Source: an uncultured virus (IMG/VR IMGVR_UViG_3300009158_000042)
Taxonomy: Duplodnaviria > Heunggongvirae > Uroviricota > Caudoviricetes
Direction: 5' to 3' (one strand)
Length of the DNA stretch: 64,000 bases
IMG/VR virus record: IMGVR_UViG_3300009158_000042
In this document: positions 1 to 64,000 of the stretch, in pieces
Layout of the letters: every line of letters starts with the position of its first letter
Position numbering within the stretch: position 1 is the first letter of the stretch
Notes under the pieces: model-generated
Database searches by the model: none
What the model was told of the DNA's origin: nothing
What the model saw: the letters and a program-made list of their open reading frames with translations, nothing else
Position numbers and translations under genes: made by a program

Positions 1-1
1 A

Positions 2-100
2 GACGGCAAGCGCACCGCGCAATTTGAACACACCGTGTTGGTCACTGAAACTGGTGTTGATGTATTGACAGGTGGACCAATCACCAAAGGGAAAAAATGA
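2..100 (+). CDS. map: Methionine aminopeptidase, C-terminal fragment (gene starts before window)
   Basis: Frame 2 reads DGKRTAQFEHTVLVTETGVDVLT, the characteristic AQFEHTxLVT C-terminus of type I MetAP; TGA at 98-100. Confidence 0.8.
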   Translation, partial: DGKRTAQFEHTVLVTETGVDVLTGGPITKGKK

Positions 101-149
101 GAGTATGGATTGACCAACACATTCGTGACCACGTAAAGGGAGATGCCTG

Positions 150-401
150 ATGGCCGGTAAAAAACCAACAAAAGCTATTGCTACCCAAAACAAGCAAAAA
201 GCAGTACTTGACCCTGCAATCTACGGAATTAGCGTAAAATACATAGGTACCAAGTCATCCCCGTGCCCTTGTGGTGAATGTGGGAGAAACATGGTTAGGG
301 GAATGATAAGACTAAGAACGAATGATTATTTTTGTTCAGAAGTCTGCGCATTTAACTCGCATCTTAAAAACACCAAGACACAAGAAAGTACAATCTCATG
401 A
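150..401 (+). CDS. Hypothetical small Cys-rich (Zn-binding) protein
   Basis: ORF with CPCGEC...FCSEVC. Confidence 0.6.
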   Translation: MAGKKPTKAIATQNKQKAVLDPAIYGISVKYIGTKSSPCPCGECGRNMVRGMIRLRTNDYFCSEVCAFNSHLKNTKTQESTIS

Positions 402-613
402 GAAAATTGTCACCAGAAGAGAGAGCGGCAAAGCGCGCTCTTACAGAAACAGCAGCACCAGTAGCGGAAGCAACTTCTAAAAAATCTAAGAAAAAAGAAG
501 TAGTCGAAGAAGCCGTACCTGCAGAAGAAGCCGTACCTGCAGAAGAAGCCGTAGCCGAAGTTGCTCCAGCAACAGAAGAAGAAGTATCAGTAAAAGAAGA
601 AGCTGCTGAATAA
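398..613 (+). CDS. Hypothetical low-complexity Lys/Glu/Ala-rich protein
   Basis: ORF overlaps upstream stop (ATGA); internal 18-bp tandem repeat gaagaagccgtacctgca (EEAVPA) at about 506-553. Confidence 0.6.
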   Translation: MRKLSPEERAAKRALTETAAPVAEATSKKSKKKEVVEEAVPAEEAVPAEEAVAEVAPATEEEVSVKEEAAE

Positions 614-673
614 AACTTCCTGTTAGGAAAGTTTCAGTAATCAATTTCTTTAAACAAACAGGACAACCATAAG

Positions 674-1006
674 GTGAAAAAAGAGCTTATATCCAGCATT
701 TTAATGCGAATACTAGCTACTTTTGCCGCATCTGGTCTTGGTGTCATAGGTGCCGGCACAATAGCTGGCGTGCCTGTTTGGAAGTCTGTATTTATGGCTG
801 GTCTTGCTGGCGTAGCAACTGTCATAGAAGGTCTTTCTCGAGCCTTCCTAGATGATGGAAAACTAACCGCATCAGAAATCAATGCTGTCTTCTCTCGCTT
901 CGATAAAAAAGATGTATCAGATAGTGAAGTTGCCAAAAAAGAAGAAGCAACTAACGCTCGTAAAAGAAAAGCAGCCGAGACAACTACTTCTACTGTAGAA
1001 CAATAA
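674..1006 (+). CDS. Membrane protein, holin-like
   Basis: Two hydrophobic helices followed by a charged C-terminal tail. Confidence 0.45.
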   Translation: MKKELISSILMRILATFAASGLGVIGAGTIAGVPVWKSVFMAGLAGVATVIEGLSRAFLDDGKLTASEINAVFSRFDKKDVSDSEVAKKEEATNARKRKAAETTTSTVEQ

Positions 1007-1078
1007 AGAAATGGTACGTTGTTAGTAGCTGTTAGCGCGTGTAAAGAGACGTAGTACTTTTTATAGATTTATCTAAAG

Positions 1079-1432
1079 TTGGAACAGATGGCTCCTAAAA
1101 TCCAGGACACCGAACAGGTTTGGCATAACGATAAACACAAACTCAGCTTGCGCATAAACAAGTCCGAGTTAGAGATAATGCAAATTATCTGTCCAGAAGA
1201 AGGACTTCACGCCTGCACTAACAGAGATGGCGTGTGCGTGGTTCAGCACTTTATTGGACTGTATGGACTTGATTGTAATGGTGGAGTGTGTCCAGCCCAA
1301 GAACACTTAGAAATATGCTGGACACTCATCGGTGACGTTAATGATGTTGAGTCATCTCAGCTTTGGTTTATTCCTCTTGCTGACGAGGTGTTTCAAGCAT
1401 GGATTGTTTCAAACCAGGAGCCACAACCCTAG
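1079..1432 (+). CDS. Hypothetical protein
   Basis: ORF track; Cys-containing. Confidence 0.55.
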   Translation: MEQMAPKIQDTEQVWHNDKHKLSLRINKSELEIMQIICPEEGLHACTNRDGVCVVQHFIGLYGLDCNGGVCPAQEHLEICWTLIGDVNDVESSQLWFIPLADEVFQAWIVSNQEPQP

Positions 1433-1883
1433 ACCTACTGGGTCTATTGTTTTTACGCCTACAGGCTTCAATGTACTTCTGATTGGCTTCTTCAAGGATG
1501 GCATCCTCTCTGTCTATATTGTCAAGACTTAAAAGCGCCCCCCTCTCCGCGACATCAGCAAGCCTCTGCCTAAGAGTTGCTACATACATCTTCCCAAGCA
1601 TTTTGTCTCTTGTTTCTCTGTAGTGATTTACGGATATGTATATCTCGTTTATGCCGGATGAAGTTATAAACCAGGTGTCTTCTCCAGACTTGTACAAAAG
1701 CTCATTTTTCTCCATTTTTCTAAGCAATGGACGTATATCACTGTAATGACGCTTACTGAACTTGCCAGACAAACACTCCTTTACTTCCATTGGAGTGAAC
1801 GAACCTCTACGCATTCTTGCGAAACAAAGCGCATAATACGAAAGAGTGCCGTAACTAACTAGTGGGAATCTTTGTTCTGACAT
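1368..1883 (-). CDS. Hypothetical protein, possible winged-helix DNA-binding
   Basis: Pattern LRKMEKNELLYKSGEDTWFITSSG resembles a wHTH wing. Confidence 0.45.
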   Translation of the reverse strand: MSEQRFPLVSYGTLSYYALCFARMRRGSFTPMEVKECLSGKFSKRHYSDIRPLLRKMEKNELLYKSGEDTWFITSSGINEIYISVNHYRETRDKMLGKMYVATLRQRLADVAERGALLSLDNIDREDAILEEANQKYIEACRRKNNRPSRSRVVAPGLKQSMLETPRQQEE

Positions 1884-1897
1884 TGAATAACATTGTA

Positions 1898-2332
1898 TTA
1901 GAACGGTTCCTGTTCGCCAACTTCTTCTTGTTCAGAAAATTTAATAGTTTCAACAGCGCGTAGAACATGTTGTATATCAGGCTGTTCTTTAATTAATTTA
2001 TTATTTAATCGATAGACATTTTGTCGGTTAACTTTTGTCTTTGTAAGAAGCCCTGAAGATATAAGGCTTTTAACAGTTTTATCTATCATTGTTTCACTGA
2101 GGTCAAGATAAACAGAAACAGCACGAACTGTCATTGTTGGGTCTTGAATTAAAGAAATTAAAACTCGACCACTTGTGGATAACAAATTAACATCCGTATC
2201 ACGATGATACCTAAGTATTTTTTTATCATCCAGTGCTTCCATTATTTTCTGCACGGCTTCACTAGTTCCACCTTCTGAAGTGATGGCTTTTTCTATCGCT
2301 TTTTTAATGTCATCGTTTTTTGCGTTCTTCAT
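1898..2332 (-). CDS. MarR-like winged-helix DNA-binding protein
   Basis: PTMTVRAVSVYLDLSETMIDKTVKSLISSGLLTKTK HTH-wing pattern. Confidence 0.65.
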   Translation of the reverse strand: MKNAKNDDIKKAIEKAITSEGGTSEAVQKIMEALDDKKILRYHRDTDVNLLSTSGRVLISLIQDPTMTVRAVSVYLDLSETMIDKTVKSLISSGLLTKTKVNRQNVYRLNNKLIKEQPDIQHVLRAVETIKFSEQEEVGEQEPF

Positions 2333-2451
2333 AGATACCTGTACATGATGGGGTAGGGTGGGGTAACATCTGGGGTGTCATAGAGACCGACATTGAGAGC
2401 AACACTTGATGAGAAACACCACATAATTACAGACACTAGCAGGAGGGGCGA

Positions 2452-2730
2452 ATGCTCAAAGATACTCTCAAAGAACTAATAGCAAAGCCGGACAATACGT
2501 TCGACAATTGCAAACTAGGTTCCATTATTAATAGCCAAGACAAAGAGACCCAAAAGGTACTTATAGACGCACTTAGTGGAGACATATCCACGATGTCACT
2601 TATAAGGGCACTTAACGCCGAAGGTATCAAACTCAGCAGAGAATACCTAGGTACAAAGAGGGCCGGATGCTTCAAGAACGAAAACGGTAGCAATTCCTGC
2701 TGCATTAACAACAAGTCAGAAAGTAAGTAA
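2452..2730 (+). CDS. Hypothetical protein
   Basis: ORF with strong RBS (aggagggg). Confidence 0.6.
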   Translation: MLKDTLKELIAKPDNTFDNCKLGSIINSQDKETQKVLIDALSGDISTMSLIRALNAEGIKLSREYLGTKRAGCFKNENGSNSCCINNKSESK

Positions 2731-2731
2731 A

Positions 2732-3982
2732 ATGGTCCCCCCAAAGAAAAAACCAGCAGCAGCTCCAAATCTTGGTGAAAAATTAAGAAATTTGAAGAAT
2801 ACGGCCGAAACAGCCAAGGCCACTGTAGACGGTGAAAAAAACTCAAAAAAAACACTCAATGACATCGCGCAGATGCTTGCTCGTAAAGGTATCGACCCAT
2901 CCGAAGTTGGCTCAATCAAAAAAGTTTCGCTTTACCAGTCGGTAACAAAGAACCCAGATACTGGCGAAGCAATAGTTCACGACCTTCAAGCCATCCAGTT
3001 CAGCCCTTCGTGGGAGACCGGACCAGCTTGGCCTGTTATAGAACAAGGGCCTCAAATACAAATACAAAAGGTAAAGACAAAAACCGGCAAGCCCAAAGCA
3101 TGGGAGACCGCAGTTATCGTACCTGATATACAAATAGGTTTTTACCGTAAATCGCTCGATTCTTTTGAATTAGAGCCAATTCATGACGAAAAAGCCATAG
3201 CAGTTGCTCTTGAAGTAATAAAGAACATGAACCCTGACCAAGTGGTTCTCGTAGGAGACAACCTCGACTTTGCGGAATTCGGCAAGTTTCTTACCGCCGC
3301 ACCATTTAAACAGATGGTTCAAGCCTCAATTGACCGAGCAACCATGCTTTGTGCACAATTGCGCGAAGCAGCGCCTACTGCCAAAATCACATGGATTGCC
3401 GGAAACCACGAAGCAAGATTGGCGCGATACATCCAAACCAACGCAGAAGCAGCTTTTGGCATCACCCGAGGTAAAGCAGATAAATTTAGAGAGACCTGGC
3501 CTGTCCTTTCTGTGCCATTTCTTTGCAGAATGGATGAATTCGGCGTCGAATATCTTCCCGGTTACCCAGAATCAGCTCACTACATCAACTCAAACCTGAT
3601 GATTGTTCATGGAGACAAGGTTGTTTCAAACAACTCAACCACCAAGAAGTATCTGGACAATGAGCGTATATCAGTTATTTATGGACATATCCACAGAAAT
3701 GAGTACGCCTACAGAACTCGCCGTACAGACAAGGGTCCACGAACAATCATGGCCGCAAGTCCTGGATGTCTCTGCAGAGTAGACGGCGCTGTTCCATCCA
3801 CGAAATCAGGTATGGACGAATTTGGTAGACCACTCCTCCAAGGAGCCGAGAACTGGCAACAAGGACTAGGAATAGTTACTTACCAGCCTTACGGAGTAGG
3901 CGAAGAGTGGTTCAACTACGAACCAATGTGGATTTACAACGGCCGAGGCATCCTTCGCGGAGTGGAGTACGTTGCCCAATGA
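2732..3982 (+). CDS. Calcineurin-like metallophosphoesterase
   Basis: Motifs PDIQ, GDNLD, GNHE, VHGD, GHIH. Confidence 0.85.
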   Translation: MVPPKKKPAAAPNLGEKLRNLKNTAETAKATVDGEKNSKKTLNDIAQMLARKGIDPSEVGSIKKVSLYQSVTKNPDTGEAIVHDLQAIQFSPSWETGPAWPVIEQGPQIQIQKVKTKTGKPKAWETAVIVPDIQIGFYRKSLDSFELEPIHDEKAIAVALEVIKNMNPDQVVLVGDNLDFAEFGKFLTAAPFKQMVQASIDRATMLCAQLREAAPTAKITWIAGNHEARLARYIQTNAEAAFGITRGKADKFRETWPVLSVPFLCRMDEFGVEYLPGYPESAHYINSNLMIVHGDKVVSNNSTTKKYLDNERISVIYGHIHRNEYAYRTRRTDKGPRTIMAASPGCLCRVDGAVPSTKSGMDEFGRPLLQGAENWQQGLGIVTYQPYGVGEEWFNYEPMWIYNGRGILRGVEYVAQ

Positions 3983-4212
3983 GCGGATACGACTTTGGCG
4001 AGAACATGCCAAACCTCAGAGAAGACCTAGAATCCTTAAGAGACAAGGGTCTCATCGATATTGTTGGGATAAATGACGAGGGAGAGTGGCTTTACAACCT
4101 TTCCCCCACATCAAAACAACTTGTTGAAGAACTTCGCCATGAAACCGATGACATATGGGGTACTATCGCATTACTCATGGAAAACATGATGGAGGAAGAG
4201 CGTGACCTATGA
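3979..4212 (+). CDS. Hypothetical protein
   Basis: ATG overlaps upstream TGA; resembles ORF 44834-45028 (GLxDI...E/DGEWxY). Confidence 0.55.
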   Translation: MSGYDFGENMPNLREDLESLRDKGLIDIVGINDEGEWLYNLSPTSKQLVEELRHETDDIWGTIALLMENMMEEERDL

Positions 4213-4844
4213 CAACAATAATTGGCATACAGGGTGATGGCTTTTGTATAGCAACAACTGATTCTCGCATCTCAGAGCTTGAGGGCGGGTCTAATTTGAT
4301 TTCGCAATTTGTCAGTCTAAAAGAGACGAATACGAAAATAGCCTTAAATGGTCGCTACTTGTTGGGCGCGGCAGGGGATTTGCGCGCCATAAACATACTG
4401 CATCACGCTTTCCAGCCTCCGCCGGCACCGCCAACACTTAAAGGCAAGAAGCTCGACCACTTCGTTACAGTTAAATTTATCCCAGCTTTAAGAGAAGTAT
4501 TCGAGTCTTCCGGATACGCAATGCCTGATAAAGATGAAAAGACTCACATGGCGGAGCATGCCTCCACTGTATTCATGGCCATAAACGGCACTATCTATAT
4601 CATTGATGGAGATTACTCCTGGATATCTGACTCCTCTGGCTTGTTTGCCATAGGGAGCGGAGCCCAATACGCACTCGGTTCTCTCTATACACAGATGCCA
4701 AAAGGCAAACTAACCCTGCCAATGGCAAAGAAAATAGCAATGCGCGCAATCAATGTGGCCGCAAAGTTTGACCCATATACGGGAGCGCCGTACCACGCCT
4801 TCGTACAGGGAGCCGAAAAACCCCCTGCACCTAAGTCTCAATAG
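4209..4844 (+). CDS. Ntn-hydrolase, proteasome beta-subunit/HslV-like peptidase
   Basis: N-terminal MTTII nucleophile Thr, DSR, K at conserved position, AIGSG motif, D-x-Y-T-G near C-terminus. Confidence 0.8.
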   Translation: MTTIIGIQGDGFCIATTDSRISELEGGSNLISQFVSLKETNTKIALNGRYLLGAAGDLRAINILHHAFQPPPAPPTLKGKKLDHFVTVKFIPALREVFESSGYAMPDKDEKTHMAEHASTVFMAINGTIYIIDGDYSWISDSSGLFAIGSGAQYALGSLYTQMPKGKLTLPMAKKIAMRAINVAAKFDPYTGAPYHAFVQGAEKPPAPKSQ

Positions 4845-4874
4845 ATAAGTCATCACAGGATATATAATTAACTC

Positions 4875-5012
4875 ATGCCAACAAAAAGCCAAAAACTAGC
4901 CGCAACAGCATCCTTCATCATCTCCTTGCCTATCGTTATTGGCTTGATTGTCCTAATTCGCTCCATGCGTGAGCACTTCAGGAAAATACGAGAAGGATAC
5001 CGCTGGGAATAA
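4875..5012 (+). CDS. Small single-pass membrane protein
   Basis: 45-aa ORF MPTKSQKLAATASFIISLPIVIGLIVLIRSMREHF... read from sequence (below ORF-track cutoff). Confidence 0.45.
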   Translation: MPTKSQKLAATASFIISLPIVIGLIVLIRSMREHFRKIREGYRWE

Positions 5013-5287
5013 TCCCACGACCTTTGACCCAACTATCTCCATATCTGGGTAGATAGATAAAGAAACGCCTTTTTAACCCATCCACGTGTAAGAAAAGTCC
5101 GTGTAATCACCATAGGTGTCTAACTCTTCTATGTAGGAGTAAACAAACTCTAGGGAGTAGTAGAAACACCTACCCTTTTTCTGCTCTGCGGGCATTGTCA
5201 CAGAATCCACTTAACACCCCCCTGTGAGTACGAGTGTACTAATAATTGTGTAGTACTTAAAAATAAGCTTTTACACAAGGACACATA

Positions 5288-5638
5288 GTGGAATCAGACA
5301 ACAAAAAGACCCAACAAAAATTACCCAATAAAAATACCTTACCTGTAGAAAGTCTAGCTATACCTAAAAAAGCTTGGTTTGGAATGGCAGCCTGTAAAGG
5401 AAAGACCGAACTAATGTTCCCCAAACAACATAAGGACATTACTTATATCGCTCAGGCGAGAGCATTGTGCAGAACATGCCCAGTGATAGATAACTGTTTG
5501 GAGTACGCACTAGAGTTCCCGCCAGCTGATATGCACGGAGTATGGGCAGGACTCACATCAAGACAACTAGCCGCAGAACAAAGAAGGCGCAAGATAAAAC
5601 CAATACGCCCAACACTCGCACAAATGTGGGGTAACTAA
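5288..5638 (+). CDS. whiB: WhiB-family Fe-S transcription factor
   Basis: Four Cys (AAC...CRTCPVIDNC), GVWAGL turn, basic C-terminus. Confidence 0.9.
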   Translation: MESDNKKTQQKLPNKNTLPVESLAIPKKAWFGMAACKGKTELMFPKQHKDITYIAQARALCRTCPVIDNCLEYALEFPPADMHGVWAGLTSRQLAAEQRRRKIKPIRPTLAQMWGN

Positions 5639-5918
5639 CTTATGGTCACTTTTATCATGCTGGGAATTATTTACGCTTTCATCCTATGGTGGAGTTCCTA
5701 CTAGAAGAGAAAGGGCTGGGCCGGAAGTCCGTTAGCAATCGCGCCTTTTTGTGTGGTTTGAGCATCCACCGACCCAGCAAGAGAAACTTTATCGCCGGCC
5801 ATAAACAAAAGCAACACCCGTATAGCTTTCCACCCGCAAAAGGAATAAACGCAAAAAACCTCCGGAAGCTTGCGAATTTGCTCTTTTTTTCTTTTTTGAG
5901 AAAATTTGTCAGTATTAA

Positions 5919-6263
5919 CTACAAAATCCTCAAATTACAGGTCGTACAGTATTGCATTTCATTTAATAGTGTTAATTTTTGGACGCATTCTTTTTGTCCG
6001 CAGGGTTTTAGTATCTGTTCGCCCCTGATGTAGGCAAGAACTGTCTCTTCGACTGTTGGTATTGAGAACTGTGGGGTGCCGGCGTCCGGTATTCCCTTCT
6101 CGTTCTGAATGAATTGCCACACGGCATACAGCACTACTTCGTTTACCGAGTAGCCCTTTGCGCGCGCATAGTCAACTATCTCATTTTTTTGTTTGCCTTT
6201 TAGGCGTATTTGTATAGTGACGTACCTATCGGGGAATTTAGTCTTTTCAGACTTACGCCCCAT
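5919..6263 (-). CDS. Ribbon-helix-helix-like DNA-binding protein with C-terminal Cys motif
   Basis: VTIQIRL...YARAKGYSVNEVV; CxxxxC...CxxC. Confidence 0.55.
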   Translation of the reverse strand: MGRKSEKTKFPDRYVTIQIRLKGKQKNEIVDYARAKGYSVNEVVLYAVWQFIQNEKGIPDAGTPQFSIPTVEETVLAYIRGEQILKPCGQKECVQKLTLLNEMQYCTTCNLRIL

Positions 6264-6420
6264 CGCGTTCTACCAATGATTGCAAGTAAGCGGTGAGCGT
6301 CAGGTCTACAGCAGATGATTGGTTTATGAGCTTTTCTTTAAACTCTTTTGTAACGCGCAGCGTGAGTGTTACTACTGGTTTAGTAGGAATGGTTACTGGA
6401 CGGCCAGGATTTCTCTTCAT
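6253..6420 (-). CDS. Ribbon-helix-helix DNA-binding protein
   Basis: PGRP...VTLTLRV...LTLTAYLQSLV. Confidence 0.6.
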   Translation of the reverse strand: MKRNPGRPVTIPTKPVVTLTLRVTKEFKEKLINQSSAVDLTLTAYLQSLVERDGA

Positions 6421-6598
6421 GCAAGAGAATTTACTGCAATACGAACGTCCTGATTGCAACAACGATAAGCAATACGGTTATTAGCTTTGTTGCGAACTTC
6501 TGACTGGAGTACATTGTCGACCAGATGAGGGCACTAGAACAAAATAAAATTAGGACTTTTAAAAAGGGTAACATTAATAACCTCACTATTGTTGGGAA

Positions 6599-7090
6599 CT
6601 ATTGTTCCTCTATTAGAGGGACCGCATATCTTGCGATATCCATCTCTGACACTATCCTAGTGTAGGTCCGGCAGAAGGCTTCCCTGTCTGAGTTGGTGTG
6701 CATGCCGATTGCAGCATCCCCTAATTGTTTGACAGTTTCTTTCAGTGCTTCTGATACCCCAATAGAAGGAGCCATACCTGAGTTGACGTCTTTTTGTATG
6801 GTAATCCAAGTACCCCAAGCAGAAAGGGGGTCTTCGAATTGGGTCATTTTTGTGACCCTATTTATTGCGGTGCGGCGTATCTCTCCTGGGCGGGGGAGGA
6901 ACTGCGCTTCTACAGCCAGAGTAAGGAATGCTGCCTTCGCATCCTTGTAATCCAAATCGTGCAACAAGTCGAACCAAGATGCATAAAGCAACTTAGTTGG
7001 TGCGGGTCCTACAGGGAGAGGGACATTAAAGGTCATGTAGGCCTGGTCCACTAGTGAGCACAGCTCTTCTTTGGTCATTCGTTTATCCAT
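6599..7090 (-). CDS. Helicase loader/inhibitor (SPP1 G39P-like) family protein
   Basis: WFDLLHDLDY...FLPRPGEIR pattern; follows an initiator-like gene. Confidence 0.6.
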   Translation of the reverse strand: MDKRMTKEELCSLVDQAYMTFNVPLPVGPAPTKLLYASWFDLLHDLDYKDAKAAFLTLAVEAQFLPRPGEIRRTAINRVTKMTQFEDPLSAWGTWITIQKDVNSGMAPSIGVSEALKETVKQLGDAAIGMHTNSDREAFCRTYTRIVSEMDIARYAVPLIEEQ

Positions 7091-7458
7091 TCGTCTTTAG
7101 CTGAGGTTTCGCTCTGCTTGTCATGCAGCTCGAGGAACTTCTCTACATTGCCGGCGTTTCTGAATATGACTGACACATCGTTATAGGCCTGGCCCCTATT
7201 ATTCTGGCCCATCCACCACGGGTCATTGGCACAGCCGTCTATGGCATCCCTACAGGCTTCTACTCCATATACAGCAATTGCCCACCCGATATCTCTGTGG
7301 CGGTTTACATCGAGAGCAGCGCGGCGTTTGGTCTTGCCCATAGCTACCTTCCAGTACTCAAAGATTTCTTCTATTAGAACATTGGAGACAGTTTTGGCTA
7401 GGTCTCCCTTACTCCTATTGTGAGCGCTGGGACCTCTTACTTTTTTATCATCTACCAT
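7075..7458 (-). CDS. Phage replication-initiator C-terminal-like protein
   Basis: IFEYW...AIDG...WWMGQNNRG...VIFRN..NVEKFLE resembles phage replisome-organizer C-termini. Confidence 0.5.
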   Translation of the reverse strand: MVDDKKVRGPSAHNRSKGDLAKTVSNVLIEEIFEYWKVAMGKTKRRAALDVNRHRDIGWAIAVYGVEACRDAIDGCANDPWWMGQNNRGQAYNDVSVIFRNAGNVEKFLELHDKQSETSAKDEWINE

Positions 7459-7753
7459 TTTATGAATCTATCCCTTAATTTGTGATTACACACAGAGTTC
7501 TCCTTAAGCCTGATGGAGAAGGCTACGGTTTTGACGTTGGCTTCTTTTCCGTGGACGGAAGATGTTTCGCCTAGTGAAGGACGGTCGCTGCGCTCCCTTT
7601 TGGAGGGGGGTGTGGGGGGAACCTTTAGATTTGCTCCAGCGCCCACGCATGCTAATGCCCACCGAGTTGATTGGGTGGTACAAAGATGCTAAGAAGTGAC
7701 ATATGCCTATGTCATGTGAATCACATTCAAGCTCTATTGAACTTGCGGAGGTG

Positions 7754-7782
7754 ATGGTAGCAGCATCATCCACCACCGTCAA
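7754..7782 (-). promoter_or_regulatory. Sigma70-type promoter TTGACG-17-TACCAT upstream of the replication genes
   Basis: Minus strand reads TTGACG gtggtggatgatgctgc TACCAT; overlaps the TCATCCACCACCGTCA repeat. Confidence 0.55.
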
Positions 7783-7900
7783 CCCCTAACGCGAGGAATC
7801 TTTTAAAAGCCGGCGAAATATTTTTTGTTGACGTGTTCGTGTCACGGTTCGGATAAGTCTTGACGCGCGCTCGAGCCGTTATGCTGCTAAATTGGCCGGG

Positions 7901-8012
7901 GCTTCTACGGGAGGGTTTACCCCTTTCGACCTCCTATGGAAGTAGGACCCTGGAGTTGAGTTTTCTGGAACGTTGGTAGGTGGCTTACCGGAAAACTCCT
8001 CCGGGGTTTCCC
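7901..8012 (+). ncRNA. Candidate two-hairpin small RNA
   Basis: Two long imperfect stems (7902-7942, 7945-8011) in an intergenic gap, preceded by extended -10-like TGcTAAATT; loops are complementary to leaders of array genes. Confidence 0.45.
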
Positions 8013-8016
8013 ATCT

Positions 8017-8373
8017 CTACTCGTAGACGTCCCAGTCAGGCCAGAACGGTCTGTTCTTTTTGTCTTTTATTTCCTTGGCGCGGCGGAATGCTGCCTTGCC
8101 CATGGATTCTTTATCGAAGTACGACCAATTGGGGTTGCCCATCATTTGTACATTGAGGGTTGACCTGAGGTCTTTGTCCATATGCTTGTGACCGTACTCA
8201 TGATTCAACATCTCTTGAAGCTCTTCGTCTACCAGAGACGTCTGGGCCTCAACATATTTATTGAATTCTTTTGAGTACTTCTTCTGGGTCCTACGACGTT
8301 CGACAGATTTTGAGTCAAAAAACCAAATAATTAGCGCAGCGATGGCCGCAGCTGTAATAGTGAATTGTTTCAT
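8017..8373 (-). CDS. Hypothetical membrane-anchored protein
   Basis: N-terminal hydrophobic stretch; RBS ggag. Confidence 0.6.
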   Translation of the reverse strand: MKQFTITAAAIAALIIWFFDSKSVERRRTQKKYSKEFNKYVEAQTSLVDEELQEMLNHEYGHKHMDKDLRSTLNVQMMGNPNWSYFDKESMGKAAFRRAKEIKDKKNRPFWPDWDVYE

Positions 8374-8381
8374 TTTTTCTC

Positions 8382-8621
8382 CTAAAATTGAGAATCTTGA
8401 GGGAAGTGTACTTCATCCCCAGTTAGCGGGTCGGTAAACAGAATTAAAACGTCATTTTTTGCAATATCAATCTGGGCCCAACCCAGCATCTTGTCAATAA
8501 TCGCATTTTTTGTAATTTCTTCGCCGGCCGCAGCTAGCTCAGCTCGAGCTTCCGCCGCGGAATAATGCAAATTAAATGAAATTCCAACAATATCTGGGAG
8601 ACCGTCGCGGTACGTGCTCAT
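8382..8621 (-). CDS. Hypothetical protein
   Basis: ORF, coupled to neighbours. Confidence 0.55.
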   Translation of the reverse strand: MSTYRDGLPDIVGISFNLHYSAAEARAELAAAGEEITKNAIIDKMLGWAQIDIAKNDVLILFTDPLTGDEVHFPQDSQF

Positions 8622-8857
8622 CGTTTGAAGAATTCTTCGTTTTTCTTCATGATTTCTGGAGCTGCGCGGCCAGCAATTTCGAAGGTTTCATAATGGACGA
8701 TGTCCCCGCATAGATAACATAGGTAGTAGTCGTCCCAGTCCTTGGGTGTTGGCTCTACTAGTTCTCCATCTTTTGTACATGGGTAGAACCCGTCACTGTC
8801 TGGGCGGTTGCCGCATGTGCATTCCCACCAGTCTTCTGCTAATTGTTTAATAGTCAT
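8618..8857 (-). CDS. Hypothetical Zn-finger-like protein
   Basis: CTCGN...GFYPC...CYLCG. Confidence 0.6.
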   Translation of the reverse strand: MTIKQLAEDWWECTCGNRPDSDGFYPCTKDGELVEPTPKDWDDYYLCYLCGDIVHYETFEIAGRAAPEIMKKNEEFFKR

Positions 8858-9122
8858 AGCGGACCCTTTCTAATTGATGCACGTATAACGCGTGCGCGTT
8901 TAAATTTATCTAAAGTCTACAAGAATTTAGTGAAGTTTCTTTTTCTTTTTTTTCTTAATTTTGTAGCCGGCGCGCTCGAGCTCTTCGATTACGTGCTGCG
9001 GGATTCCTTCCCAGATTGGGATTCCCTTTTGAGTTAAGGCACGAGCAATCGCTGCGCGCTTTGGTCCTAGTTGACTAATGTCTTGCATCATCCACCACCG
9101 TCATTCGTTAACGTGAGAAAAC

Positions 9123-9800
9123 TCACTTGATATCCAATAAAAACCAGCCGCGCTCCCACATCATACCGATGGCTGAGTAACCAATGATATCGACATACGT
9201 GTCAGTAAGTGCTTCGTTCTGGGGGTTGTTGCTTGAGAGATGTAAATTCCTCAAGCGCGCTAGCTTGTCATGAGTCCTGATAATTAATCCGATTCTTCCA
9301 AAGCGTGCGATGTTGTTATGCCCGTAATCCATTTGCTTACGAATCAAGGTTTCTGTAATTTGCTCGCGAATCATCCAGGAGTCAAATTCGCCGGCCGCTG
9401 CGGGATTGTCAATTTTTTCAAATTCTGGATGATTATCCAGTGGCCCTGGAGCTCCCAGTAATGGCAATAATTCTCCATTTTTTATCCCCGCCGCTGCCGC
9501 GGTGATGCCAAGGATTTTCCACTCTTCTGTCCAATACATCTGGTCTGAGTCAAAACATTTAGAATTATTCACCATTCCTTCAAACTGAACATCCAGGCGA
9601 TGAAGGCCTTCCAGAACAGCTTCCAGGCATGGGTCAATTTCTTGATTTTTTGAACTGTCAACTCGAGCTACGTGCGGTTGGGAGTTCATTTGGTCGAGGG
9701 ACTTATCTATTAAGTCGAATATTTGAGAAACACAGATTTTGGCAGCATCTTGCCAACGTTCTGGCTGACCAGGATTCAGTTCATCCACCACCGTCAACAT
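9123..9800 (-). CDS. Nucleotide-modification-associated (DUF1599/Nmad1-like) protein
   Basis: C-terminal RKQMDYG...IRTHDKLARLRNL...DTYVDIIGY motif. Confidence 0.7.
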   Translation of the reverse strand: MLTVVDELNPGQPERWQDAAKICVSQIFDLIDKSLDQMNSQPHVARVDSSKNQEIDPCLEAVLEGLHRLDVQFEGMVNNSKCFDSDQMYWTEEWKILGITAAAAGIKNGELLPLLGAPGPLDNHPEFEKIDNPAAAGEFDSWMIREQITETLIRKQMDYGHNNIARFGRIGLIIRTHDKLARLRNLHLSSNNPQNEALTDTYVDIIGYSAIGMMWERGWFLLDIK

Positions 9801-10283
9801 CTAATTACCCCCACTAAGTAAGTCTTCCCACTTTTCGGGCGGGTTCGTGTCCATCTCTACCTTAACGGCGAGTGCCATCTTTTCCAACTTCGCCAACCAT
9901 GCTGCGTCCGCGATACCAGTGAGCCCCGCTCCCTCTTCTATCGAATCGACATTTGATATCTCTGATTGTATATATTCTTTAGAAAAAGCTGCGATGATGC
10001 TTTTGTCTGTTGCCCCTCGCAGCAGAACTGGTCCAGTTTCTCCATTTATTGATTTTTGGGGAACGTGTATGGCCGTCACGACGTAGTCCCCCTCCGTGAA
10101 AATAAAGATAATATTATGCTTTTCCCCAGAGGCCTCTCTGAGCTGGGAAATTACTTCATGAGCAACATCCACATCCATAGATGCATCTGTCAAAATTTTC
10201 AATAATTCAGCATTATCGTCTCGAGCTCCAGGGACATTTAGTTTGTCGATGGCATTCCATTTACTATTTTGCTTTTCTTCCAT
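9801..10283 (-). CDS. Hypothetical protein
   Basis: ORF with RBS aaagg. Confidence 0.6.
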   Translation of the reverse strand: MEEKQNSKWNAIDKLNVPGARDDNAELLKILTDASMDVDVAHEVISQLREASGEKHNIIFIFTEGDYVVTAIHVPQKSINGETGPVLLRGATDKSIIAAFSKEYIQSEISNVDSIEEGAGLTGIADAAWLAKLEKMALAVKVEMDTNPPEKWEDLLSGGN

Positions 10284-10361
10284 GGTTACCTTTCTAAGGG
10301 CCCGATAGTTATGTTTAAAAAAACGATTTTTTTAGGCACGCAGCGGCTGCTACGTAGCGCG

Positions 10362-10628
10362 TTACTTTTTAAGATTTGAGATTTTTATAGCGTCTACTGC
10401 AGCTTCATAAATGACTGACCAGTAAATTTCCCAAAGCCTTGGGTCGTTCATGCATAAATTTGTCACTAAATTCAAGGTCTCTTCTTCAGCTTCCAGGAGA
10501 AACTCTCGAATATTTGTCGAATTTTCAATATCAAGCTGCTCAAGAATAAGACTCTCACGAGCTTCTTCTACAAGAGACATTGGGTCAAAAGGAAGTGCGG
10601 TGAACACGTACGGGTCGAGGTCGCTCAT
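10362..10628 (-). CDS. Hypothetical protein
   Basis: Acidic ORF following 10631-10855. Confidence 0.5.
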   Translation of the reverse strand: MSDLDPYVFTALPFDPMSLVEEARESLILEQLDIENSTNIREFLLEAEEETLNLVTNLCMNDPRLWEIYWSVIYEAAVDAIKISNLKK

Positions 10629-10630
10629 AT

Positions 10631-10855
10631 TTATCCTTTTTCTTGCATGTTCTGGCTGAGCTCGTAAAGAGCCCCCCAATATTTAAACGTTTTTTCTTGC
10701 TCGGCAGCGGAGTCGAATTCCAGCCTGAGGTCTTCGTATTGTTGAGCCCCAGTTTCCACACTGACGGTTACGAAGTAGGAGGGGTCTCGACTAGAGGTAC
10801 GTTCGGTGGATTTCTTGACACTACTGATTCTGCCAGCTTTCATGAGACTCCTCAT
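10631..10855 (-). CDS. Hypothetical protein
   Basis: ORF downstream of a TTGACA-17-TAGATT promoter (10897-10869, minus strand). Confidence 0.5.
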   Translation of the reverse strand: MRSLMKAGRISSVKKSTERTSSRDPSYFVTVSVETGAQQYEDLRLEFDSAAEQEKTFKYWGALYELSQNMQEKG

Positions 10856-10972
10856 TCGTTATGTAATAAATCTATCCGCCACCGCAGCTTTTGTCAACCC
10901 CACTAATAAATAACTTTGGATAAATGATTAAGGTGACATTTCTTTACAGCGAACATATGTTCGTACTAGGAT

Positions 10973-11353
10973 GTGTTCATGGATAACCTCACAAAATTCA
11001 ATATTTATACAGGAGCTCTCGAGCAGTACATTTCCCGAGAAGGGGATTCTCGAATTCCGGCAATTCATATCGAAAAATTTCAAGAAAATGATATTTCCCT
11101 AGGGGCATGGTCCGGATATATTCGTCAGAGATATCGTAAAAATCAACTCCATCCAGAACGTGTTTCAAAAATGCAAGAAATTGCTGGCTGGCAGTGGGGT
11201 CCATTTCAGCCGGGTCCTGCGACGGACATCAAAAGAAATGAAATTATTAAAGAAATGCGTATCGAGGGAAAGTCCCTTCGGGAAATCGCCGATGAGTTTG
11301 ATTTGTCTCGGCAGCGGGTTCATCAAATAGTTAAGAAACTTAAAATCGATTAA
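10973..11353 (+). CDS. Helicase-associated (HA) domain fused to a sigma-region-4-like HTH
   Basis: LGAWSGYIRQRYRKNQL..ER...GWQW then SLREIADEFDLSRQRVHQI. Confidence 0.7.
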   Translation: MFMDNLTKFNIYTGALEQYISREGDSRIPAIHIEKFQENDISLGAWSGYIRQRYRKNQLHPERVSKMQEIAGWQWGPFQPGPATDIKRNEIIKEMRIEGKSLREIADEFDLSRQRVHQIVKKLKID

Positions 11354-11401
11354 TAATAAAAGTCATCCACCACCGTCATTCACTAACGTGAGGGAGAGAA
11401 C

Positions 11402-11686
11402 ATGAATCTCAGAAAAAACGAAAAATTAAACGGGGGCGCAGCGTACCCGAGAGTAATCCGAGACGATTTTCGCGGGGCTCCTATCAAGCCGAAGGAGTCA
11501 GAATCAAGCGGGGCTCTCTTGGGATTTTTGGTGGCGAGCGCAATCAACACTTTGGTCATTGACGGTGCGCTACACATCTTGCGCTCTGCTGGCGTGACAG
11601 AGGTGAGCCTGTCACTGTGGCAGACGCTCGGCTTGTCATCACTTCTCATGGTGTGGCGTGGCGTAGAGAGAGCCATGCGCCAGTAG
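11402..11686 (+). CDS. Hypothetical membrane protein
   Basis: Two hydrophobic segments; RBS gagggag. Confidence 0.5.
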   Translation: MNLRKNEKLNGGAAYPRVIRDDFRGAPIKPKESESSGALLGFLVASAINTLVIDGALHILRSAGVTEVSLSLWQTLGLSSLLMVWRGVERAMRQ

Positions 11687-11831
11687 CGATAGCGAGCGAT
11701 TGACTTATCTATCACTGTACGGCTCTGTGTGAGCGTCACGGTAACGAGTTGAGTGAGAATGAGTAGTAGTGACAGAGCGAGCGTGTACGGCTCTGTGAGT
11801 AGCGCAAGAATGAATAGCAGAATCTCCATGA

Positions 11832-12035
11832 CTACTGTCTATCAGCAAGTTCAGCAAGAACGGACATAATGTTATTGCCTTCATTCCACATCAGATTATC
11901 GTAGTCCTCGTACGCTTTCTGTGGCGTGTATGTGCCTGCGATTATCTCGTCTTGTATTGCAGAGTAGTATCTAATTGCGCTCGTAAGACTCGCCTGCAAG
12001 TCTGTTAGTAATTCTGATTCAGATGGCTCGGTCAT
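11832..12035 (-). CDS. Hypothetical protein
   Basis: ORF with RBS aagga. Confidence 0.55.
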   Translation of the reverse strand: MTEPSESELLTDLQASLTSAIRYYSAIQDEIIAGTYTPQKAYEDYDNLMWNEGNNIMSVLAELADRQ

Positions 12036-12223
12036 AAAAAATCCTTTTTTTGATTAGTAATAGATAAGTGTCAGATGTGGTACATGAATAGATAAGTGAA
12101 ACGCCAATGTCTCTCGGCAATGTGTAGTACCCACCAAAGGAGAAACACGATTACCGAGAGACACTAGCACCAGTGCCTCTGTTGGGAACAACCAAGAAAC
12201 CAACAGAGGCAGGGACTTATCTA

Positions 12224-13771
12224 TTACTGAATGTTCACGCCCATGTGCTGACGATAAGTGTGAACGAACATTGACGGATACACGCTCTTTGGCTTTATGC
12301 CTTTGTTCATGTTGGACAGTTGCTCAATCGCTTCCTCAATGTGTGGCACAACAATGTAGTTGTGTTTCATTGCGTAAGTTAGGCACTGCATAGCGAGCAG
12401 GTCTGTGTAACCATCACCTTCGCCACACACTCCACCGTCTGTAATCCAAACGAGAGGAGTGTTGCGATACTGGCGATTCTCTACGCCCCACACGATTGCA
12501 GGATAATCAACACCGTTTCCGTGTCCGTAAGGAATGTTCTCCAATGTCTCAATCATTCGTCCCTTATCAGCGATAATCCACATGTTCGCACCGTTCTTTT
12601 TGTGACGGTCTGAATAGATTGCCACCGTTGCGCCTTTTGCCAAATCTGTAATCTGCCAAATCTGCTCTTTGGTGAATGACATAGAACCACTTGCGTCAAT
12701 GATGACCATGCCACCACTGCCACGAACGGTCTTGTCAAATACTCGCTTTGCAGGGTCAGTCATGTAACGGTGCATACGGCGTGGTCTGCGCCCCATGTTC
12801 GTAGCAACACGCTTCTTGCCGATTGTGCCAGCGTGTAAGCGTGGCATAGGAACACGCTCAATGCGTAGTTCTGCCCACTTGCCAGTGCCACTGTGTGATG
12901 TTGGGGTAATGCTCTGATGAGGAATACCTTTCTTGTCACCTTCCTCTGAATCGCCTTCGTTGGAATGGACTGCCGTAGCAGGGTCTTTCTCGCCTTCTTC
13001 GCCTTCGCCTGACTTATCTATTCCCTTTGCACCTGCACCAGCCTTGCCTTCTTTCTCACGCTCTTTTGGTGGTGGGAATGAAGCGAGCCTGTCCACCCAT
13101 TCTGCGATTCTTTCTGTGTGAACGAATCCGTATGGCGCAATGCCGTGATGTTCTGTTGTGTTGGCGAGAGAGCGTGTCTTGTGCGCTTTCTTCATCTCAC
13201 GGACTGCTCGCTTGCTGATGTCAAGCAGAGCGTCACCCCATGCACGATTGTGCCTGCGAATACCGTTCAGGAATTGCTTGTGTCCAGCAGTGCCAGCAGT
13301 TGCGATTGCACCTGTTACTGCACCAGCCCAATCTCCAGTTTTCGCTAGGCGTTCTCCGTCATTGAGTTCTCCACCGTCAGCGAGATTCTTCTTCACATCA
13401 AATCCTGCCTCTTGGCAAAGAATGTTTATGCGTAATTCCTCTACAACGGTCAGTGCAGTAGCAGAAGCCATTTCACGAGCAACCCACATCTCAAATTGTT
13501 CAGAGTTTGGTGAAACTTTTGAGTGCATGAGTTCATGCCCACGAATACAGCGAGCGAGTTCGTCCGTCTGTGACGGTGTGAACATTGTGCGAGTATTCAG
13601 GTCAGTGCTTGGCTCGCCTCTGACTGCTTGACATTCTTCTACTGTCCATCGTCCATGCGCTAAGTCTTTGCGCCCGATGAAGTTTGGCTCGGCTTTCGCC
13701 GTTCCCCCTGACTTATCTATTGACGAGGGGAACGGCTTACCAACGCTCTTTCGTGCTGGCTTGATACTCAT
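12224..13771 (-). CDS. von Willebrand factor A (MIDAS) domain protein, partner of MoxR AAA+
   Basis: HELMH motif, low-complexity linker, IIDASGSM MIDAS motif and WITDG; adjacent to an AAA gene. Confidence 0.8.
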   Translation of the reverse strand: MSIKPARKSVGKPFPSSIDKSGGTAKAEPNFIGRKDLAHGRWTVEECQAVRGEPSTDLNTRTMFTPSQTDELARCIRGHELMHSKVSPNSEQFEMWVAREMASATALTVVEELRINILCQEAGFDVKKNLADGGELNDGERLAKTGDWAGAVTGAIATAGTAGHKQFLNGIRRHNRAWGDALLDISKRAVREMKKAHKTRSLANTTEHHGIAPYGFVHTERIAEWVDRLASFPPPKEREKEGKAGAGAKGIDKSGEGEEGEKDPATAVHSNEGDSEEGDKKGIPHQSITPTSHSGTGKWAELRIERVPMPRLHAGTIGKKRVATNMGRRPRRMHRYMTDPAKRVFDKTVRGSGGMVIIDASGSMSFTKEQIWQITDLAKGATVAIYSDRHKKNGANMWIIADKGRMIETLENIPYGHGNGVDYPAIVWGVENRQYRNTPLVWITDGGVCGEGDGYTDLLAMQCLTYAMKHNYIVVPHIEEAIEQLSNMNKGIKPKSVYPSMFVHTYRQHMGVNIQ

Positions 13772-13773
13772 GG

Positions 13774-14499
13774 TTAGACCACCGAATCAACTGCGATAGC
13801 GTCAAGAATCTGCTTTGCTCGCTTGCCGAATGTGAGTTGGCATGCTCGTTCCATGCCTACGCTCTTACGCAACTTGTCAAGAGCCATAAATGCTCGCAAC
13901 GAGATACGGTCATCGCCAGCGTCAGCCATACGGATTGCGTATCCACGCAAATCCTTTGACAATGCGAGCAGAGCGTGTGGGTGTGGTTCGTTGATACGAA
14001 TACGGATTGGGAAACGGTCAGCGAGTGCTGTTGGCAATTCGCCCATGTTCTCAATGTTCGTGGTCATAATTGCAGAGAAGCCTTCTTTGGGTCGGACTAC
14101 CGAGCCAGTTTCAGGATGCTCAAATGAAGCAGATTCAGGTGAATCAAGCATGGCGAGAAGTGTTGCGAACACATCGCCACCAGCCTTGTCAATTTCGTCC
14201 ACGATAAGTCGTGCGCCAACTGTGCCGTTGCCGTTCCATGCTTTGAGGGCAGAACCGTCAAGCCATTGGAAGCCACCGTTATTACTTGGCATGAAGCCAC
14301 CAGTTACATCCATGTTTGTCATGTCCTCTGTGCAAACAAGACGGTATGCGCCTGCTTCCACATTGCCCATTGTCATACCTGCGTAGGTCTTGCCGATTCC
14401 AGCAGGTCCAAACAGGATTACTCGGTCAATGCCTGCATTGAGAGCGTCATTGAGGTCAGTCCAGCACTGAGGCAGGCTTTCCGTTGTTGTTGATTCCAT
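13774..14499 (-). CDS. MoxR/CbbQ-like AAA+ ATPase
   Basis: Walker A GPAGIGKT, Walker B LIVDEID, sensor TTN, ALADRF. Confidence 0.88.
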   Translation of the reverse strand: MESTTTESLPQCWTDLNDALNAGIDRVILFGPAGIGKTYAGMTMGNVEAGAYRLVCTEDMTNMDVTGGFMPSNNGGFQWLDGSALKAWNGNGTVGARLIVDEIDKAGGDVFATLLAMLDSPESASFEHPETGSVVRPKEGFSAIMTTNIENMGELPTALADRFPIRIRINEPHPHALLALSKDLRGYAIRMADAGDDRISLRAFMALDKLRKSVGMERACQLTFGKRAKQILDAIAVDSVV

Positions 14500-14788
14500 C
14501 TCTATTCTCCTTGTTGTTGGTGAGTGGTGAACACACCATACCAGCGTAGGTACAGACCTACAAACCTGACTTATCTATTCAGTAGAGACTTATCTATTCA
14601 GTATCAGAAGCGCACCACTTATCTATTCACTCTCCACTTGTGGGCAAGCGAGCGAGCGAGTGCGCCAGCGCAAACTTTTTTATCTCTACCCCCATGCTCG
14701 CCACACGCCCTTCTGCGTTGGAGCCCCGATGTTGCCGAGCAGTGCCGGGGCTCCTATGGGAAAGGGGACTTATCTATTACAGATAGTT

Positions 14789-15271
14789 TTATTTTTCTCG
14801 TTTGGGAACCATAAGAACTTCCCATAGTCCATTTTTGATTTTGCGAAATAATGGAGATTCTTTGAGGTAGGTCAAAGTTGTCTGGTAAGAGAATCCTGAT
14901 TGTTCTGTGAGTTGGTCAGATGTAAATTGCTCTGCCTGATGTTCGCTTGACCACTGCTCAAATGCTGACCACTTATCTTTGCGCTTCTCTGTGCGTTCTA
15001 CTTCTACCTGTGCGTCAGATAGTCCGATGAATGTTGATAGAAGGTACTTTGATACTTCTGCCTGCACCGAGTATGTACTTAGGTACGATTGTGGTACACG
15101 CTGTCCACCTTCTCGTTGCCAAATCTGCAATACATAAAGTCCTCTGTTTATTTCAGAAACATAAGAAACTTCCGAGAACGGAACTGCTGTTGCGTTTTTG
15201 TATTTTTTGAGAAGCACTGCCCAATGTTCTTTGTGTACTTCTTTGATTAGGTCATCTGTAATAGTTTGCAT
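14789..15271 (-). CDS. Hypothetical protein with C-terminal winged-helix-like segment
   Basis: FTSDQLTEQSGFSYQTTLTYLK...FRKIKNGLWEV. Confidence 0.55.
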   Translation of the reverse strand: MQTITDDLIKEVHKEHWAVLLKKYKNATAVPFSEVSYVSEINRGLYVLQIWQREGGQRVPQSYLSTYSVQAEVSKYLLSTFIGLSDAQVEVERTEKRKDKWSAFEQWSSEHQAEQFTSDQLTEQSGFSYQTTLTYLKESPLFRKIKNGLWEVLMVPKREK

Positions 15272-15351
15272 TTTTTCCTTTTTTTTGCAGTTTCTACCGT
15301 TTAGTTTTTTTCTAAAAAATCGTTTTTTTGATAGATAAGTAAGTTGGGCTG

Positions 15352-15561
15352 TTAGTCAATAACAACCCAACTGTCCTCTCCCTTGATTAGTCCGAGACTA
15401 GACCCACTATCCCACTGCACAAACATTGTTCCTAGTGAATCAAAGTCGGTAATGACCCCTTCATCTCCTTTGGATAGTTTGGTGTGAATGTCAGATGTGT
15501 AAATCAGCCTGATTCTCCTGCCAATAAGTGCTTCTAGTCCTGCTGACAACTTATCTATCAT
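15352..15561 (-). CDS. DUF4314-like small protein
   Basis: GRRIRL...GDEG.I...D..G...VQWDSGSSLGLI.GED pattern. Confidence 0.7.
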   Translation of the reverse strand: MIDKLSAGLEALIGRRIRLIYTSDIHTKLSKGDEGVITDFDSLGTMFVQWDSGSSLGLIKGEDSWVVID

Positions 15562-15712
15562 GCTGGCTCTTTCTCTTGTAACGCGATGATTCGCATGTCT
15601 AATAGAAAATCTGTCATTTCTAATGACGAAACAATGTCTCTGCCTGAACAGTGGGAGATTGCTTTGTCAATCAACAAGACGATTGGTGACTTATCTATTA
15701 CAGATTCTTCAC

Positions 15713-15952
15713 TCATTCTGCGTACCCGTAAATAACCATGTCAAGTTCGTTGCCTTCTTCATCGGTGTACTTCTTCTTTCCCTCTCCTGCACAGTCGTCA
15801 AAGTATTCATCGGCTTCCAACATAATCATTTCCATGATGTCATCAAAGTCGGGCTTCTCATCGTTGTCCTCTCTGAATCGCTTTGCCGTTTCTGCCACAT
15901 CAAATGTGACAGTATTGGTGCGAGTTACTGTGATTGTTTTTGGCTCAGACAC
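15713..15952 (-). CDS. Hypothetical acidic protein
   Basis: GTG start supplied by the AATAGATAAGTG motif. Confidence 0.55.
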   Translation of the reverse strand: MSEPKTITVTRTNTVTFDVAETAKRFREDNDEKPDFDDIMEMIMLEADEYFDDCAGEGKKKYTDEEGNELDMVIYGYAE

Positions 15953-15956
15953 TTAT

Positions 15957-16625
15957 CTATTCCTCATCTTTCTTTTTCTTAGCGTTACCAAGTAGGTCGT
16001 GGTAACGGTGAGCAACTACGGCGAGTTTCATGTAGGCAGTGGTAGCACCCATAGCCTCAACCATGCGTCCGTACTCCTGACCTTCTTTTACTTCGCTTAC
16101 ATCTGCCATGTAATCTTCTTCCGAATACACAGGAACTCCAAAGTCATCGTAGCGATACATTTGAGTAGCACTACCAATCAACGAACCATCCCAGTCCATG
16201 CCAGTAACAACGATTGCTTCACGGACTTCTGAAAAAGGATTCTCTGAAAAGTCTTTCTGCATTTCGCCACGCTCAAAGTCAATTTCTTCTGATGTGTCTG
16301 CACTACGGCAGAAACCCTCTACACAGAGAAAGAGGAAAGAGAACTCACGGATAGGCATAGCCTTGACTACATCTTCGTACGCCTCTAATACATCTTCACG
16401 GTGAATGAGTGGAATCATTGCAATCTTGTATGGAGAAGATAATTCGTTTTCTTCCTGATACTCAACTGCATCTTCGTCATCGCTCTTGTAAGCAACGAGC
16501 ATGAGTGGGGGAGTGTCTGTCATCCCCTCGTCTTTGCACATTTGCTCTTTGGCGTACTTAGTACGGTCAAGAACATCCAGCATTATTTTTGACATTTCTT
16601 CTGAAATGGTTTCGTTGATAGCCAT
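15957..16625 (-). CDS. Hypothetical protein
   Basis: RBS aaggag and repeated promoter upstream of ATG 16625. Confidence 0.7.
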   Translation of the reverse strand: MAINETISEEMSKIMLDVLDRTKYAKEQMCKDEGMTDTPPLMLVAYKSDDEDAVEYQEENELSSPYKIAMIPLIHREDVLEAYEDVVKAMPIREFSFLFLCVEGFCRSADTSEEIDFERGEMQKDFSENPFSEVREAIVVTGMDWDGSLIGSATQMYRYDDFGVPVYSEEDYMADVSEVKEGQEYGRMVEAMGATTAYMKLAVVAHRYHDLLGNAKKKKDEE

Positions 16626-16685
16626 TGGCTTTCTCCTTGTTGGTAGGTGTGCAGTCATCGTACCAGTACAGGTACAGAACTACAA

Positions 16686-16892
16686 CTATCCAAGCAACCC
16701 CTGAATGGGGAGACTTAGTGCGTCACTTAGCGAGACAAGAGTGTCCACGCTCGGCGAATAATGTTGGTTCTCAATACGGTTCACCGTTTTTCGTTCCAGC
16801 CCTGCTCGCTTTGCTAGTTCCTCTTGTGACCAGCCTCTTTCTTTTCTTTCAGTTTTTAGCCGTGTGGCAATTACTTCTGTTGCGTTTCCCAT
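16686..16892 (-). CDS. XRE/Cro-family helix-turn-helix regulator
   Basis: RKERGWSQEELAKRAGLERKTVNRIENQHYSPSVDTL. Confidence 0.9.
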   Translation of the reverse strand: MGNATEVIATRLKTERKERGWSQEELAKRAGLERKTVNRIENQHYSPSVDTLVSLSDALSLPIQGLLG

Positions 16893-16926
16893 GTTGTTTC
16901 CTCTCTTGGGGACTTATCTATTTAGT

Positions 16927-17583
16927 TCAGAATGACGGAATGAAACTCTGAAACACCTTTCTCCTTTTATTTCCCCTTCTCCATGCCACATACTCCCTGA
17001 TAGTGGCATCCAAATCTATGTCATGCTGGTCAGTGATGAGATTGCGCCATTCACTTTGTGCTTCGTAGAACTCGTCATACAACTCGTCAAGCCCTGATTC
17101 TGACGCTTTTTCGTACATCTGTATCAGTTCAGGTGGTTGCGTCATGTCACACATGTCCTCTGCAATCTTTTCGCCGTCACAGTAAAGTTCCCAACCAGCG
17201 TAGAAATCTGCTTCTTCTGTGCAACTGTACCCAAATACCAATTTAGGGAACTGCTTGCTGATGTTCTCAATCAACTTGTCACATGGACTCCATGCGCTCG
17301 TGTAGCGCAGATGTAGTGGGTACGAATCTTTATCGTCAATCTCTATGTCACAAGCACCCCACTTGCTTCCCCACACGCCAAGTGCGCCACCAAAGAAAGA
17401 ATCAAGTTTGTCCACCCATTCACTCTCGTCAGGGATAGGTACTAGATGGTTCATGTCATAGTGAGCGTTTATCTTGCGCCCTAGTTCATCATAATCTTCG
17501 GGCATTGAGATTGCTTTGAGAAACTTACGAGTTTCTGTTTTGTTCCCTGCAACAACAAGGTTTGAGAAGCACCAGTTTGGCAT
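16927..17583 (-). CDS. YubB/DUF1281-like protein
   Basis: MPNWC start, WGSKWGA, YTSAWSP motifs. Confidence 0.7.
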   Translation of the reverse strand: MPNWCFSNLVVAGNKTETRKFLKAISMPEDYDELGRKINAHYDMNHLVPIPDESEWVDKLDSFFGGALGVWGSKWGACDIEIDDKDSYPLHLRYTSAWSPCDKLIENISKQFPKLVFGYSCTEEADFYAGWELYCDGEKIAEDMCDMTQPPELIQMYEKASESGLDELYDEFYEAQSEWRNLITDQHDIDLDATIREYVAWRRGNKRRKVFQSFIPSF

Positions 17584-17841
17584 GGTAGTCCTTTCGGGTT
17601 AGTGGTGGTATGCAATGAGCGTACCAGCACAGGTTCAGAACTACTCGGGGGGACTTATCTATTACTCATCCACCACCGTCATTGACTAACGAGCAAAAGT
17701 TTTCTATCTCATCCCCCAAGATTTTTGACTTTTCTATCTCTACCCCCCATGCGCCGATTTTTTCTCTTTTTCGCCGTGTTCCGAAGGAGCCCCGACCAGT
17801 TTGGTTCGCCCCGGGGCTCTTTTGGGAAAAGGACTTATCTA

Positions 17842-18165
17842 TTACATAGGGAGAGTTACGAGTTGTGCCGAGTGGATGTACCAGCCGTAAGCGTGACGGT
17901 GTGTCATGTAGTGCAGTAGTTCCTTGACATCGGTAAGGTGCGTGAACACATCTTCCAACGGAACGCCGTGGCTATCAAAGAATCCACGCTCGGGCTTGGG
18001 TGAGAACGAGATGTACATGTTCTCGTATCCCTCATAAGAGCCATAAGACCTCTGTGGCTTTATCTGGCACTGCGCTCCAATAAACTTTTTTTTTGTCATC
18101 ATCAGAAAGAGAGTCTTTATCAAAGACCAAATGTGGGCGAATGACTTATCTATTACCATTCTCAT
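17842..18165 (-). CDS. Hypothetical protein
   Basis: ATG overlaps upstream TGA. Confidence 0.5.
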   Translation of the reverse strand: MRMVIDKSFAHIWSLIKTLFLMMTKKKFIGAQCQIKPQRSYGSYEGYENMYISFSPKPERGFFDSHGVPLEDVFTHLTDVKELLHYMTHRHAYGWYIHSAQLVTLPM

Positions 18166-18407
18166 GCCCTTCGCCAAACGCTGAACTGTTCGGTCAGGTC
18201 GGTACCAATCAGGGCAATAGTCAATCGTGCAATGGATTCCAGCAGTTCTTTTTCGGTAATGCCCCATTCCTCGTTAGCCCACGGGAACATCATTCCGTTC
18301 TCGTAGTCACACCAAATGTTCGCCATTGCGCCAGCACGACTAACGCCAATGCTGTAATAGTTTTCCCATAGGATTTCATCAACTGCGTATTTGCTAGTTT
18401 TCGTCAT
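18162..18407 (-). CDS. Hypothetical protein
   Basis: ORF in coupled chain. Confidence 0.55.
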   Translation of the reverse strand: MTKTSKYAVDEILWENYYSIGVSRAGAMANIWCDYENGMMFPWANEEWGITEKELLESIARLTIALIGTDLTEQFSVWRRA

Positions 18408-18609
18408 TTTGTACTTCCTCTGCTACGTGCGATGAAATCGTGTCTGCAATTTTTGAGAAATCTACACCAAACGATGCTTTCCATCTGTCCAGTACAACTT
18501 CCATCGCAAGGTTCGCAACTTCTTCCGTAGAAAGATTTGCCGAGTCAATGCTCAGCACTTCCCTTACTGTTGCTGGTCCAACTATTGCTGTTACTTCGTA
18601 AAGAGCCAC
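18394..18609 (-). CDS. Hypothetical protein
   Basis: GTG start within AATAGATAAGTG motif. Confidence 0.55.
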   Translation of the reverse strand: MALYEVTAIVGPATVREVLSIDSANLSTEEVANLAMEVVLDRWKASFGVDFSKIADTISSHVAEEVQNDEN

Positions 18610-18613
18610 TTAT

Positions 18614-18841
18614 CTATTCCTCATCTTCATAGTCGCTGTCCACGGAGAACCAGCGCATCACTGTTAGAAGCAGGTTATCGTAATCGCCCGATGTTGCTTC
18701 GGCACGAAACGCCTCTATCTCATCGGCAGTCAATCCTGCTCGCCGAGCAATTCTCTGCACACGCCCAAGTATGGAGAAGGCGTTGCCGTCCTCTCCTACT
18801 AGTGGAATGTTGATGTGTGGGTATTTTGTATCTGTACTCAT
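18614..18841 (-). CDS. Conserved phage hypothetical protein
   Basis: LVGEDGNAFSILGRV...ATSGDYDNLL pattern recurrent in phage small proteins. Confidence 0.65.
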   Translation of the reverse strand: MSTDTKYPHINIPLVGEDGNAFSILGRVQRIARRAGLTADEIEAFRAEATSGDYDNLLLTVMRWFSVDSDYEDEE

Positions 18842-19053
18842 TCTGAGTGTTCTCCTGTTTCCATGTCAATAGCGTAAGCATCTTCCAACTTGGCTCCTGC
18901 CAAGCCTGCAACATTCCTGCCGAATGTTCTAGCCATTTTGCCTGCTTCTTTTAGGCTCTTGGCTTCTACGGTGGTATCTTCTGTCCACTCGGCAAGACCA
19001 ATCTTTTCCTGCTTTGTCAGCAGAGCGATTATTTCGTATTCTTTTGTTGCCAT
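18838..19053 (-). CDS. Hypothetical protein
   Basis: First gene after promoter copy 19085. Confidence 0.6.
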   Translation of the reverse strand: MATKEYEIIALLTKQEKIGLAEWTEDTTVEAKSLKEAGKMARTFGRNVAGLAGAKLEDAYAIDMETGEHSE

Positions 19054-19128
19054 TACTTTCCCCTTTGTGGTTGGCTTCGCCTTCACTGTACCACAAGAGG
19101 TACGGAACTACAAGGGGGACTTATCTAT

Positions 19129-19440
19129 TCATGAACAGAGGTAGTCAAGCCACAGTACGAGAATGTCCAACGGCTCTGACATTGACGGAAATGCGTCCGA
19201 GGCTAGGAACTGGAAGTCCGAGAACATCAACTCGTTCGTCTCCGTGTAACGGTTGCACCCACCTTCTCCCATGTTGTACACGGTCAGGAACTCCACACCA
19301 TTGCGTGAGACAACTGCCTTCCAGTAAATCCCTCGGTCATGTTCGCTCTCCTCTTGTAGAGCAAACCTGTACCCCATCTTGTCAGGGCGCAGTTCGTCAG
19401 GAACGCTGTCAAAGATTTCTTCTATGTTTAGGTCAGTCAT
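19129..19440 (-). CDS. Hypothetical protein
   Basis: ORF; NMGEGG motif. Confidence 0.55.
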   Translation of the reverse strand: MTDLNIEEIFDSVPDELRPDKMGYRFALQEESEHDRGIYWKAVVSRNGVEFLTVYNMGEGGCNRYTETNELMFSDFQFLASDAFPSMSEPLDILVLWLDYLCS

Positions 19441-19720
19441 GTTTTTTAGTGTAGATAGATTTATCCGAAAAGTCAATCAGCAGACTCATCCACCACCGTC
19501 AATTGCTAACGGCGACTTTTTTATCGCGACCCCCAGCTCGACCGACGAATTCGCAAAAAATCAACTTTTTTATCCCGACCCCCCAGATTTTTGCCCTGTT
19601 CCGAAAGAGCCCCGGACGGACCAGCGCAGGCGGGGCTCCAATGGAGAAGATGGGACTTATCTATTACATAGAGCAATCTCCCCTGCCGAGCGCAAGGGAG
19701 ACTACTGAATAGATAAGTGG

Positions 19721-20038
19721 TCACTCGGTCAGGAGATAATGCCCACCACGCCTCTCGTATTGAGCAGTAGCCTCAGTAACGGTTTCACGGTAATCACCAT
19801 TCTCCATGTGCCAACCTTCGGGACGGTCTACGGCGTTCCACACTGCGAACGGGTGAAGCGTGTTGTGTGGCAAGAGACAGAGAACAACCCACACGGCGTA
19901 AGCGTCAATGTCAGACGGGCGAGAGAGCCAGCAAGCGAGAATGGTGACAGGATTACTGCCACTGCTAGGAGTGAATGTGTCACCCACTTTCAGCAATCGC
20001 ATTGGGTATGTCTCGGTAGGGGACTTATCTATTGACAT
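19721..20038 (-). CDS. Hypothetical protein
   Basis: TAATG-coupled to upstream gene; HPFAVW...GDY. Confidence 0.55.
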   Translation of the reverse strand: MSIDKSPTETYPMRLLKVGDTFTPSSGSNPVTILACWLSRPSDIDAYAVWVVLCLLPHNTLHPFAVWNAVDRPEGWHMENGDYRETVTEATAQYERRGGHYLLTE

Positions 20039-20481
20039 TACTCGCCACCCAACCAAGCGTTCATCTGCTCATCTGTCATCTCGGTAATGGTTGGTCTGAA
20101 ATCCATTTCAGCGATTTCTTTGGTCAGCATTTCTTTGATGACTTCCATCTCTGCGATTTCTTTCGCAAAGTCAAAAAAGCGTCCTGATGTGTAGGTTGCT
20201 GGAATGTCGTGGTTCTCTCCGTCATACTCGCCACGCTCGTTGAGAGAGCCGATTACAACGCAGTCACCCACAAGTGGACGCTGGAACAACATAGACGCTA
20301 CGGCGTTCACTGGTAGCCCGATAAGCAATCCTTCGTCATGGACATAGCCCACGATTTCTTCGCCTCGTACACAGTCAAACCAGCCACCCACGATTTCGTG
20401 AATGAGTGTGTGACCGTTCTCGCTTGGTATGTCCTGCGTGAATACTTCACCTGTGGACTTGATGATTATTGCTGTTGCCAT
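20038..20481 (-). CDS. DUF3846-like protein
   Basis: IVGGWFD...VHDEGLLIGLPVN..AS...LVGDCVVIG. Confidence 0.7.
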   Translation of the reverse strand: MATAIIIKSTGEVFTQDIPSENGHTLIHEIVGGWFDCVRGEEIVGYVHDEGLLIGLPVNAVASMLFQRPLVGDCVVIGSLNERGEYDGENHDIPATYTSGRFFDFAKEIAEMEVIKEMLTKEIAEMDFRPTITEMTDEQMNAWLGGE

Positions 20482-20596
20482 GATGGCTCTCCTTGTTTGG
20501 TAGGTGTTGATAGCGTACCACTGTGGGTACAGAACTACTGGTGGACTTATCTATTGAGTAGTGGGGACTTCTCCCCACTACTCGCAGATGAATTGG

Positions 20597-21001
20597 TTAG
20601 ACGGCTTCTGCTTTGCTCGCAGGCTTGACTGAACCTTTGGCAGGCTTCACGAGAACTCGCACACTGTTCGTGATTTCCACGCAGGACTTGATGACCTTCT
20701 TGGTGATTTCGCCCTTGCCTACTGCGCTGTCCCACGCCTTAGTGTCAATCGCTGGCTTGGTGACCTTGCGAAACAATGCTGGCGAAAGTTGCTCACGCAA
20801 TTTCTCAACAGAGAACGAACGGCGTTCTGCTGGCGAGACTTTGACATTCAGTTCTGCGAACTCGGCTTCGCTCACGCCTGCGATTGCGAATGTTGCGATA
20901 AGCAACTCTCTCGCTTCGTCATGCGCCTGCTCGGCTTGCTCTTTGGCTGTTAGAGCAGTGAGAAAAGCCTCTACTGCTTGGTTGATTGTTTCTGCTTCCA
21001 T
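20597..21001 (-). CDS. Hypothetical coiled-coil phage protein
   Basis: RBS gaaagggg, promoter copy 21045 upstream. Confidence 0.65.
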   Translation of the reverse strand: MEAETINQAVEAFLTALTAKEQAEQAHDEARELLIATFAIAGVSEAEFAELNVKVSPAERRSFSVEKLREQLSPALFRKVTKPAIDTKAWDSAVGKGEITKKVIKSCVEITNSVRVLVKPAKGSVKPASKAEAV

Positions 21002-21436
21002 GATGTACCCCTTTCGTGGGTGTGTATCGCTTGTGGTACCCACAAGCGTACACGGTCAGGTACAGAACTACAACCTTTTGACTTATCTATTTACAACTCC
21101 CCTCGCACCCTCACAGTTAGTCTCTTATTTATCACGACCCCCCATGCCTCGCCTCTCCTTTTCGCCCCTTCTCGGTTGGAGCCCCGTTCTAGTCGGGCAT
21201 CATCGGGGCTCCCTTCGGCAAACCCCCCGATAGGCAAGTTCGCATGGGGAGTAGAGATAGAAAAGTGAACGATTTGGATAAGCGCAGACTGGCTCGGATT
21301 TATGCTCGGCTCACAGAAGTAGAACGGCTAGTGAGTGCCGTGCGTCTGCTCAACAGTCAGACACGGGCAAGGTTAGAGCGAAGCAAGTTCGTACTTGTGG
21401 AGAACGACTTATCTATTCAGGTAGAAAACCAAAAAA

Positions 21437-21469
21437 GGGAGACTCATCTGTAATAGATAAGTCTCCCTC
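21437..21469 (-). terminator. Intrinsic terminator whose stem contains the AATAGATAAGTC motif
   Basis: Minus strand: agggagacttatct-attac-agatgagtctccct followed by a T-run. Confidence 0.6.
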
Positions 21470-21534
21470 TTTGTTGGTGTGGGCGTTTCCCTTCTGAAAG
21501 GAAGGGGGGACAGAGGTACTAAGCCCTCGCTCAA

Positions 21535-21954
21535 CTACTTTATGTAGCGAGCGACCCCTGCGTAGGTGTTGGTGCTTACTGTTTCCTCGTCTGTCATACG
21601 AAGGATACTGATAGCGTTCTCCAACTCCTCAATCTCTGATTTGATAGCCCAATGAACGAAGTCTTGTTCAGGCTCTTTTGGTGCTTTCACCGAAGCAGGA
21701 AACTCAATCGTGAGTTCGTACTTGTTGCCTTCCTCGTTACGGTAGTTGTTGTACTTGCTGACATTTGTGACCTTGCCCTTGCCTGAACGAAACAACTCCG
21801 AAAGACTGTCTTGGAAGTCTTTGACTTCTTTTTCGTATTCTTTTTTTGCTTTTTCGTAATCGGACATTTGCTTATTGCGAAAGTCAAGAGCCTTCTGTAA
21901 TGCGTCAATCACTTTCTTAGTGCTGACCTTTACATTTATGGATTTCTGTTTCAT
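21535..21954 (-). CDS. Hypothetical protein
   Basis: RBS aggag, promoter copy 21998. Confidence 0.65.
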   Translation of the reverse strand: MKQKSINVKVSTKKVIDALQKALDFRNKQMSDYEKAKKEYEKEVKDFQDSLSELFRSGKGKVTNVSKYNNYRNEEGNKYELTIEFPASVKAPKEPEQDFVHWAIKSEIEELENAISILRMTDEETVSTNTYAGVARYIK

Positions 21955-22323
21955 TTGGTTTCTCCTGCCAGCCTTGTAGGTGGGTGCTGACTCGCATACC
22001 GTACCACTCAAGGTACAGACCTACACGCCCACTTATCTATTACATTTTTATCTCGCCCCCCCGTCCCTCGCCATGTGTTCGCAAGAAAGCCCCGACCTAG
22101 TTCGTTATCAACGGGGCTCATTCCGAAACGAGAGAACAAGAGCGCACTTGGGGGTTGAGATAGAAAAGTTGAGTTCGGGGTTGCGTAACTTATCTATTTG
22201 GAATAATCAAAAAACCGTAACGCTCGCACAACCGTAATAGATAAGTCAGGTCACCTTGGTAATAGATAAGTCAAAGCCCCTGTCAGCATGGGGTGGCTGA
22301 CAGGGGCTAAGGCTTGCTAAGTG

Positions 22324-22788
22324 TTAGCGCATGAAGTTGCGAATAGCGTCATTGAGACTGCCAGTTGCGCCACCTTCATCAGTAATCGTGTCATCAGGCT
22401 CGTCTTGGAAACGGAGAACGCTTACAACATCTTCACGAGTAGCAACCACAACGAGACGAACACGACGCTTTTCAGGGTGCTGACTTGGTGGAGTGTCAAG
22501 ACCAACTTCTGCGTCAAAGTCCTTGGGAAGTGGCGCAGCCCAACCCGTTGTAACTACTGCCGTGAACTCGTATGACTTAGCAACCTTACGGTCTGCCTTG
22601 TCCAGTAGGTCATAAACATCATCATGTGACGAGAGGTGAGTGAGTTTCGCTTCGTTGTTGGTGATAGTGACACCGTAGAGGCGAGATGAGGACAGTTGGA
22701 ACTGGTCATCAGGATTAGTCGGGTGACTGAGTAGGTGGTGGAGTTTGGCTTCTGCCAACTCTGCCGTAGCGAGTAATGAAAGTGTCAT
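22324..22788 (-). CDS. Hypothetical protein
   Basis: GWAAP...PSQHPEKRRVRL motif; promoter copy 22823. Confidence 0.65.
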   Translation of the reverse strand: MTLSLLATAELAEAKLHHLLSHPTNPDDQFQLSSSRLYGVTITNNEAKLTHLSSHDDVYDLLDKADRKVAKSYEFTAVVTTGWAAPLPKDFDAEVGLDTPPSQHPEKRRVRLVVVATREDVVSVLRFQDEPDDTITDEGGATGSLNDAIRNFMR

Positions 22789-23227
22789 AGCGTTTCCCTT
22801 CGTGGTTTGTTGTGACAAGGACAGCGTACACGATTAGGTACAGAACTACAATGGCACTTATCTATTCAGAAAAAAGACTTCCACCACCGTCATTCACTAA
22901 CAGGACAACCCACAACCCTTCTCGCTATTTTTTGACTTTTTTATCACGACCCCCAAGCCCCTCGTTCGCCCTCGCCTTGGCGTGTTCGGAAAGAGCCCCG
23001 GGCATTTCGCCAACGGCGGGGCTCCAATGGGAAAGGAAGCCGAGCCGAGTGAATTGGTTGGGTTGGGTGACTTATCTATTGCTGATACCGAGACAGCCGA
23101 GAGATAGAGCGAGCGTGTCACTCTCTGCCCTCGTGCCTATCCTCAATAGACAAGTGCCACGCCACAACGCCTGCCATGAGAGCAACACCGAGCAACGGTG
23201 AACAGAGGGCGAGTATCACGAGCGTTC

Positions 23228-23527
23228 TCATCTGTCATGTGGCATGGTCAGCACTTGCCAAGTGTCTAGGCTAGTTCCGTAGAAATCCACGAGCCGTGAG
23301 ATGACAGCCCCCGTGTCTCCGTGACAATTTGTGCGAGCGATACTCCACACCGTGTCACCCTTCTCAACATTCACCGTAGGCGTGTCACAAGTGAAGTGGG
23401 TACGGTCAGCCGTAATCCACCCCACAACAGCACCAGCGAGAGGGAGAGAGAACAGCAGAACAATAAGCGAGGTAGTGCCGAAAGCGAAACGCCTACGCTT
23501 GTACTTATCTATTACCATTTCACGCAC
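23228..23527 (-). CDS. Membrane-anchored LysM-domain protein
   Basis: TM helix then VEKGDTVWSIA LysM signature. Confidence 0.65.
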   Translation of the reverse strand: MREMVIDKYKRRRFAFGTTSLIVLLFSLPLAGAVVGWITADRTHFTCDTPTVNVEKGDTVWSIARTNCHGDTGAVISRLVDFYGTSLDTWQVLTMPHDR

Positions 23528-23951
23528 TCACTTTCATAGCGTCTGCCCACGAATAATTTGCAATTTCTGCCAATGTTTGATTTTCGTCTAATCCCTCTAC
23601 GGCATAAACGGTGACACCATCTTTACGCATTACATACACATAGTCAGCCCATGAGAACGATTTGTCCTCTGGCGCATACCACGCATACTCGTCATCAGGC
23701 GTATCGGTGTGAAAAATACCGTAGCCCTCGCAGTAGTTATCGCTTGCAGTTTCCTCACGAGGTTCGGTGGTGATTACTGACCAAGAGTTGTGGTCGTGCA
23801 AAAGCGTCTGAACCACTTTCGCTAATCCGTCACGCTCTCGCAGTTCAGCCAAGAGAGGCACGATACGAGATGGGTAGTTGTCCCAATGAGCGTAACGCCC
23901 ATGCCACCTGCCCCCTGCTAGTTCGCTTGCGATTATTGCTCGTGTACTCAT
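23520..23951 (-). CDS. Conserved phage hypothetical protein
   Basis: MSTRAII...YAHWDNYP...ADYVYV pattern. Confidence 0.65.
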   Translation of the reverse strand: MSTRAIIASELAGGRWHGRYAHWDNYPSRIVPLLAELRERDGLAKVVQTLLHDHNSWSVITTEPREETASDNYCEGYGIFHTDTPDDEYAWYAPEDKSFSWADYVYVMRKDGVTVYAVEGLDENQTLAEIANYSWADAMKVSA

Positions 23952-23952
23952 G

Positions 23953-24258
23953 TTATTTACCCACCGTGATTACAGGGCGAGTGCCGAACATTGAGAAGTG
24001 CGCTTCCAATGGGTACGCCTCTAACAAACTCTTGTAGTGAGATGGATAGTTCGCATACGCCAAGAAATAATCGCTTGCGTCAATGATGGTAGTGATGGTG
24101 ACATTCTCAATGTCTGAAAGGTCAATAATCAGCAATACCGAATTATCTCGGCTTGCTCGCACATACGCTTGTGCGCCGTTGTAGTGGTACACGAGGTGTT
24201 TGCTCGCCTGCTGGTCAATAAACCTCGCAGTTGTCATGTGGTCATTGTTCATAGTCAT
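23953..24258 (-). CDS. Hypothetical protein
   Basis: First gene after promoter copy 24287. Confidence 0.6.
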   Translation of the reverse strand: MTMNNDHMTTARFIDQQASKHLVYHYNGAQAYVRASRDNSVLLIIDLSDIENVTITTIIDASDYFLAYANYPSHYKSLLEAYPLEAHFSMFGTRPVITVGK

Positions 24259-24667
24259 TTCGTTTCCTTCCGTTTGACTTGCTTGCAGAATACCAGTAGA
24301 GGTACAAACCTACAACCCTGCCCACTTATCTATTACCAACACGCCCGACCCACTCACAATCTGACTTTTTTATCACGACCCCCCATGCTCACAAAAGCGT
24401 CAAAAAAGACGCTTTCTGTTGGAGCCCCGACCTCGCTCGTTTCCATCGGGGCTCCCCTCGTGCGTGACGCTTTGCTCGCATGACGGGGGTAGAGATAGAA
24501 ATGTGGAGTTCTATCGGGTTGCGAACTTTATCGCACGGCTTGTATCGGTGGAGTGAGTTCGCTCACGCACGGGCGCACGGCTCGTATCTGTAATAGATAA
24601 GTCCACGCACACAGCAAAGCCCTGACCTATCCGTAATAGATAAGTCAGGGCAAAGGCTGTTAGAGGG

Positions 24668-24976
24668 CTACTCGGACTCGCACCTGCCACACAGGTAGTC
24701 AGCACCCCAAGCGTCACCCACATAATTACCGTGCTTACAGTAGAGGCTCGCCTGATACTCACGCTCACGGTTCTCACGGGCTTCACATTCCTCGTAGTAC
24801 GCCTCGTAATGCTTCTCACAGCGTGGGAAGGTAACGAACGCACCCGAACGGTAGTAGCGCACGGGGATAGTCACCTCGTAGTTCACGGAGCCTTCGCACG
24901 GGGAGTCAGGATTATCGTAATCAAGACAATCCTCATGCGTCAGTTCGGGCGTATCGGACTTATCTATGTCAGTCAT
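24668..24976 (-). CDS. Hypothetical Cys-rich protein
   Basis: CEGSV...RCEKH...CKHG...CGRCE. Confidence 0.55.
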   Translation of the reverse strand: MTDIDKSDTPELTHEDCLDYDNPDSPCEGSVNYEVTIPVRYYRSGAFVTFPRCEKHYEAYYEECEARENREREYQASLYCKHGNYVGDAWGADYLCGRCESE

Positions 24977-24977
24977 G

Positions 24978-25466
24978 TCAGACCTTTCCAGCACAGGTGC
25001 TACCCATGCCCCTAGCAACGCTCTTAGGGTCAGTTAGGTCTGCCCCACAGATAACGCACATTGAGTACAGCAAGCCAAGTTCAGCGCACTCGGCAATAGT
25101 CATACGCATACTCGCAGTAAGGCGATAGAACGCCCCACGCTCAAAGACAATGCGCTCGGACTTCGTTGTGCCTTCGGGAACGAAACGCATGGCGTACATT
25201 CCTGATTTATCCTTGTTGTACTTCACACGATAAACAACGCCGTCAGCATTGCGATACATACCGATTTCGGTAACAGGGTCAAGGTTCGCAGGCGCACTCG
25301 CCTTAGCCTTCGCCATGCTCGCCTCTACGGCTTCTATCTGCTTGATAGTGAGAGAGCCGAAACGGTCTAGCGAACTAAGTACGCTCGCATAGAACGAATT
25401 ACTCTTAGCGTTCTCACGCAAGAAATTAGCGATTATTTCTAATCGGTCTAGTGGTGGTGTGGTCAT
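24978..25466 (-). CDS. DUF6011-like Zn-ribbon protein
   Basis: C-terminal CVICGADLTDPKSVARGMGSTCA. Confidence 0.7.
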   Translation of the reverse strand: MTTPPLDRLEIIANFLRENAKSNSFYASVLSSLDRFGSLTIKQIEAVEASMAKAKASAPANLDPVTEIGMYRNADGVVYRVKYNKDKSGMYAMRFVPEGTTKSERIVFERGAFYRLTASMRMTIAECAELGLLYSMCVICGADLTDPKSVARGMGSTCAGKV

Positions 25467-25807
25467 GTCTTACCCCTTCTAAGTAGTTTGACTACTCGTA
25501 CAATACCAGCAAAGGTACGGAACTACTAGGGGACTTATCTATTCAGTATCGGCTCGCAGTATCCACTCGGATACGCTCGCAGTTGGCTCGCATACTTCGC
25601 TCGGACTTATCTATTCAGTAATCACCCACGCCTCGCACCTACCAGCACCAGCACTCTTTTTTATCTCTACCCCCGTTGCGCCCCCACCCGTCACTTCTCG
25701 GTGGGGGCCCCGTTCGCGCTGAGTCATGCCGGGGCTCCCATCGGGCGCAAGGTCAAGCCTTGACCTACCCGTGAGAGTAAGTCAAGGCGAGACTATCTAG
25801 CACTTAT

Positions 25808-26242
25808 CTATTCAGGAAAGGCGCTAGCCCTTGCGAGTAATCCCGTAAGTATGCCGTCAGCGTAGTAGTCAGGCGCTGTGCCGTCTAGGTACTTGCCCAA
25901 TGAGGCTAGGACTGTGCGCTCAAACTCGGCGAAGGACTTATCGCCGTAGCGCCCCACCGCTTGCGTGGCAAACTTGGTAGCAGGGTAGGTAGCGAAGTCA
26001 AAGACGGTAAATGATGTCACGCTCATGGTGGCGTGTGGTTGCCAGTGAACTAGACGGATAGTTGCCTCATACTGCTTGCGCTTAGCGTCATGGCTGAACT
26101 CAAGTTCTATTTGCTCACCCCACAAGTCATTGCTGTGGACATGCGGAATGTCTACCTTTGAGGACTGCCAACGGTAGGTGACCTCACGGTCACGCTCACG
26201 GCGCTTGGCTTGCGCTAGTAGGTTGGTGGTTGCTGTGGTCAT
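25808..26242 (-). CDS. Hypothetical protein
   Basis: First leftward gene from the divergence point. Confidence 0.65.
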   Translation of the reverse strand: MTTATTNLLAQAKRRERDREVTYRWQSSKVDIPHVHSNDLWGEQIELEFSHDAKRKQYEATIRLVHWQPHATMSVTSFTVFDFATYPATKFATQAVGRYGDKSFAEFERTVLASLGKYLDGTAPDYYADGILTGLLARASAFPE

Positions 26243-26613
26243 GGTTACCCCTTCATGGTTGTTTGACTACTCGCATAGTACCATCGTAGGTACGGAACTA
26301 CTGTGGGACTTATCTATTACCGATACGCTCACGCCTCGCCACTCGGCAACCCCCGATAGTTGGGCTTATCTATCTCAACCCCCGTCACAGCCTCGGAGTC
26401 TCTCGGACTCTTACGGTTGGAGCCCCGTTCGCGCTCGGTTCCCTCGGGGCTCCCATCGGGAAGGGCGCTTCCCTACTCTTGGGGGTCGTGATAAAAAAGT
26501 TTCATCTAATCGGTCAGGGTCTTTCTTTCATAGATAAGTCTCGGTGGAGGTTTGTACCTCACCATGTACTCTGTGTCCAGTTGGGGGATGGTCTCCCAGC
26601 AGGAAGGGATGCC

Positions 26614-27135
26614 ATGTTCGGTGTTGTTCAGCAGTTGGAGGACGAAGAGGTGCAGGCTCGCACTGTGCTTTTCGTTTACGAAGTCAAAGAGGAAGGCGAT
26701 GCACTCGCTGTGGTTGGAACATTCCACCCCAACTTCTTTGACCAAGACATTGTCAATCTCATCAAGGAAGAGCGCCAGTGCTCTTACAACCAAGCAGAGG
26801 ACGACGAGCAGGGTTCAGCGATGGAAGCCTGTGGTTGCATTTGGTGCCTCACCGAAGGCACGGGCTATCTCAATTGGGGAAGCAACGGATGGGATGACAT
26901 TCCGAGAGGGTTCGCATTTGTGCAGTTTCCAAAAAGCGCTGCAATCGCCGAAGGCTCGCTCATTCTTGTTGAAGGCAAGTGGCTCTCCGAGGACATCCAC
27001 GGCGTTTCGGAAACCAAGTCCGTTATCAACTACGAGACCACAATGGTGGAGACCTCGCATGGCACCTACCCCGAAGCCGAGTGCCTTGCAGTTGAGCATT
27101 GGGAGTTGCTACCAGCACTCCCAGCCAATCGGTAA
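26614..27135 (+). CDS. Hypothetical protein
   Basis: First rightward gene; RBS aggaaggg, promoter copy 26544. Confidence 0.6.
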   Translation: MFGVVQQLEDEEVQARTVLFVYEVKEEGDALAVVGTFHPNFFDQDIVNLIKEERQCSYNQAEDDEQGSAMEACGCIWCLTEGTGYLNWGSNGWDDIPRGFAFVQFPKSAAIAEGSLILVEGKWLSEDIHGVSETKSVINYETTMVETSHGTYPEAECLAVEHWELLPALPANR

Positions 27136-27393
27136 TAGATAAGTCATCAACCACTCTGAGTGAAAGAAGAACTCGCTCAGAGTGATGACCAAGGAAGCCC
27201 CGGCTCGCTCGTTCCCAACGGGGCTCCCTTGCGCTTCGCTTGCTTCGGTGGTGGGGGTCGTGATAAAAAAGTCTGCTCCTCGTTGCGAGGGAGAAGCTCG
27301 GGTTATCTGTAATAGATAAGTACCCCTAGCAGTTCTGTACCTATTGGGTTACTATTGAGTGACCACATAACACTTTCCTGAAGGGGGAACTAA

Positions 27394-27807
27394 ATGTCAA
27401 AAATAGATTATGACGGAATACAACTTTCGTACGAGGCTCAAGTTATTGAGTCAGATAAAAAGTTGCTTGATGCTTTACTTGATGCCGTGAAAGATGAAGA
27501 ACTTGCACCTTTCACATTCCACATGGAGTGGGTCATCTGTGATTACTGCCGTGGCAACGGTGGACACTCTCGCCGTTTCGGTGCAATGAGTTCAGAAGAG
27601 TTTGCAGAGTGGAGCGATGAGTCTCGTGAAGCGTACTTGCGTGGTGCTTACGATGACCGTTGTGAAGCGTGTGATGGAAGTGGAAAGGTCTATGAGATGA
27701 ACGAAGGCGCATTGCCTGAAGAAGTTATTGAGTTCATTGACAACTACCGTCAGTACGCATTTGATAGCGCATCTGAAAGTCGTGCTGAACGAATGGCAGG
27801 TTGCTGA
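27394..27807 (+). CDS. Hypothetical protein with DnaJ-type CxxCxGxG motifs
   Basis: CDYCRGNG...YDDRCEACDGSG. Confidence 0.7.
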   Translation: MSKIDYDGIQLSYEAQVIESDKKLLDALLDAVKDEELAPFTFHMEWVICDYCRGNGGHSRRFGAMSSEEFAEWSDESREAYLRGAYDDRCEACDGSGKVYEMNEGALPEEVIEFIDNYRQYAFDSASESRAERMAGC

Positions 27808-28046
27808 TGTTTACTTACCGTGTAACTGTTCAGGTCACGCTTGATGTTGAGGCAGAAGATGACGATGGAGCAATGGCAGTAGCAATGCAGAATGTCAGTG
27901 CTCGCATAGGCGATGACCGTACAACACCTCTCCACGAAAGAACTGATGCAATGTGGGTGACAGGCATTGCTGAAAGAGATTACGAATACTTTTGTTACAA
28001 GCAACCATTCCCACTATGGGTAATAGATAAGTCAGAGGACTACTAA
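27807..28046 (+). CDS. Hypothetical protein
   Basis: TGATG-coupled ORF. Confidence 0.55.
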   Translation: MFTYRVTVQVTLDVEAEDDDGAMAVAMQNVSARIGDDRTTPLHERTDAMWVTGIAERDYEYFCYKQPFPLWVIDKSEDY

Positions 28047-28048
28047 TC

Positions 28049-28339
28049 ATGAATAACAAAAGCGATAGTTATTACACACTTAGGTCTGTCATTCGTTTTA
28101 TCTTTTGGGGAACGATACTCGCAGTAATCATGTGGATTGTTACAACATCTATTGCAGTTTTTGCATCTGATGAAACACCCGATTGTGATGTGACATTAGA
28201 GCGTGACTTCACATGGAACGCTCGTGAGTTCGCAGTGCTCAATCCAACCAAGACGCTTGCAGATTGCCGTCATTACCAAAGCGTTGTTCTCAATGAGAAC
28301 GGCACATGGGAATGGTACGACCCATACATGGACTCATAG
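28049..28339 (+). CDS. Hypothetical membrane-anchored protein
   Basis: N-terminal TM helix. Confidence 0.6.
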   Translation: MNNKSDSYYTLRSVIRFIFWGTILAVIMWIVTTSIAVFASDETPDCDVTLERDFTWNAREFAVLNPTKTLADCRHYQSVVLNENGTWEWYDPYMDS

Positions 28340-28440
28340 AAAGGATTGATTATGGTTTTTTTATTTGTTATTGCAGTAACGCTTGCAGTTCTAATAGCAA
28401 TAGTTCGTGACGATAGATGGTGGTGAACACTTATCTATTA

Positions 28441-28752
28441 CTAATCAAACGAACGAGACACTGGTAAGTCGCATTGCAAACAATCGTAATGTGCAAGTGT
28501 CTTTTTTGTTTTTCTCTTGACGATGTACGCAGATGAAAGATGACCACCACCTTCGTACTCACTCAACAATGCTTGATGCGTTTTTATCTCTTCGCTGTTG
28601 AGACCTAAGTCCTCGGCGCAGTACGCACAGATGTAGCCATCGGCAATCTCGTCATAGATGACAGATGTAGTCATGTCATCTTGCTCGTACTCATCAGAGA
28701 ACTGGTTGGTGCTAGTTGCAAAGTACGGTTGGAGTGCTTTTGTTTTTTTCAT
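28441..28752 (-). CDS. Hypothetical Zn-binding protein
   Basis: CAYC...CLQC; RBS gagga. Confidence 0.6.
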   Translation of the reverse strand: MKKTKALQPYFATSTNQFSDEYEQDDMTTSVIYDEIADGYICAYCAEDLGLNSEEIKTHQALLSEYEGGGHLSSAYIVKRKTKKTLAHYDCLQCDLPVSRSFD

Positions 28753-29345
28753 TTTTTCCTCTCACCTCTTATGAGGTTGCTTGTGTTTTACAATCGGACA
28801 TTTTTTCTTACATCTTTTACAAGAGTCCTTGCATCTCTTTATGTCAAAAGTTTTTGTCCGTTACCTATTAGACGTGTCATCGTCTCCGTTTCTGAAAACG
28901 ATGCTCGCAGTTGATAGAAGCGTCATCTTGATACGAAAACGAAACGACTTATCTATTCAGTAATAGAAAGCAGGCTTCGCTCGGAGAAAGTAAGCGAGTC
29001 AGCAACTTTTCTATCTCTACCCCCGTTGCAAGGCAGTTATGCCAGCGCATGGGAGCCCCGATGCTGTTCGCTCCTAACGGGGCTTCTACCTCGCGCGCGT
29101 GACGCCGAGAGCAGCAAGCTTGGGGGGTCGCGATAAATAAGCAAGATTTCAGCTGGGAGCTGGGAGCTGGGAGCTGGCGAAATAAGGGATAGATAAGTGG
29201 TTTAAATCTTTTACAAAACTGACCGATTGCAAAACGCAACTCCTTGCAAATAAAGGGTTTGCGGTCGTAAAAATGTAGGTTTGTACCTACTTTTGTATAA
29301 TCCGCGCACGCCCACAACCACCACAACAACCCACAAGGAGCCCAC

Positions 29346-29447
29346 ATGAAGCCACACGATAAGAACAGCCGCCCACCTACCTCATTCGTAGGCGGCGCAG
29401 GTCATTGGAATAAGCGCGGCAAATCAAAGCCAAAAGATAAAAAGTAA
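29346..29447 (+). CDS. Small basic peptide (33 aa)
   Basis: aaggag RBS after promoter copy 29273; MKPHDKNSRPPTSFVGGAGHWNKRGKSKPKDKK. Confidence 0.45.
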   Translation: MKPHDKNSRPPTSFVGGAGHWNKRGKSKPKDKK

Positions 29448-29474
29448 TTCGGACAAAGGAAGGAACCACACCCG

Positions 29475-30083
29475 ATGAACACACACCCACACCACGCAGC
29501 AGTAGTAGACGCAATCAAGGCGCTACCTGCTTACACAGACCCGCAGACATTCTTTGAGTCAGAACTAGCCGAGTGCTACTCAGACGAGGAGCTTGTAGAA
29601 ACATTCGGCTGGGACGGAGACAAGGCGCTCACAATCAAGCAGGCGCTCAAAGCAGTCAAGGAGCTTTGCGAGCTTCGTCAAGATGTTTACGGCTGGATTA
29701 TTGAGGAAGGCGACCGAGAGCGCGAAGCAGAGCAAGAGGCGTACAAGCGCTGGCGCGAAGAACAAGAGGCAGCTAGCCGTTGTGGTTGGCTCGTAGAGCG
29801 CTCATGGGAAGCAGCTTTCCCATTCGTGCCGAACCCCGAATACACAGATGAGGAGAACGCCGAACACAGGCAGTGGCACGGTGAAAGCCTCGGTGAACGA
29901 GCAGCAGAGTCAGGCAACCGCTACGCAATCGTTGATTGTGGTGCGAAGCTCGCAGATGTCATTCGCAACGGCGTGCGAGTTGGTTGGGAGTGCGAAGCAG
30001 GTCACCGTTCCATCAGCATGGAACACATGACGCAAGAGGAGCAGGACGAGCAATACCGCTTGGATTACGAGGACAGCTACTAG
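29475..30083 (+). CDS. Hypothetical acidic protein
   Basis: ORF, RBS aaggaagg, followed by motif and GC hairpin. Confidence 0.65.
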   Translation: MNTHPHHAAVVDAIKALPAYTDPQTFFESELAECYSDEELVETFGWDGDKALTIKQALKAVKELCELRQDVYGWIIEEGDREREAEQEAYKRWREEQEAASRCGWLVERSWEAAFPFVPNPEYTDEENAEHRQWHGESLGERAAESGNRYAIVDCGAKLADVIRNGVRVGWECEAGHRSISMEHMTQEEQDEQYRLDYEDSY

Positions 30084-30249
30084 CCACCTCTTGGAATAGA
30101 TAAGTTCTCCCCACGCCCCCACCCCCCCTTCCATCAGGGGCGTGGGGTTTATCGCAGGGACAAGCCCCGTTCGGGTTCGTTTCCGTCGGGGCTCTCATCG
30201 TTAGCGCGAAATGTCCGTAGGTCTGTACCTCCCCGGGTACTCTGTGGCC

Positions 30250-30579
30250 ATGACAAAAAAACACTTCACCGATTACACCAAAGCCGAAGCATGGGCCGAG
30301 AAAAACAACCTCGCCCTAGAACCCATCGGAACCTGCTGGGAGGAGCACACAGTGGCCTCATGGAAGAGCGATACCACCCGTATCGAAATATGGATTCAGG
30401 AGATGGAATACGCAGCAGAGCACGAGCGTGGCGGATACATCCCTTGCCTTGTGGATTGCCCTGTAGTCCTCGTGTGGGACGGCCTAGAGGCCAATGCGCC
30501 CTACACGCTCCACCCTGACTTCTGCACGCTCACAGAGGCTCGCAAGGGCTTCGATGAGTTGGTCAGGCAAGCGAGTTAG
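30250..30579 (+). CDS. Hypothetical protein (probably leaderless)
   Basis: ATG 7 nt after the -10 of promoter copy 30215. Confidence 0.55.
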   Translation: MTKKHFTDYTKAEAWAEKNNLALEPIGTCWEEHTVASWKSDTTRIEIWIQEMEYAAEHERGGYIPCLVDCPVVLVWDGLEANAPYTLHPDFCTLTEARKGFDELVRQAS

Positions 30580-30863
30580 ACACCCGGTGAACTTTTTCTC
30601 CCCGGCACGAAATTCCCTGCCGGGGAGAAATTCCGGCGGGTTTTTTCTTCACCGGAATTTCTTGCCGGAATCGGAAAGATTTTGCGCTAATGGTAGAAGC
30701 CCCGTTCTCGTTCGTTCTCTATTGTTTCGAACGGGGCTCTCATCGGCTCGGGTGTTCGGCGCGAACAACACGCGATGGGGGTTGTGATAGATAAGTGTAG
30801 GTCTGTACCTGACCAGGTACGATGCTTGTACGGCGGGAAGTACCCGCCCATGAAGGGAAAGTC

Positions 30864-31145
30864 ATGAAGCAAGTAACAATCACATGGAAAGCGTTCGGCG
30901 AACCAACATCGGCTGCACTCGCGCTTGACACGAGCGCAAGCGCGTTGGAGATATGCGATGCAATATTCCACCAAACGAATGTTTACGCTGGTCCGATATG
31001 GGACGAACTGGAACCGCTCCTGCCAGCCACACGCACACACACTGCGCTTTCAGTTGGAGACGAAGTCACAGTTGATGGCGAAGTGATTCGGTGCGAGCCA
31101 ATGGGTTGGGCTACCAGGTTCATCGCTGACGCTCTTACTGAATAG
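30864..31145 (+). CDS. Hypothetical protein
   Basis: RTHTALSVGDEVTVDG...CEPMGW pattern. Confidence 0.6.
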   Translation: MKQVTITWKAFGEPTSAALALDTSASALEICDAIFHQTNVYAGPIWDELEPLLPATRTHTALSVGDEVTVDGEVIRCEPMGWATRFIADALTE

Positions 31146-31357
31146 ATAAGTCCCCCCAGCGGAGAACCCCACCTCACTCGGGTGGGGTTCTTCCCGTTCT
31201 CAAGACAGCCCCGTGGCTGTTCGGCACGAACGGGGCTCTCATCGGCGAGCGAGCGAGAATGATTGGGGGTCGCGATAGAAAAGTTTCCAAAAGAAAAGGT
31301 TGCAATCCTGTACCTGCTGTGGTACGATTTCATCAGACCAGTAGAAGGGGTTGACCA

Positions 31358-31657
31358 ATGAGGAAAGAGACACGCTCTCTCAAAAAGAAAGCCGAAGGCC
31401 TAGGCATTTCGGTAGATGAATTAGTTGAGGAAATGGAAGTCGGGAATCCCGACAAATCGTTCGTCATAACTGTGGCCTTTGACCGATACAAAGATTTGCG
31501 TTCGTTCGCAGACGAAATCGCTCAGAGAATGGGTCTCGCAATTTATCAGGCCGATTCACTTGACCACGAATACAACGGCAGTGTGCGAGACGGAATGTTC
31601 GTCCTGCGAGACCCGAACGGTTTCCACGGCAAACCAGACCATTGGAGGGTTGACTAG
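31358..31657 (+). CDS. Hypothetical protein
   Basis: Promoter copy 31300 and RBS aagggg. Confidence 0.6.
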   Translation: MRKETRSLKKKAEGLGISVDELVEEMEVGNPDKSFVITVAFDRYKDLRSFADEIAQRMGLAIYQADSLDHEYNGSVRDGMFVLRDPNGFHGKPDHWRVD

Positions 31658-31731
31658 TGGTGATAGATAAGTCCCCTTGTAGTTCTGTACCTTATGTAGT
31701 ACGCTCTGTTCAGACCACGGAAGGGGTTTCC

Positions 31732-32034
31732 ATGATAACAACGGAAAAATTCGAGATGCTCAAAGAGCAACTGGAAGCATCAACAGACCAGATGAAGAAA
31801 ATGGTAGAGGCGCTAAGAACGCCAACACCATGCGATTGCTGCTTCTCAGACGAGGAGAACGCTGAGAATTATCGCGATTTTGAGAACGCAGTTCGCGACC
31901 TCTCTAACGAATGTCAAGAGATTGCGATGAAGGCCTACGATTGCTACATGGCCATCACCCGCGCTCCACTGGAAATTGCGCTCGCACAACTGGATGCGAT
32001 GCAAGAGGGCTACCGCCTCCTCGCCGAACAATAG
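31732..32034 (+). CDS. Hypothetical helical protein
   Basis: Promoter copy 31677 and RBS gaagggg. Confidence 0.6.
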   Translation: MITTEKFEMLKEQLEASTDQMKKMVEALRTPTPCDCCFSDEENAENYRDFENAVRDLSNECQEIAMKAYDCYMAITRAPLEIALAQLDAMQEGYRLLAEQ

Positions 32035-32275
32035 GTAATAGATAAGTCCCCCGAGCACCCCCCGCTCGGGGGATTTTCTTTGCCCGTGACCCAGCCCGTA
32101 CTTGTAATAGATAAGTCCCCTGTTGTGATGAAGCCCCGTCTTCGGCGGAGTCCGTTCGTCTCCGACGGGGCTCTCATCGGCGAGCGAGCGAGAGTGCATT
32201 GGGGGTCGTGATAAAAAAGTGTAGGTCTGTACCTAGTGCAGTACAGTGTGGTCATACCAACGGAAGGGGTACGAG

Positions 32276-32782
32276 ATGCCAAAGACGGCTCTACAAGTAA
32301 AGACCACAGGTGAAGTAGTAATGCTTGACCTAGAGGGTGACGAACTAGCAACACTGCAGAGTGCAGTGGGCGGATACATTGAAGCAATAAACTTCACCAA
32401 CTCGCTGACTATGTGGTGCAACGAAGAAGGCAAACTAGACGGTCTCTCGCAGAACATCATTGCTCAACACTTCTATGACAATGCATACGGTGCAGGGCGT
32501 GACATTATCGTGGGTGATGTTGTATTCACTGGCGGTGCTGATGATGAAGGTGACACAATGGGTCTCCGTGAAGAATTGGTCAAAGACATTCACGAAGTAG
32601 CCGAGCGTCTTGCTCGCTCCGCAGTGTTCATCACCAAGGCAGAGACGAAGAAGGTCATGAGCTGGCAAGACCATCTCGGTGACGCTCCTATGACAGAGGA
32701 GAATGTGTGGCAGGCAATTGCTGATGCGAATGACCTTGACTACGACGAAATTGCTGACGGCGATTTATTTGAGTGGCTCTAG
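32276..32782 (+). CDS. DUF3846-like protein (paralog of 20038-20481)
   Basis: LQSAVGGYIE...WCNEEGKL...IVGDVVFTG. Confidence 0.75.
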   Translation: MPKTALQVKTTGEVVMLDLEGDELATLQSAVGGYIEAINFTNSLTMWCNEEGKLDGLSQNIIAQHFYDNAYGAGRDIIVGDVVFTGGADDEGDTMGLREELVKDIHEVAERLARSAVFITKAETKKVMSWQDHLGDAPMTEENVWQAIADANDLDYDEIADGDLFEWL

Positions 32783-32869
32783 CGCTCAATTATTGGTAAT
32801 AGATAAGTGCCAATTGTAGGTCTGAACCTACGGTGGTACTGTGTGGTCACCTAAGGAAAGGGGTACGCA

Positions 32870-33211
32870 ATGTCATCAGACATTACATTCATCAACAGAG
32901 TGCAGGAAGCACTCACGGCAGGCAAGGTTATCGGGGACGGGCACACTCTGTTCGCTCCCGAGTTCTACGAGCCGTACTTCACGGCAGAGGAACTCTCTAG
33001 CCTTATTCGTAAGCACGAATCTCACGGCTCGTGGAAATCCACCATCTTTGACGAGGACGGCAATGTCATTCCTGAATTAGAGGCTATCTACAATCTAGAT
33101 TTTCTCTACTGGCTCGCAGGGCAACTCGGAGTGACGGAGCGCACCACAGCGAACGGCAGAGGCTCGCAGGCTCAGCAACTCGTAGGGTACATCAGAGAAA
33201 TACTGGTCTAA
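32870..33211 (+). CDS. Hypothetical protein
   Basis: Promoter copy 32814 and RBS gaaagggg. Confidence 0.6.
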   Translation: MSSDITFINRVQEALTAGKVIGDGHTLFAPEFYEPYFTAEELSSLIRKHESHGSWKSTIFDEDGNVIPELEAIYNLDFLYWLAGQLGVTERTTANGRGSQAQQLVGYIREILV

Positions 33212-33425
33212 CCAACAGAGCCACAACGGCTCCCTACTGAATAGATAAGTCCCCCGAGTGTCATTGCTCGGGGGACTTGTCGTGTCCATGCACATTCGAG
33301 TCTTGTATCTGTAATAGATAAGTACCCCGCGCCAAGGAAGCCCCGGGTGACTCCGTTTCACACGGGGCTCTCTTGTGAGATTGTTTAAAGATGTGTAGGA
33401 TTGCTTAACTATTCAGGAGGACATC

Positions 33426-33629
33426 ATGGGAGAACCAAAGAAGAAAGCCACATCGCGTAAATCGCCGGCTAAGAAAAAAGCCGAGCCAGTAGTGCGTACG
33501 GTGACAGTGGGTAACGTGACCAGCACGCAGCCTCTTACGTACGTCACGAGCTTCCCGAAGGTAATTACAAAGTCGACAGATACCCGTATTAAGTCAGTCA
33601 ACGTAACAATCGTATTTGGAGAAGGCTGA
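33426..33629 (+). CDS. Hypothetical basic protein
   Basis: RBS aggagg. Confidence 0.55.
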   Translation: MGEPKKKATSRKSPAKKKAEPVVRTVTVGNVTSTQPLTYVTSFPKVITKSTDTRIKSVNVTIVFGEG

Positions 33630-33927
33630 ACCGGTGGTGGGGAAAGATGCATGGGGATTCGACCCTTCCGATATGATGGCCCGTATGAAAGAGGAGAAAA
33701 AGATGACGTTCGATGAATGGATTAAAGTAGGACTTGAGTCCGGATGGTGTGGTCCACCGGTCTGTTATACCCATGATGGGCTGCCAATGTCCGAAGAAGA
33801 AGAGTCAGAATTCGAAGAGGGAGACCCATGCATTCACGTGATTCGTATGTACGAGAGCGAAGAGCACAAGCAATCAATAGAGGACGCACACTCGCCGAGC
33901 CAGTGGCGCAATCACTACTCGAAGTAG
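33616..33927 (+). CDS. Hypothetical protein
   Basis: GWCGPPVCYTHDG...DPCIHVIR. Confidence 0.6.
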   Translation: MEKAEPVVGKDAWGFDPSDMMARMKEEKKMTFDEWIKVGLESGWCGPPVCYTHDGLPMSEEEESEFEEGDPCIHVIRMYESEEHKQSIEDAHSPSQWRNHYSK

Positions 33928-34120
33928 TTGATGAATTCGTAGCTTTCTTAAGGAACAGCGCAATATTCCACTTGCTAATGAGTCTGCTTGCTGGGTTCAT
34001 GGGGCTGATGAACACATCAGACTTCATAGCAACGCTACTGATTATATCTGCTGCAGCAAATTCACTTTACGCACTCCATTTGGGTGACGTGAATGGGGTT
34101 CTAGATAGATAAGTCGCTGA

Positions 34121-34468
34121 TTAGCAGCAGCGAGTGCGCCCGATGCGCGTTGGACGATGTGCTTTCACAATGTCGCCGGCAAGCTTTACTGCGCTTGATA
34201 CAGGGGTTGACTTCTTTGCTATTTCCTCAACAACCGGAGCAGTCTCTACTACTGGCTCAACGATTGCCTCGACTACCGGCTCTGGCTCAACTGGAGCAGG
34301 CTCAATGATTGGCTCTGGCTCGACTACTGTCTCTTCTTGGACAGGCTCAACTACTTGCTCTTCTGTGGCTTCCGTAACTATTTCGTCTACTTCGACGGTC
34401 TCGTTGCCAAATTCATCTGTTTTCTTGCGTGTTGCCATACGTATATTGTAGATGATGGTCACCTGCAC
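34121..34468 (-). CDS. Hypothetical Glu/Pro/Val-rich protein
   Basis: Low-complexity ORF. Confidence 0.5.
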   Translation of the reverse strand: MQVTIIYNIRMATRKKTDEFGNETVEVDEIVTEATEEQVVEPVQEETVVEPEPIIEPAPVEPEPVVEAIVEPVVETAPVVEEIAKKSTPVSSAVKLAGDIVKAHRPTRIGRTRCC

Positions 34469-34479
34469 TGGTACAACTC

Positions 34480-34686
34480 CTAGAAAAGGGCATCCTGAAT
34501 AGACACATTGAGGTTTTTATGGTCACATACATCATGTTTGTATCGATGAAGGTCCTCAACTACGCCGGCAACAGTATTGGTCTTGCCTCTAAGCCAGACG
34601 ATAGCCAATCTGCTGCACCCATTGTCTTGAGGCCGAAGAGCAAACCCGCACACCTCGCATGTGTAAAGAGGCGGAATTCCACTCAC
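34480..34686 (-). CDS. Hypothetical Zn-finger-like protein
   Basis: CEVCG...HDVC. Confidence 0.5.
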   Translation of the reverse strand: MSGIPPLYTCEVCGFALRPQDNGCSRLAIVWLRGKTNTVAGVVEDLHRYKHDVCDHKNLNVSIQDALF

Positions 34687-34892
34687 TTGTTAGCCATCCA
34701 ATCAACCACGTAACCAAAGGAATAATCCTCAAGGGCTTCGTCAGTTCCGCATCCGGAGCAGATTTCTGTTTTGTTGTCCAAACGGGAGAGAGCCCCCGGA
34801 TATGCGCCCGGATATATATTGTTCGGAATCTGTCCACCACAACGGGGACACTCGTACTTGTTTTCAGTTGCTGTTTCAGTATTTGTATTCAT
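34683..34892 (-). CDS. Small Zn-finger phage protein
   Basis: CPRCG...ALSRLDNKTEICSGCGTDEA. Confidence 0.65.
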   Translation of the reverse strand: MNTNTETATENKYECPRCGGQIPNNIYPGAYPGALSRLDNKTEICSGCGTDEALEDYSFGYVVDWMANK

Positions 34893-34901
34893 TAGTTTCT
34901 C

Positions 34902-35447
34902 CTAACGTAGGGATGAGTCAAGGTTGTAGTAATCATCAGATAGCCATGAGCGGAAAGATTTAATGTCTTTCTTTTTTACTAACACGGCTATTCCTGTTGA
35001 GAATACGTTTGATGTTGGGTCGGCCACTATAGCGACCGGGCATGGTGAATAGATTTCCCCTGCAAGCATAGCGTCTGCCCATTCATTAAAGTTCGCTTTG
35101 CGTTCACCGATTGGGTCGCCTCCCCAATTCGCTGTAGTCCACCCAGTGAGTACATTGTCCCACCCTTCGATTGTGGTGTCGTAGTGACCACGCCATCCAT
35201 CGCTCGATACCCATTCGCGTTTGATGTTGAGTTTGTGGGGGTCCACAGGGTTTCCGAATTCGTTAAAGATGTCAAGGTCGCCGACGTAGATTTTCACTAC
35301 CTTATCCTCGATTAGGTTGATAGTTGACGCTGACTGGCTGTCACTTTCCCAGCAACTCCAGCAGACATAGTCCTCCTTGACAGAGGCATAGCGACTGTCA
35401 TCACCACCTTCAGGGTCTATTGGTTCCCTGCACTCTGCGCATACCAT
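34902..35447 (-). CDS. Hypothetical protein
   Basis: CAEC...CWSC; WVSSDGWRGHY; RBS aggagg. Confidence 0.65.
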   Translation of the reverse strand: MVCAECREPIDPEGGDDSRYASVKEDYVCWSCWESDSQSASTINLIEDKVVKIYVGDLDIFNEFGNPVDPHKLNIKREWVSSDGWRGHYDTTIEGWDNVLTGWTTANWGGDPIGERKANFNEWADAMLAGEIYSPCPVAIVADPTSNVFSTGIAVLVKKKDIKSFRSWLSDDYYNLDSSLR

Positions 35448-35526
35448 TGGTTTCTCCTCCTTGGCTTAATGACTGAATGATACCCATAGGTGCACATTTA
35501 CGCAAACGCAGTGTAGGATAAATTAT

Positions 35527-35596
35527 GGCTAGTGGGACATGTGCTTCCGTTTCTCCTTTCGGTACCCCCTTCACGTGCATGTCTCGCTAGCCTTTT
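35527..35596 (+). ncRNA. Candidate single-hairpin small RNA with pyrimidine-rich loop
   Basis: 18-bp imperfect stem ggctagtgggacatgtgc/gtgcatgtctcgctagcc, T-run after it, TAAATT just upstream. Confidence 0.4.
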
Positions 35597-35623
35597 ATCT
35601 TGTAAGGGGTGAGGGCTCACAGT

Positions 35624-37543
35624 ATGCGACTTTATTTAGACAACGACGAGATAGTTCTTGACTTTCCGTTCGATAAAGAGCAAGTGAATGAACTCAAAGC
35701 AATCTCCGGTGCTCGCTGGGACAAGCTTACGAAATTGTGGCGACTACCTATCACCTCTGTAACCGAAGGAAGAGACTTCGCACTCAAGCACGGGTTTGAT
35801 GTAACCGTTGATGTAATGAAGTTCACTGTTCCTCAAGACAAGAAGCCATCTGCTGCTCGTGTATGGATAAACGCCGGCAGTATCAGTATTCGTTACCCGT
35901 ACGAGCGCGTGGCCATTAAAGCAATCAAGCAAATACCCGCAGTGTCTTGGGATGGGGAACAACGAGCGTGGACTGCACCCATGTCATCAGTCAAGAACGT
36001 AATTGCGTGGGCTGGAATGTTTAACGTTACGGTTGATAACGAAATCATGGTCGAAGCAACCCATGTAGAAGAAAAGACTAATCAACTCATCGAAGCATCT
36101 CGCTCTACTGATGCAGTCATAGCAATAGATAAGTTGCAGGGTGATTTGCTTCCGTATCAAAGAGCCGGTGTGCAGTATGCAGCCAACGCTCGTAGAACAT
36201 TCATCGCAGACGAGATGGGTCTTGGAAAGACAATTCAGGCAATATGCACTGTTGAGTACGTAATGGATTCGTATCCGGTAGTAGTTGTATGCCCACCGAG
36301 CCTTGTACTTAACTGGGCTAAGGAGTGGAATAAGTGGTTACCCGAGAGACGAGTAACTACCGTAACGAATAGGAAAGTGTTTCCAGATGAAGAAACATAT
36401 GACGTTGTCATCGTTGGTTACAGCAACATCCCTCACTGGGAGAAGAGGCTCACCGGACATCGCTCGTACATTTTCGACGAGAGTCACTATTGTAAGACGC
36501 CTACTGCACAACGAACCAAGGCAGCAGTCAAGATAGCCCGTAGTGCTCCGAAGGAAGGTCTTGTTCTCTGTCTTACCGGAACACCCGTGACCAACCGGCC
36601 AAACGAATACGCTTCACAACTCGAGATACTCGGAAGACTCAAAGAGTTCGGTGGGTTGTGGGGTTTCTACCGGCGTTATTGTGCTGCGTATCAAGACTCG
36701 TTTGGTCAATGGAACATCAGTGGGAACTCTCACTTAGATGAACTCAACGACAGACTACGTGGAGCGTGTTACATACGCCGAACAAAAGACCAAGTTCTTT
36801 CCGAGTTGCCACCCGTAGTCCATAGCCGGCTTGTCGTCGAAGGAAGCTCGGCCGGAATGAAGGAGTATGTCAAGGCAGAAAAGGACATCTTGTTCTACAT
36901 CGCTGAACGCGCACGGCAACTTGCTATAGAACGAGGCGAGCCGTCTCACAAAGCAGCGATGGCTGCAATGATTAGAGCCGAAGCCAATGAACACCTCGTT
37001 CGGTTGTCCATACTTAGAAGACTTGCTGCCAAAGCGAAGATGGATTCCGTACACGAATGGGTTGATGCGCACCTAGAGGACGGCAAGAAGGTAGTGATTG
37101 CTGCTCACCACAGAGAGATAGTCGACGAGTTGTCTAATAAGTACGGCAATCTACGTATCCAAGGAGGGATGTCCGTAGAGGAAGTCGAACTAAACAAGAA
37201 GAAGTTCCAAGAGTTAGGCGTCGACAAGGCACCCGTAATCGTTTTGTCGATGCAGGCAGCAAAGACCGGACACACGTTGACTGCTTCGGAGAACTGTCTG
37301 TTCGTGGAACTCCCGTGGACACCCGCGGACGTAGACCAAACTTACAGCAGATTGCACAGACTGGGACAAAAGGGCAGCGTGACGGCGACTTATCTATTAG
37401 CAGCCGGAACAATCGATGAAGATATTTACGATTTAATAGATAAAAAGCGTTCCGTAGTCGATGCAGCCGTAGAAGGTGGCGAAGTATCTAGCGTAAATGG
37501 CACCGTACAGATGATTATGGGCCTATTTGATAGGGCTCGCTAG
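35624..37543 (+). CDS. SNF2-family helicase, HARP/SMARCAL1-like annealing helicase
   Basis: ADEMGLGKT, DESH, LTGTP, GHTLT, QTYSRLHRLGQ; two N-terminal HARP-like repeats (FPFD..AISGARWD; YPYE..QIPAVSWD). Confidence 0.9.
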   Translation: MRLYLDNDEIVLDFPFDKEQVNELKAISGARWDKLTKLWRLPITSVTEGRDFALKHGFDVTVDVMKFTVPQDKKPSAARVWINAGSISIRYPYERVAIKAIKQIPAVSWDGEQRAWTAPMSSVKNVIAWAGMFNVTVDNEIMVEATHVEEKTNQLIEASRSTDAVIAIDKLQGDLLPYQRAGVQYAANARRTFIADEMGLGKTIQAICTVEYVMDSYPVVVVCPPSLVLNWAKEWNKWLPERRVTTVTNRKVFPDEETYDVVIVGYSNIPHWEKRLTGHRSYIFDESHYCKTPTAQRTKAAVKIARSAPKEGLVLCLTGTPVTNRPNEYASQLEILGRLKEFGGLWGFYRRYCAAYQDSFGQWNISGNSHLDELNDRLRGACYIRRTKDQVLSELPPVVHSRLVVEGSSAGMKEYVKAEKDILFYIAERARQLAIERGEPSHKAAMAAMIRAEANEHLVRLSILRRLAAKAKMDSVHEWVDAHLEDGKKVVIAAHHREIVDELSNKYGNLRIQGGMSVEEVELNKKKFQELGVDKAPVIVLSMQAAKTGHTLTASENCLFVELPWTPADVDQTYSRLHRLGQKGSVTATYLLAAGTIDEDIYDLIDKKRSVVDAAVEGGEVSSVNGTVQMIMGLFDRAR

Positions 37544-37995
37544 GGCTTTGGAGCGTCTTCTGACTCGTTAGTATCGACGCCATTGACGATTTCTGCGGCT
37601 ATTAGCTTGGAGTATTTTCTCCGTAAGCGCCAAATCTTCTTGTTCATCTCCATTAGGCGGTTACTCATACGTGCCTTTATGACAGCATCGTCGTCGAACA
37701 CCCCGTGGTTATCAAAGAGGGCATCATGAAGGTCAGCATCCTCAAGGATTATGTCTGAAATCCACCCAGCACGCTTATCGATAGCGAGCATCAATTCACA
37801 CATGCCTTCAACGCCGAACTCTTTCCAGAGACGATTGACAACGATAGAGCAGAAGTGTGACCGGTACATCTTTTCTGCCTTACTTGATTGAGACATGAAG
37901 TCCGATAGCCATACCGCTAACTCTTCAGTGGTTGGGGCATCGTCGTCTTCTGAGTCGAAGTCATAGAAACGTTCATTATCACTATTGTTGTCCAT
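37540..37995 (-). CDS. Hypothetical protein
   Basis: ORF track. Confidence 0.6.
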   Translation of the reverse strand: MDNNSDNERFYDFDSEDDDAPTTEELAVWLSDFMSQSSKAEKMYRSHFCSIVVNRLWKEFGVEGMCELMLAIDKRAGWISDIILEDADLHDALFDNHGVFDDDAVIKARMSNRLMEMNKKIWRLRRKYSKLIAAEIVNGVDTNESEDAPKP

Positions 37996-38042
37996 GATGC
38001 CTCACTTAATCTCGTGATACACAATGATACAGCGTAATGATG

Positions 38043-39068
38043 TTAGATAGACGACAAGAGGAAATGTTGCGACTTCAGCTTAGCTCTTGTCACCCATGAG
38101 TTCGAATCCATTGATGCGAGCGCGCGTTCACGTATGGACGCGTCACGGTAATGGTCAAGGTATTCACCGATTGCGTTAACAGCAGACCACCCGTTGTACC
38201 CGTAGCCTTTTGCGTTGTTCTGGTTTTCGTAGACTCCACGAACAAGTGACATTACGTTGTCATGGTTCTTCTTCTGTCTCTCCGTGGCCCCTGAATCAAT
38301 AGGAAATGTAGCGATAAGTAAGTCATTGAGAAGCTTAGAGCGTGGTGCTACCGGAATGGCCAACAAACGTTCTGCCGTCTGCGTGAATTGGCGTGCCCAT
38401 TCGTTAGAGATGTTGAGTACTTCGTTAGCCTCTTCCATTACTCTGTCAGCGTTGCGTGTGTGGCGAGCAGTAAACACCCGTTTGGCACCCGTGATGCCTG
38501 CGGTCACTGTGTTCTTGCAAACGGCTCTAATTGATGTATTCGCAAAGGTGATAGCGGTCTTGCCATCGTGACCATTGTGTACAAGTAGGTAACGAGCAAT
38601 CTCATCATTAATACCCTTTGGGTCAATAACGAGAGCGCCTAGGTCTATGGATGAGAAGAACTCTCTGCCACCATTAAGCACTCCACAAGTATCAACAACG
38701 GCATCACCAGATGAAGCGCCGGCTATGGCAAGGGCGTAATCAAGACATTCACGGTTCTGCTGCACCACATACCGTGTGCCTACCGTAGCCAATCCATCAA
38801 AGGTTCCATTCGGGTTGACTCTTACCGTGGCTCTACTGTCAGGAACTAGGACAGGCGTACCATCGGAGTTGCGAATAGGTTCACCATTGTCATCGCACAC
38901 AGCAACACGCGTGGTCACTACATCAAAATCTGCCTGAGCAGCGGTAAGCATTGCTTCGGCGGTTTGGAGTCCCTTCATAGGGGTTCCGAGTCTGTGCCAA
39001 GGGATTTCTCTATCAGCAAAAGCCATTCGTGCTGTGCCGTCTGATTCGATTTCTAGTTGATGAGCCAT
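38043..39068 (-). CDS. DUF932 / LGT_TIGR03299-like phage-plasmid protein
   Basis: MAHQLE...PWHRLG...YVVQQN...NGHDG...RAVCKNT...RHT motifs. Confidence 0.85.
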   Translation of the reverse strand: MAHQLEIESDGTARMAFADREIPWHRLGTPMKGLQTAEAMLTAAQADFDVVTTRVAVCDDNGEPIRNSDGTPVLVPDSRATVRVNPNGTFDGLATVGTRYVVQQNRECLDYALAIAGASSGDAVVDTCGVLNGGREFFSSIDLGALVIDPKGINDEIARYLLVHNGHDGKTAITFANTSIRAVCKNTVTAGITGAKRVFTARHTRNADRVMEEANEVLNISNEWARQFTQTAERLLAIPVAPRSKLLNDLLIATFPIDSGATERQKKNHDNVMSLVRGVYENQNNAKGYGYNGWSAVNAIGEYLDHYRDASIRERALASMDSNSWVTRAKLKSQHFLLSSI

Positions 39069-39140
39069 AACGTGTCCGTCTCTCTATATGTTTAGATAAA
39101 TCTATCTGAATGAAGTTTACACAACAGGGACGTCTGTGGT

Positions 39141-39207
39141 GTTTAATCCTCGAGTTTAGAAATGTTTAGTCCTCGAGTTTAGAAATGTTTAGTCCTCGGA
39201 TTTAGAA
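39141..39207. repeat. Tandem 23-bp repeat, about 3 copies
   Basis: gtttartcctcgagtttagaaat at 39141 and 39164, degenerate copy at 39187. Confidence 0.85.
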
Positions 39208-39533
39208 GAGGAACGCCTGTATGGGTAGGCGGGGTGATTGCGCTTGGCTGATTGCTTAGCATCCTCAACTTCGTTATAGATAACAAGGCCTCCTAGCGTT
39301 GCGCCTATGGTGCCTACTAGCAACAACACTATACCCGTGGCTACTTTCATGAAGTCAGCCATTGCGTAACCAAGCACTATCGAGAAGATACCAAGTGCAG
39401 GCAATGCGATAAGCATTATCCCTACTATGTGAAACACGGTGTATGGGTCGATGCCGTTCTTTACTGACGAGTTCATATCGTCAATCCAATCGATAAACCT
39501 ATCGAACGAATGGCGTGTGTCAATGTCTTTCAT
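39189..39533 (-). CDS. Hypothetical membrane protein
   Basis: Two TM helices; RBS aaggag. Confidence 0.6.
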   Translation of the reverse strand: MKDIDTRHSFDRFIDWIDDMNSSVKNGIDPYTVFHIVGIMLIALPALGIFSIVLGYAMADFMKVATGIVLLLVGTIGATLGGLVIYNEVEDAKQSAKRNHPAYPYRRSSSKSED

Positions 39534-39635
39534 GATTCTCCTTATTTTCATCATCACTGTACAGCATCCTAATAGATAAGCTATGCTTTCACTATGCCAG
39601 TACTTTACGGTCACCCAGAAAAAAGCGAGAGAACT

Positions 39636-39881
39636 ATGAGTTCATATGTAGAGCAATACGCTAAATGGTTTGACATGCATGATATGGACTTCGAAGCAAC
39701 CAATCGCTCAGGGGTATGGGTAGTGAGTGCATGGAGTAGAGGCATGGCATCATCACTAGACGATGTGCCATGGGGGCAGAGCGGTCAATGTGACTCCCTT
39801 AATGAAGCACTACTGTATTGCTACATGGACACCAAAGAGTGGATGCGTAAGTACAGAGGTACTACGTCACCCGTGGCATAA
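39636..39881 (+). CDS. Hypothetical protein
   Basis: ORF track. Confidence 0.5.
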   Translation: MSSYVEQYAKWFDMHDMDFEATNRSGVWVVSAWSRGMASSLDDVPWGQSGQCDSLNEALLYCYMDTKEWMRKYRGTTSPVA

Positions 39882-39890
39882 GAAATCGGA

Positions 39891-40292
39891 CTAACCGTTC
39901 GCCTCAGGCTGGTCGTCATGCCACACGCCATCAGGCCACGATGACTGGGTATGGACGCCATACTCAAATCGACCGAACAGTTCAGTGCCTCGCCAAGCGT
40001 GCCTACAGCACGGCTCTTCACCATCTTCTCTTGACACCACATGACACGATGGTCCTACCGTCTCTCCCAATAGAGGGAATACGGCAAGGAACTTCGCAAC
40101 ACAGTCATGACACATAATCCACTGACGAGGACGTCTATCGCCTAGTAGTACAGGCATGTTGTCATCGAAGCCACCATAGTAACCAAAGGTGTCGAAGGGT
40201 AAGACCCAACCATTATCAGGGTACAACTCCTGTTGAGTGCATGGTACTGATGTATGGCATGCTGAACAGAGCACTGTGTTTGTTGTGGTCAT
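39891..40292 (-). CDS. Hypothetical Cys-rich protein
   Basis: CSAC...GYYGGFDD...CHDC. Confidence 0.6.
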   Translation of the reverse strand: MTTTNTVLCSACHTSVPCTQQELYPDNGWVLPFDTFGYYGGFDDNMPVLLGDRRPRQWIMCHDCVAKFLAVFPLLGETVGPSCHVVSREDGEEPCCRHAWRGTELFGRFEYGVHTQSSWPDGVWHDDQPEANG

Positions 40293-40311
40293 GATGTGGG
40301 TACTTATCTAT

Positions 40312-40563
40312 CTAGTGTCTATGCACGGGGGTTGATGAATCTTTGCGCCACTTCATCATGTTGTAGGCATGTGTTATCCACCACATGAGGGACATGGCTA
40401 TGAAGCCGGGCTTATCATGACTGATGCTGTACACAAACCATGGCACGCTATGTAGTAGGACAATCAACCATCCCCACCAATGCAGGCGTCCAACGGCGAA
40501 CATGCCACATACACCTACTATCTCCATTGCGAAGAGGAACCAAGTCCATCCTGTATCACCCAT
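40312..40563 (-). CDS. Small multi-pass membrane protein
   Basis: Three Trp-rich hydrophobic helices. Confidence 0.6.
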   Translation of the reverse strand: MGDTGWTWFLFAMEIVGVCGMFAVGRLHWWGWLIVLLHSVPWFVYSISHDKPGFIAMSLMWWITHAYNMMKWRKDSSTPVHRH

Positions 40564-40756
40564 GGCTACCCGTGGCTGTTGCGTCGATGTTTGAGCGAGA
40601 GGGTCTAAGGGCTTCGACCACCTGAATGAGCAACGTCATTAGGTGTTGGTCGGCATAAGGGTGAGGGGGATTAGTACCTAACGTCCTCTTGTGTTCATTG
40701 ATGAAGGTGTCAAGAGCGTCGTGTTGACTACCTGATGAGGCATGTGTGGTATTCAT
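40556..40756 (-). CDS. Hypothetical protein
   Basis: Directly after promoter copy 40765. Confidence 0.5.
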   Translation of the reverse strand: MNTTHASSGSQHDALDTFINEHKRTLGTNPPHPYADQHLMTLLIQVVEALRPSRSNIDATATGSHG

Positions 40757-40814
40757 TGACTGTGATACTACACCAATAGGTACAGACCTACACGGGGGTC
40801 GTCAAGAAAGGCGA

Positions 40815-41195
40815 TTACTTGATGAAGCCATTAGACGTCATCCTTATCAGTGATGAGTAAGCGAACTGCCTTCGCTCGGTCACTTCTCTCAACGCCCTCT
40901 CTCTGTATGCCTTATCCATTAGGGCGAAGGACGTTTCAGAGATGTGTATGTCGAGCTCTCTCTCTGCGTCAAGCATGAGCGAGTTGAGGCTGAACTGTCC
41001 ATCGGCTGTCATAGGGGTGACGTTGTGTTCAGCACAGGCATCAAAGACCTTAGTCATAAAGAGAGAGGCGAGATGCCAACGAGTCAACTCCTCGTGCTTA
41101 GAGGGGTGCTTCTTCTGTTTACCACGTCCTACTAAGTAGGAAGCGATGGTCTTAGAGAGAGACGATGTGTCAACGTAGAAGGCGATAGGTGTCAT
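40815..41195 (-). CDS. Hypothetical protein
   Basis: ORF track. Confidence 0.5.
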   Translation of the reverse strand: MTPIAFYVDTSSLSKTIASYLVGRGKQKKHPSKHEELTRWHLASLFMTKVFDACAEHNVTPMTADGQFSLNSLMLDAERELDIHISETSFALMDKAYRERALREVTERRQFAYSSLIRMTSNGFIK

Positions 41196-42273
41196 GAGAT
41201 AGGCACTCTATCACTACTAGGGGTATCGGTCCCTGTTATCGCATCGGGTCATCGTGTATGTGGATGAGGTGATGTGTGTGCAAAAGCGTACCTATTAGGC
41301 ACGCTTCTACACGATGTGAGGGTATGGAGGTGAAGGATGAGGGAGGGGAGGGTGAGATGGGGTTGAGGTACGGGGGTACATAGAGGGGGACTTATCTATC
41401 TCAACACCCGTAGCCACCCGTAGCCTTGCGAAACGTGTTGGGTCAAGGTGACGAGGGCGAGGGGGTAAGCGATGAAGGGGTGTGATGGTTACCTCATTAG
41501 ACAAGGGGTACGTACCCCTATCTCCATACGGTGTCATCCTTCGTTGCCCCTGCCTCGGGCGTTACTGATAGCACATCAACGAACGAACCATGTGACAACA
41601 AGTCGTGCACCAACATGATTGCTTCAGCTTCTGACGTTGGTCTCTCAAGGTCATTGCGTTTACGTATTGCGATAGTCAATCGGTATGTATCACTCATGCG
41701 TTACACCATACACTCTTAAGCATTGCGGATACGGCATGCGCTTGGGCGTGTGTAACACAAGGTATGTGACGAATGATGTGTGTGCCTGAGGGGTGCGATA
41801 ACCACACCTCTACTGATGTGTCTATTACATTGATGAGCATTACGTTGTGTGTCATCACGAGTGTTGTGAGGTCATCATCACTATCAATCATGCTGTCAAT
41901 CGTTGGAGTATTTATTGTCATAAGAGTAAAGTACTCTAAGGGTGTATCACGGGTGATACAACACGAAGTGACGAATGATTGTCATGAGGTGATGTGGTTG
42001 GTATCGTCTCTCACCATGCTTGACACAACCATCGTCTCATTCGTCCTCGTCACGGCGTGCGCTGTAGCCATGGTGGTGGGGCTGAGGTCACTCAAATAAA
42101 AAATGTGTATAGGGTGCACTCCCTGTGGTGGGAGGCCCTAGTGAGCCCCGCAAACTTTATCGGTATCCCGTACCCGGGTGGGTAGCTACAAATCAAAAAA
42201 TAGAGCTGGCTGTTGTTTGTTTAAATTTATCCAAAGTTATGTGTCGTGCTTGTCTTTATGATGGTGGTACGAT

Positions 42274-42498
42274 GTGCTGATGTTTGATGGTCCTGTGAAG
42301 CCTGCGTATTTGGCGTTTGTGGCCGGCGTCGATGAGGCGTTTGTAAGTTCGGGTCTACGATATGGGCAGGTGTACTTCAATCGGTTGTGTGAGGTGGTTC
42401 CAGAGGCTGCTGAGAGGCTCAGGGGGACCAGTAGTGACCCCTTCTATTCTGATGAGGTGTCTGATATCACTCATGAGCTTGTTGAACTATTTTTTTAA
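42274..42498 (+). CDS. Hypothetical protein
   Basis: LRYGQVYFN...DPFY pattern seen in phage small proteins. Confidence 0.55.
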   Translation: MLMFDGPVKPAYLAFVAGVDEAFVSSGLRYGQVYFNRLCEVVPEAAERLRGTSSDPFYSDEVSDITHELVELFF

Positions 42499-42941
42499 TT
42501 TGTTTGTTTTTTATTAGTTGTTTAGATATTGTTTCTGGCATGTTCTGGTTATGGTTCTCCTTGTTTGTTCTCTGGGTGTGGTTCGTCACCGCAGACCAGT
42601 AATTGTTACTCCTTACACTGTTTTGTAACCCTTATTGATATTTCCGCAGGTATTGCGTGGATGGCTCATTTGAAAGTGCCGGCGATGAACTTCCCTGAGC
42701 TTTTTGGACCCCCTCTAAATATCAACAAACGGGGCATTACTGGGATAAATTTACCCAAATTCTAAAAATTTTTTTGAAGGTTTCTAACCCTTTACTAGTA
42801 AGGCTTTCAGAGCCATATTTGGGGTCTCGCGGGGGTGGGGGTGCCCGCTCCGCAGGTGGTGACTGTATAATAGTTGGTACCCCGAACGAGGGCGCTCGCA
42901 TACTACAAGAGCTTATTATCCGCCTATGACAGGAGAAATCA

Positions 42942-43943
42942 TTGTCTAAGTACCGTCGTTTCCTAACATCCCTTTTAATTACATCTTGCGTTTCCGTAAG
43001 TGTTGTTGACGCTGCGGGCGTCAAGACTGGGGGTGATAGTTCAACAACGAGTACCTCAGCGGTTTCCGTAATCAACCCTGCTGTGCAGAACAAGGTGAAC
43101 GTGATGGCTGTCAGCACAATGCATCCCGAACTAGTGGTTCAGCTACGTTCTAAAAAGGGTGGTTCCATCAAGTTCTGGGAGGCTGTCTCCTGGTGTGAGA
43201 CTAACCACAACTGGGAAAACGGTGGATATTTCTCTGGCGGTTTGGGAATGGCTCAGTCTGTCTGGGAGGGATATGGCGGACGTCAGTTTGCTTCCCGTCC
43301 ACCTAAGGCAACCAAGGAAGAGCAGATTATTGTTGCGAACCGTATGGCGTTTTTTGGATATCAAACAAGAAATGTATTTCGTACGCTTGATGACAAGCTG
43401 AACAACAGGCCTTTCTTTCGCCCAGCCGTTGGTTGGCGTAACTCTAGTAACTGGGGTAGGACATGTGTTAACTGGAAGACCCGCAAACCTACGCGAGATA
43501 GATACACCGAAGCCGGAATGACTGAGTGGTTAAAGACGCGCCCTAGTAGTGAAACAAAGAGTTCTGTTCCCTCGGGAAGCGTTAGTAAATCAAGCGTGTC
43601 ATCCACGGTTAGTCACTCAAGTGACAAAACTAAAAGGTGCCCCAAATGGGAAGCTCAGTTACGCGCAAATGGCCTTGTTCCAGTAGATAGGTTTTCTTAT
43701 ATTATGTGGCGTGAAAGTAGATGCACCGAAAAGGTTGTGTCTAAATTAAACAGTAACGGCACAAGAGATTACGGCTTACTGCAGATTAATAGCTCATGGA
43801 AAACAGTGACTGCACAAGTGTGCGGTTCTAAGTTTGGCGACCTAAAAGTGTTGTTGAATAGCAAGTGCAATTTAAAGGTTGCTCGTTACTTGTTTAATAA
43901 CGGTGGGGCTCATCACTGGGCTAGTAATTCAGGCAGTAACTAA
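42942..43943 (+). CDS. Secreted Rpf-type transglycosylase fused to an SLT/lysozyme-like domain
   Basis: Signal peptide; WEAVSWCE...GYFSGGLG...WEGYGG...ATKEEQIIVA (Rpf core); C-terminal WRESRC...DYGLLQIN. Confidence 0.8.
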   Translation: MSKYRRFLTSLLITSCVSVSVVDAAGVKTGGDSSTTSTSAVSVINPAVQNKVNVMAVSTMHPELVVQLRSKKGGSIKFWEAVSWCETNHNWENGGYFSGGLGMAQSVWEGYGGRQFASRPPKATKEEQIIVANRMAFFGYQTRNVFRTLDDKLNNRPFFRPAVGWRNSSNWGRTCVNWKTRKPTRDRYTEAGMTEWLKTRPSSETKSSVPSGSVSKSSVSSTVSHSSDKTKRCPKWEAQLRANGLVPVDRFSYIMWRESRCTEKVVSKLNSNGTRDYGLLQINSSWKTVTAQVCGSKFGDLKVLLNSKCNLKVARYLFNNGGAHHWASNSGSN

Positions 43944-43986
43944 ATACATAAAGACATGTTGATTCAGGATAAATTTATCTGAATAC

Positions 43987-44190
43987 TTATTGTTTGTTTC
44001 TAGTTAGTTCTAGGCCCATGGAGTGAGCGAAAGCTCTAGCTTCATCGGGGGAAATAAAAGAACCAGCTCTATATGAGGTTCCATTACGCAACCTCAGCAG
44101 AATCCATTCATCTACATCAGCAAGCTTCATTACGTGAAACGAATCTTCGCCTTTTATTTTTATTCCATCTGAAGAGAAGTCGTAAGACAT
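43987..44190 (-). CDS. Hypothetical protein
   Basis: ORF track. Confidence 0.5.
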   Translation of the reverse strand: MSYDFSSDGIKIKGEDSFHVMKLADVDEWILLRLRNGTSYRAGSFISPDEARAFAHSMGLELTRNKQ

Positions 44191-44193
44191 TTG

Positions 44194-44490
44194 TTATTTT
44201 TCCTTGGAGAGGATAAATTCAGCTAAAAAAGCGGCAGCGTCTGCTATCTCTGCTGGTTCTGGGTCGTGTAATAAAACATTAGACAGGTGAGACGCTAGTG
44301 TATCCGCATCACGGAGAGCGTCGTTTAGCGCAGTGCGCGCCTCAATAAGCTCTAGCTTTAAGCTGAACGCACGAGACTCTGCATCTCTTAGTGCTTTTTG
44401 TTCAGGACTGCTTGGTACTGAGTGTAAATTTTCCAAATTTGTCTCGGCTGATTGTTTCATCTTTTTTTGCCATTTCTTCATATCTATCAA
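44194..44490 (-). CDS. Hypothetical protein
   Basis: ORF track. Confidence 0.5.
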   Translation of the reverse strand: MIDMKKWQKKMKQSAETNLENLHSVPSSPEQKALRDAESRAFSLKLELIEARTALNDALRDADTLASHLSNVLLHDPEPAEIADAAAFLAEFILSKEK

Positions 44491-44609
44491 GCGTCCAAAA
44501 GACCCTATGCCAATTCTTCATGCTTGAAGAATCATCTTCCAATACCTTTATAGCATGAGCAAGTTGGTGCGCAATAGCTTTCCAGTCTTGGCCCTGTATG
44601 TTTTGGTTA

Positions 44610-44837
44610 TTAACTATGGTTGTCATTAGATTCGCCTGTTTTTTCTGCTTCAATCCAGACCCTGGCCCCACATTTATCTGGAGTTTCTGACTGGACTACC
44701 GTTGCTGCAACATTATTACAATGTGGACATACTATGTCAAGCGTTCTCTGATGCTTTGAACCCTTGTATGTTCTATCAATGATTGCAGCAAGACCTTTTT
44801 TAATGTTTTGCTGATGAACGTGAATGATGTGTTTCAT
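44610..44837 (-). CDS. Hypothetical phage protein
   Basis: IHVHQQ...CGARVWIE pattern. Confidence 0.6.
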   Translation of the reverse strand: MKHIIHVHQQNIKKGLAAIIDRTYKGSKHQRTLDIVCPHCNNVAATVVQSETPDKCGARVWIEAEKTGESNDNHS

Positions 44838-45028
44838 TCTTCGTCAGCGTAATCTTCTAGATTACAAATGATTCTTTCTTTCTCTTCCTCTGTCATGAGT
44901 AAAGACTTATCACTCACTTTGTAAACCCACTCACCATCTTCTCGCATGTAGATGTCAAGAAGTCCAGCTTTGACCATTAAGCCAAGGTCCCTTGCAAGCT
45001 CTTCTTTTCTATAAGTCTCATCACTCAT
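44834..45028 (-). CDS. Hypothetical protein
   Basis: RBS aagga; resembles 3979-4212. Confidence 0.55.
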   Translation of the reverse strand: MSDETYRKEELARDLGLMVKAGLLDIYMREDGEWVYKVSDKSLLMTEEEKERIICNLEDYADEE

Positions 45029-45055
45029 TTGTTTATTCCTTTTTATTACTATTAG

Positions 45056-45129
45056 TGGGCCCTCTGGGACTTGAACCCAGGACTGACGGATTATGAGTCC
45101 GGCGCTCTAACCAACTGAGCTAAGGGCCC
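45056..45129 (-). tRNA. tRNA with CAU anticodon, most likely tRNA-Ile2 (lysidine type)
   Basis: GGGCCCT acceptor stem, TAGCTCAGTTGGTTAGAGC D-arm, loop CTCATAA, GGTTCAAGTCC T-arm; body resembles the Ile2 class rather than the initiator. Confidence 0.85.
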
Positions 45130-45143
45130 GTATTTTTTCTTAG

Positions 45144-45216
45144 TGGGCTAGACGGGGATTGAACCCGCGACCGCCATTTTATAAGAATGGTGCTCTTACC
45201 GCTGAGCTACTAACCC
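45144..45216 (-). tRNA. tRNA-Ile (UAU anticodon)
   Basis: GGGTTAG/CTAGCCC acceptor stem, anticodon arm CCATT-CTTATAA-AATGG, GGTTCAATCC T-arm. Confidence 0.85.
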
Positions 45217-45222
45217 TAAAGG

Positions 45223-45561
45223 TTAGCTGTATATTCGCCAAGTGGTATTCGTTTCGGGGTCACTATTTCCATCCCAGTAGGTTGGTATTTCTCCGAGAAT
45301 AGTAGCTGCGTTATGTATGTCTAAGTCCATTTTGGGCAGCTCTGTGTCTAGCTCAGCAAGCCATCCAGCGGCAAAATAATCTTCTGACCGTGCAGACATT
45401 ACTTCCGGCATCCATGTTTTTATGATTTTTGTTAATTGCAAATTTTCTGCATTAGCTTGCGAAAGTTTCTCCTCAAGAAAATGACAATGGTCAACCCAAA
45501 ACTTGAGAGCTCTACGTTCTTCTATCCGTTTTTGTGCTGGCGGAAGGTCGGGCATTTCCAT
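45223..45561 (-). CDS. Hypothetical protein
   Basis: ORF track. Confidence 0.55.
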   Translation of the reverse strand: MEMPDLPPAQKRIEERRALKFWVDHCHFLEEKLSQANAENLQLTKIIKTWMPEVMSARSEDYFAAGWLAELDTELPKMDLDIHNAATILGEIPTYWDGNSDPETNTTWRIYS

Positions 45562-45562
45562 T

Positions 45563-45904
45563 TTATTTTTGCTCCATATTTGAAATGGCTTTATTCATTC
45601 CGTCAACTATCTTGGCCTTCGATAGGCCGGAAGAAGTTTGTACTTTGTCAACGAAATTACCGTCTTTAAAAACTAGTAGCGCAGGTATCGACCTGATTTC
45701 AAATCTTGCTGCTAATTCAGGAAACGCGTCTACGTCAACCTTCGCAATAGAGAAAGAGTCATTCATTTCTCCTGAGAGCTCGTCAATAATCGGCGCAATC
45801 ATTTTGCACGGTCCGCACCATTCGGCCCAGAAGTCAATAAGTACTGGATTTGTTGATGATTTAACAAATTCATCAAAAGTTTCGGAAGTTAGCTGAATAG
45901 TCAT
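45563..45904 (-). CDS. trxA: Thioredoxin
   Basis: DFWAEWCGPCKMIAP active site, SIP cis-Pro. Confidence 0.95.
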   Translation of the reverse strand: MTIQLTSETFDEFVKSSTNPVLIDFWAEWCGPCKMIAPIIDELSGEMNDSFSIAKVDVDAFPELAARFEIRSIPALLVFKDGNFVDKVQTSSGLSKAKIVDGMNKAISNMEQK

Positions 45905-45934
45905 ATTGCTCCAATTTTTCTAATAGTGTAGGTG

Positions 45935-46387
45935 CTAATCATACTGAGGGTTAGTTAACAAATCAACTACGTCGGTTTCCATTATCAGAAAACCTTTTGC
46001 TGGGTTATCTGAACCACCGAAGTTTCGTTTCGTTGCATCGCTGTATTTGTTTTTGTTAGACCGTAGATAATTTTTAAGGCGAGAAACGGAAATTACAACG
46101 AACGCATTGTCTGGCGAGTATACGTAAACCCACCACTTTGCAGTAGTCACGTTTATTCCACTTTTGACCCACACTGGGGTGCCCTCGGAATCCTTAATTC
46201 CACGTGGATTTTGTTCTGTCTCAACAACCATCCGGCCGTTTCTGTATCTATCAGATTTAACCTCAAAAGCTCCACCGGATAGAGCGTCTAAAAAACCTTT
46301 TATGGTTTCTTCGCCGGCTTCGCCGAACTTTAAGTCTTTTACAAAGTCAAAAGTTCTTCCTGGTATGTCGAACTCTTTAGATGTCAT
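45935..46387 (-). CDS. Hypothetical protein, possible PD-(D/E)XK nuclease fold
   Basis: GE...FEVKSD...SGINVTTAKWW. Confidence 0.5.
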   Translation of the reverse strand: MTSKEFDIPGRTFDFVKDLKFGEAGEETIKGFLDALSGGAFEVKSDRYRNGRMVVETEQNPRGIKDSEGTPVWVKSGINVTTAKWWVYVYSPDNAFVVISVSRLKNYLRSNKNKYSDATKRNFGGSDNPAKGFLIMETDVVDLLTNPQYD

Positions 46388-46391
46388 TTTT

Positions 46392-46640
46392 CTACTCTAC
46401 AAAGTCAGAAGGATTTTGCAAAGATATTCTAACGAATATTTCTTTTGAGACTTCATTAAAGTCAATAACTTCCAGCCCCATGGACTCGACCAACCTTTCG
46501 GCTAGGTCTTCAATAGAGAACTTGAGTTCGGCACCAGCTATGGTATCTATCTTGTTGAAGTCCGTGAATATGAGAATAGTGTCCACTATCTGGTCGATTA
46601 TTGCCAGTCTGGCTTCATGGGAAAATTTATTCTCTGTCAT
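46392..46640 (-). CDS. Hypothetical protein
   Basis: ORF track. Confidence 0.5.
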   Translation of the reverse strand: MTENKFSHEARLAIIDQIVDTILIFTDFNKIDTIAGAELKFSIEDLAERLVESMGLEVIDFNEVSKEIFVRISLQNPSDFVE

Positions 46641-46702
46641 GTTGACATCCTACACCCATGCCGATAATGTGTACATCAGTCCCTAGTATGGAGGAAAGAA
46701 AT

Positions 46703-47197
46703 ATGAATATGGCACCAGTCACTATTGTTGGAAATCTCACAGATGAACCACAATTGACCTTTACAACGAACGGTCAGGCACGATTGTCCTTTTCCGTAGC
46801 AACAAATCATGTCTGGTATGACCAGAGCAATGAAAAGCAGGAAAAGGCAAGTTACATCAACGTAACTGCATGGCGTTACCTCGCAGAGAACTCTGCTCGT
46901 ACCCTTGAAAAAGGAATCGGCGTTGTTATCTACGGTCGCCTTGAGCAGCGCTCATACGACGACAAAGAGGGAAACAAGCGTTCCATCGTTGAAATCGTTG
47001 CAGACGAAATCGCCATCGCAACCAAGTCTCTTGAAACAATTGAGCGCCGCCGTGGAAACGGTGGAGAAGGTTCTGCCGCAGGAGCTCCTGCACAGCGCTC
47101 AAATCAGCAGGGTGGGGCACCTCGCCGCAGCCGTCCAGTTACCGCCAGTGCTGGCGTCTCAGGCTCCTCTAACGAGGGAATGGATGAACCCTTCTAG
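46703..47197 (+). CDS. ssb: Single-stranded DNA-binding protein
   Basis: VTIVGNLT..P...GRLEQRSY...EIVADEI and acidic C-terminal DEPF. Confidence 0.95.
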   Translation: MNMAPVTIVGNLTDEPQLTFTTNGQARLSFSVATNHVWYDQSNEKQEKASYINVTAWRYLAENSARTLEKGIGVVIYGRLEQRSYDDKEGNKRSIVEIVADEIAIATKSLETIERRRGNGGEGSAAGAPAQRSNQQGGAPRRSRPVTASAGVSGSSNEGMDEPF

Positions 47198-47219
47198 GTC
47201 CTCCTAAGGAAAACTTAAG

Positions 47220-47260
47220 AAGCGCTCGGGAACCAGAGATGGGGAACGAGCGCTTTTTTT
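47220..47260 (+). terminator. Intrinsic terminator after ssb
   Basis: aagcgctcg...cgagcgctt followed by a T-run. Confidence 0.7.
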
Positions 47261-47353
47261 GTGCGCTAAATTATTTTATAAGAATGTTGTCATCTTTAAA
47301 AAATGCTACTAATATCTAAACAACTACAAATAAACCCATTGAAAGGGGAATAT

Positions 47354-47602
47354 ATGTCAGAGTATGAAAAACTCAAGCAAAAGGGAATCATGAGCCGAGG
47401 ACGCCCTCGCCATACTCCAGAACAACAAGAACAGTCTCGTGTTCTTAACTCGTTCAGACAAGAAGCACGCCGTAGGGCTCACCTGGTCCTCAAGGAGCGC
47501 CACACTGAAGAGTTCGAAGAGATTTATCTTGCGGAATTAAAAGACCTGCAAAAAGCAACTCGTCAAATTCGGGACAGAGTTAAGACTTCTCGGAAGAAGT
47601 AG
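47354..47602 (+). CDS. Hypothetical basic protein
   Basis: RBS gaaagggg; RGRPR AT-hook-like motif. Confidence 0.6.
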   Translation: MSEYEKLKQKGIMSRGRPRHTPEQQEQSRVLNSFRQEARRRAHLVLKERHTEEFEEIYLAELKDLQKATRQIRDRVKTSRKK

Positions 47603-47937
47603 ACTCTTCCTCGTCTTCTAACTTTTTACGCTTCTTTGAATGTTCATAGATAGCAATTAAGTCCATTTTATTCTGAAAACTGTTATCGCGCATTAGTCCA
47701 TCTAGTGCAGCAGCTTCACCAAGCACTTTTATATCTGCGTCGGTATTGAAGGTTGTCATTATTCTTTGCTTCCTCGATTGGGGCGTTTATAGACACGTTT
47801 TTTGGAAGCACCAAATTCAACATCCACCCAGTCGTCAAAGTCTTCATAGTCTCCAGGACTGCTTTTTACATAACGCTCATAAAGAGACAGTAATTCGATG
47901 TATTCGTCGTCGTCTTCGTCAAAGCTGCGTCCCATGA

Positions 47938-48186
47938 TTATTTCTCTTTAGGCTGTTCGTCGGGCTGCATGAAGGCTTGTTCAAATTGAAACATCTCTGC
48001 GGGTTCTAAAGAGTAGACCCATGGATGCTCGTTAGCTATTTTCCTGATAGCAATATTTCTTTCTGGCTGTTCTTGTGGAACATTGAAATATTTAACTATG
48101 TCGACAAACGTTTCCAGTCCTGGTATGTCTAGTCTTACGGACTTTAACCAGTCTGCGTTTTCTGTATTGTTATCTATGTTTGTCAT
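47938..48186 (-). CDS. Hypothetical protein
   Basis: ORF track. Confidence 0.5.
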   Translation of the reverse strand: MTNIDNNTENADWLKSVRLDIPGLETFVDIVKYFNVPQEQPERNIAIRKIANEHPWVYSLEPAEMFQFEQAFMQPDEQPKEK

Positions 48187-48224
48187 AAGGGTATTGTCAA
48201 AGTCTATATCTATACGGTGTCAAG

Positions 48225-48416
48225 TTATTGGAAAGATTTATTGGGCTCTTCAACCATGTCCCAGGAACTCCTGGACAATAAGTCGTCCACGTTTACATCA
48301 ATTCTCTTCCCGTTGCCCATGATTACATAACCAAGGCGTATCTTTCCGGAGATGGTTTCTTCTTCTGAATCAACAAACAGCTTGTCGTTGTCCCTTTTTG
48401 CTATTAGTTTGTTCAT
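48225..48416 (-). CDS. Hypothetical protein
   Basis: ORF downstream of the giant gene; RBS ggagg. Confidence 0.55.
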   Translation of the reverse strand: MNKLIAKRDNDKLFVDSEEETISGKIRLGYVIMGNGKRIDVNVDDLLSRSSWDMVEEPNKSFQ

Positions 48417-48584
48417 TTTTTGCCTCCATCACGAAGTACTTGTATCAATTCAGATAAGGCCCTTTTTGTTCTGGATGCTTTTTCTCCACTTGCTTCATTC
48501 ATGGCCATGTTTATGCCGAACGAAGAGATAGCTCTAGTCTCTTCTTCGTATCCTTTTTCGCCAATTTTCTTACTAGGAAGCATC

Positions 48585-51500
48585 CTATAATCCCATCGTC
48601 TTTAGTTCTTCTACGGTTAATCCAAGGAACTCTGAAAGCATATCGTAGTGCTCTGCTTTGAGCCTTCTTAGTCCTTCGTTTGCTGGAGCCGTAGCGTAAG
48701 CTATTGCTTCCGCTATGTATTCCGCCCTGTTGGTTGCAGCGTAATCGCTTATTTGCTTAGCTAGTGATGAATCGTATTCTGAAAGCATGTTTACCATTGA
48801 GGAAAGTTCGTCTTCAATTTCGGAACTACTTCTTCCGGCTTTTAGTTCGTCTTTTGCCCACGAGGTGGCGGCTTTTAGTTCTTTATAGATTCCATCTAAA
48901 TCTTCTGATTCACGTTTGAATGCAGCTTTATTTGTCTTTTTAGCCATAGCGTGGATTGCGTGTCCAAGTTCGTGACGTATTACGTACTCTCCGGTAAGGT
49001 TTGTCCCCGGAATATAGTCCTTAAGGACTTTGTCTGGGAATGCTATGAAGCCATAAGACGGTGTGTATACCCCGCCTCCGGCGTACCAGTTAGTTGGCTC
49101 TAGGTCGGATTCAAAAATAAACCCTTGCTTGAGCCCAAAGTCAGTTAGAAGCATTGGTGGTATGTCAAATCTTCCGAGCATGTTTCTCAATGATGGTGAA
49201 TTGCTTAGTGTCAATTCAACTTTTTTCTGAAGTTCTTTTTGTTTATCCCAATTAATTTCTAGTTCTTCAATGAGTTTATTAATTTTTCTAATACTCTTGT
49301 TTGAATTCTTTGTGTGCGGAGAACTTCTCAATATTGATGCAAGCTCTTCAGGGGAAGACGGAACGGCTCTGATTGATAATTCATTTGCAGAATAAGCAAC
49401 ATATTCAGCGTCGCTGCGAGGTTTTGCTCCTGGACGGCCTTTGCGAAGCCTCCTATTTGACCTGCCGCTACTTAATCGCGTGGATTCAGGAGAGGAATCT
49501 CCTGCCTGTTCTCCTCCAGCATTGAGTATGTAATCTTCATCGAATGCGCCAGGGGTACCGCCGTAGTCTATGTCGTATTCAGAAACCGCAGGTATGCCTA
49601 GACGTCTTGATAGCGCTTGAAGTTTTTCTCCTTCGTCTGGGTTTTCTCCGGTGTAATCATCCCTTACTATGATGTAGGCAATATCGTCTAGCGAAATTCC
49701 GCCCTCGCCGGGATGTACCTGTGCTTCGACTGGATAGTCGAAAGTGTCTTTTTCTCCAGCGTTTCTCAACATCATCATGTTTATATCAGGAGAGTTCATT
49801 GCTGACGTTGTTCCCATTAAGCTGAGGGAGTCTGATTCTGTTACGGTTGTTCTGTCTTCATTTCCTGGCTTGAGGACTAATAGGTAGTTGCCGTACTGCT
49901 GACCAGAACCAGCCACTTCTTCAGTTACTCCACCATATGCAGCCATTCCATAGATTGGTCTGAATTCTGGAGCCATATCTGGTGGATATCCAAACAGTGT
50001 TACTTCCGCTTGCTGTCTAGCTTGAGGATTGTAATGTCCATTGCTTCTGCCTGTTTCAAACTGACTAAGAAGTTTTTTGTTTTTTATAAGACCGCTTATT
50101 GCTTCTTTGTCTACAGCAACGACTACGCGATTATAATCCATTGGCCCTGGCTGGAAATAATCTCCACCCATGCCAACGAGTTCTTTTGCGTATTTATCGT
50201 ATTCGCTTACCAAGTCTTCAACGGTACCTCTAACACGCATGTCCGCGGACATTATTATTTTTTTACGTTCATTTTCTAGATACTTAGCGCGTGTTATGTG
50301 TATCCCGGCACGAAGAACCAAGCCTTTGGCAATGGTTTCAGCATCCCATTCCATCATTTGAGGGTCTCTAGATAAAACTATTCCTGTTATTTTGTCAATT
50401 GCTGGACCGATGCGTTCACTGAATGGAGACCTCTCTCTAATACGTGCCCATGGCCCCTTTGAAGTTTCTAGTAGGAATGGGTTAATTTCTTCTCCGTCGA
50501 ATGCTTTTTTAAAACGAGGGTCATCGAGTACACCATCAATTAGTTCACCAATAACAGCACCTATTTTAGGGTCTATAGTTTCGTCCAGAAGCCAAGATAC
50601 TGGTCTTCCTTCTTTTCTTGCGATAGCAATATCTTCGGTTGGTTCCTTCAGTGACCTTGGATAGGCAGCAACAAGGGCTTTGGCGTGTTCGTTACTTACG
50701 TGCTCGGTTAGTCCGGACGAAAGCTTTTTTCCAGCGTTTTTCCCAACCGATTCTCTTTGTCCGTCAAGAACTTCCGGAGTGGCGGAAGCGGCAAAAGCTC
50801 TGCCATCCGGGGATAATGCATCAGAGTGTTGAAGGTTCTGTTCAGGCCATGTATCCCTGTGAAGGCGCATCATTTCTGATGCTATTCCCGTACGTCTGCG
50901 GGTTCTGGCTACGCCAGTCCTTAGGATTTCGCTGTGGTCATCCTCGTTCCACTTTATGGTCGTCATCAGTCCTATCGAATTCTTGGAGTCTTCCATTCGC
51001 TTTAGGGCATCTAAGACGTTTACTTCTTCAATAGGAACTGGCCCTTTTTTATCAGTCATCGGATTGAAACCAAGTTTTGTCCAGCTTTCGGAAAGTTTTT
51101 GTCTAGCGTCATTTACGCTTCCAGTATCATAAGCAGTTATGGTTCCACCAGCATCAAGAACTACCCAGTAGCTAGTTTCGTTTCCATCTTTAGATGTGTG
51201 TTCAATATGTCTTGCTGAAACTATGCCGTAGTAGTTTGCATTCATAACGCTCTCTACTACTTTTTTCTTACCGGACGACATGCGCAGTTCTTGATTTAAT
51301 TCATCAGGCTGCAGTACTTCTGTTCCGGAAATGGAGCGAGGTTTTACCAGTGTTGATAAGTCCACTTTCTTGTTGCCCTGTTTATAGTTTTTAATAGCTC
51401 TAACAATAAGTGCGGGTGTTATCGCATACAGTCTATTCCTGCCTTCATCAAGAGTAACGGAAGAGAATCCAACAAAAGGTCTCTGCATGCCGATTATTTG

Positions 51501-54500
51501 TTTTTCATAACCAGGTCCAAGCTTGTTGGTCCAGTGTTTGTGTTGTTCTCCACCAATAATCCACTGCGTTCCACGCATGGCGTACTGCCATCTTTGCATC
51601 ATTACACTGTCATGTACTTTTAAGTCTTTGCCTCTGTTCTCGAAATCCCAATCTCTCGAAAGATTTTCTGCTATGTGTTTAGGGATTATTCGATGCGCGT
51701 ATCTACCAAAATACCCCCCGGCCAATTCTTCTCCAGTCATGAGTGCGCTCAAGAACTGATTGTCCGCTTCCTCGAGGGCCTTGATGACAGACTTTACATC
51801 GACTTGTTCATTCTCAAGTCCTGCAATTCTTTTATGTGCTTCCGATATGAAGTGAGCAACATCCCACCCTCTAGCAGCGAGGTCTATTACTTGGTCTGGA
51901 CTATTCTGACGAAATTCTTGAGATAGGTTACTAGACAACAATCCAAGTGAATTTCTGTTGTAGTTCCCAGCGTGTATTGTCCCATCAGTAGAAGCTGATT
52001 CAATAAACTTTTTTAATTCTTCAATTTGTTTTTCTATTTGATTATTTCTAGCTTTTACATCAGCGACGTTGATATTGTTAAGAGCTTTTGTGTCAGCAGA
52101 AGCAACATTAAAACCGTCAGAACCAACAGTTTTTTTAGGGTTAAGGACTCCGCCATCAAGTTCTGATGAGCCTTGATGTATTAAGAATTTTTCTCCATCT
52201 GAAGCGCCATTACCGAATAGTTCCCAGTATTTATCTCTATCATTTTGTTTGAGTTCTAATATCTCTCGTGTTTCTTTAAGTAGGTCATCGTACTCTTCTG
52301 GAGTTATATCTTCTAGGTCAAGTACGTTTTGTTCAATTCTTATCTTCTTGCTATCATGTTTATATTGCAGCAAGGCTACTTCTTCTTTTAAAAGTCTTGA
52401 CTTTTCATTAATATCGTCTTCAAATTTCTTAATCCAGTTTTTAACAAAAGAATCACGTTCGGGTTCCTTGTCGCTTCCCGGATATCTAGTCCACGACTCA
52501 TGTCTTGCAGTAAACGCATCTTCAGCTCGAGTCACTATGTCTGCTTTTAGTAAGTTTTTTGCTTGAGCTTCCGATGAATGTATGGTCGGAGCATTCATGT
52601 TTTTATCTGAAGCAACCACAACGTCAAAGTCTCCGCCAAGCCAGTCGCCAGTTTTATTATAATGCTCCAAGGCCTGAGTAAATCTTCTCATATAGGAAGA
52701 TTGTTCGTCTAGTTTTTCTTTCTCGTAAGAAGTATTAAATCGGGTATCAGCTTTGTACGGAGTTGGTTTTTCCAATACGTCTGTTTCTCCAGATGAAAGC
52801 TTCTTGGCCTCGATTTGTTTAGCCATTGAGTCTCTATCAACGTCAACTAATTTTGTAGCAAGTGACTCTCCGTCTGCGCTGTATCGTGTTGCTTCATCAA
52901 CTCTGAAAACCATCGCCTGCATCGGTCGGCCTAGTATTACTGTTTCATCTTCTTCTAGACACCCAAAGCCAGTAAATGGAGTAGAAAAAATATCTTTAAT
53001 TGGCACAAAAGCCTTTATGACGTATCCACTTTGGTCATTACCTGGTCTTCTACTGAACGACCTGGCTGTAGCTTCATTGATTGACCAAGACGAAAGTGGC
53101 CTCATACGTACTTCACGTATATCCATATCGCCTATGGCTATTGGTTCTCCAAACGCATTTTCACCAGCAGTAATTCCTCTGTATACAGCAAGATGTGTTA
53201 TCCCTCTGTCTTCGAAATACTGCTGCGTTGCTTCATGAGATGTTTGCAGGAATTCTCCAACAAATTTTCTTTGCATTTCGCTCAGGACTGGAGCACCATC
53301 GAAGTCTTCCATAATCTGTCCTGGGCCAGGGGATGCAACAACTCTGTCCATCCTATATTGATTTCCTCGGTCCCAACCAACAGCACCGTCTACGGAGAAC
53401 AGTTCTCTGGCTACGTTCTGCATTGATAACGCAACGTCGTTGGAGTCGTTTGCTGATATAGCCCATGTATGAACCAATCCTGATATTAACGCCTGCTTCA
53501 GAACCCCTTGCCCTTCTGGGGTATTGGCGTCAAACTCTACAAGACCACGGCTTTTCAACAATTCTTCAGGACTAGGTATTACTTTTTTAATATTTTGTAT
53601 AGTTAGTTCTTTTAATACTTCTAGGTCTTTTGCGTCGTCCGGCGTATTTTTGTCAATTTTGGCGACCATCAATTCAGACAAGTCTTTGTAATCAGTACCT
53701 TTCTTTATTCCGTAGCCTTTTTGCAGTATCTGTTCCCAGTCATCCGGACTATTCATAAGAGAATATGAATCTATTGATATTAAGGTTCCGTCTTTTAGCC
53801 TGTATATGCCCAGGTAGTCATTTTCGGGATTGCCTTCTCTTCTTTGACGTGTTTCCCTATTCCCCCACATGTCAAAGTAATACAACTGAGTTTTTATTGC
53901 AGTTATATGGTCTCCGGACCAGCGGCGCATTTCAGTTGGACCTATGGAGCCTATTGAATAATCATCCATGGTTTTTTCATACATGTCCCACATGCTTGAT
54001 TTATCAAAAAGCTCACCAGCAGTCAGTGATTCAAGTTTAGGAATAAAAGATTCGTTCCATATTTTGAGAACGCGCTGTTCTACACTGAAATCTATTCCCG
54101 AAGCTACCGAGCCTTTTTTGGGATTGTAAAAAAACTTACTTCCATCGCGCACTCCTTCGAGTGTTCTGTTAAGGATGAGTGATACGTCTCTAAAATTCTC
54201 GTCATCAGCAAAACCAACTCCGCTTCCAGGCATTGAAGTCTGAAACATTTTTACAAAATCTTGAGGAGTAAAATCCATAGATTCTGCTATTTTTTTAGAA
54301 ATCTCTCTTTTAATTTTTGGAGCAGCAAGACTAGAATCAATATCGTATGTTCCAGGAATAGAAACCGCATCGTCAATAAACATCTGCAAGACGTCTTTTT
54401 CGTCAGCAGGTTTTGTTGGCGAGTAAGGCTTACGAGTTGTCGGTATTGGAACAAACTTGGCAATCTGTGCTTTTTTCCACTGCGTATCTCTTGATTGAGG

Positions 54501-57500
54501 AATAGAAGTTTCCGTTATTCTAGAACGGCGCAAACCTTCTATTTCCGAAAGAGCACTTTCTAGTCTTCCGCGACGTTCGTCTCTTACTCCAGGGGAACGC
54601 CCAGATGAAAGAATCCGACCAGCCCTGTCGCCATCACGCCATGGCTGATAGGTGTCGTTTCCGCCAAGCAAGGTTGTTACAGCTTTCTTCAAGGAAGGAC
54701 TAATCATTTCATTTTGTATTTTTTCGTCTGGATGCAGTACGGCGACAATGCCCTCAGCCATGGTTTCTGCCATGTTGACGTTTCCGTATGAAGTGAGCAA
54801 ACGAGGAACGTCTGGAGTTTCAGAAAACGGAACATCGTTTTCAAACATTGTTATTCTGTCTTGGTCATATGTAAATTTATTAAATTCAGAAGCAACAGCA
54901 AGTGCACGAGCATAGTTTGTGTTGCCCTTGTCTTTGCTGCCGTATCTTTGACGTGTATGAATTGTTGTCTTTGGTCCGCCCTCAGAGTCAGCTATGGCCT
55001 TGAAGTGCAGCCAGTGACCCCATTCGTGAAGCAGCGTTCCTGCAAGGGAGTTTTCTATTGACTTCTGTCCTTTTACTGGGGACTGACCATTCCATCGAAG
55101 AGTGCTTTTGGTTACTGACGGTATTGAGTCATCCAATGCTTCAAGAAACACCTCTTTGTTGAGATAGACGGTGTCCATGTTTGGACTCATTCTTCCTCTT
55201 GCCCTAACCGGCTTACCGTCGTTGCGTTGCTTTGCAATCGCTGCAAATTTCTCGCGCACTTCTGGTATTGCTTCATAGGCTGCTATGCCTTCTGGGTCCA
55301 TGAAGGAGAAAGAAGGAGCTCCGTGGTTTTCAAAAGCCCACTTCATTTGTGGGTTATCTTCAATGGATTGTGCCAGGAGTTCTTGCATGGCTTTTACGTT
55401 GTCTGGTGAGAAGTCCGGGGTATCCCAAGGGTTTTTTTGATGAAAATCATCATAGTATTTCTGAAATTTTAATCTAGTAGCAGGGTCTACAACATCAGCG
55501 CCAGCGTAGTCGTCGAGCCACATTTGAAAATGTTCTTCACGATTTGAAGGAACCAAAACCTTAGCCATTTGTTCAGAGCTGAGACCTCTTAGCCATGTAT
55601 TTGTAGTCTTTCTTATCTCGCCGCCAAGCACGCTCTTGTCGCCGTACTTGTAATCCTTGGCTCTGTGTTCTCTTAGAAGTTCGCGCTCGTTGCGACCAAT
55701 TTCTATTATTGGTCTTTGGGGGGAATCTGGTCTAATTTGTATAGACGGACGTTCCTGCCCTGAAGCAAGTGAGGGTCTGCTGCTCTTTCCCAAAATATCG
55801 TGCGCAAGAGCTAATTCAATATCTTCTTCGTTGGCTTCATAAATTGGCTTGCTTCCAGAAGACAGTCGTCCACTAGTAGATGCTGTATCAAGCTTCTTAA
55901 TAACTGAATTAAAATCACCAGCATATATACGCGTTTCGGAGTCAGATACGCCTTCAATATCGAATACGGTTCTTGGTCGATTACGGTAGCCCATTGTTTC
56001 GTTCATATTTAGGTCGGACTCGTCAAGTCTGCCAACCCTGAGCATTCGTTCGGCGGAGTACATCATGTAATGAAGATGCTTAACGACCATTTTTTCTTGA
56101 GGCGTTAGAGGTGAGTCTGGGTGGTCCGCAAGGGACATCATGGCAAGGTCGTTTGCCCATTCTCCATGGCGGTCAAAAGCTCTACCGGTTCCGAGATGTC
56201 CGAATAGGTCATGGGTGTCTTGAAGTGCCTTGCCATAGAGTCCCATATTGAATTTATGCGGGTCAGTTATTCCACCTATGTAGCCACGAAGATATGTATC
56301 CGTGCTGTGGCTGATTCTTGAACCTGGAAGAAAAAGCTCCTCGTCACCCATTAGTTCGCCCGCACGGCGCGTAAGTTCCCTAACAAACTTGCTATGTTTT
56401 TTCCACGCTTCAAGATACGGTTCCGGCAATGTATCTTGAGTTAATGCTGGCAAACCAATACTGTCGCTCCTGATGACAAATCCTTTTGGAGCCAACATTT
56501 CCAACAGGGGGAATCTTTCCCTCGCCTCGTCGTTTTCAAATTCTAAAGTAGAAGCGTCGTTTTTGTATATTTTTCTTGCAATAATGTTTCCGTCGGAATC
56601 TTTCCATACGGAACCATTGAAAACAACCGTATCTTTCATTGCTTCATCAAGTATTGAAATAACGTCATCACGCTTAGGCAACTCGACGGTACGCCAGTCT
56701 CGTTTGTCCGGTATCTGTTCTGCCAATTGAGGTATCGGGTCAGCGGAAACAAACGGAATTCCGTCTGAAGAAATATCAATCGATATTGATTCAAGTAGCT
56801 GTTTTCCGGTTTCGGAAAACGCATTGTCCACTTCAACGTCAAGTAGTGTTTTCCCAGCAATTTCTTTGGTCAAGCCGGGAATAGCATCTTCAATAGAATA
56901 TTTCTGTTGTTTTGTTAGTTCTTTTCCTGTCGTTTCTTCTATTTTTTTAATTATTCTCTCGGCAACTTTTTTACCCGTTAAAGACTCTCTAGTTAGTCCT
57001 ATGTCGGCAGCTTCTTGCTGGGTTACTTCTGTGGGTTCATTAAATGCTTCAACTACATTTGCGCCAGAAGAGAGTCTTGTGCTTTCCCCTTCGTTGCGAT
57101 TTGAGTATATTTTTTCATCAGAAAATCTTTCGTCTTTCTTTATCTCGTCTATAGCCCTATACATAGCATCAAGAAGAGACATTCCTTCTGCTTTGTATAT
57201 TTCTCGCAAGCGGGCCATCTCTTCCGATTTTTGACGACTCAATTCTGCGTCAAAATCCATAAGAACATAAGACAGTCCGCTACCGTCTGGATTATGTTCA
57301 AGTTTGAATGCTCTGTTTTTAAGCTTGTTTGATTCTTCGAGGCCTTCTAAGACTTTTTTTACTTTATTAACAGCCTTTGTCTGGCCTTCAGTACCCTTTC
57401 CTATTTTTCCAATCAATGCGTCTAGGGAGTTATATGCAAGTTCGTCGTCGTATACTTCTATTACAGCTTTTTTGGTTTTCTCGCCGTTTTTGTAAACTGG

Positions 57501-60500
57501 GCTATACAGGTACCCATATCGTTTTATGTGCTCTAGCTTTAGTTCTTCTTTATAGGCTTCATCTTCTTTGAAACGTTTTCTTCTGACATTTAGTATTTCA
57601 AGTGCTTTTGCCCAAGTATCAACATCTGGTCCGAATGCTTCATTTAGTGCTCTAATTTGTGCTTCTTTGTCTATTTGTCCAAAACCATCTTCGGCAGGCT
57701 CAAGTCTGTTGTATCGCTTGTATTTTTCGTAAAGTTCCCAATACTTGAATTTCTCCTGCTCAGGGTTGGCAAATTCGAGTGTTTGGTCGAAACTGTCATC
57801 ATGATTTCCACCTCTGGCTACGGTAAAACGAGTTGATTCTCTGCCAGAAGAAAGTCTTGTGCTTCCCTCTTCTTTCTGGGCTGCAACAAAAGACTCTTTG
57901 TCTGATTCAAATTTTTTTACATCGGCGTCAAACTTTTCGCGCTCAAGTCTTAGTTTTTCATCGCGGCGCTTTCTGCTAAGTACAGAAGTGTCCCAGTTGT
58001 TTTCTATAGCACCATCAATTATCTTTTGCATTACCTGACTGGTTGCGAAGGCATCAGCGTCTGCGTTGTGATGTCCGTCGCCAAGTTCCACGCCGAGGTA
58101 TTCGGTAATGGCGGCAAGGCTGCTGGATGGTTTGGTTGTCCCGTCTCTACTACTTACGATATGTGGGCCATCTGGGCTATCTTCGCTCCATACCGGAAGG
58201 GTAAGAGAACTTATTTCGCGAGTATCTAAATAACCGCGTGGTGTCCAATCGATACCGCTTTCACGTAAAGCATCATCAAGAACGTTCTTGTCGAAAGTTG
58301 CGTTCTGAACGCCGATGATTGCGTCTGGGCCAATAAACTCAGCAACCTGTCTATGCGCTTCAGCCATGGGCATTTGCGTGGCAAGCCATTCATTGGTAAT
58401 CGGATTACCGTCTGCGTCTTTAAGATTTGCTAAAGACCATTCTCCTAGTGGTTCTTCTGGGTTCATAAACAGATTTAATCTGCCTATTTCTTCCCCATTT
58501 TTCATGCGAACTAGGCCAATTTGTGTTGGTTTTCCGTTGGTTGTGGCTTTACCAAACTCGTCAAAATTCAGGCCGGTTGTCTCATAGTCGAGAAATACAA
58601 TTTCGGCATCGTTGTATTTCTTCTTGAACTCTTCCCATGAATTAGAGTCGCCAAAGTATGAATCTGCTTCACCAAGGAAAGCTCCAAGCGTTGGTTCGCG
58701 TGGATATCGTGGAGCCTTGCCGCTAGATAGGCGGTCTCCCATCTGTTCCTCAAGCTGGTTAAATGCTTGAGAATCGTCAACTTCAGGAGCCCGTGAGGTT
58801 TTAACTGACAGAACCCTGGCAAGTTCTTCCTTGAGCACATCTCTCTTCCAAACATCTTTATCTTCTTCGCTCTTGCCACTAGGACCACGGTATTCAAATA
58901 TAACAGGGAGTTTTTCGGACTTGACCAGAACTCTTAGCCATGCTTCATATGGCGTAGTTGATTTATCTGGGATTATTTCTTCTTTAGACAACCCCTTATC
59001 CCCGAAGTTTTTGTCAAACCACACATCTGTCATTGCTGGGTTAAACATCTCAACATCGTCAGTTTTAAATACTCCGCCCCTAATGTTAGGAACTACCTCT
59101 ATGCCATACTCTCGCATTAGTTCATCACGTGATTGCGCCATATCAATCAGGAGACTCACATTGCTTTCGTTATTCTCGTTGTAGTCCTTGCTAAGTTCTC
59201 CCAACTCTTTTCTAAACTCTTTTGGTGTAGCAATTATTGCTTGAACTTCTTCAGGCTTGAATCTTCCAAGAACTAATGCTTCTTTGTAACTTGCTGATAT
59301 GCCATTGTCGGAACTAGCCTCAAATGCTCCGGATGGTGTTGGGTAAGTGTCGCCAGTCTTGTAGTCATAAAGTATGCCAAGTGGACTAAAACTACTAAGA
59401 AACACTCCATCTTCACCCAGTGAACTGAGTTGAAGAGGCGCATTGTCTTTCATTGACATATCAACTGTGTCTGCATCAAAAACCCTAGTGCGCTCTGCAA
59501 CTTCTGGTCGTAGCACAAAATGTGAATCGCCGTACTTTTGTGTTCTGTTCTGCGAAGCCTCTAGTGCTGCTCCTGCAGGACCTTCGTACATAAGTTTAAT
59601 GTCGTCTCCGTATATTTTTTTAAACTTTTCTTCTCGTGCTAATGCTGTTTTTGAAGTAGTAACATAGCCCGATGATGGTCTAAGTTCTCTTACTTCTGGA
59701 GGGTCTTCCACCCCTTCTTCAAACGGTAAACCTAATAGATTGCCTTCAACCTTTCGTCTGGCACTGGTAGTAATAGCATCGCCTATTAGGTTCATAGACT
59801 CAATATCAGCTGCTTCTCTTTCTTCTTTGTCATGTTGAGTGAGTATGGTGCGATTGCCCTTAATAAACGAGGCAATGCTTCTTGTCCTTACGAGCACCCG
59901 TGTGTCGATAGATTTACCATACGCTTCAGACGCCTTCCTCATGTCTGCATTCAACTGTTCTGGGGTGGCTGTTTTTAGATAAGTTTTAAACTCGTCAATT
60001 TTTGCAACCATTTCAGTATCGCCCCTAGCGATATGTATCTGTCTTGATATTTCTAATGCTACGCTCGGAGGAATAGGGTCTCCTTTTGCCCATACTCCAG
60101 ACTCACGAAGTCTTGCTTGTATGGGGAAAAACGCTGCCTCGGCATCCCTGCCGGTCATCTCCGAAGTAAAAAACTTTCCTTCTGCTACTACTTCGTTTAT
60201 GTAATCAATAGCCTCTTGCGGAAGAATTGTATCTTTTTTAAAGTAATAGTCAATTTGACGCTTGGCGGACTCTGCTGTTTCTTTTATTCTTGTATCGAGT
60301 TTTTCTTTGCTTACTTTTTCTTCAAAGTTCGTGCCGTAACCGAGTCGTTCTTTCAAGGCTCTTAGTTTCCCAAATATTTCCTGCGTATAAGCTGCGGATA
60401 TATCGGCATTATTTATTTCGGTACCACTAGAAAGTTTTTTGGTTACTTCTGGGTCGTAGCCCCATTCAAGCCAAGAGTCGCCGGCTGTATAAATATCCTT

Positions 60501-61337
60501 AGCCTTGACTCGCTTCTTTATGATTTGATATTCGCCACGCAGTGCTCCATCGCCGTGCATAACTGCGTACTCTCGAATTGGGGTAACCCAGTCACCGGGG
60601 GTTATCTTCATGTCGTCTGGTGGAAGATTCTTTAGTCTCTCTATTTCGTCTCGAACACCCTGAGACCAATCGCTAGGTTCGATACTTCTGCTGGTTCCTT
60701 CTGGAAGTTTGCCACGCGCCATATATCTGGCGAGTTGTTTTTCTAGTTTTTCTATCTTTTTACTGTTTGAAAGAGGCACCGCACGATAAATAGTCACCTC
60801 GGCATTTGGCTTGCCTTTGTATTGCTTAATCAGGCTGGCGGCTATTGGGTCAAGCTGGTCATCCCCGACACCATAAAAACGTATTGCATCGGCAGAATAG
60901 ACGTCCTCTGGATAAACTCCACCATCTGCCAACATGTCATGTAGGGGAGCGCCTGCGCCTCTTTCTGGAGCTCCATGCTGGCCTCTGTAGTCCTCGTTAG
61001 CGCCCGAAGACATTCTTCTGGCTGTCTCAGTGCCTCTTGTGGGCGAATCTATGCCAATAAAACGTGGATTAGTTGAGCCTTCGTCTACCCAGCCGTCATT
61101 GTCGGGGTCAAAGTTGCTGAGGGTGGGTTTTCTGTAGCCACGAACTCCGCCCGTCGGTGCATCAATGTCCATCCCGCCACGGCGGCGTCTTCCTTCGCCA
61201 ATGCTTGGCCTATCCACTAGTCGGCTACCGACTAATCGGGCGAGTCTATTTCCAAGCGCTTTCTGCTCTACTGAGGCAGGGCGCGCTCTACGGGATTCCT
61301 CTATGGGAATAAGGAACTCATTATCATCGACAGACAT
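48585..61337 (-). CDS. Giant (4250 aa) polyvalent multi-domain protein: DEDDh exonuclease, ADP-ribosyltransferase-like, two DUF3626-like, GNAT-like and two HExxH metallopeptidase modules
   Basis: FLDYETTG...HHNADADA; AVYRG...LSSWS...EEDE; LSQFETG...RPIYG...EAQVH; RRRTGIAS; HEWGH; HELGH; modules separated by repeated xx[LM]SSG linkers. Confidence 0.85.
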   Translation of the reverse strand: MSVDDNEFLIPIEESRRARPASVEQKALGNRLARLVGSRLVDRPSIGEGRRRRGGMDIDAPTGGVRGYRKPTLSNFDPDNDGWVDEGSTNPRFIGIDSPTRGTETARRMSSGANEDYRGQHGAPERGAGAPLHDMLADGGVYPEDVYSADAIRFYGVGDDQLDPIAASLIKQYKGKPNAEVTIYRAVPLSNSKKIEKLEKQLARYMARGKLPEGTSRSIEPSDWSQGVRDEIERLKNLPPDDMKITPGDWVTPIREYAVMHGDGALRGEYQIIKKRVKAKDIYTAGDSWLEWGYDPEVTKKLSSGTEINNADISAAYTQEIFGKLRALKERLGYGTNFEEKVSKEKLDTRIKETAESAKRQIDYYFKKDTILPQEAIDYINEVVAEGKFFTSEMTGRDAEAAFFPIQARLRESGVWAKGDPIPPSVALEISRQIHIARGDTEMVAKIDEFKTYLKTATPEQLNADMRKASEAYGKSIDTRVLVRTRSIASFIKGNRTILTQHDKEEREAADIESMNLIGDAITTSARRKVEGNLLGLPFEEGVEDPPEVRELRPSSGYVTTSKTALAREEKFKKIYGDDIKLMYEGPAGAALEASQNRTQKYGDSHFVLRPEVAERTRVFDADTVDMSMKDNAPLQLSSLGEDGVFLSSFSPLGILYDYKTGDTYPTPSGAFEASSDNGISASYKEALVLGRFKPEEVQAIIATPKEFRKELGELSKDYNENNESNVSLLIDMAQSRDELMREYGIEVVPNIRGGVFKTDDVEMFNPAMTDVWFDKNFGDKGLSKEEIIPDKSTTPYEAWLRVLVKSEKLPVIFEYRGPSGKSEEDKDVWKRDVLKEELARVLSVKTSRAPEVDDSQAFNQLEEQMGDRLSSGKAPRYPREPTLGAFLGEADSYFGDSNSWEEFKKKYNDAEIVFLDYETTGLNFDEFGKATTNGKPTQIGLVRMKNGEEIGRLNLFMNPEEPLGEWSLANLKDADGNPITNEWLATQMPMAEAHRQVAEFIGPDAIIGVQNATFDKNVLDDALRESGIDWTPRGYLDTREISSLTLPVWSEDSPDGPHIVSSRDGTTKPSSSLAAITEYLGVELGDGHHNADADAFATSQVMQKIIDGAIENNWDTSVLSRKRRDEKLRLEREKFDADVKKFESDKESFVAAQKEEGSTRLSSGRESTRFTVARGGNHDDSFDQTLEFANPEQEKFKYWELYEKYKRYNRLEPAEDGFGQIDKEAQIRALNEAFGPDVDTWAKALEILNVRRKRFKEDEAYKEELKLEHIKRYGYLYSPVYKNGEKTKKAVIEVYDDELAYNSLDALIGKIGKGTEGQTKAVNKVKKVLEGLEESNKLKNRAFKLEHNPDGSGLSYVLMDFDAELSRQKSEEMARLREIYKAEGMSLLDAMYRAIDEIKKDERFSDEKIYSNRNEGESTRLSSGANVVEAFNEPTEVTQQEAADIGLTRESLTGKKVAERIIKKIEETTGKELTKQQKYSIEDAIPGLTKEIAGKTLLDVEVDNAFSETGKQLLESISIDISSDGIPFVSADPIPQLAEQIPDKRDWRTVELPKRDDVISILDEAMKDTVVFNGSVWKDSDGNIIARKIYKNDASTLEFENDEARERFPLLEMLAPKGFVIRSDSIGLPALTQDTLPEPYLEAWKKHSKFVRELTRRAGELMGDEELFLPGSRISHSTDTYLRGYIGGITDPHKFNMGLYGKALQDTHDLFGHLGTGRAFDRHGEWANDLAMMSLADHPDSPLTPQEKMVVKHLHYMMYSAERMLRVGRLDESDLNMNETMGYRNRPRTVFDIEGVSDSETRIYAGDFNSVIKKLDTASTSGRLSSGSKPIYEANEEDIELALAHDILGKSSRPSLASGQERPSIQIRPDSPQRPIIEIGRNERELLREHRAKDYKYGDKSVLGGEIRKTTNTWLRGLSSEQMAKVLVPSNREEHFQMWLDDYAGADVVDPATRLKFQKYYDDFHQKNPWDTPDFSPDNVKAMQELLAQSIEDNPQMKWAFENHGAPSFSFMDPEGIAAYEAIPEVREKFAAIAKQRNDGKPVRARGRMSPNMDTVYLNKEVFLEALDDSIPSVTKSTLRWNGQSPVKGQKSIENSLAGTLLHEWGHWLHFKAIADSEGGPKTTIHTRQRYGSKDKGNTNYARALAVASEFNKFTYDQDRITMFENDVPFSETPDVPRLLTSYGNVNMAETMAEGIVAVLHPDEKIQNEMISPSLKKAVTTLLGGNDTYQPWRDGDRAGRILSSGRSPGVRDERRGRLESALSEIEGLRRSRITETSIPQSRDTQWKKAQIAKFVPIPTTRKPYSPTKPADEKDVLQMFIDDAVSIPGTYDIDSSLAAPKIKREISKKIAESMDFTPQDFVKMFQTSMPGSGVGFADDENFRDVSLILNRTLEGVRDGSKFFYNPKKGSVASGIDFSVEQRVLKIWNESFIPKLESLTAGELFDKSSMWDMYEKTMDDYSIGSIGPTEMRRWSGDHITAIKTQLYYFDMWGNRETRQRREGNPENDYLGIYRLKDGTLISIDSYSLMNSPDDWEQILQKGYGIKKGTDYKDLSELMVAKIDKNTPDDAKDLEVLKELTIQNIKKVIPSPEELLKSRGLVEFDANTPEGQGVLKQALISGLVHTWAISANDSNDVALSMQNVARELFSVDGAVGWDRGNQYRMDRVVASPGPGQIMEDFDGAPVLSEMQRKFVGEFLQTSHEATQQYFEDRGITHLAVYRGITAGENAFGEPIAIGDMDIREVRMRPLSSWSINEATARSFSRRPGNDQSGYVIKAFVPIKDIFSTPFTGFGCLEEDETVILGRPMQAMVFRVDEATRYSADGESLATKLVDVDRDSMAKQIEAKKLSSGETDVLEKPTPYKADTRFNTSYEKEKLDEQSSYMRRFTQALEHYNKTGDWLGGDFDVVVASDKNMNAPTIHSSEAQAKNLLKADIVTRAEDAFTARHESWTRYPGSDKEPERDSFVKNWIKKFEDDINEKSRLLKEEVALLQYKHDSKKIRIEQNVLDLEDITPEEYDDLLKETREILELKQNDRDKYWELFGNGASDGEKFLIHQGSSELDGGVLNPKKTVGSDGFNVASADTKALNNINVADVKARNNQIEKQIEELKKFIESASTDGTIHAGNYNRNSLGLLSSNLSQEFRQNSPDQVIDLAARGWDVAHFISEAHKRIAGLENEQVDVKSVIKALEEADNQFLSALMTGEELAGGYFGRYAHRIIPKHIAENLSRDWDFENRGKDLKVHDSVMMQRWQYAMRGTQWIIGGEQHKHWTNKLGPGYEKQIIGMQRPFVGFSSVTLDEGRNRLYAITPALIVRAIKNYKQGNKKVDLSTLVKPRSISGTEVLQPDELNQELRMSSGKKKVVESVMNANYYGIVSARHIEHTSKDGNETSYWVVLDAGGTITAYDTGSVNDARQKLSESWTKLGFNPMTDKKGPVPIEEVNVLDALKRMEDSKNSIGLMTTIKWNEDDHSEILRTGVARTRRRTGIASEMMRLHRDTWPEQNLQHSDALSPDGRAFAASATPEVLDGQRESVGKNAGKKLSSGLTEHVSNEHAKALVAAYPRSLKEPTEDIAIARKEGRPVSWLLDETIDPKIGAVIGELIDGVLDDPRFKKAFDGEEINPFLLETSKGPWARIRERSPFSERIGPAIDKITGIVLSRDPQMMEWDAETIAKGLVLRAGIHITRAKYLENERKKIIMSADMRVRGTVEDLVSEYDKYAKELVGMGGDYFQPGPMDYNRVVVAVDKEAISGLIKNKKLLSQFETGRSNGHYNPQARQQAEVTLFGYPPDMAPEFRPIYGMAAYGGVTEEVAGSGQQYGNYLLVLKPGNEDRTTVTESDSLSLMGTTSAMNSPDINMMMLRNAGEKDTFDYPVEAQVHPGEGGISLDDIAYIIVRDDYTGENPDEGEKLQALSRRLGIPAVSEYDIDYGGTPGAFDEDYILNAGGEQAGDSSPESTRLSSGRSNRRLRKGRPGAKPRSDAEYVAYSANELSIRAVPSSPEELASILRSSPHTKNSNKSIRKINKLIEELEINWDKQKELQKKVELTLSNSPSLRNMLGRFDIPPMLLTDFGLKQGFIFESDLEPTNWYAGGGVYTPSYGFIAFPDKVLKDYIPGTNLTGEYVIRHELGHAIHAMAKKTNKAAFKRESEDLDGIYKELKAATSWAKDELKAGRSSSEIEDELSSMVNMLSEYDSSLAKQISDYAATNRAEYIAEAIAYATAPANEGLRRLKAEHYDMLSEFLGLTVEELKTMGL

Positions 61338-61386
61338 TCAAAGCAATAATAGCACTGCTTTCAGCGCTAAAACACAGATAAATAAG

Positions 61387-61710
61387 CTATGGGAGGCGTT
61401 GTCCACACTTCATGCAAGTCCTAGCCCACGGATAGTATTTAACGAACTCTACGGGGTGACTACATTCAAGAATATTCTTGGCTTCAGTGTTGAGGGTTTT
61501 TCTAATCCACGCAGAAACTGTCAACTGTTCTTTTAAGGATGCATCTTTCCACCGGTCACGTTCGTAGTCTGTCGTGCGTATAAGTATTTGCTTATCTGCC
61601 GGACCATCGTCGTTTTTTACAATCGGAGCCACAGACATGTCGATATTTTCAGCAACTTTATCCATTGCGGCCCTAATGTTTGAATTAGTTGGCTCTTCTA
61701 TGTCACTCAT
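61387..61710 (-). CDS. RHH-like protein with C-terminal Cys motif
   Basis: QILIRT...LTVSAWIRKTL; C..H...CMKC. Confidence 0.5.
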   Translation of the reverse strand: MSDIEEPTNSNIRAAMDKVAENIDMSVAPIVKNDDGPADKQILIRTTDYERDRWKDASLKEQLTVSAWIRKTLNTEAKNILECSHPVEFVKYYPWARTCMKCGQRLP

Positions 61711-62323
61711 TTTTTTCCTCTTCTATCACTTCAGCATCGATGATGTCAGAATCCTTGTCACCCATAAGCAAGCGAACGGTACTTTCTGGCAAAACACCAG
61801 AAATAGCCATAAGCTCCAAAAGCTTCTTGGATTCAGATTCCGAGTCTACTCCAGTTAGTGGCTTCGTAACGCCAGGTTGACCGGCAATGGTAGCCCTAAC
61901 GGTCTGTGAACCATTTACATCCATCTGGACGTTAATGTTCGTATGTTCCATTCCCAGCAGTTTTGTTCTGCGGTCCATGATTGACAAGACTTGCTGAATT
62001 GCCTTAAGGTCTGGCTCTACCTGTATTTCCGTGCCATCGTCTGTGACTACGCGCCTATGCTGGGTTAGTGGCCAAATAGCCTGCTGTAGGTTGTCTAGGC
62101 GCTCCAGCTCCATTCTCAAGACCTCGGGGTAGGCAAGTATTGCCTCTCTGTTCATCTTCTCAAGTTGACGCTGAATAGAGCGAGAGACAGATGACGTTGA
62201 AACGCCAAATCTTCTAGCTATCTCGTTTACGGATGTACCAGCTTGACGCATCTTAAATATGCGCATGTCTCGTTCGCTTAAAAACTCTTTGGTTGTTATC
62301 GGCTTTGCTTTGTCGTCACTCAT
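61703..62323 (-). CDS. HTH protein, possible terminase small subunit
   Basis: N-terminal SVNEIARRFGVSTSSVSR HTH; ELERLD...AI..VL.IMDRRTKLLG pattern. Confidence 0.5.
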   Translation of the reverse strand: MSDDKAKPITTKEFLSERDMRIFKMRQAGTSVNEIARRFGVSTSSVSRSIQRQLEKMNREAILAYPEVLRMELERLDNLQQAIWPLTQHRRVVTDDGTEIQVEPDLKAIQQVLSIMDRRTKLLGMEHTNINVQMDVNGSQTVRATIAGQPGVTKPLTGVDSESESKKLLELMAISGVLPESTVRLLMGDKDSDIIDAEVIEEEKNE

Positions 62324-64000
62324 TTAGATACGTGGTTCCACTCAATTACCTCAAACGGGAATCTTTTCCCACGTCTCATTTTAGTAGGCCAATGCCTCTC
62401 ATCGCGTGCACCTCTGAAGTGTTTCACATCGTACACATACTCACCTAGAGCCGTTGGGTCGGGAGTGAGGGAGATACCGAACTCTGGCCACCTCGACCAT
62501 ACCGCTGAACCAAATGGTCGCAATTCTCTTGACGTCATGCTTGAGCCCAGTGGGGCGTGATGCTCAATCCATAGAGCACAGCCATACACGACACGAATAG
62601 TGTCAAGATACTTGGCTACTTCTAGAGCTACTGATTCTGAAGTTCTGCCACCTGGGTCAAGGAACGCTTTATAAAGAGGTCCTATCAACAGTATTTGTGG
62701 CTTCACGTCTTCAATAGCCTGCTCCAGTACTGCTCTGTCTGAGGCTTTCATTAGGTCCATGCCGGACGGTTTTGTTAATACGTAGGCGTCAAACCTGTCG
62801 GTCCTTGAATACGCCATTGCGTCTTTGGCAATAGCACGAGAGGTTCGTCTAATAATCTTTTCTGGGTTTTCAAGGTCGACAGTTAATGTCCTAACCCTCG
62901 GCATTGGCTGCAACGAAAGGGGATGAATCCCGCACGAAGAAAGAATAGCAACCTGTCTAGCAAGCATTGTCTTGCCAACACCTTCGGCTGCTACGACGAT
63001 TACACGCTCTGACTTTTCTAGCAAACCAGGGATAACCCATTCGTAGGATTCGTCATCCGATTCACCCAGGAAGTCGTTCCACTGAACGAGTCTTCCAGTA
63101 TCTACCGCCCTAGTCATACTGGCAGTAGCAATAATTAAATTGCTTTTTGCAATCTTTTGAAGAGGGCTTATGTCTTTTCTGTCAAGCAAGTCTTGTAGTT
63201 TGGCTAGAGCCATTTCTTCAAGCGACTCTTGTTCTTCATCTTCTTCAACTAGTTGATTATTTGTGGATTCTTGAATCCCAACATTCTCTTGCTCTGTAAA
63301 TCTGTATTCCTCAATAGCAATGAGTTCATCAAGTTCTCCACCAGCACCAATGTGGTCGGATATGTCTTTTGCTTCTGGACACATCCAAATCTGTGCATCA
63401 CACCCAGCGTCAATTAATGTTTCAAATACTTTCTTAGCGTGAGCAATACCTACTTCATCATGGTCTGCAATTATTTCAATTACAGCACCAGACAAAGCCT
63501 CGGTATGAATGTCGAGCCACTTGCCCGCACCGCCAGGCATTGTTGTTGCTATCTCTCCAAGTGAGGCAAGCGTATTCGCGTCCTTTTCACCTTCTACCAA
63601 CCAAATGGGAATTCCCTCTTGTTTGGCTGCCAGAACTAAGGGAAGATTGTAGAGAACTTTCGGTATCTCACCGAGACTGTATTCCCACCCACCGTTTCCA
63701 TCCGGTTTGCGTTGGCGAAATGTTTTTTTTCCTTCTTCGTCTATGTAGCGAAGTTTCTGAAATAAAACGTTTCCGTCAGCATCAACATAGTTGTACGTAT
63801 CTACCAGCGTTGTTTTCAATGCTTGCTTTGGTGCCTGTGCTGGCTTGTTAATCTTTAAAGGTTTCTCAGTAAGAAAACTTTTAGCAGAAGAAAGAGTATC
63901 GTCTCCTGGCATTAAGTCAGACACATGTAGTCCAACAGACGCACATATTGCTTCTACGTCACAAGATTGACCACGATGGCAAGTGACCAGTACTCGTCCA
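62320..64000 (-). CDS. DNA primase-helicase (TOPRIM + RecA-like AAA_25), 5' end outside window
   Basis: Frame stays open to the window end (GRVLVTCHRGQSC); LVEGEKD and ADHD TOPRIM; AAEGVGKT Walker A; DLEN; EHH...GS. Confidence 0.85.
   Translation of the reverse strand, partial: GRVLVTCHRGQSCDVEAICASVGLHVSDLMPGDDTLSSAKSFLTEKPLKINKPAQAPKQALKTTLVDTYNYVDADGNVLFQKLRYIDEEGKKTFRQRKPDGNGGWEYSLGEIPKVLYNLPLVLAAKQEGIPIWLVEGEKDANTLASLGEIATTMPGGAGKWLDIHTEALSGAVIEIIADHDEVGIAHAKKVFETLIDAGCDAQIWMCPEAKDISDHIGAGGELDELIAIEEYRFTEQENVGIQESTNNQLVEEDEEQESLEEMALAKLQDLLDRKDISPLQKIAKSNLIIATASMTRAVDTGRLVQWNDFLGESDDESYEWVIPGLLEKSERVIVVAAEGVGKTMLARQVAILSSCGIHPLSLQPMPRVRTLTVDLENPEKIIRRTSRAIAKDAMAYSRTDRFDAYVLTKPSGMDLMKASDRAVLEQAIEDVKPQILLIGPLYKAFLDPGGRTSESVALEVAKYLDTIRVVYGCALWIEHHAPLGSSMTSRELRPFGSAVWSRWPEFGISLTPDPTALGEYVYDVKHFRGARDERHWPTKMRRGKRFPFEVIEWNHVSK

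Follow-up and report, generated by a model that had tools for sequence, protein, structure and literature searches.

The small RNAs RsaE and RoxS of Firmicutes carry C-rich unpaired motifs that pair with the G-rich ribosome-binding sites of many mRNAs. Short counter-transcripts are found beside replication genes, as with OOP of phage lambda and CopA of plasmid R1, and phage T4 acts on its own mRNA class with a protein, the endoribonuclease RegB, which cuts GGAG. To our knowledge, regulatory RNAs have rarely been reported from large phages that appear non-temperate, and hardly ever from uncultivated phages. The interactions of RsaE are described in PMC6158497 as involving G-rich motifs, and the c4 antisense RNA of phages P1 and P7 is outlined in PMC12197685 as an RNA whose loops pair near a ribosome-binding site and block translation.

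The locus compared here with these systems lies in a window of 64,000 nt, the whole stretch of DNA that was analysed, taken from a virus record of 158,714 bp that has direct terminal repeats (bases 30875-94874). The DNA runs in which the window occurs came from freshwater and lake metagenomes. A sequence-only reading had proposed that two hairpins in an intergenic gap form a trans-acting translational shut-off RNA for supposedly early genes, with both loops aimed at the leaders of array genes. A conserved, promoter-preceded, structured plus-strand RNA and the complementarity of its first loop were upheld by the analysis, but the targets proposed for the second loop were not.

We propose that 7885-8018 (plus strand) encodes a small non-coding RNA of ~110-120 nt, belonging to a family kept in a clade of roughly 145-170-kb freshwater phages. 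An extended -10 promoter of its own would drive the RNA, in the opposite orientation to the genes around it and divergently from a promoter-like motif and the leader of a replication-like gene. Hairpin 1 is predicted to display an unpaired CCCCUUUC, and hairpin 2, whose tip would carry a fixed GGUAGGUG, probably doubles as a terminator, given its length, its high G+C content and the U/C-rich tail behind it. Loop 1 may then pair with the variant site (G)AAAGGGG / AAGGGGUA, which appears to mark the promoter-headed 'array' genes; this pairing would block 30S binding and so lower the translation of the array gene class, with weaker pairing expected at ordinary GGAGG-type sites. For the whole explanation, RNA gene and mechanism together, we estimate a probability of roughly 0.42.

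Both hairpins were found in the computed fold at the positions where they had been read. Hairpin 1 (7901-7943, plus strand) is formed by the stems 7901-7907/7937-7943 and 7909-7914/7930-7935 and encloses a loop at 7915-7929 with an unpaired probability of 0.88-1.0, in which the anti-Shine-Dalgarno-like motif CCCCTTTC (7920-7927), the complement of GAAAGGGG, is located. Hairpin 2 (7945-8009, plus strand) is a long, G+C-rich, terminator-like stem with a 2-nt bulge at 7956-7957. Its apical region (7969-7987) is partly closed by a weak G-U helix in the predicted fold. The loop-2 core GGTAGGTG (7975-7982, plus strand) was present in 17 of the 19 distinct sequences of the family, and the same number have the junction motif, which reads GGAGTTGAG in the window (7952-7960, plus strand) and GGGUUGAG as family consensus.

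The fold of the plus strand of 7893-8016 had an energy of -55.5 kcal/mol (z -2.37), equalled by 5 of 200 shuffles; the z of the minus strand was -0.79. Ten of the 42 pairs in the plus-strand fold of the window are G-U and none is A-C. Folded as DNA, the same strand gave -20.7 kcal/mol (z -1.26; 24/200 shuffles as good) and hairpin 1 was lost. A single-stranded DNA signal, such as a site of lagging-strand priming or an origin hairpin, would fit the adjoining replication-like gene and the strand-specific structure, but the weak DNA fold, the ten G-T pairs, which are poorly tolerated in DNA, and a conserved promoter element that it leaves unexplained make this reading extremely improbable.

In alignments fitted to a covariance model, compensatory changes on both sides were found in 29 of 38 base pairs over 19 distinct sequences, and 91.0% of the cells were paired. 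As controls, 0/500 shuffles reached any of these measures, and sliding the partner by 1-3 columns gave 8-14 pairs with 44-60% paired. All 13 pairs of hairpin 1 (helices 2 and 3, 19 distinct sequences) and 16 of the 22 pairs of hairpin 2 (helix 4) showed compensatory changes; the outer 3-bp closing helix, in which no double changes were seen, is probably located ahead of the RNA start. MAFFT/RNAalifold, run independently on three sequences, gave the same two hairpins, in agreement with the folds computed for G001 and G002 singly; these are the two relatives used together with the genome of the window (G000) in three-genome comparisons.

While the stems covary, the loops are conserved, which is the opposite of the pattern that had been named as evidence against the RNA. 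Loop 1 CCCCUUUC was identical in 18/19 and loop 2 GGUAGGUG in 17/19 distinct sequences, and the mean unpaired probability of loop 1 was at least 0.75 in 21 of 22 representative sequences. In two lineages (L074 and L076) a short plain loop replaces the loop-2 motif. Both loops are invariant while the neighbouring proteins are merely 41-55% identical. We regard it as nearly certain that this is a real structured RNA element.

Contigs of close strains from four DNA runs were compared over 7400-8400. In the block 7895-8016 (122 nt), the X8 contig (94% identical) differs by one substitution among those listed and a 1-nt deletion, both at unpaired positions: the 2-nt bulge contains the substitution (7957 T>A), and loop 1 the deletion (7919). 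In the flanks of the same contig, 20 substitutions are listed in the 315 nt before the block and 7 in the 204 coding nt after it. A Poisson estimate on the substitutions listed gives a probability of ~0.01 for at most one change in the X8 block where ~6 are expected. The 7919 deletion is common to X8, X13 and X14 (X14 contig 88% identical), and the A is missing in most relatives too. A plus-strand frame at 7860-7979 had been considered as coding and was rejected, because the deletion in the three strains would shift it. Among the 24 runs listed as containing the region, none was an RNA run.

The extended -10 element TGcTAAATT, which had been noticed ahead of the hairpins, was located at 7885-7893 (plus strand) and is conserved at a fixed place in the relatives: TAnnnT ends at model position 1 in all 22 representative sequences, 20 of which have TG two bases before it. 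From the position of the -10, the RNA is expected to start near 7898-7901. A -35-like hexamer, TTGACG (7860-7865, plus strand), stands 22 nt before the -10, an unusually long spacer, and a hexamer of the form TT(G/T)(A/C)(C/G/A)(A/G) was found at 21-23 nt spacing in 14/22 representative sequences; a spacing of 21-22 nt is odd for a -35-like box. Judged on sequence alone, the element has what marks an independently transcribed small RNA gene, a promoter of its own at a fixed distance.

Hairpin 2 is followed by the U/C-rich tail TTTCCCATCTCT (8007-8018, plus strand), a candidate 3' end, and relatives have pyrimidine-rich tails at this place, for example GUUUUUCUUUU and CACUUUUUA. The tail is canonical in L071 and L072, and its U-run is poor in L052 and in the window itself. 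A second terminator-like site, a 6-bp stem with a T-run at 8037-8063 (plus strand), was detected by pattern scan inside the 3' end of the minus-strand gene. It is probably incidental, since it overlaps the codons for a conserved KKNRPFWPD and was not seen in G001 and G002.

The fixed -10, the ratio of G-U to A-C pairs across distinct rows (40:10) and the U/C-rich tail therefore favour a plus-strand transcript of ~110-120 nt, which would start at the foot of hairpin 1 and end after hairpin 2. We consider it very likely that the RNA is made from the plus strand, and the anatomy and strand given by the sequence-only reading were right. That reading had also offered an alternative in which the other strand makes a decoy for a leader-binding protein. 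In the wider form considered here, the minus strand would be functional as a structured 3' untranslated or intercistronic region, and its hairpin loop would present GAAAGGGG, a ribosome-binding site lacking a start codon, as a decoy for ribosomes or a leader-binding protein or as an mRNA stabiliser. The minus strand would be transcribed unless a terminator intervenes, and a scan of 7783-8016 found no minus-strand terminator. On this strand the loop has exactly the sequence of an array ribosome-binding site that is not followed by a start codon, and the strand asymmetry is weak in G002, where both strands fold about equally (-49.4 vs -48.9 kcal/mol). The G-U:A-C ratio of 40:10, however, speaks for the plus strand, the conserved extended -10 and the U/C-rich tail are sensible only there, no minus-strand T-run follows either hairpin, and the minus-strand fold is the weaker one (z -0.79 vs -2.37), which together leave the minus-strand alternative distinctly improbable.

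The SNF2 helicase (57-78% identity) gave access to the first relatives. R1, a covariance model for which the window was the only source, gave full-length matches in 2/5 related records, with E-values of 2.9e-9 and 1.7e-6, both in complete or near-complete genomes and both syntenic with orthologues of the neighbouring genes (53-59% protein identity). A model from three sequences (R2) was searched against the window and 77 loci fetched via alignment of the replication-like protein (80 were returned, and three duplicates of the window were left out). It matched the window and 39 of the 77 loci, giving 40 matches with E <=3.9e-5 and 19 distinct sequences; G003 and G005 were negative with R1 and positive with R2. 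Exactly one copy was present in each of the seven records that are at least 91% complete (G000, G001, G002, G003, G009, G011 and G012).

A signature pattern of the three fixed motifs, searched independently of any protein, was found in 33 viral contigs, of which 31 were contigs already matched. The pattern was absent from all 185,579 species genomes of bacteria and archaea, and therefore gave no prophage copy and no host clue. None of 50,697 phage records matched 7000-9000 or 7780-8020 by blastn, and the flanking proteins, searched in IMG/VR and JGI metagenomes, led to nothing but copies of 99% identity or more, the 401-nt region being 100% identical. Two apparent relatives were discarded: L010 was spurious (38% over 37 residues, on a high-G+C bacterial contig), and L011, a match to the loop-1 pattern, was an unrelated repeat.

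Rfam 15 at the gathering threshold identified only two tRNAs in the whole window (45056-45216). Region 7700-8100 had three Rfam matches with E-values of 0.66-5.4, at least 22 bits below the cut-off, and the homologous regions of L028 and L087 had matches only at E 0.33-5.1. ARAGORN reported only tRNA-Met and tRNA-Ile at 45055-45216, and no tRNA or tmRNA at the element. A full-text literature search found no description of such an RNA. We conclude that the element represents a real family of phage small RNAs that had not been catalogued before.

The downstream minus-strand neighbour and syntenic partner of the RNA is a replication-initiator-like gene (7075-7458, minus strand, 127 aa). Its protein matches phrog_16167 'replication initiation protein' (E 1.1e-13) in the C-terminal part only, and nothing significant was found in Pfam or NCBIfam. 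The upstream neighbour (8017-8373, minus strand, 118 aa) has an N-terminal hydrophobic stretch and three homologues (96, 86, 59%), no family was assigned to it at the default E-value cut-off, and its stop codon abuts the RNA block. The 558 nt between the two genes contain no credible gene. They include the conserved non-coding leader of the replication-like gene (7459-7760, minus strand), which has covarying hairpins and an invariant TAAAGGTTCCCCCCAnACCCCCCTCCAA in the three-genome alignment and no credible ORF, and a repeated promoter-like motif, CGTTAGnnn(A/T)TGACGGTGGTGGATGA with -35 TTGACG (7766-7789, minus strand), divergent from the RNA promoter.

The repeated motif has seven copies, all on the minus strand and mostly followed by frames of 6-11 codons, and it is kept in G001 and G002. 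The possibility that the repeat encodes a shared N-terminus (MTVVDD) and 7504-7782 a gene was rejected, as 5/7 copies open frames of 6-11 codons only; the 92-aa frame of this reading gave no family. Also rejected was GATAAGTC at 7852 as a copy of the abundant AATAGATAAGTC motif, as it lacks the ATA prefix: 66 of 82 GATAAGT sites have this prefix, and the other 16, including the one at 7852, match the 19 expected by chance.

This setting raises the possibility that the RNA controls replication, as a counter-transcript or origin-proximal RNA acting on the replication-like operon or on upstream read-through. The 3' untranslated end of the upstream operon would be the perfect complement of the RNA, and the RNA block abuts the upstream stop codon in G000, G001 and G002. 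Relative to the replication-like gene, all 39 matches lie on the other strand and 399-580 nt upstream, a synteny produced in part by fetching the loci through that very gene, and the protein-independent signature search came to the same contigs (31/33). The divergent promoter-like motif and the conserved 300-nt structured leader also fit such a role. The RNA does not, however, overlap the leader or the coding part of the replication gene, and no conserved complementarity to that leader was seen by eye; it would overlap only read-through from gene 8017-8373. A purely cis-antisense pair needs no loop conservation, yet the loop is conserved, and the 127-aa protein matches initiator profiles in its C-terminal part only. 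We regard replication control as quite unlikely.

For the preferred reading, pairing of loop 1 with ribosome-binding sites, the strings named by the sequence-only reading were all in place. TACCCCTTTCG (plus strand, 7918-7928) occurs again at 21006-21016, the ribosome-binding site of the minus-strand gene 20597-21001, which makes CGAAAGGGGTA at 21006-21016 (minus strand) a candidate target; the G001 ortholog has TGAAAGGGT. A further candidate is GAAAGGGGTA (32856-32865, plus strand), the ribosome-binding site of gene 32870-33211. AAGGGGTA was located as candidate target at 25471-25478 (minus strand, gene 24978-25466), 26246-26253 (minus strand, gene 25808-26242) and 32264-32271 (plus strand, gene 32276-32782), and stands ahead of five starts in total (20597-21001, 24978-25466, 25808-26242, 32276 and 32870). 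All named targets are directly behind copies of repeated promoters (families D4, D7 and D8). The 11-nt complement is exact in the window, but it is peculiar to the window strain, because the A at 7919 is deleted in X8, X13 and X14 (and missing in most relatives).

Within the window alone, the loop-leader matches were reached by 1.6-1.8% of 2000 dinucleotide shuffles (1.75% for two leaders with an 11-mer match) and equalled by ~5% of 15,860 genome windows, and TACCCCTT occurs 9 times in the genome where 4.8 are expected. These k-mer matches are only nominally unusual, and a 64-kb scan could meet them by chance. Any case beyond chance for loop 1 comes from the relatives, not from the window.

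Gene starts were taken from a simple in-house predictor, which gave 190, 180 and 167 leaders in G000, G001 and G002. At -24..-3 of the predicted starts, GAAAGGGG was the top 8-mer in G001 (9 genes) and G002 (5), and it was also top in the three-genome sum, with 17 against 16 for AGGAGAAA. The top leader 8-mer in G000 was AGGAGAAA, and AAGGGGTA and GAAGGGGT were found 5 times each. Leaders complementary to a loop-1 8-mer numbered 6/190 in G000, 13/180 in G001 and 7/167 in G002, with shuffle means of 1.2-1.3. These counts were reached by 1.4%, 0.1% and 0.1% of 1000 composition-matched shuffles, respectively, which control composition only, any C/U-rich loop being somewhat complementary to purine-rich ribosome-binding sites. 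The complementarity of loop 1 exceeds that of shuffled loops in three genomes and holds in relatives. Loop 1 is the only one of the two loops found to present a conserved unpaired seed against several ribosome-binding sites beyond chance.

The GGGG-type sites cluster in the promoter-headed array. At gene starts, AAGGGG was counted 13, 14 and 8 times in G000, G001 and G002, vs 7, 7 and 7 for AAGGAG, and in eight records (five beyond G000-G002) AAGGGG-N4-9-ATG occurred 10-16 times per record vs 2-7 times for the reversed control. Loop 1 CCCCUUUC resembles the 3' tail of 16S rRNA (anti-Shine-Dalgarno), with C where the rRNA has U. Nearest-neighbour estimates of duplex energy were -13.6 kcal/mol for loop 1 and -10.6 kcal/mol for the 16S tail on UGAAAGGGG, and -9.8 and -15.0 kcal/mol, respectively, on UGAAAGGAGG.

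Co-variation of seed and target between lineages was tested in the lineage of G003 (complete), G005 and G006, which has CCCCAAUC in loop 1 and in which pairing falls to -7.7 kcal/mol. No such co-variation was found, since AAGGGG sites are still used (10 in G003) and TTGGGG is not raised (5 in G003 vs 8 in G000). Nor were the loop bases flanking CCCC (UA, UU, extra C) mirrored by the sites in G009, G011 and G013. That loop 1 acts by pairing with the GGGG-type ribosome-binding sites of phage genes is a tentative reading of the sequence comparisons, to which we give a little less than even odds.

The strings quoted for loop 2 were also in place, with GTTGGTAGGTG at 7972-7982 and 16639-16649 and TTGGTAGGTG at 20497-20506, but the targets drawn from them were not retained. 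The proposed target CACCTACCAAC in the leader of gene 15957-16625 (16639-16649, minus strand) is a real string that is absent from the orthologous leaders of G001 and G002. In these two genomes CACCTACCAAC, including its 9-10-mers, and ACCTACCAA occur only as the RNA's own antisense, and the leaders of the orthologues of both proposed target genes carry TGAAAGGGG instead. Compared with shuffled loops, the loop-2 matches do not exceed chance in G001 and G002 and are marginal in the genome of the window (4.2%), and a duplex-energy scan over G000, G001 and G002 gave no site common to the genomes. The loop-2 leader matches in the window are probably due to chance. The best loop-2 energy matches of G001 are a G001-specific repeat. 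Loop 2 resembles a tRNA D-loop (GUUGGUAG), the 16S segment GGUUGG and local repeats, none of which is supported by co-variation. The loop-1 model does not account for the strict conservation of loop 2, which needs another partner.

Such a partner is part of a reading in which the RNA acts via protein or ribosome binding, or on host RNAs, and not on the phage's own leaders. Here loop 1 would imitate the 16S tail, loop 2 GGUAGGUG, with its AGGUG core, would serve as a second recognition element, and the loops would titrate or recruit the 30S subunit, an RNA-binding protein or a nuclease of host or phage. The invariance of both loops beside proteins of 41-55% identity points in this direction, as do the lack of a conserved RNA partner for loop 2 in three phage genomes and the CCCCAAUC lineage, which keeps the rest of the RNA with its ribosome-binding sites unchanged. 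Two lineages nevertheless lack the loop-2 motif, and a pure protein site would not predict the complement of loop 1 as the top leader 8-mer; on balance, we consider this reading unlikely.

Pairing of loop 1 with the phage's own sites could also be part of a ribosome-binding-site 'address code', a class-wide, timed shut-off by an rRNA-tail-mimic RNA. GAAAGGGG, carried by a block of promoter-headed genes, would pair with 16S rRNA via one G-U wobble and with the phage RNA perfectly, the latter in effect reproducing the rRNA tail except for one U changed to C. Ribosomes would then lose out to the accumulating RNA on the GAAAGGGG class only, at an estimated difference of ~3 kcal/mol, and loop 2, with its Shine-Dalgarno-like AGGUG core, may dock the RNA on 30S subunits or on a host factor. 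This extended form seems possible, though somewhat unlikely.

At minimum, the locus provides a new RNA family for family libraries and for annotating these phages. Its comparative support comes from stems that covary, loops that stay fixed, promoter conservation and the presence of one copy in each complete genome of the clade, and the RNA offers a concrete, testable target class. If loop 1 does mask the variant site, the phage would sort its own messages with a mimic of the rRNA tail, an outcome comparable to what T4 reaches with a nuclease.

Among the described systems, the RNA is like RsaE and RoxS in having an unpaired C-rich loop motif, multiple GGGG-type candidate mRNAs and a probable 3' terminator hairpin. 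It differs from them in being phage-encoded, in having a single C-rich loop and in its candidate targets, which are the phage's own gene class, and there is no sequence or Rfam relationship. With c4, as outlined in the source cited above, it shares a phage origin and, in the form proposed by the sequence-only reading, two separate elements complementary to short sequences of the ribosome-binding-site region. According to the same outline, c4 arises by processing from the operon that also contains its single target, icd-ant. The RNA described here would have its own promoter on the opposite strand; its many candidate targets lie at distances of tens of kilobases, and complementarity is supported for only one of its loops.

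Like OOP and CopA, the RNA is small, structured, on the opposite strand and in the gap just upstream of a replication-initiator-type gene. Unlike them, its conserved block overlaps neither a coding region nor the leader of the replication gene, and its loops are invariant across distant relatives, which simple cis-antisense does not require. The logic would be analogous to that of RegB, in that a phage shuts off its own mRNA class via the ribosome-binding sequence, but the RNA would mask the GGGG variant, whereas RegB cuts GGAG.

On the minus strand, a leader of roughly 300 nt (7459-7760), conserved and non-coding, separates a promoter-like repeat from the replication-like gene at 7075-7458, which is the syntenic partner of the two-hairpin small RNA. 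Equivalents were present in two related phage genomes (G001 and G002), and in the three-genome alignment of the region (A7) the hairpins of the leader covary and the C-rich block TAAAGGTTCCCCCCAnACCCCCCTCCAA is invariant. The leader gave no match to Rfam at the gathering threshold. This leader may represent another structured RNA, in addition to the two-hairpin one, or else an element related to an origin.

In the promoter of the small RNA (plus strand), the distance between the -35-like hexamer (7860-7865) and the extended -10 (7885-7893) was 21-23 nt in 14 of the 22 sequences compared, comprising this site and its relatives; the array promoters of this genome have a shorter spacing of 17 nt.

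The motif (T/G)AATAGATAAGTC occurs in approximately 66 copies in this genome, 65 of them between 4.8 and 41.4 kb of the window (4844-41396, both strands); its copies follow the orientation of the local genes and often stand immediately upstream of the repeated promoter, and its counterpart in the two related genomes is GGTGTAGGTAAGTC. Its role could be that of a promoter specific to the phage or of a site bound by a regulator. The motif TGACGGTGGTGGATGA was detected seven times, always on the minus strand (7766-7789, and at 9088, 9781, 11363, 17666, 19486 and 22877). Every copy begins with ATG or TTG, and in five of the seven the frame so opened is just 6-11 codons long (MTVVDD...); the motif could serve as a promoter, encode a leader peptide or be bound by a protein.

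Elsewhere, an adjacent pair of tRNA genes, tRNA-Met (CAT) and tRNA-Ile (TAT), was located at 45055-45216 (minus strand). Three giant genes encode 4250, 2645 and 3369 aa; the first (48585-61337, minus strand) contains ParB-C-terminal-like and DNA-polymerase-exonuclease-like stretches, and the others lie beyond the window, at 79465-87402 and 89244-99353 in window coordinates. The window differed from the genome record at six positions within 21105-21396 (offsets 21104-21106, 21114, 21120 and 21395 from the window start).

Within 14500-33400, the intergenic cassettes share their parts in a constant order: a hairpin GGAGCCCCG-N17-CGGGGCTCC, then GGGGGTCGnGATAAAAAAGT, CGTTAG..TGACGGTGGTGGATGA, AATAGATAAGTC and TTGTAG(G/T)TCTGTACC-N-TGGTACnnT, followed by a leader that is short and rich in A and C, and by a ribosome-binding site of the GGGG type. 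T4-type phages carry mobile promoter/stem-loop cassettes, and those described here are reminiscent of them.

Follow-up and report, generated by a model that had tools for sequence, protein, structure and literature searches.

A modular accessory-gene array in an uncultured freshwater phage, with an invariant palindrome and a lineage-specific, oriented 11-base word

The 158,714-bp genome of an uncultured freshwater phage carries an accessory-gene block of approximately 22 kb (11702..34114), in which about 20 transcription units are assembled from the same repeated parts, as judged from the feature map, a promoter scan and the orientation of an 11-base word. One of these parts, a palindrome, is unchanged across related phages, whereas the word differs by lineage. 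The explanation that we favour, with moderate confidence, is a modular array with host-type promoters, in which modules turn over at the repeats and a lineage-specific factor recognises the word. That each lineage has its own version of the word points to a private regulatory code together with built-in gene shuffling. What is new here is the invariant palindrome, the lineage-specific oriented word, the co-variation of arm and word, and the orthologous sites within genes. Coordinates refer to the window, the 64,000-nucleotide stretch of the genome that was analysed.

Transcription runs leftward for the units left of 26.4 kb and rightward for those to the right. As originally predicted, the two directions diverge at a two-armed element (26365-26500) with a promoter on each side. 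The leftward promoter (26274..26297, minus strand) is preceded by a word at 26308-26318 (-) and the rightward one (26550..26573, plus strand) by a word at 26529-26539 (+). The mirror symmetry proposed for the array is approximate: the halves are indeed opposed, but two-armed elements also occur elsewhere and a small leftward unit lies within the right half, at 28.4-29.0 kb. Each unit comprises an invariant GC-rich palindrome with one or two arms, a promoter, a ribosome-binding site, 1-7 small genes and an intrinsic terminator. Among 32 small array proteins scanned, 25 have no PHROG family at E <= 1e-4, which supports classing the genes as accessory ('hyperplastic').

The promoter, GTAG(G/T)TCTGTACC-N7-GGTACnnT, gives 19 regular-expression matches at 14.5-32.8 kb of the window and 1 elsewhere in the genome (shuffle mean 1.95). 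The minus-strand copies start at 14557, 16679, 17640, 19107, 20534, 21067, 22020, 22845, 24309, 25522 and 26297, the plus-strand copies at 26550, 27333, 29279, 30221, 30801, 31683, 32225 and 32820, and the set spans 14557..32843. With a 20th copy found by eye at approximately 31300 (~31.30 kb), the predicted figure of about 20 modules holds. Downstream of a TAnnnT-like -10 element (GGTACnnT) comes a leader of ~25-45 nt, closed by an AAGGAG or AAGGGG ribosome-binding site and an ATG. The word (15 cases) or the word-like end of an arm (1 case) lies 0-10 nt upstream of GTAG in 16 of the 19 promoters, with a word-to-GTAG gap of 6-7 nt in 11 of them, and at 15 of the 19 the word occupies positions ~-53 to -43. 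The promoter is most likely of the sigma-A type and read by the host RNA polymerase; its use, and the early or host-takeover timing proposed for the island, are predictions. A search of the genome for sigma-70 region 2 had no hit, and the DxDGD motif is absent from the six largest proteins; a search for T7-like RNA polymerase (PF00940) was uninformative, as it gave no match in any control genome.

The palindrome, AGCCCCG-N(16-27)-CGGGGCT, occurs 15 times in the window against 0.00 expected (14722..33369, with starts at 14722, 17788, 19608, 21180, 22088, 22994, 24423, 26421, 27196, 29054, 30163, 30698, 31207, 32132 and 33339). Its conserved 7-nt ends enclose a variable centre, it has no U-run and it is separate from the true terminators of the array. 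When folded as RNA, eight palindromes gave -18 to -32 kcal/mol, the central one (26421-26451) giving -24.8 kcal/mol. The arm, GGGGGTNGNGATAAAAA with up to 2 mismatches, is found 21 times in the window against 0.12 expected, and every arm and palindrome of the whole genome falls within 14.7-33.4 kb. In the central element the palindrome is flanked by arms at 26365-26383 (-) and 26481-26500 (+); further two-armed elements are located at 21180, 22088, 24423 and 29054. Many near-identical early promoters and a repeated intergenic inverted repeat are also found in the actinophage phiC31 of Streptomyces, whose early region combines conserved early promoters with CIR operator repeats. The phiC31 repeats differ in serving as repressor sites in a temperate phage, and no oriented junction word is known from phiC31.

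The word, AATAGATAAGT with at most 1 mismatch, has 67 matches in the window against 1.07 expected, a count reached in 0 of 100 shuffles. Word, arm and palindrome, the named parts of the original prediction, are all present far above chance. When the whole genome was scanned for exact copies of ATAGATAAGT, 65 of 66 fell within the window, at 4.8-41.4 kb. The 59 exact copies at 11.7-34.2 kb divide into 33 '-' and 9 '+' left of 26.4 kb and 15 '+' and 2 '-' to the right, such that 48 are oriented along their half of the array. Nearly all gene junctions carry the word, which also closely precedes most promoters and sits at the outer end of every arm. Most commonly it overlaps the stop codon of the upstream gene, and of 62 copies 35 supply the stop of a frame of >=40 codons, compared with 12% of random positions; other copies lie just upstream of ribosome-binding sites, and the word often stands immediately 5' of a terminator hairpin. 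The cis parts had been predicted to be intergenic, which describes the word at junctions but not the copies within coding sequence. Two of these are in a vWA/HExxH gene, at 13012..13022 (minus strand; linker at ~aa 250) and 13711..13721 (minus strand; ~aa 17-20), both encoding the peptide IDKS. At a coupled gene junction, a word at 15951..15961 (minus strand) separates the Shine-Dalgarno sequence from the start codon, and two other lineages have their own word at the orthologous junction.

Such placements raise the alternative that the word acts in RNA, as the target of a lineage-specific phage endoribonuclease, RNA-binding protein or antisense RNA by which polycistronic early transcripts would be cut into mRNAs of one gene each or shut off, much as host RNase III sites lie between T7 early genes and as T4 employs RegB and RegA. 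The sense-strand bias at nearly all junctions, the overlap with stop codons, the proximity to ribosome-binding sites and the in-gene copies all suit this idea, which would explain the terminator-adjacent words and the Shine-Dalgarno/start-codon word equally well. Moreover, the reverse word is found in short rightward units next to two-armed elements, a possible source of antisense RNA. We nevertheless regard an RNA target as unlikely, since many copies occur where little transcript is expected. Some lie 3' of strong terminators and 5' of promoters (32106 and 33313 are examples), a placement that favours action on DNA; others lie in arms, and the word keeps set spacings of 15-17 nt to the palindrome or 6-7 nt to the -35 region. 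No nuclease candidate was found, the PHROG label 'RNase E' on 61703-62323 belonging to an HTH protein that is 80% conserved.

Across related phages, at least eight lineage-specific variants of the word, built around a TAG(A/G)TAA(G/C)T core, were recognised among the 32 of 45 analysed loci with a ubiquitous word. These loci hold 18-32 forward copies per 10 kb, and pooled over non-identical loci the orientation relative to transcription is 444 forward to 78 reverse. The word region covers ~25-29 kb in myovirus genomes of 150-170 kb. In 4 of 4 lineages inspected the arms carry their own lineage's word, arms and word changing together. Two orthologous in-gene sites are retained in 7 of 8 classes of word, and the encoded peptide tracks the DNA word (IDKS, VDKS, LDKS, GVGKS and IDNS).

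Strain variants from lake metagenomes, and close relatives likewise, differ by module-sized indels, mostly with breakpoints in the repeats. Both ends lie <=13 nt from a word, arm or palindrome in 4 of 6 read-supported indels (binomial P = 1.5e-5, given that 17.9% of the region is within 13 nt of such an element). A promoter-plus-gene module at 31284..31676 (plus strand; gene 31358-31657) is missing in variants, the breakpoints falling in GATAGAAAAGT, an arm end, and in the word GATAGATAAGT; contig X5 has the joint 31283->31677 and X8 a loose end at 31677. The module at 30187..30731 (plus strand; gene 30211-30579) is missing from contig X4 through a palindrome-to-palindrome junction (joint 30186->30732, side 71, both 14). 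A 44-kb variant contig has 27 nt in place of the two-armed palindrome element at 22026..22272, which is 247 bp long and bounded by inverted words. The variant evidence consists of metagenome contigs, which can mis-join at repeats, a worry lessened because the 44-kb contig has a depth of 41 and X5 and X8 share their junction. Independent relatives differ by a ~480-nt module between direct word-plus-promoter copies (L048 versus L054) and a ~800-nt module between palindromes (L074 versus L073), and in G2 a module with palindromes on both sides occupies a different place. Hence whole modules are gained and lost in nature with breakpoints in the repeats, as had been anticipated, though the remaining 2 of the 6 indels use Shine-Dalgarno microhomology instead. 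Recombination would be the cause. The proposed island of exchangeable, PeSL-like cassettes stands as to its modular, co-regulated design and exchange at intergenic repeats, but left-arm synteny is largely kept from lineage to lineage, and so this arm is not freely shuffled.

The same junctions, which pair word with word, arm with word, arm with arm and palindrome with palindrome, could also mean that word and palindrome are mainly recombination sites of a dedicated system for exchanging cassettes, either site-specific (integron- or MITE-like) or driven by short homology, with regulation secondary. The word stands at every part boundary, the 247-bp element is present or absent as a unit, and the palindrome, with its conserved ends and variable centre, recalls attC. 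We consider this rather improbable. Plain homologous recombination between the 30-nt promoter repeats accounts for the junctions, the two Shine-Dalgarno indels bypass the elements, and a search directed at tyrosine recombinases found no such enzyme, and no integrase, encoded. Recombination alone is also insufficient because the word is lineage-specific and retained at orthologous sites even within a gene; left-arm gene order is kept while the word changes at the same sites, which calls for a co-evolving reader and not insertion scars.

That the word is a promoter element, either a single-element promoter recognised by a phage-modified polymerase (as in T4 late and phiEco32 promoters, lineage-specific promoter words being known for phage polymerases) or an UP-like or activator site, with the remaining copies debris, is unlikely as well: the word is AT-rich and regularly placed upstream of promoters, and the distant relative L030 has a similar word, TAGATTATTC, within each promoter right after the -35 hexamer, yet a -10 element at constant spacing is lacking for most copies, some lie between Shine-Dalgarno and start codon or right before terminator hairpins, neither sigma region 2 nor DxDGD was detected in the searches above, and debris would hardly be kept at orthologous in-gene sites.

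We return to the word as the site of a lineage-specific factor. The repeats, along with short Shine-Dalgarno microhomologies, would act as crossover points through which modules are gained, lost and moved like PeSL cassettes. The word would be bound by a phage-encoded, lineage-specific DNA-binding protein that acts on transcription of the whole array, and by analogy with the L5-type repressor at operators and stoperators it is likely that this factor blocks both initiation and elongation. Activation may apply in place of repression, since the position at ~-53 to -43 is as compatible with an activator as with a repressor. The best candidate reader, as yet unproven, is a PadR/MarR-like winged-helix protein of 171 aa (1368..1883, minus strand), which is syntenic across lineages. 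It evolves very fast: its identity between lineages is 27-34%, compared with 50-85% for neighbouring genes, and its putative recognition helix is different in every lineage. The best Foldseek rows are PadR/MarR regulators at a probability of 0.96-1.00, with an E of only 5e-3. No simple residue-to-base code is visible between the protein and the word, and the word-less genome G006 has a weak possible homolog (E = 0.003). PadR/MarR proteins are usually dimers on inverted repeats, whereas the word is asymmetric. A Cro/C1-type HTH_3 protein of 68 aa (16686..16892, minus strand) is not the reader, since its recognition helix hardly varies from one word class to another.

Among known systems, the word on the best reading most resembles the stoperators of Cluster A mycobacteriophages, temperate phages in which L5 gp71 and the TipsytheTRex repressor act at operators and stoperators spread genome-wide (PMC9283540, PMC6550527). 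In the accounts cited, stoperators too are asymmetric sites of ~11-13 bp in tens of copies, located at promoters and in short intergenic spaces, with an orientation that follows transcription and a motif that varies between related lineages (PMC9283540, PMC6550527). Here, by contrast, the ~60 copies are confined to 25-29 kb of accessory genes in a myovirus of 150-170 kb, in which no integrase was found. The candidate reader is PadR/MarR-like, and nothing homologous to the two-domain repressor was identified. The word is also linked to an invariant, armed palindrome; repression here is suggested by the analogy.

For the modules, the PeSL (promoter-early stem-loop) cassettes of the T4-like phages RB49/phi1, PST/T4 and nt-1/KVP40 offer an apt analogy (PMC2839356, PMC4122927). 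Like the modules here, PeSLs combine a conserved sigma-70-like promoter with a stem-loop in a repeated composite cassette, are found where small genes without assigned function abound, and bound indels between close relatives; PeSL crossovers between Shine-Dalgarno and -10 boxes match the two Shine-Dalgarno-flanked insertions found here (PMC2839356, PMC4122927). The phage groups are unrelated and have no sequence in common, and the stem-loop here takes the form of an invariant armed palindrome that lacks a U-run and stands apart from true terminators. The cited descriptions contain no counterpart of an oriented lineage-specific word at ~60 sites, some of them inside a gene (PMC2839356, PMC4122927).

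The SAS/ESAS repeats of Cluster K mycobacteriophages, described as still unassigned in function, are likewise short, asymmetric and in one orientation, SAS being confined to the genome's non-structural half; inverted repeats with a variable spacer, and with a consensus that varies by subcluster, are attached to roughly half of the copies (PMC3203893, PMC12699233). As described there, SAS, which includes a Shine-Dalgarno core, is found 3-7 bp from start codons, whereas our word has no such core, lies at variable distances and mostly overlaps the upstream stop codon; the roles are also swapped, the palindrome being invariant here and the short word variable (PMC3203893, PMC12699233).

Several genes in or near the array deserve mention. 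The vWA/HExxH gene (12224..13771, minus strand), last of the leftward arm, encodes a conserved 515-aa protein with HExxH and DxSxS/vWA-like motifs seen by eye in the alignment; it matched no Pfam family. Beside it, a MoxR-like AAA_5 ATPase of 241 aa (13774..14499, minus strand) served as the anchor gene for fetching relatives. A 233-aa protein without an assigned fold (15957..16658, minus strand) is restricted to lineages that bear the word, being encoded at 13 of 13 loci with the word and at 0 of 4 without it. Finally, a protein of 126 aa (10973..11353, plus strand) combines an HA domain with a sigma-70 region-4-like HTH, whose helix is identical in three lineages; CGAACATATGTTCG lies upstream of its gene at 10950-10963.

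The accessory-gene array of the phage (11702..34114) is assembled from repeated cis parts, and those named in the original prediction proved to be real and present far beyond chance. An oriented, asymmetric 11-base sequence at the gene junctions, here called the word, reads AATAGATAAGT in this phage and occurs 67 times in the window with up to one mismatch, against 1.07 expected; genome-wide there are 66 exact 10-mers, all but one of them inside window positions 4.8-41.4 kb. The spaced palindrome AGCCCCG..CGGGGCT is found 15 times in the window against 0 expected, and the arm that flanks it 21 times against 0.12. The arm consists of GGGGG, 5 nt and a word-like end (GATAAAAAAGT or GATAGAAAAGT), which at 30777 is the exact word. 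The predicted promoter, GTAG(G/T)TCTGTACC-N7-GGTACnnT, gives 19 regex matches between 14.5 and 32.8 kb, with one further copy recognised by eye at ~31.30 kb; the regex has one match elsewhere in the genome, and the mean in shuffled sequence is 1.95. Every promoter copy is followed within ~25-45 nt by an AAGGAG or AAGGGG site and then an ATG. A generic sigma-70 scan returned fewer sites than chance (10 versus 18.4 in shuffles), and a terminator scan returned 29 versus 18.3, an excess that is partly due to the reverse word being T-rich.

The two-armed element placed at the divergence point was recovered at 26365-26500 with a promoter on either side, and it is also flanked by the word on both sides. 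The mirror symmetry proposed around it holds as an overall divergence, in that the word lies on the (-) strand in 33 of 42 copies left of 26.4 kb and on the (+) strand in 15 of 17 copies to the right, so that 48/59 run with their half of the array. The symmetry is nevertheless only approximate, as there are four further two-armed elements (21180, 22088, 24423 and 29054) and a small leftward unit in the right half. Within the leftward half, short rightward units at 21246-21462, 22150-22271 and 24485-24645 (+) begin at the second arm of a two-armed element and stop at word-plus-hairpin terminators, and the unit at 22150 contains a reverse word followed by two forward words. These units could be sources of small or antisense RNA, or may be vestigial. 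Each arm of the array also carries one of two paralogous DUF3846 proteins, at 20038-20481 (-) and 32246-32782 (+).

The word tends to mark the end of genes. Between 8 and 40 kb there are 62 exact copies, of which 35 close an open frame 40 codons or longer, compared with 12% of 2,000 random positions, and the upstream stop codon usually overlaps the word, as TGA-ATAG.., TAA-TAG.. or through its internal TAG or TAA. Sixteen of the 19 promoters have the word 0-10 nt upstream of GTAG, one of them in the form of an arm's word-like end, and in 11 the gap is 6-7 nt. At least 10 copies directly precede hairpins, five stand 15-17 nt before a palindrome, and the copy at 15951-15961 falls between a Shine-Dalgarno sequence and the following start codon. 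In all four complete genomes compared (4/4), 90% of the copies are contained within ~24-29 kb.

Related loci were fetched with three anchors, a helicase, a 164-aa array protein and the AAA ATPase, and were supplemented with four complete related genomes. All close lineages share the palindrome ends AGCCCCG/CGGGGCT without change, and each of six complete genomes, this phage among them, has 10-15 clustered copies; a reversed control pattern gave 0 in the five relatives run. The spacer varies from 16 to at least 40 nt, and a hairpin or cruciform therefore fits the palindrome better than a rigid dimer site. The word behaves differently from lineage to lineage. Among the 45 loci that extend 6.7 kb or more upstream of the ATPase gene, 32 carry a ubiquitous word, all with an ATPase identity of at least 82%, and at least eight versions are distributed over them: AATAGATAAGT, GGTAGATAAGT, GAGTAGATAAGT, AGAGTAGATAACT, CTAATAGATAACT, ACTnACTAGATAAGT, GGTGTAGGTAAGT and ACTAAAGGATAATGTAA. 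Each version is present at 18-32 forward copies per 10 kb, and pooled over non-identical loci of the relatives there are 444 forward copies versus 78 reverse. The remaining 13 loci, with an ATPase identity of 71-77%, have only one-directional promoter-type repeats, as do two loci fetched by the 164-aa array protein at 40-44% identity (L029 and L030). The first of these, L029, has a simple cassette of terminator, palindrome and promoter; over 20 kb there are 17 palindromes and 22 promoters. The upstream 10 kb of another locus, L055, has a quite different 17-nt word, ACTAAAGGATAATGTAA, in which an AAGGA resembling a Shine-Dalgarno sequence and a start-stop pair, ATG-TAA, can be read; its grammar is as elsewhere, but it is absent from inside the vWA gene.

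Three types of site change together with the lineage. Firstly, the arms end in the lineage's own word in 4/4 lineages inspected (..GATAAAAAAGT, ..CCGATAACT, ..GCAGGTAAGT and ..GGGATAATGTAA). Secondly, gene order in the left arm of the array is for the most part shared by three lineages, at protein identities of 30-80%, and at the orthologous junctions each of the three has its own word; for the right arm, relatives offer few orthologs. Thirdly, the word is found inside a gene. The left arm is closed in all lineages, including the distant L029 and L030, by a conserved pair at 12224-14499 (-), a MoxR-like AAA_5 ATPase (13774-14499 (-)) and a 515-aa protein (12224-13771 (-)) with HExxH and vWA-like DxSxS motifs. 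The 515-aa gene contains the word at two orthologous internal sites, both exact in six of eight word classes, and in a seventh class there is one exact site and one near-match. The amino acids at these sites change along with the word, so that the DNA word dictates the peptide: IDKS corresponds to AATAGATAAGT, VDKS to G(G/A)GTAGATAAGT, VDNS to GAGTAGATAACT, LDKS to ACTAGATAAGT, GVGKS to GTGTAGGTAAGT and IDNS to AATAGATAACT. In the two word-less lineages checked, the homolog is without the word-bearing N-terminal segment. Since arm ends, syntenic junctions and in-gene sites all follow the lineage, the word itself appears to be selected and to be read by a factor that differs between lineages. 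Selection on the DNA word is here strong enough to set the amino acids of a conserved protein in 7 lineages.

Contigs from four lake runs were compared over 13401-33400 for evidence of module turnover. A 44-kb contig at depth 41 is colinear with the phage at ~95% identity and is without 22026-22272, a complete two-armed element with inverted words at its borders, and without 31284-31676, a promoter-plus-gene module whose junction has the arm end GATAGAAAAGT on one side and the word GATAGATAAGT on the other; a second run has this junction too. The 44-kb contig further has two insertions, one of ~205 nt and one of ~250 nt, each with 9-10-nt repeats from Shine-Dalgarno regions on its flanks. In another run, contigs show a palindrome-to-palindrome junction (30186->30732) and a further one that links the stretches just upstream of two arms (31252->32200). 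The proposal that modules are exchanged at the intergenic elements is hence borne out in part: of six indels supported by reads, four begin and end no more than 13 nt from a word, arm or palindrome, a zone that takes up 17.9% of the region (binomial P = 1.5e-5), on contig-level evidence in which mis-joins at repeats are possible, whilst the two insertions lie instead between Shine-Dalgarno-region repeats. Weak joints with sides of 20-21 nt in one metagenome contig set, X4 (17846->22313 and 21463->24589), were left out of this count. Between lineages, where forced alignments split replacements into many small gaps, only merged events checked by eye were considered. One locus, L048, has an extra ~480-nt module relative to L054, bounded by direct word-plus-promoter copies, and L074 has an extra ~800-nt module relative to L073, which runs from inside one palindrome to 12-25 nt past a second, beside an arm, and occupies a different position from that in this phage. 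A MITE-like element would be expected to have terminal inverted repeats, to be present or absent as a unit and to be bordered by a target-site duplication; the two-armed unit at 22026-22272 has inverted words at its ends and is absent from one variant, which has 27 nt in its place. The two-armed elements are likely to be of old residence, as relatives have them at orthologous places.

Several known systems share features with the array. The PeSL cassettes of T4-like phages combine a sigma-70-like promoter with a stem-loop, in regions of small non-essential genes where cassettes bound the indels between close relatives and recombination between flanking cassettes yields excised mini-circles (PMC2839356, PMC4122927). 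The analogy to them, made in the original prediction, applies to architecture and turnover: the array has a repeated composite of predicted promoter and adjacent stem-loop (19+1 promoters, 15 palindromes), is rich in small genes of unknown function (25 of the 32 small array proteins scanned have no PHROG family) and has element-bounded indels (4/6), with the two further cases in other lineages. However, the phage is not among the T4-like phages and shares no PeSL sequence, with 0 megablast matches among 50,697 phage records. The word is, by analogy, better matched by the operator and stoperator sites of Cluster A mycobacteriophages, which are described as asymmetric sites in tens of copies, located at promoters and in short intergenic spaces, oriented with transcription and differing between lineages (PMC9283540, PMC6550527). 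It too is short, asymmetric and repeated more than 20 times (66 exact 10-mers genome-wide), its orientation follows transcription (48/59 here, 444 forward versus 78 reverse in relatives), and it lies at promoters (16/19) and at the ends of long frames (35/62). The stoperator repressor is a monomeric protein with an HTH and a Stoperator domain, which varies together with its motif and on binding stops transcription, an effect lost when the site is reversed; no such repressor was recognised here, and the candidate is PadR/MarR-like by fold. Moreover, the stoperator phages are temperate and have genome-wide sites, whereas no PF00589 integrase was found here and the word is confined to ~24-29 kb. 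As lifestyle and genome-wide spread mismatch, and the repressor type, to judge from the candidate, appears to mismatch too, the array does not represent a true stoperator system. The SAS/ESAS repeats of Cluster K phages, whose function is still described as unknown (PMC3203893, PMC12699233), also come close to the word. The SAS is a 13-bp repeat with a Shine-Dalgarno core located 3-7 bp upstream of start codons; the word has neither an AGGAG core nor a fixed distance to the next start codon, which is 16-79 nt away in this phage and 0-74 nt in two relatives checked, with many copies having no start nearby, and for this reason the array is not considered to be of the SAS/ESAS type. The array also differs from an integron, in that there is no IntI-type tyrosine recombinase beside it (no PF00589 in the 158.7-kb genome). 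No account of the repeats of this phage group was found in the literature searched, where the word and the promoter core match only unrelated primers and similar sequences. Because the array belongs to neither the stoperator nor the SAS/ESAS system, it is filed here, on analogy, as a modular array of PeSL-like build on which a lineage-private word of stoperator-like character is superimposed.

The word acts, more probably than not, on DNA, a mode favoured by its fixed spacing to promoters and palindromes and by the copies in poorly transcribed spots. It is unlikely to be an RNA-level processing or repression site. Eight palindrome copies folded as RNA gave -18 to -32 kcal/mol, and in an extended-stem and wobble analysis the palindrome flanks were partly quasi-palindromic with no clear strand signal, such that RNA and DNA roles were not separable. 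Slightly less probable is a dedicated recombination site: indel borders do fall at words, and the search for a PF00589 tyrosine integrase was negative over the 158.7-kb genome, with a control search positive in 14/14 genomes. The reading as a promoter element is, by a small margin, the least credible.

Several proteins were considered as the reader of the word. A 206-aa HTH protein (61703-62323) is 80% conserved and has the same helix in two lineages with different words. A Cro-like 68-aa HTH_3 protein (16686-16892) has an essentially invariant recognition helix across all word classes and word-less lineages (32/45 loci matched), and a 126-aa HA+HTH protein (10973-11353) has an identical helix in 3 lineages. 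With recognition helices so conserved, the three HTH proteins cannot explain the lineage specificity; conceivably they recognise invariant elements, the palindrome for example. Two further proteins stood out when this genome was compared with three word-bearing genomes and one word-less genome. A 233-aa protein (15957-16658 (-)) is present in 13/13 word-bearing loci and 0/4 word-less loci. Its confident model (pLDDT 84.5) matched no PDB fold at E <= 1e-3 and shows nothing that looks DNA-binding, and the ESM Atlas returned only unnamed clusters, below 0.9, so that it was set aside as a DNA-binding reader. The best candidate is a 171-aa protein (1368-1883), which is syntenic across lineages at 27-34% identity, next to neighbour genes at 50-85%, and for which a word-index search gave 4 relatives only. 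Its model (pLDDT 74.9) has the order helix-helix-helix-wing, the best Foldseek rows are PadR/MarR regulators, some of them solved with DNA (probability 0.96-1.00, best E 5e-3), and the putative recognition helix is different in every lineage. From this model the winged-helix protein may be the reader of the word. The word-less genome has a weak possible homolog (E = 0.003). Directly upstream of the 171-aa protein, 1898-2332 (-) encodes a 144-aa protein that is winged-helix-like by eye and ~60% conserved, and the two constitute a putative tandem pair of regulators. With respect to transcription itself, no sigma region 2 (Sigma70_r2) was found in the genome and no DxDGD motif in its six largest proteins; a search for a T7-like RNA polymerase matched neither this genome nor any control genome and is hence uninformative.

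A tentative proposal, to which a low likelihood is attached, is that the word acts as a private regulatory barcode for each lineage. A sequence of 9-13 nt at ~60 junctions, in the arms of every promoter-proximal palindrome and in the codons of a conserved protein would be read by a fast-evolving winged-helix protein, which would switch the entire accessory array off or license it. If so, each phage in a mixed infection would control its own array only, a lytic-phage counterpart of heteroimmunity, and modules captured across lineages via the universal palindrome adaptor would need re-barcoding in order to work. Two ideas developed on model phages, cassette-mediated gene shuffling and oriented operators at many sites, would with this array be carried over to a freshwater clade that is uncultured and very abundant. 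A ready-made experiment on how a regulator and ~60 of its sites would shift specificity in concert is available in the eight word variants that occur naturally, each with its matching genome. Promoter, hairpin and word are, moreover, compact and orthogonal-looking regulatory parts, and possible tools in the phage's host.

The virus record is a single sequence of 158,714 bp with 45% G+C, of which the window covers bases 30,875-94,874 and whose encoded proteins include a large terminase, portal, major head protein and tail sheath. Both of its ends (genome 1-200 and 158515-158714) lie inside a collagen-like GXY repeat gene with a shared 60-nt period, and the 'direct terminal repeat' may for this reason reflect not a true genome end but an assembly overlap within the repeat. 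The genome encodes three giant proteins, of 4250, 3369 and 2645 aa, at window 48585-61337 (-) and, outside the window, at genome 110339-118276 and 120118-130227. The 4250-aa protein contains RNase_T exonuclease and DUF3626 domains, the 3369-aa protein is a mix of helicase-like, anti-restriction-like and prohead-protease-like parts, and the 2645-aa protein has no match. They may be injected multi-function proteins. Also outside the window, genome 7616-13918 and 140600-142866 contain tryptophan-halogenase-like and glycosyltransferase genes and a ParB-like/PAPS-reductase-like pair, which suggest DNA or surface modification functions.

The record has no megablast match among the 50,697 phage records, and its closest cultured relatives, identified through single proteins, are actinobacterial phages, with 31-33% identity to Arthrobacter phages for the helicase and 43-44% to Gordonia phages, the nearest cultured, for the large terminase. 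The phage DNA is contained in freshwater and lake metagenomes of 13 studies. The core HTH protein (61703-62323) has 1,940 relatives at E <= 1e-5, many of them on contigs of 145-171 kb, and the clade is therefore abundant. An actinobacterial host is weakly suggested by the best-hit phages, an Rpf-like transglycosylase domain, strong Shine-Dalgarno sites, TAnnnT-type -10 boxes and one GAAC-N4-GTTC box. Boxes of this last type are associated with the LexA of Gram-positive bacteria; LexA-type boxes are not enriched in the window (4 versus 1.94 expected). The HA+HTH gene (10973-11353) is immediately preceded by a perfect CGAACATATGTTCG palindrome at 10950-10963, possibly a site of LexA type or one for a phage regulator. 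A near-identical box occupies the same position in a related genome, G001, and several similar boxes occur between palindrome and promoter in the distant L029 (e.g. L029:3637-3700). An Rfam search of the window, in which the palindrome had no family match at gathering score, returned two tRNAs only, the neighbouring genes for tRNA-Met (CAT) and tRNA-Ile (TAT) at 45055-45216 (-).

Follow-up and report, generated by a model that had tools for sequence, protein, structure and literature searches.

Polyvalent proteins as a kind, and the short motifs recognized by prohead proteases, are already known. T4 gp21 reportedly cuts after (L/I)xE, with capsid-targeting peptides removed. In phage SPN3US, the prohead protease gp245 processes both head and ejection proteins, cutting after AXE (PMC10052503). 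Both systems resemble the one proposed here in that a single phage protease recognizes a short motif found across numerous packaged proteins, including ejected ones. However, their enzymes are T4 gp21/phiKZ-type proteases that cut after Glu, and each of their numerous substrates is a gene product of its own with one to a few sites, rather than a cassette array that has a site wherever two modules meet. Tail proteins are not known to be substrates of such proteases. Herpesvirus assemblin cuts (V/L/I)-X-A-S between the A and the S, a hydrophobic-any-small arrangement before the cut like the L-S-S, F-A-S and V-S-G of the phages considered here. Positive-strand RNA virus polyproteins likewise carry a repeated short protease site between their units, and their modules are exchangeable at these sites; the setting here, in contrast, is a tailed phage with a dsDNA genome, whose products would serve as virion cargo and not as replication machinery, and the protease has an unrelated fold.

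In 2017, Iyer, Burroughs, Anand, de Souza and Aravind predicted that polyvalent proteins are processed by embedded peptidases and delivered with DNA, and drew the analogy to RNA-virus polyproteins themselves (PMC5512222). The proteins they described are, like the one analyzed here, single giant chains of unrelated enzymatic domains (nuclease, zincin, ART/GNAT-type, helicase and ArdC-N). Their paper names no cleavage site or linker motif (the word "linker" has 0 occurrences), favours zincins as processors and describes peptidases of the assemblin-like type as "always at the C termini" (PMC5512222); the S78-type peptidase domain discussed below is N-terminal. N4 virion RNA polymerase and P1 Dar/DdrB are comparable in being very large head-packaged proteins that are ejected to protect or express incoming DNA; the N4 enzyme enters the head without processing, P1 DdrB undergoes a single cut, and neither has repeated sites (PMC5512222). 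The literature on polyvalent proteins, prohead proteases, cleavage and polyproteins yielded no description of a linker such as the one reported here. What is new is the regular punctuation of the chain, the lineage-specific replacement of the motif and its reach, which includes a tape-measure-like protein.

A 4250-residue protein punctuated by a short peptide

The stretch of DNA analyzed (the window; 64,000 nucleotides) is part of a complete 158.7-kb myovirus genome. The phage is known from metagenomes only. As the original prediction had stated, 48585..61337 on the minus strand is one uninterrupted ORF of 4250 aa, here named P0001, and all 12 linker copies that it claimed are present at their positions, dividing the protein into 13 inter-linker segments. 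The neighbours of P0001 in this genome are replication genes (primase and SSB), not the head module. No near-identity DNA match to the ORF was found in phage or plasmid collections.

Within P0001, [LM]SSG is seen 11 times against 0.18 expected from the protein's own composition, with one LASG in addition; SSG without a preceding L or M occurs in a single case, PSSG at residue 555. In the consensus, the first position is hydrophobic (most often L, but also F, M or V) and is followed by S/A, S and G; K/R usually precedes it. Because the codons differ between copies, a claim that was borne out for Ser (six codons: TCT, TCA, TCG, TCC, AGT and AGC) and for Leu (five: CTT, CTA, CTC, CTG and TTA), linker conservation is at the peptide level. 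Chance, a compositional artefact or a DNA-level repeat is a scarcely conceivable source of such a pattern, given the excess over expectation, the differing codons and the retention of the motif in 14/21 homologues of P0001 and in 116/120 listed homologues of a second giant protein.

The segments, all on the minus strand, begin at the N-terminus with module H (61002..61337; residues 1-112), which ends in RRMSSG (61002-61019). Residues 24-101 of this module are 66-70% identical to residues 535-616 of another giant of the same genome, which carries a Peptidase_S78 domain (the S78 giant), and module H comes first in 10 of the 22 members of the P0001 family; judged by this resemblance, it is a candidate shared packaging or docking element. 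Module I (60423..61001; residues 113-305) ends in KKLSSG (60423-60440) and matches PHROG 2579, "ParB C-terminal domain" (E 1.8e-30). Module C (58719..60422; residues 306-873), with DRLSSG at 58719-58736, has no assigned function. Module A (57843..58718; residues 874-1165), with TRLSSG at 57843-57860, is a DEDD (DnaQ/RNase T-like) 3'-5' exonuclease, an assignment that is firm by profile and fold. Pfam RNase_T matches residues 914-1102 (E 2.4e-11), NCBIfam DEDD models also match, and the AF2 model of the module (pLDDT 86.6) retrieves DinG-exo, ExoI and Pol III epsilon in Foldseek at E 3e-9 and weaker.

Modules L (57063..57842; residues 1166-1425; TRLSSG at 57063-57080) and D (55854..57062; residues 1426-1828; GRLSSG at 55854-55871) have no assigned function, and module D is folded in the structure model that covers it (model 1). 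A spacer of 32 residues (55758..55853; pLDDT <50) lies between GRLSSG and the variant linker PSLASG (55758-55775). Module B (54600..55757; residues 1861-2246; RILSSG at 54600-54617) contains a zincin-type motif, HEWGH at 2104, whose H, E and H are invariant across 13 sequences; it has no Pfam match and no Foldseek match at E<=0.001. Module E follows (52788..54599; residues 2247-2850; KKLSSG at 52788-52805). Its C-terminal part is a possible ADP-ribosyltransferase, a lead only: the nearest named Atlas clusters are DRAT/ADP-ribosylase (score 0.91), and the ART-like region has no PDB sequence match at E<=1. A tblastn search of phages with residues 1426-2850 returned just weak matches to hypothetical proteins of Bacillus phages.

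Module F (51270..52787; residues 2851-3356; LRMSSG at 51270-51287) has no assigned function. Module N (50712..51269; residues 3357-3542; KKLSSG at 50712-50729) shows GNAT similarity below the cut-off (E 0.034), and module T (49464..50711; residues 3543-3958; TRLSSG at 49464-49481) matches DUF3626 above it (E 1.4e-8; residues 3745-3842). The C-terminal module S (48588..49463; residues 3959-4250) contains a second zincin-type motif, HELGH at 4122, and resembles the C-terminal module of one homologue (P0017; 31% identical). Most modules of P0001 have no family in PHROGs, Pfam or NCBIfam, and despite HEWGH and HELGH no Pfam MPTase-PolyVal match was found at E<=0.1; a zincin-like MPTase is the most frequent hub domain of polyvalent proteins, though not a required one. 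The domain labels of P0001 fare unevenly: the DEDD exonuclease holds by profile and fold, the ART is a lead, the GNAT is sub-threshold and the zincins are putative, being read from HExxH motifs. P0001 combines unrelated catalytic or nucleic-acid-binding domains in one phage polypeptide, as polyvalent proteins do.

The linkers avoid folded domains. Of 221 sites, a single one falls within a Pfam domain, where 37.9 would be expected, and in P0001 no recognizable domain is split by a linker, as had been claimed: RNase_T, DUF3626 and both HExxH motifs lie inside their own segments. In two structure models, all six modelled sites are in coil with pLDDT <50 that adjoins folded domains. Model 2 contains DRLSSG (residues 9-14; residues 1-13 have pLDDT <50) and the TRLSSG of module A (residues 301-306). 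Model 1 contains the TRLSSG of module L (residues 11-16), GRLSSG (residues 414-419, at the start of a low segment, 416-483, that takes in the spacer), PSLASG (residues 446-451) and RILSSG (residues 832-837). With 13 sequences behind it, model 1 is shallow; its mean pLDDT is 65, and five further stretches of low confidence in it carry no motif. Foldseek searches with this model, covering modules D and B, gave nothing at E<=0.001, and the top rows were weak zincin-type resemblances.

Module exchange and lineage-specific forms of the linker

The 21 homologues of P0001 range from 2403 to 7353 aa. Fourteen of them retain 7-13 copies of LSSG, five use GVSGKM (5-6 copies) and one uses SGFASR (about 7) at the same module borders; the remaining homologue, P0022 (5459 aa), has no repeated motif. 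In an alignment of homologues (A1), the PSLASG variant of P0001 matches LSSG with L, S and G invariant, and the LSSG of RILSSG is invariant. Copies of module C that are about 70% identical are flanked by LSSG in P0016, by GVSGKM in P0014 and P0015 and by SGFASR in P0017. Module order varies between homologues, and because of this a joint alignment of modules C and A misaligns. Module exchange at the linkers is also evident in the ends of BLAST blocks, whose median distance to a linker is 11 aa versus 92 aa for random points (1916 ends), and in 517 of 892 matching segment pairs the match spans 80% or more of each partner. The comparison of homologues proposed in the original prediction therefore finds the motif or its lineage replacement at the borders, with modules gained, lost and reordered there.

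Across lineages, the site takes the forms K/R-LSSG, GLSSG, RFSSG, GLASG, GVSGKM and SGFASR. From their sequences, these forms can now be regarded as versions of a single hydrophobic-small-small pattern whose flanks are extended and specific to each lineage. In the GVSGKM lineage (L018), the head module has the order portal, S78 protease, acidic protein and polyvalent giant, and GVSGKM proteins carry an N-terminal HExxH. Two scans of viral collections for whole genomes with GVSGKM or SGFASR gave just contigs of 27.5 kb and 12 kb, and two metagenome scans gave none; for the GLASG lineage (P0133), a genome scan likewise found nothing. The several proteins of a genome appear to share one motif variant, the cross-protein comparison being that of genome G009, in which all 10 sites of the S78 giant and all 4 of the next giant have the GLSSG form.

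Placement of the motif in flexible coil and its presence in a tail protein as well would suit an uncut element that serves as a hinge, as a docking peptide (for a chaperone, scaffold or portal) or as a serine modification site, with the giants acting as intact multi-enzyme proteins like N4 virion RNA polymerase; cleavage products have not been observed to date, and N4 vRNAP, ArdC and TraC1 are described as transferred unprocessed (PMC5512222). Such an uncut role is unlikely. Plain hinges do not hold four exact residues over 1110 sites with variable flanks, and they are not swapped as a set for another fixed heptapeptide in a sister lineage, while a docking signal repeated 11 times, at every module border, would have no obvious use. 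The pattern instead fits viral polyproteins and the motif-directed cutting of phage head proteins (PMC10052503).

A host protease, acting after delivery or in the producing cell, would reach sites in both head and tail proteins with no problem of access. It is nevertheless a very improbable reader of the linkers, since near-identical modules carry different fixed motifs in sister lineages and, in G009, different proteins share one variant. Because the motif is lineage-specific yet common to the proteins of one genome, a reader encoded by the phage and co-evolving with its sites is indicated.

The giant proteins of the phage and a candidate protease

Proteome-wide, [KR][LM]SSG is seen 18 times versus 0.25 expected, and 17 of the 18 sites fall in four ORFs of 1629-4250 aa: P0001, the S78 giant (3369 aa; P0023), a 2645-aa giant of the head module and a 1629-aa tape-measure-like protein. 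Five further complete relatives have the same pattern. In the six complete or near-complete genomes together, 132 of 159 [LMF][SA]SG sites are in ORFs of at least 1000 aa, where about 36 are expected from the 21-24% of residues that such ORFs hold. The proteome scan that had been suggested as a check on the motif thus found it nearly confined to four giants, head giants included, in six genomes, and one short motif is common to several head-associated proteins of one phage. The 2645-aa giant has an HExxH at 587 and no family in PHROGs, Pfam or NCBIfam.

The gene for the S78 giant sits directly after the portal gene and before the capsid gene. At its N-terminus, residues 31-175 match Peptidase_S78 at 34.4 bits versus a cut-off of 21, which 13/13 scanned homologues also pass, and like HK97 gp4-type S78 proteases this region has a conserved His and Ser. 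H69 (VVWGH) and S133 (EWSIGY), which we take to be the catalytic residues, are invariant in the S78 alignment (A3). No PDB sequence matched the N-terminus at E<=1. Unlike an HK97-type protease, the domain continues into some 3000 aa of cargo with ArdC, zincin and helicase parts: downstream lie ArdC-N, MPTase-PolyVal (E 5.8e-35; HExxH at 900) and UvrD-type helicases, with motif sites between the domains. Its range of substrates would also far exceed a capsid protein and scaffold.

Relatives of the S78 giant occupy at least 566 loci in the viral collection. Among the matches listed, the S78 domain is N-terminal in all 120 homologues, and 116 of the 120 have 3-18 L[SA]SG each, 1110 distinct sites in all. 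In nine proteins a motif site falls at residues 182-186, immediately past the S78 domain. Complex prediction for the S78 domain and a linker peptide of 40 residues gave no answer (score 0.00) and counts for neither side. A switch in protease specificity that tracks the switch in motif was considered and is not supported: the S78 core hardly differs between the LSSG and GVSGKM lineages, and its invariant columns are dense at 21-179 (A3).

Embedded zincin metallopeptidases are the other peptidases that might cut the sites, in cis or in trans, and possibly only after ejection into the host, a course that Iyer et al. put forward for polyvalent proteins. The candidates would be MPTase-PolyVal of the S78 giant and the HExxH modules of P0001 (at 2104 and 4122) and of the 2645-aa giant. 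An HExxH is found at least once in 20/22 members of the P0001 family, being absent from P0014 and P0022; peptidase processing is the prediction already in print (PMC5512222); and cutting after ejection would account for sites in a tape-measure-like protein that is not part of the prohead. Zincins as the readers are nonetheless rather unlikely. Cis cutting is not general, given that 16 S78 giants with 5-11 sites carry no HExxH. Because they lack it, S78 is the sole recognizable peptidase in these 16 giants. The tape-measure-like protein has no HExxH either, and the zincin modules of P0001 have neither a Pfam MPTase-PolyVal match nor a structural match at E<=0.001.

The tape-measure-like ORF (1629 aa) lies outside the window, after sheath, tube and chaperone genes, and has no Pfam, PHROG or NCBIfam family match. 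Its sites near residue 36 and at residues 570-607 are conserved in 6/6 genomes. Substrates of a prohead protease would be expected in the head alone, and the sites are not confined to it. Since tails normally form separately from proheads, this protein should be out of reach for a protease that is restricted to the prohead.

In seven genomes, the capsid protein conserves L-[ST]-S-R at residues 95-98, where its N-terminal coiled, low-complexity part ends; this is L-S-S-R and not the full LSSG. L-[ST]-S-R is absent from actinophage capsid homologues whose genomes have no such giants. The capsid protein is 45-48% identical to those of Gordonia phage ChisanaKitsune and Brevibacterium phage Cantare, which also have an S78-type protease, a portal and a contractile tail, and which carry genes for an RNA ligase, a VIP2-like ART and HNH between the portal and protease genes. 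However, their enzymes are separate genes, and they have no LSSG-punctuated giants: the motif gave 1 and 2 stray matches among 38 scanned proteins of ChisanaKitsune, and the strict motif gave none among 15 scanned head and tail proteins of Cantare. A tblastn search of phages with residues 1-1000 of the S78 giant returned ArdC-domain matches only, with the fusion in no cultured phage, and the phage collection held no cultured phage with such giants.

A proposed polyprotein strategy in a dsDNA phage

These results support the interpretation, put forward in the original prediction, of the linker as a protease site and of the gene as a cassette array, every computational check that it suggested having come out favourable. 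P0001 would consist of about 12 autonomous modules strung on one short conserved peptide, and that peptide would be a proteolytic processing site common to all giant virion proteins of the phage. The likeliest reader would be the phage's own S78 (HK97-type) capsid-maturation protease at the N-terminus of one giant. The giants would be co-assembled into the prohead, P0001 perhaps being recruited via the N-terminal element that it has in common with the protease giant, and cutting at the linkers would then yield fragments of about 20-65 kDa, which may be delivered with the DNA as enzymes acting on the host. A cassette polyprotein whose linker is a processing site, most likely read by S78, and whose giants are packaged, cut and ejected has a somewhat better than even chance of being correct; that the linkers are cut, by which protease, and that the giants are packaged and ejected is in each case deduced from sequence. 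A broader statement falls somewhat short of even: that a large group of uncultured myoviruses of about 150 kb may encode all its ejected proteins (three internal giants and the tape measure) as polyproteins, with one universal protease site per module border and with each lineage having its own form of the site, common to all substrates of a genome.

The processing of polyvalent proteins was predicted in 2017 without a known signal, and with a defined site it could be put to a direct test. If this account is true, the real functional units that make up hundreds of giant phage proteins could be read from sequence alone, and the evolution of giant proteins by cassette exchange would be explained. 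The sites in the tape-measure-like protein hint, unexpectedly, that head cargo and the ejected core of the tail may fall under one processing system. A dsDNA phage would then be using a polyprotein strategy in which the linker is a standard connector, such that any inserted enzyme would automatically be packaged, released and delivered, and such a connector would account for the rapid shuffling of anti-host modules.

Linkers and modules of the polyvalent giant

The polyvalent giant P0001 is encoded by a single open frame of 4250 codons (48585..61337, minus strand of the window), in which the motif xx[LM]SSG occurs at residues 107, 300, 868, 1160, 1420, 1823, 2241, 2845, 3351, 3537 and 3953, with a variant linker, PSLASG, at residue 1855. 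These coordinates, obtained by script, are identical to those of the original prediction. The 11 copies of [LM]SSG compare with 0.18 expected from the protein's own composition; L or M precedes 11 of its 12 SSG tripeptides, and K or R stands directly before the L or M in 10 of the 11 copies. As had been claimed, the codons for Ser, Leu and Gly vary among copies, so the linker signal lies at the peptide level and is not a DNA repeat. The observation of repeated linkers in P0001 is confirmed.

Searching with the full-length protein brought up 21 homologues, 2403–7353 aa long. LSSG is present in 14, at 7–13 copies each versus 0.1–0.4 expected (one of these, P0021, also has nine LASG), and is absent from seven. 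The motif [ST]GVSGKM[ST] recurs 5–6 times in each of P0014, P0015, P0018, P0019 and P0020, and (GR)SGFASR about seven times in P0017; no repeated motif was seen in P0022. When P0001 is compared with these proteins by BLAST, the matching blocks start and stop at linker motifs. Module C (residues 306–873) is 70–73% identical to segments flanked by GVSGKM (P0014, P0015), SGFASR (P0017) or LSSG (P0016); its occurrence with three linker types indicates that linkers are replaced as a set while the module sequence is kept.

Splitting the 22 proteins at their own motifs yielded 232 segments (203 of at least 60 aa). All-against-all BLAST matched 892 pairs of segments, and in 517 of these the match covers at least 80% of both members. 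With single-linkage families of segments as letters, the architectures read HICALD-BEFNTS for P0001, ..ALBEFNTS for P0002, NPAD-BEMK for P0003 and HGJALD--BEQO for P0004 (all LSSG), BBB.FCDS for P0017 (SGFASR) and.-YAFFC.C for P0014 (GVSGKM). Across 21 proteins, excluding P0022 and blocks of >90% identity or <150 aa, the distance to the nearest linker or terminus has a median of 11 aa for 1916 BLAST block ends and 92 aa for random points, and is at most 10 aa for 50% and 7% of them, respectively. The comparison of homologues called for by the original prediction thus places the motif, or a substitute, at module borders, where modules are gained, lost, duplicated and reordered.

The claim that domains sit between linkers held as well. 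In P0001, the S78 giant P0023 (a 3369-aa protein of the same genome) and 13 further S78 giants picked by hand for many sites and diversity, only 1 of 221 sites falls inside a Pfam domain stretch, versus 37.9 expected from domain coverage, and that one lies within a long helicase envelope. All six sites modelled with AlphaFold2 are in or bordering low-confidence segments. In residues 1410–2260 of P0001 (13 sequences, mean pLDDT 65), all four sites are in coil with pLDDT <50, in segments 1–19, 416–483 and 827–851, between two better-predicted bodies; five more low-confidence stretches contain no site. In residues 860–1180 (16 sequences, mean pLDDT 86.6, pTM 0.82), the two flanking sites occupy the only two low segments, 1–13 and 301–321, the G of the first (model residue 14) being just beyond. 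Foldseek matched this model to the DinG exonuclease domain, exonuclease I and Pol III epsilon (E 3e-9 and weaker), and we confidently predict a DEDD exonuclease from it.

Spread of the motif through the genome and its relatives

The window corresponds to positions 30875–94874 of a 158,714-bp virus record that has direct terminal repeats and is rated complete. PHROG and Pfam searches of the larger ORFs identified a contractile-tailed phage with sheath, tube, chaperone, portal, large terminase and HK97-fold capsid protein, the last aligning along its entire length, at 45–48% identity, with the capsid proteins of two actinophage myoviruses, ChisanaKitsune (Gordonia) and Cantare (Brevibacterium). 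No DNA-level relative of the P0001 gene was found among cultured phages or plasmids. Other features include adjacent tRNA-Met (CAT) and tRNA-Ile (TAT) genes (window 45055–45216, minus) and a 211-aa ORF (window 4209–4844, plus; PHROG 1040 "peptidase HslV family"; Pfam Proteasome, E 1.3e-6), a second, unrelated peptidase candidate. Amid the tail-fibre genes (L009:7616-14936, genome 7.6–15 kb) are a glycosyltransferase, a tryptophan-halogenase-like protein (PHROG 2928, E 1e-102) and a 2OG-Fe(II) oxygenase, an unusual set for a fibre region. ParB-like, PAPS-reductase-like and second ParB-like proteins in a row (L014:4601-7424, genome 140.6–143.4 kb) suggest a DNA-modification module.

Among 193 non-overlapping ORFs, [KR][LM]SSG occurs 18 times versus 0.25 expected. 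P0001 holds ten copies, a 2645-aa giant three (genome 110339–118276, minus), the S78 giant three plus QSLSSG and AMSSG (genome 120118–130227, minus), and a 1629-aa tape-measure-like ORF after the tail chaperone gene one (genome 149410–154299, L014:13411-18300, plus). K or R prevails before the motif in all four. The sole copy elsewhere, EKLSSGL in an 85-aa ORF (window 21980–22237, plus), is probably due to chance, or the ORF may be no gene. The scan of the proteome that the original prediction proposed thus led to two giants of the head module, one with a prohead protease, and to a tape-measure-like protein. Peptidase_S78 (HK97-type prohead protease) opens the S78 giant at residues 31–175 (34.4 bits versus a cut-off of 21); ArdC-N (712–797), MPTase-PolyVal (852–980) and UvrD-type helicase domains follow, and the motif copies at 699, 1064, 1096, 2146 and 2818 are all between domains.

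The S78 giant gene directly follows the portal gene; next come a highly acidic 566-aa protein (genome 118291–119991, L012:10292-11992, minus), then the 2645-aa giant; the capsid gene lies farther along. The acidic protein is probably a scaffold, which in actinophages would be fused to the protease; by eye, its last ~55 residues look similar to the C-terminal end of the protein annotated as "capsid maturation protease" in ChisanaKitsune. In a GVSGKM-lineage locus (L018), the polyvalent homologue itself is located in the head module, in the order terminase, portal, 770-aa stand-alone S78 protease, a 501-aa homologue of the 566-aa acidic protein, and giant. That protease (L018:5753-8062, plus) has a Cys/Gly-rich stretch and a long Pro/Lys/Glu-rich repeat (KEPV repeated) and no linker motif. 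Moreover, residues 24–101 of P0001 (window 61035–61268, minus) are 66–70% identical to residues 535–616 of the S78 giant (L013:10381-10626, minus). This ~80-residue element contains a DPDNDG-type acidic loop and opens 10 of the 22 P0001-family members, and a shorter core is common to the corresponding two proteins of the related genome G001. Judged from sequence, it may be a shared docking or encapsidation/packaging element.

Relatives were found in a viral collection with module A as query, and five complete or near-complete genomes were fetched (G001, G004, G005, G006 and G007). G001 has 22 LSSG (1.6 expected), and just four ORFs account for them, with 11 in the polyvalent homologue, five in a 2391-aa giant, four in the S78 giant and two in the tape-measure-like ORF. 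Over six genomes, ORFs of at least 1000 aa hold 132 of 159 [LMF][SA]SG sites versus ~36 expected from their 21–24% share of residues; the other 27 are about the chance number. The tape-measure-like proteins are alignable, with sites near residue 36 (KRFSSG in the window's genome) and at residues 570–607 in all six. Hydrophobic, membrane-like segments come after the first site. The presence of a putative head-cargo processing motif in a tail protein is unexpected.

Candidate readers of the motif

The S78 giant has 224 homologues at E≤0.001, and the viral collection contains 566 or more loci that encode relatives of its N-terminus. Among 120 listed homologues, the commonest four-letter word is LSSG, FSSG or LASG in nearly all, and L[SA]SG occurs 3–18 times per protein in 116 (1110 distinct sites). 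The motif logo is rich in D, E, S, G and T upstream, with R/K at −1 in 51–64% of sites, L (80–94%; F 3–15%), S (A 6–12%), S and G in the core, and A, K or R at +1. Variants follow lineage: KLSSG, RLSSG, SLSSG, RGLSSG, RGLASG, and RFSSG mixed with RLSSG. In the GLSSG-lineage genome G009, G stands at −1 in all ten sites of the S78 giant and all four of the giant next to it. That different proteins of one genome share a variant points to a single reader evolving along with its sites; cutting by a host protease is very improbable.

We lean towards the linker being a processing site read by the S78 protease. S78 is the one peptidase in all 117 S78-bearing giants among the 120 listed. The first site lies at median residue 655, beyond the protease and its C-terminal extension, and in nine proteins a site falls at residues 182–186, exactly where the catalytic domain ends. 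The capsid protein (genome 104126–105475, L011:10127-11476, minus) carries Q/H-L-[ST]-S-R-E-I-K-S at 94–102 in seven genomes, with L-[ST]-S-R (95–98) where the coiled, low-complexity (delta-like) N-terminal part gives way to the conserved part; L-[ST]-S-R is missing from the actinophage homologues, whose genomes have no such giants. A second conserved capsid element, KDV[FY]S[GA], lies at 141–146 (KDVFSSG in ChisanaKitsune). The motif types share a hydrophobic residue, then S/A, then S/G (L-S-S, F-S-S, L-A-S, F-A-S, V-S-G), a pattern that recalls the assemblin consensus, (V/L/I)-X-A|S.

The foremost alternative, itself unlikely, is a zincin: zincin motifs are found in nearly every P0001-family protein, which counts against S78, but HExxH is absent from 16 S78 giants with 5–11 sites. 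Two further observations count against S78: the conserved tape-measure-like sites would be hard to access for a protease acting inside proheads, and the S78 core is near-identical in the LSSG and GVSGKM lineages. That the linker is an element left uncut is slightly less probable than a zincin reader.

Relation to known systems

Motif-directed cutting of head and ejection proteins is established in phages T4 and SPN3US. In SPN3US, the cuts come after AXE, at 14 sites in nine proteins (PMC10052503). In excerpts of Iyer et al. 2017 (PMC5512222), polyvalent proteins are defined, release of domains by embedded peptidases is predicted and the analogy to polyproteins is made; no site or linker is described there, and assemblin-like peptidases are put at C-termini, unlike the N-terminal S78 of the giant. 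A search of the phage, polyprotein and prohead protease literature turned up no description of an LSSG-punctuated arrangement.

The cultured relatives ChisanaKitsune (L156) and Cantare (L157) differ in that individual genes lacking the linker motif stand between portal and protease; their products are an RNA ligase, a VIP2-like ART, an HNH protein of 969 aa or an unknown protein of 1040 aa. From such comparisons, the cassette giants look like fused versions of actinophage-type cargo genes, joined by putatively cleavable linkers.

Every computational test set by the original prediction, that the motif is a protease site releasing ~13 effectors, came out in its favour. The punctuated giants are a novel form of polyvalent proteins and, putatively, of motif-directed head maturation, both already known; they occur broadly among uncultured phages, and the prediction is directly testable.
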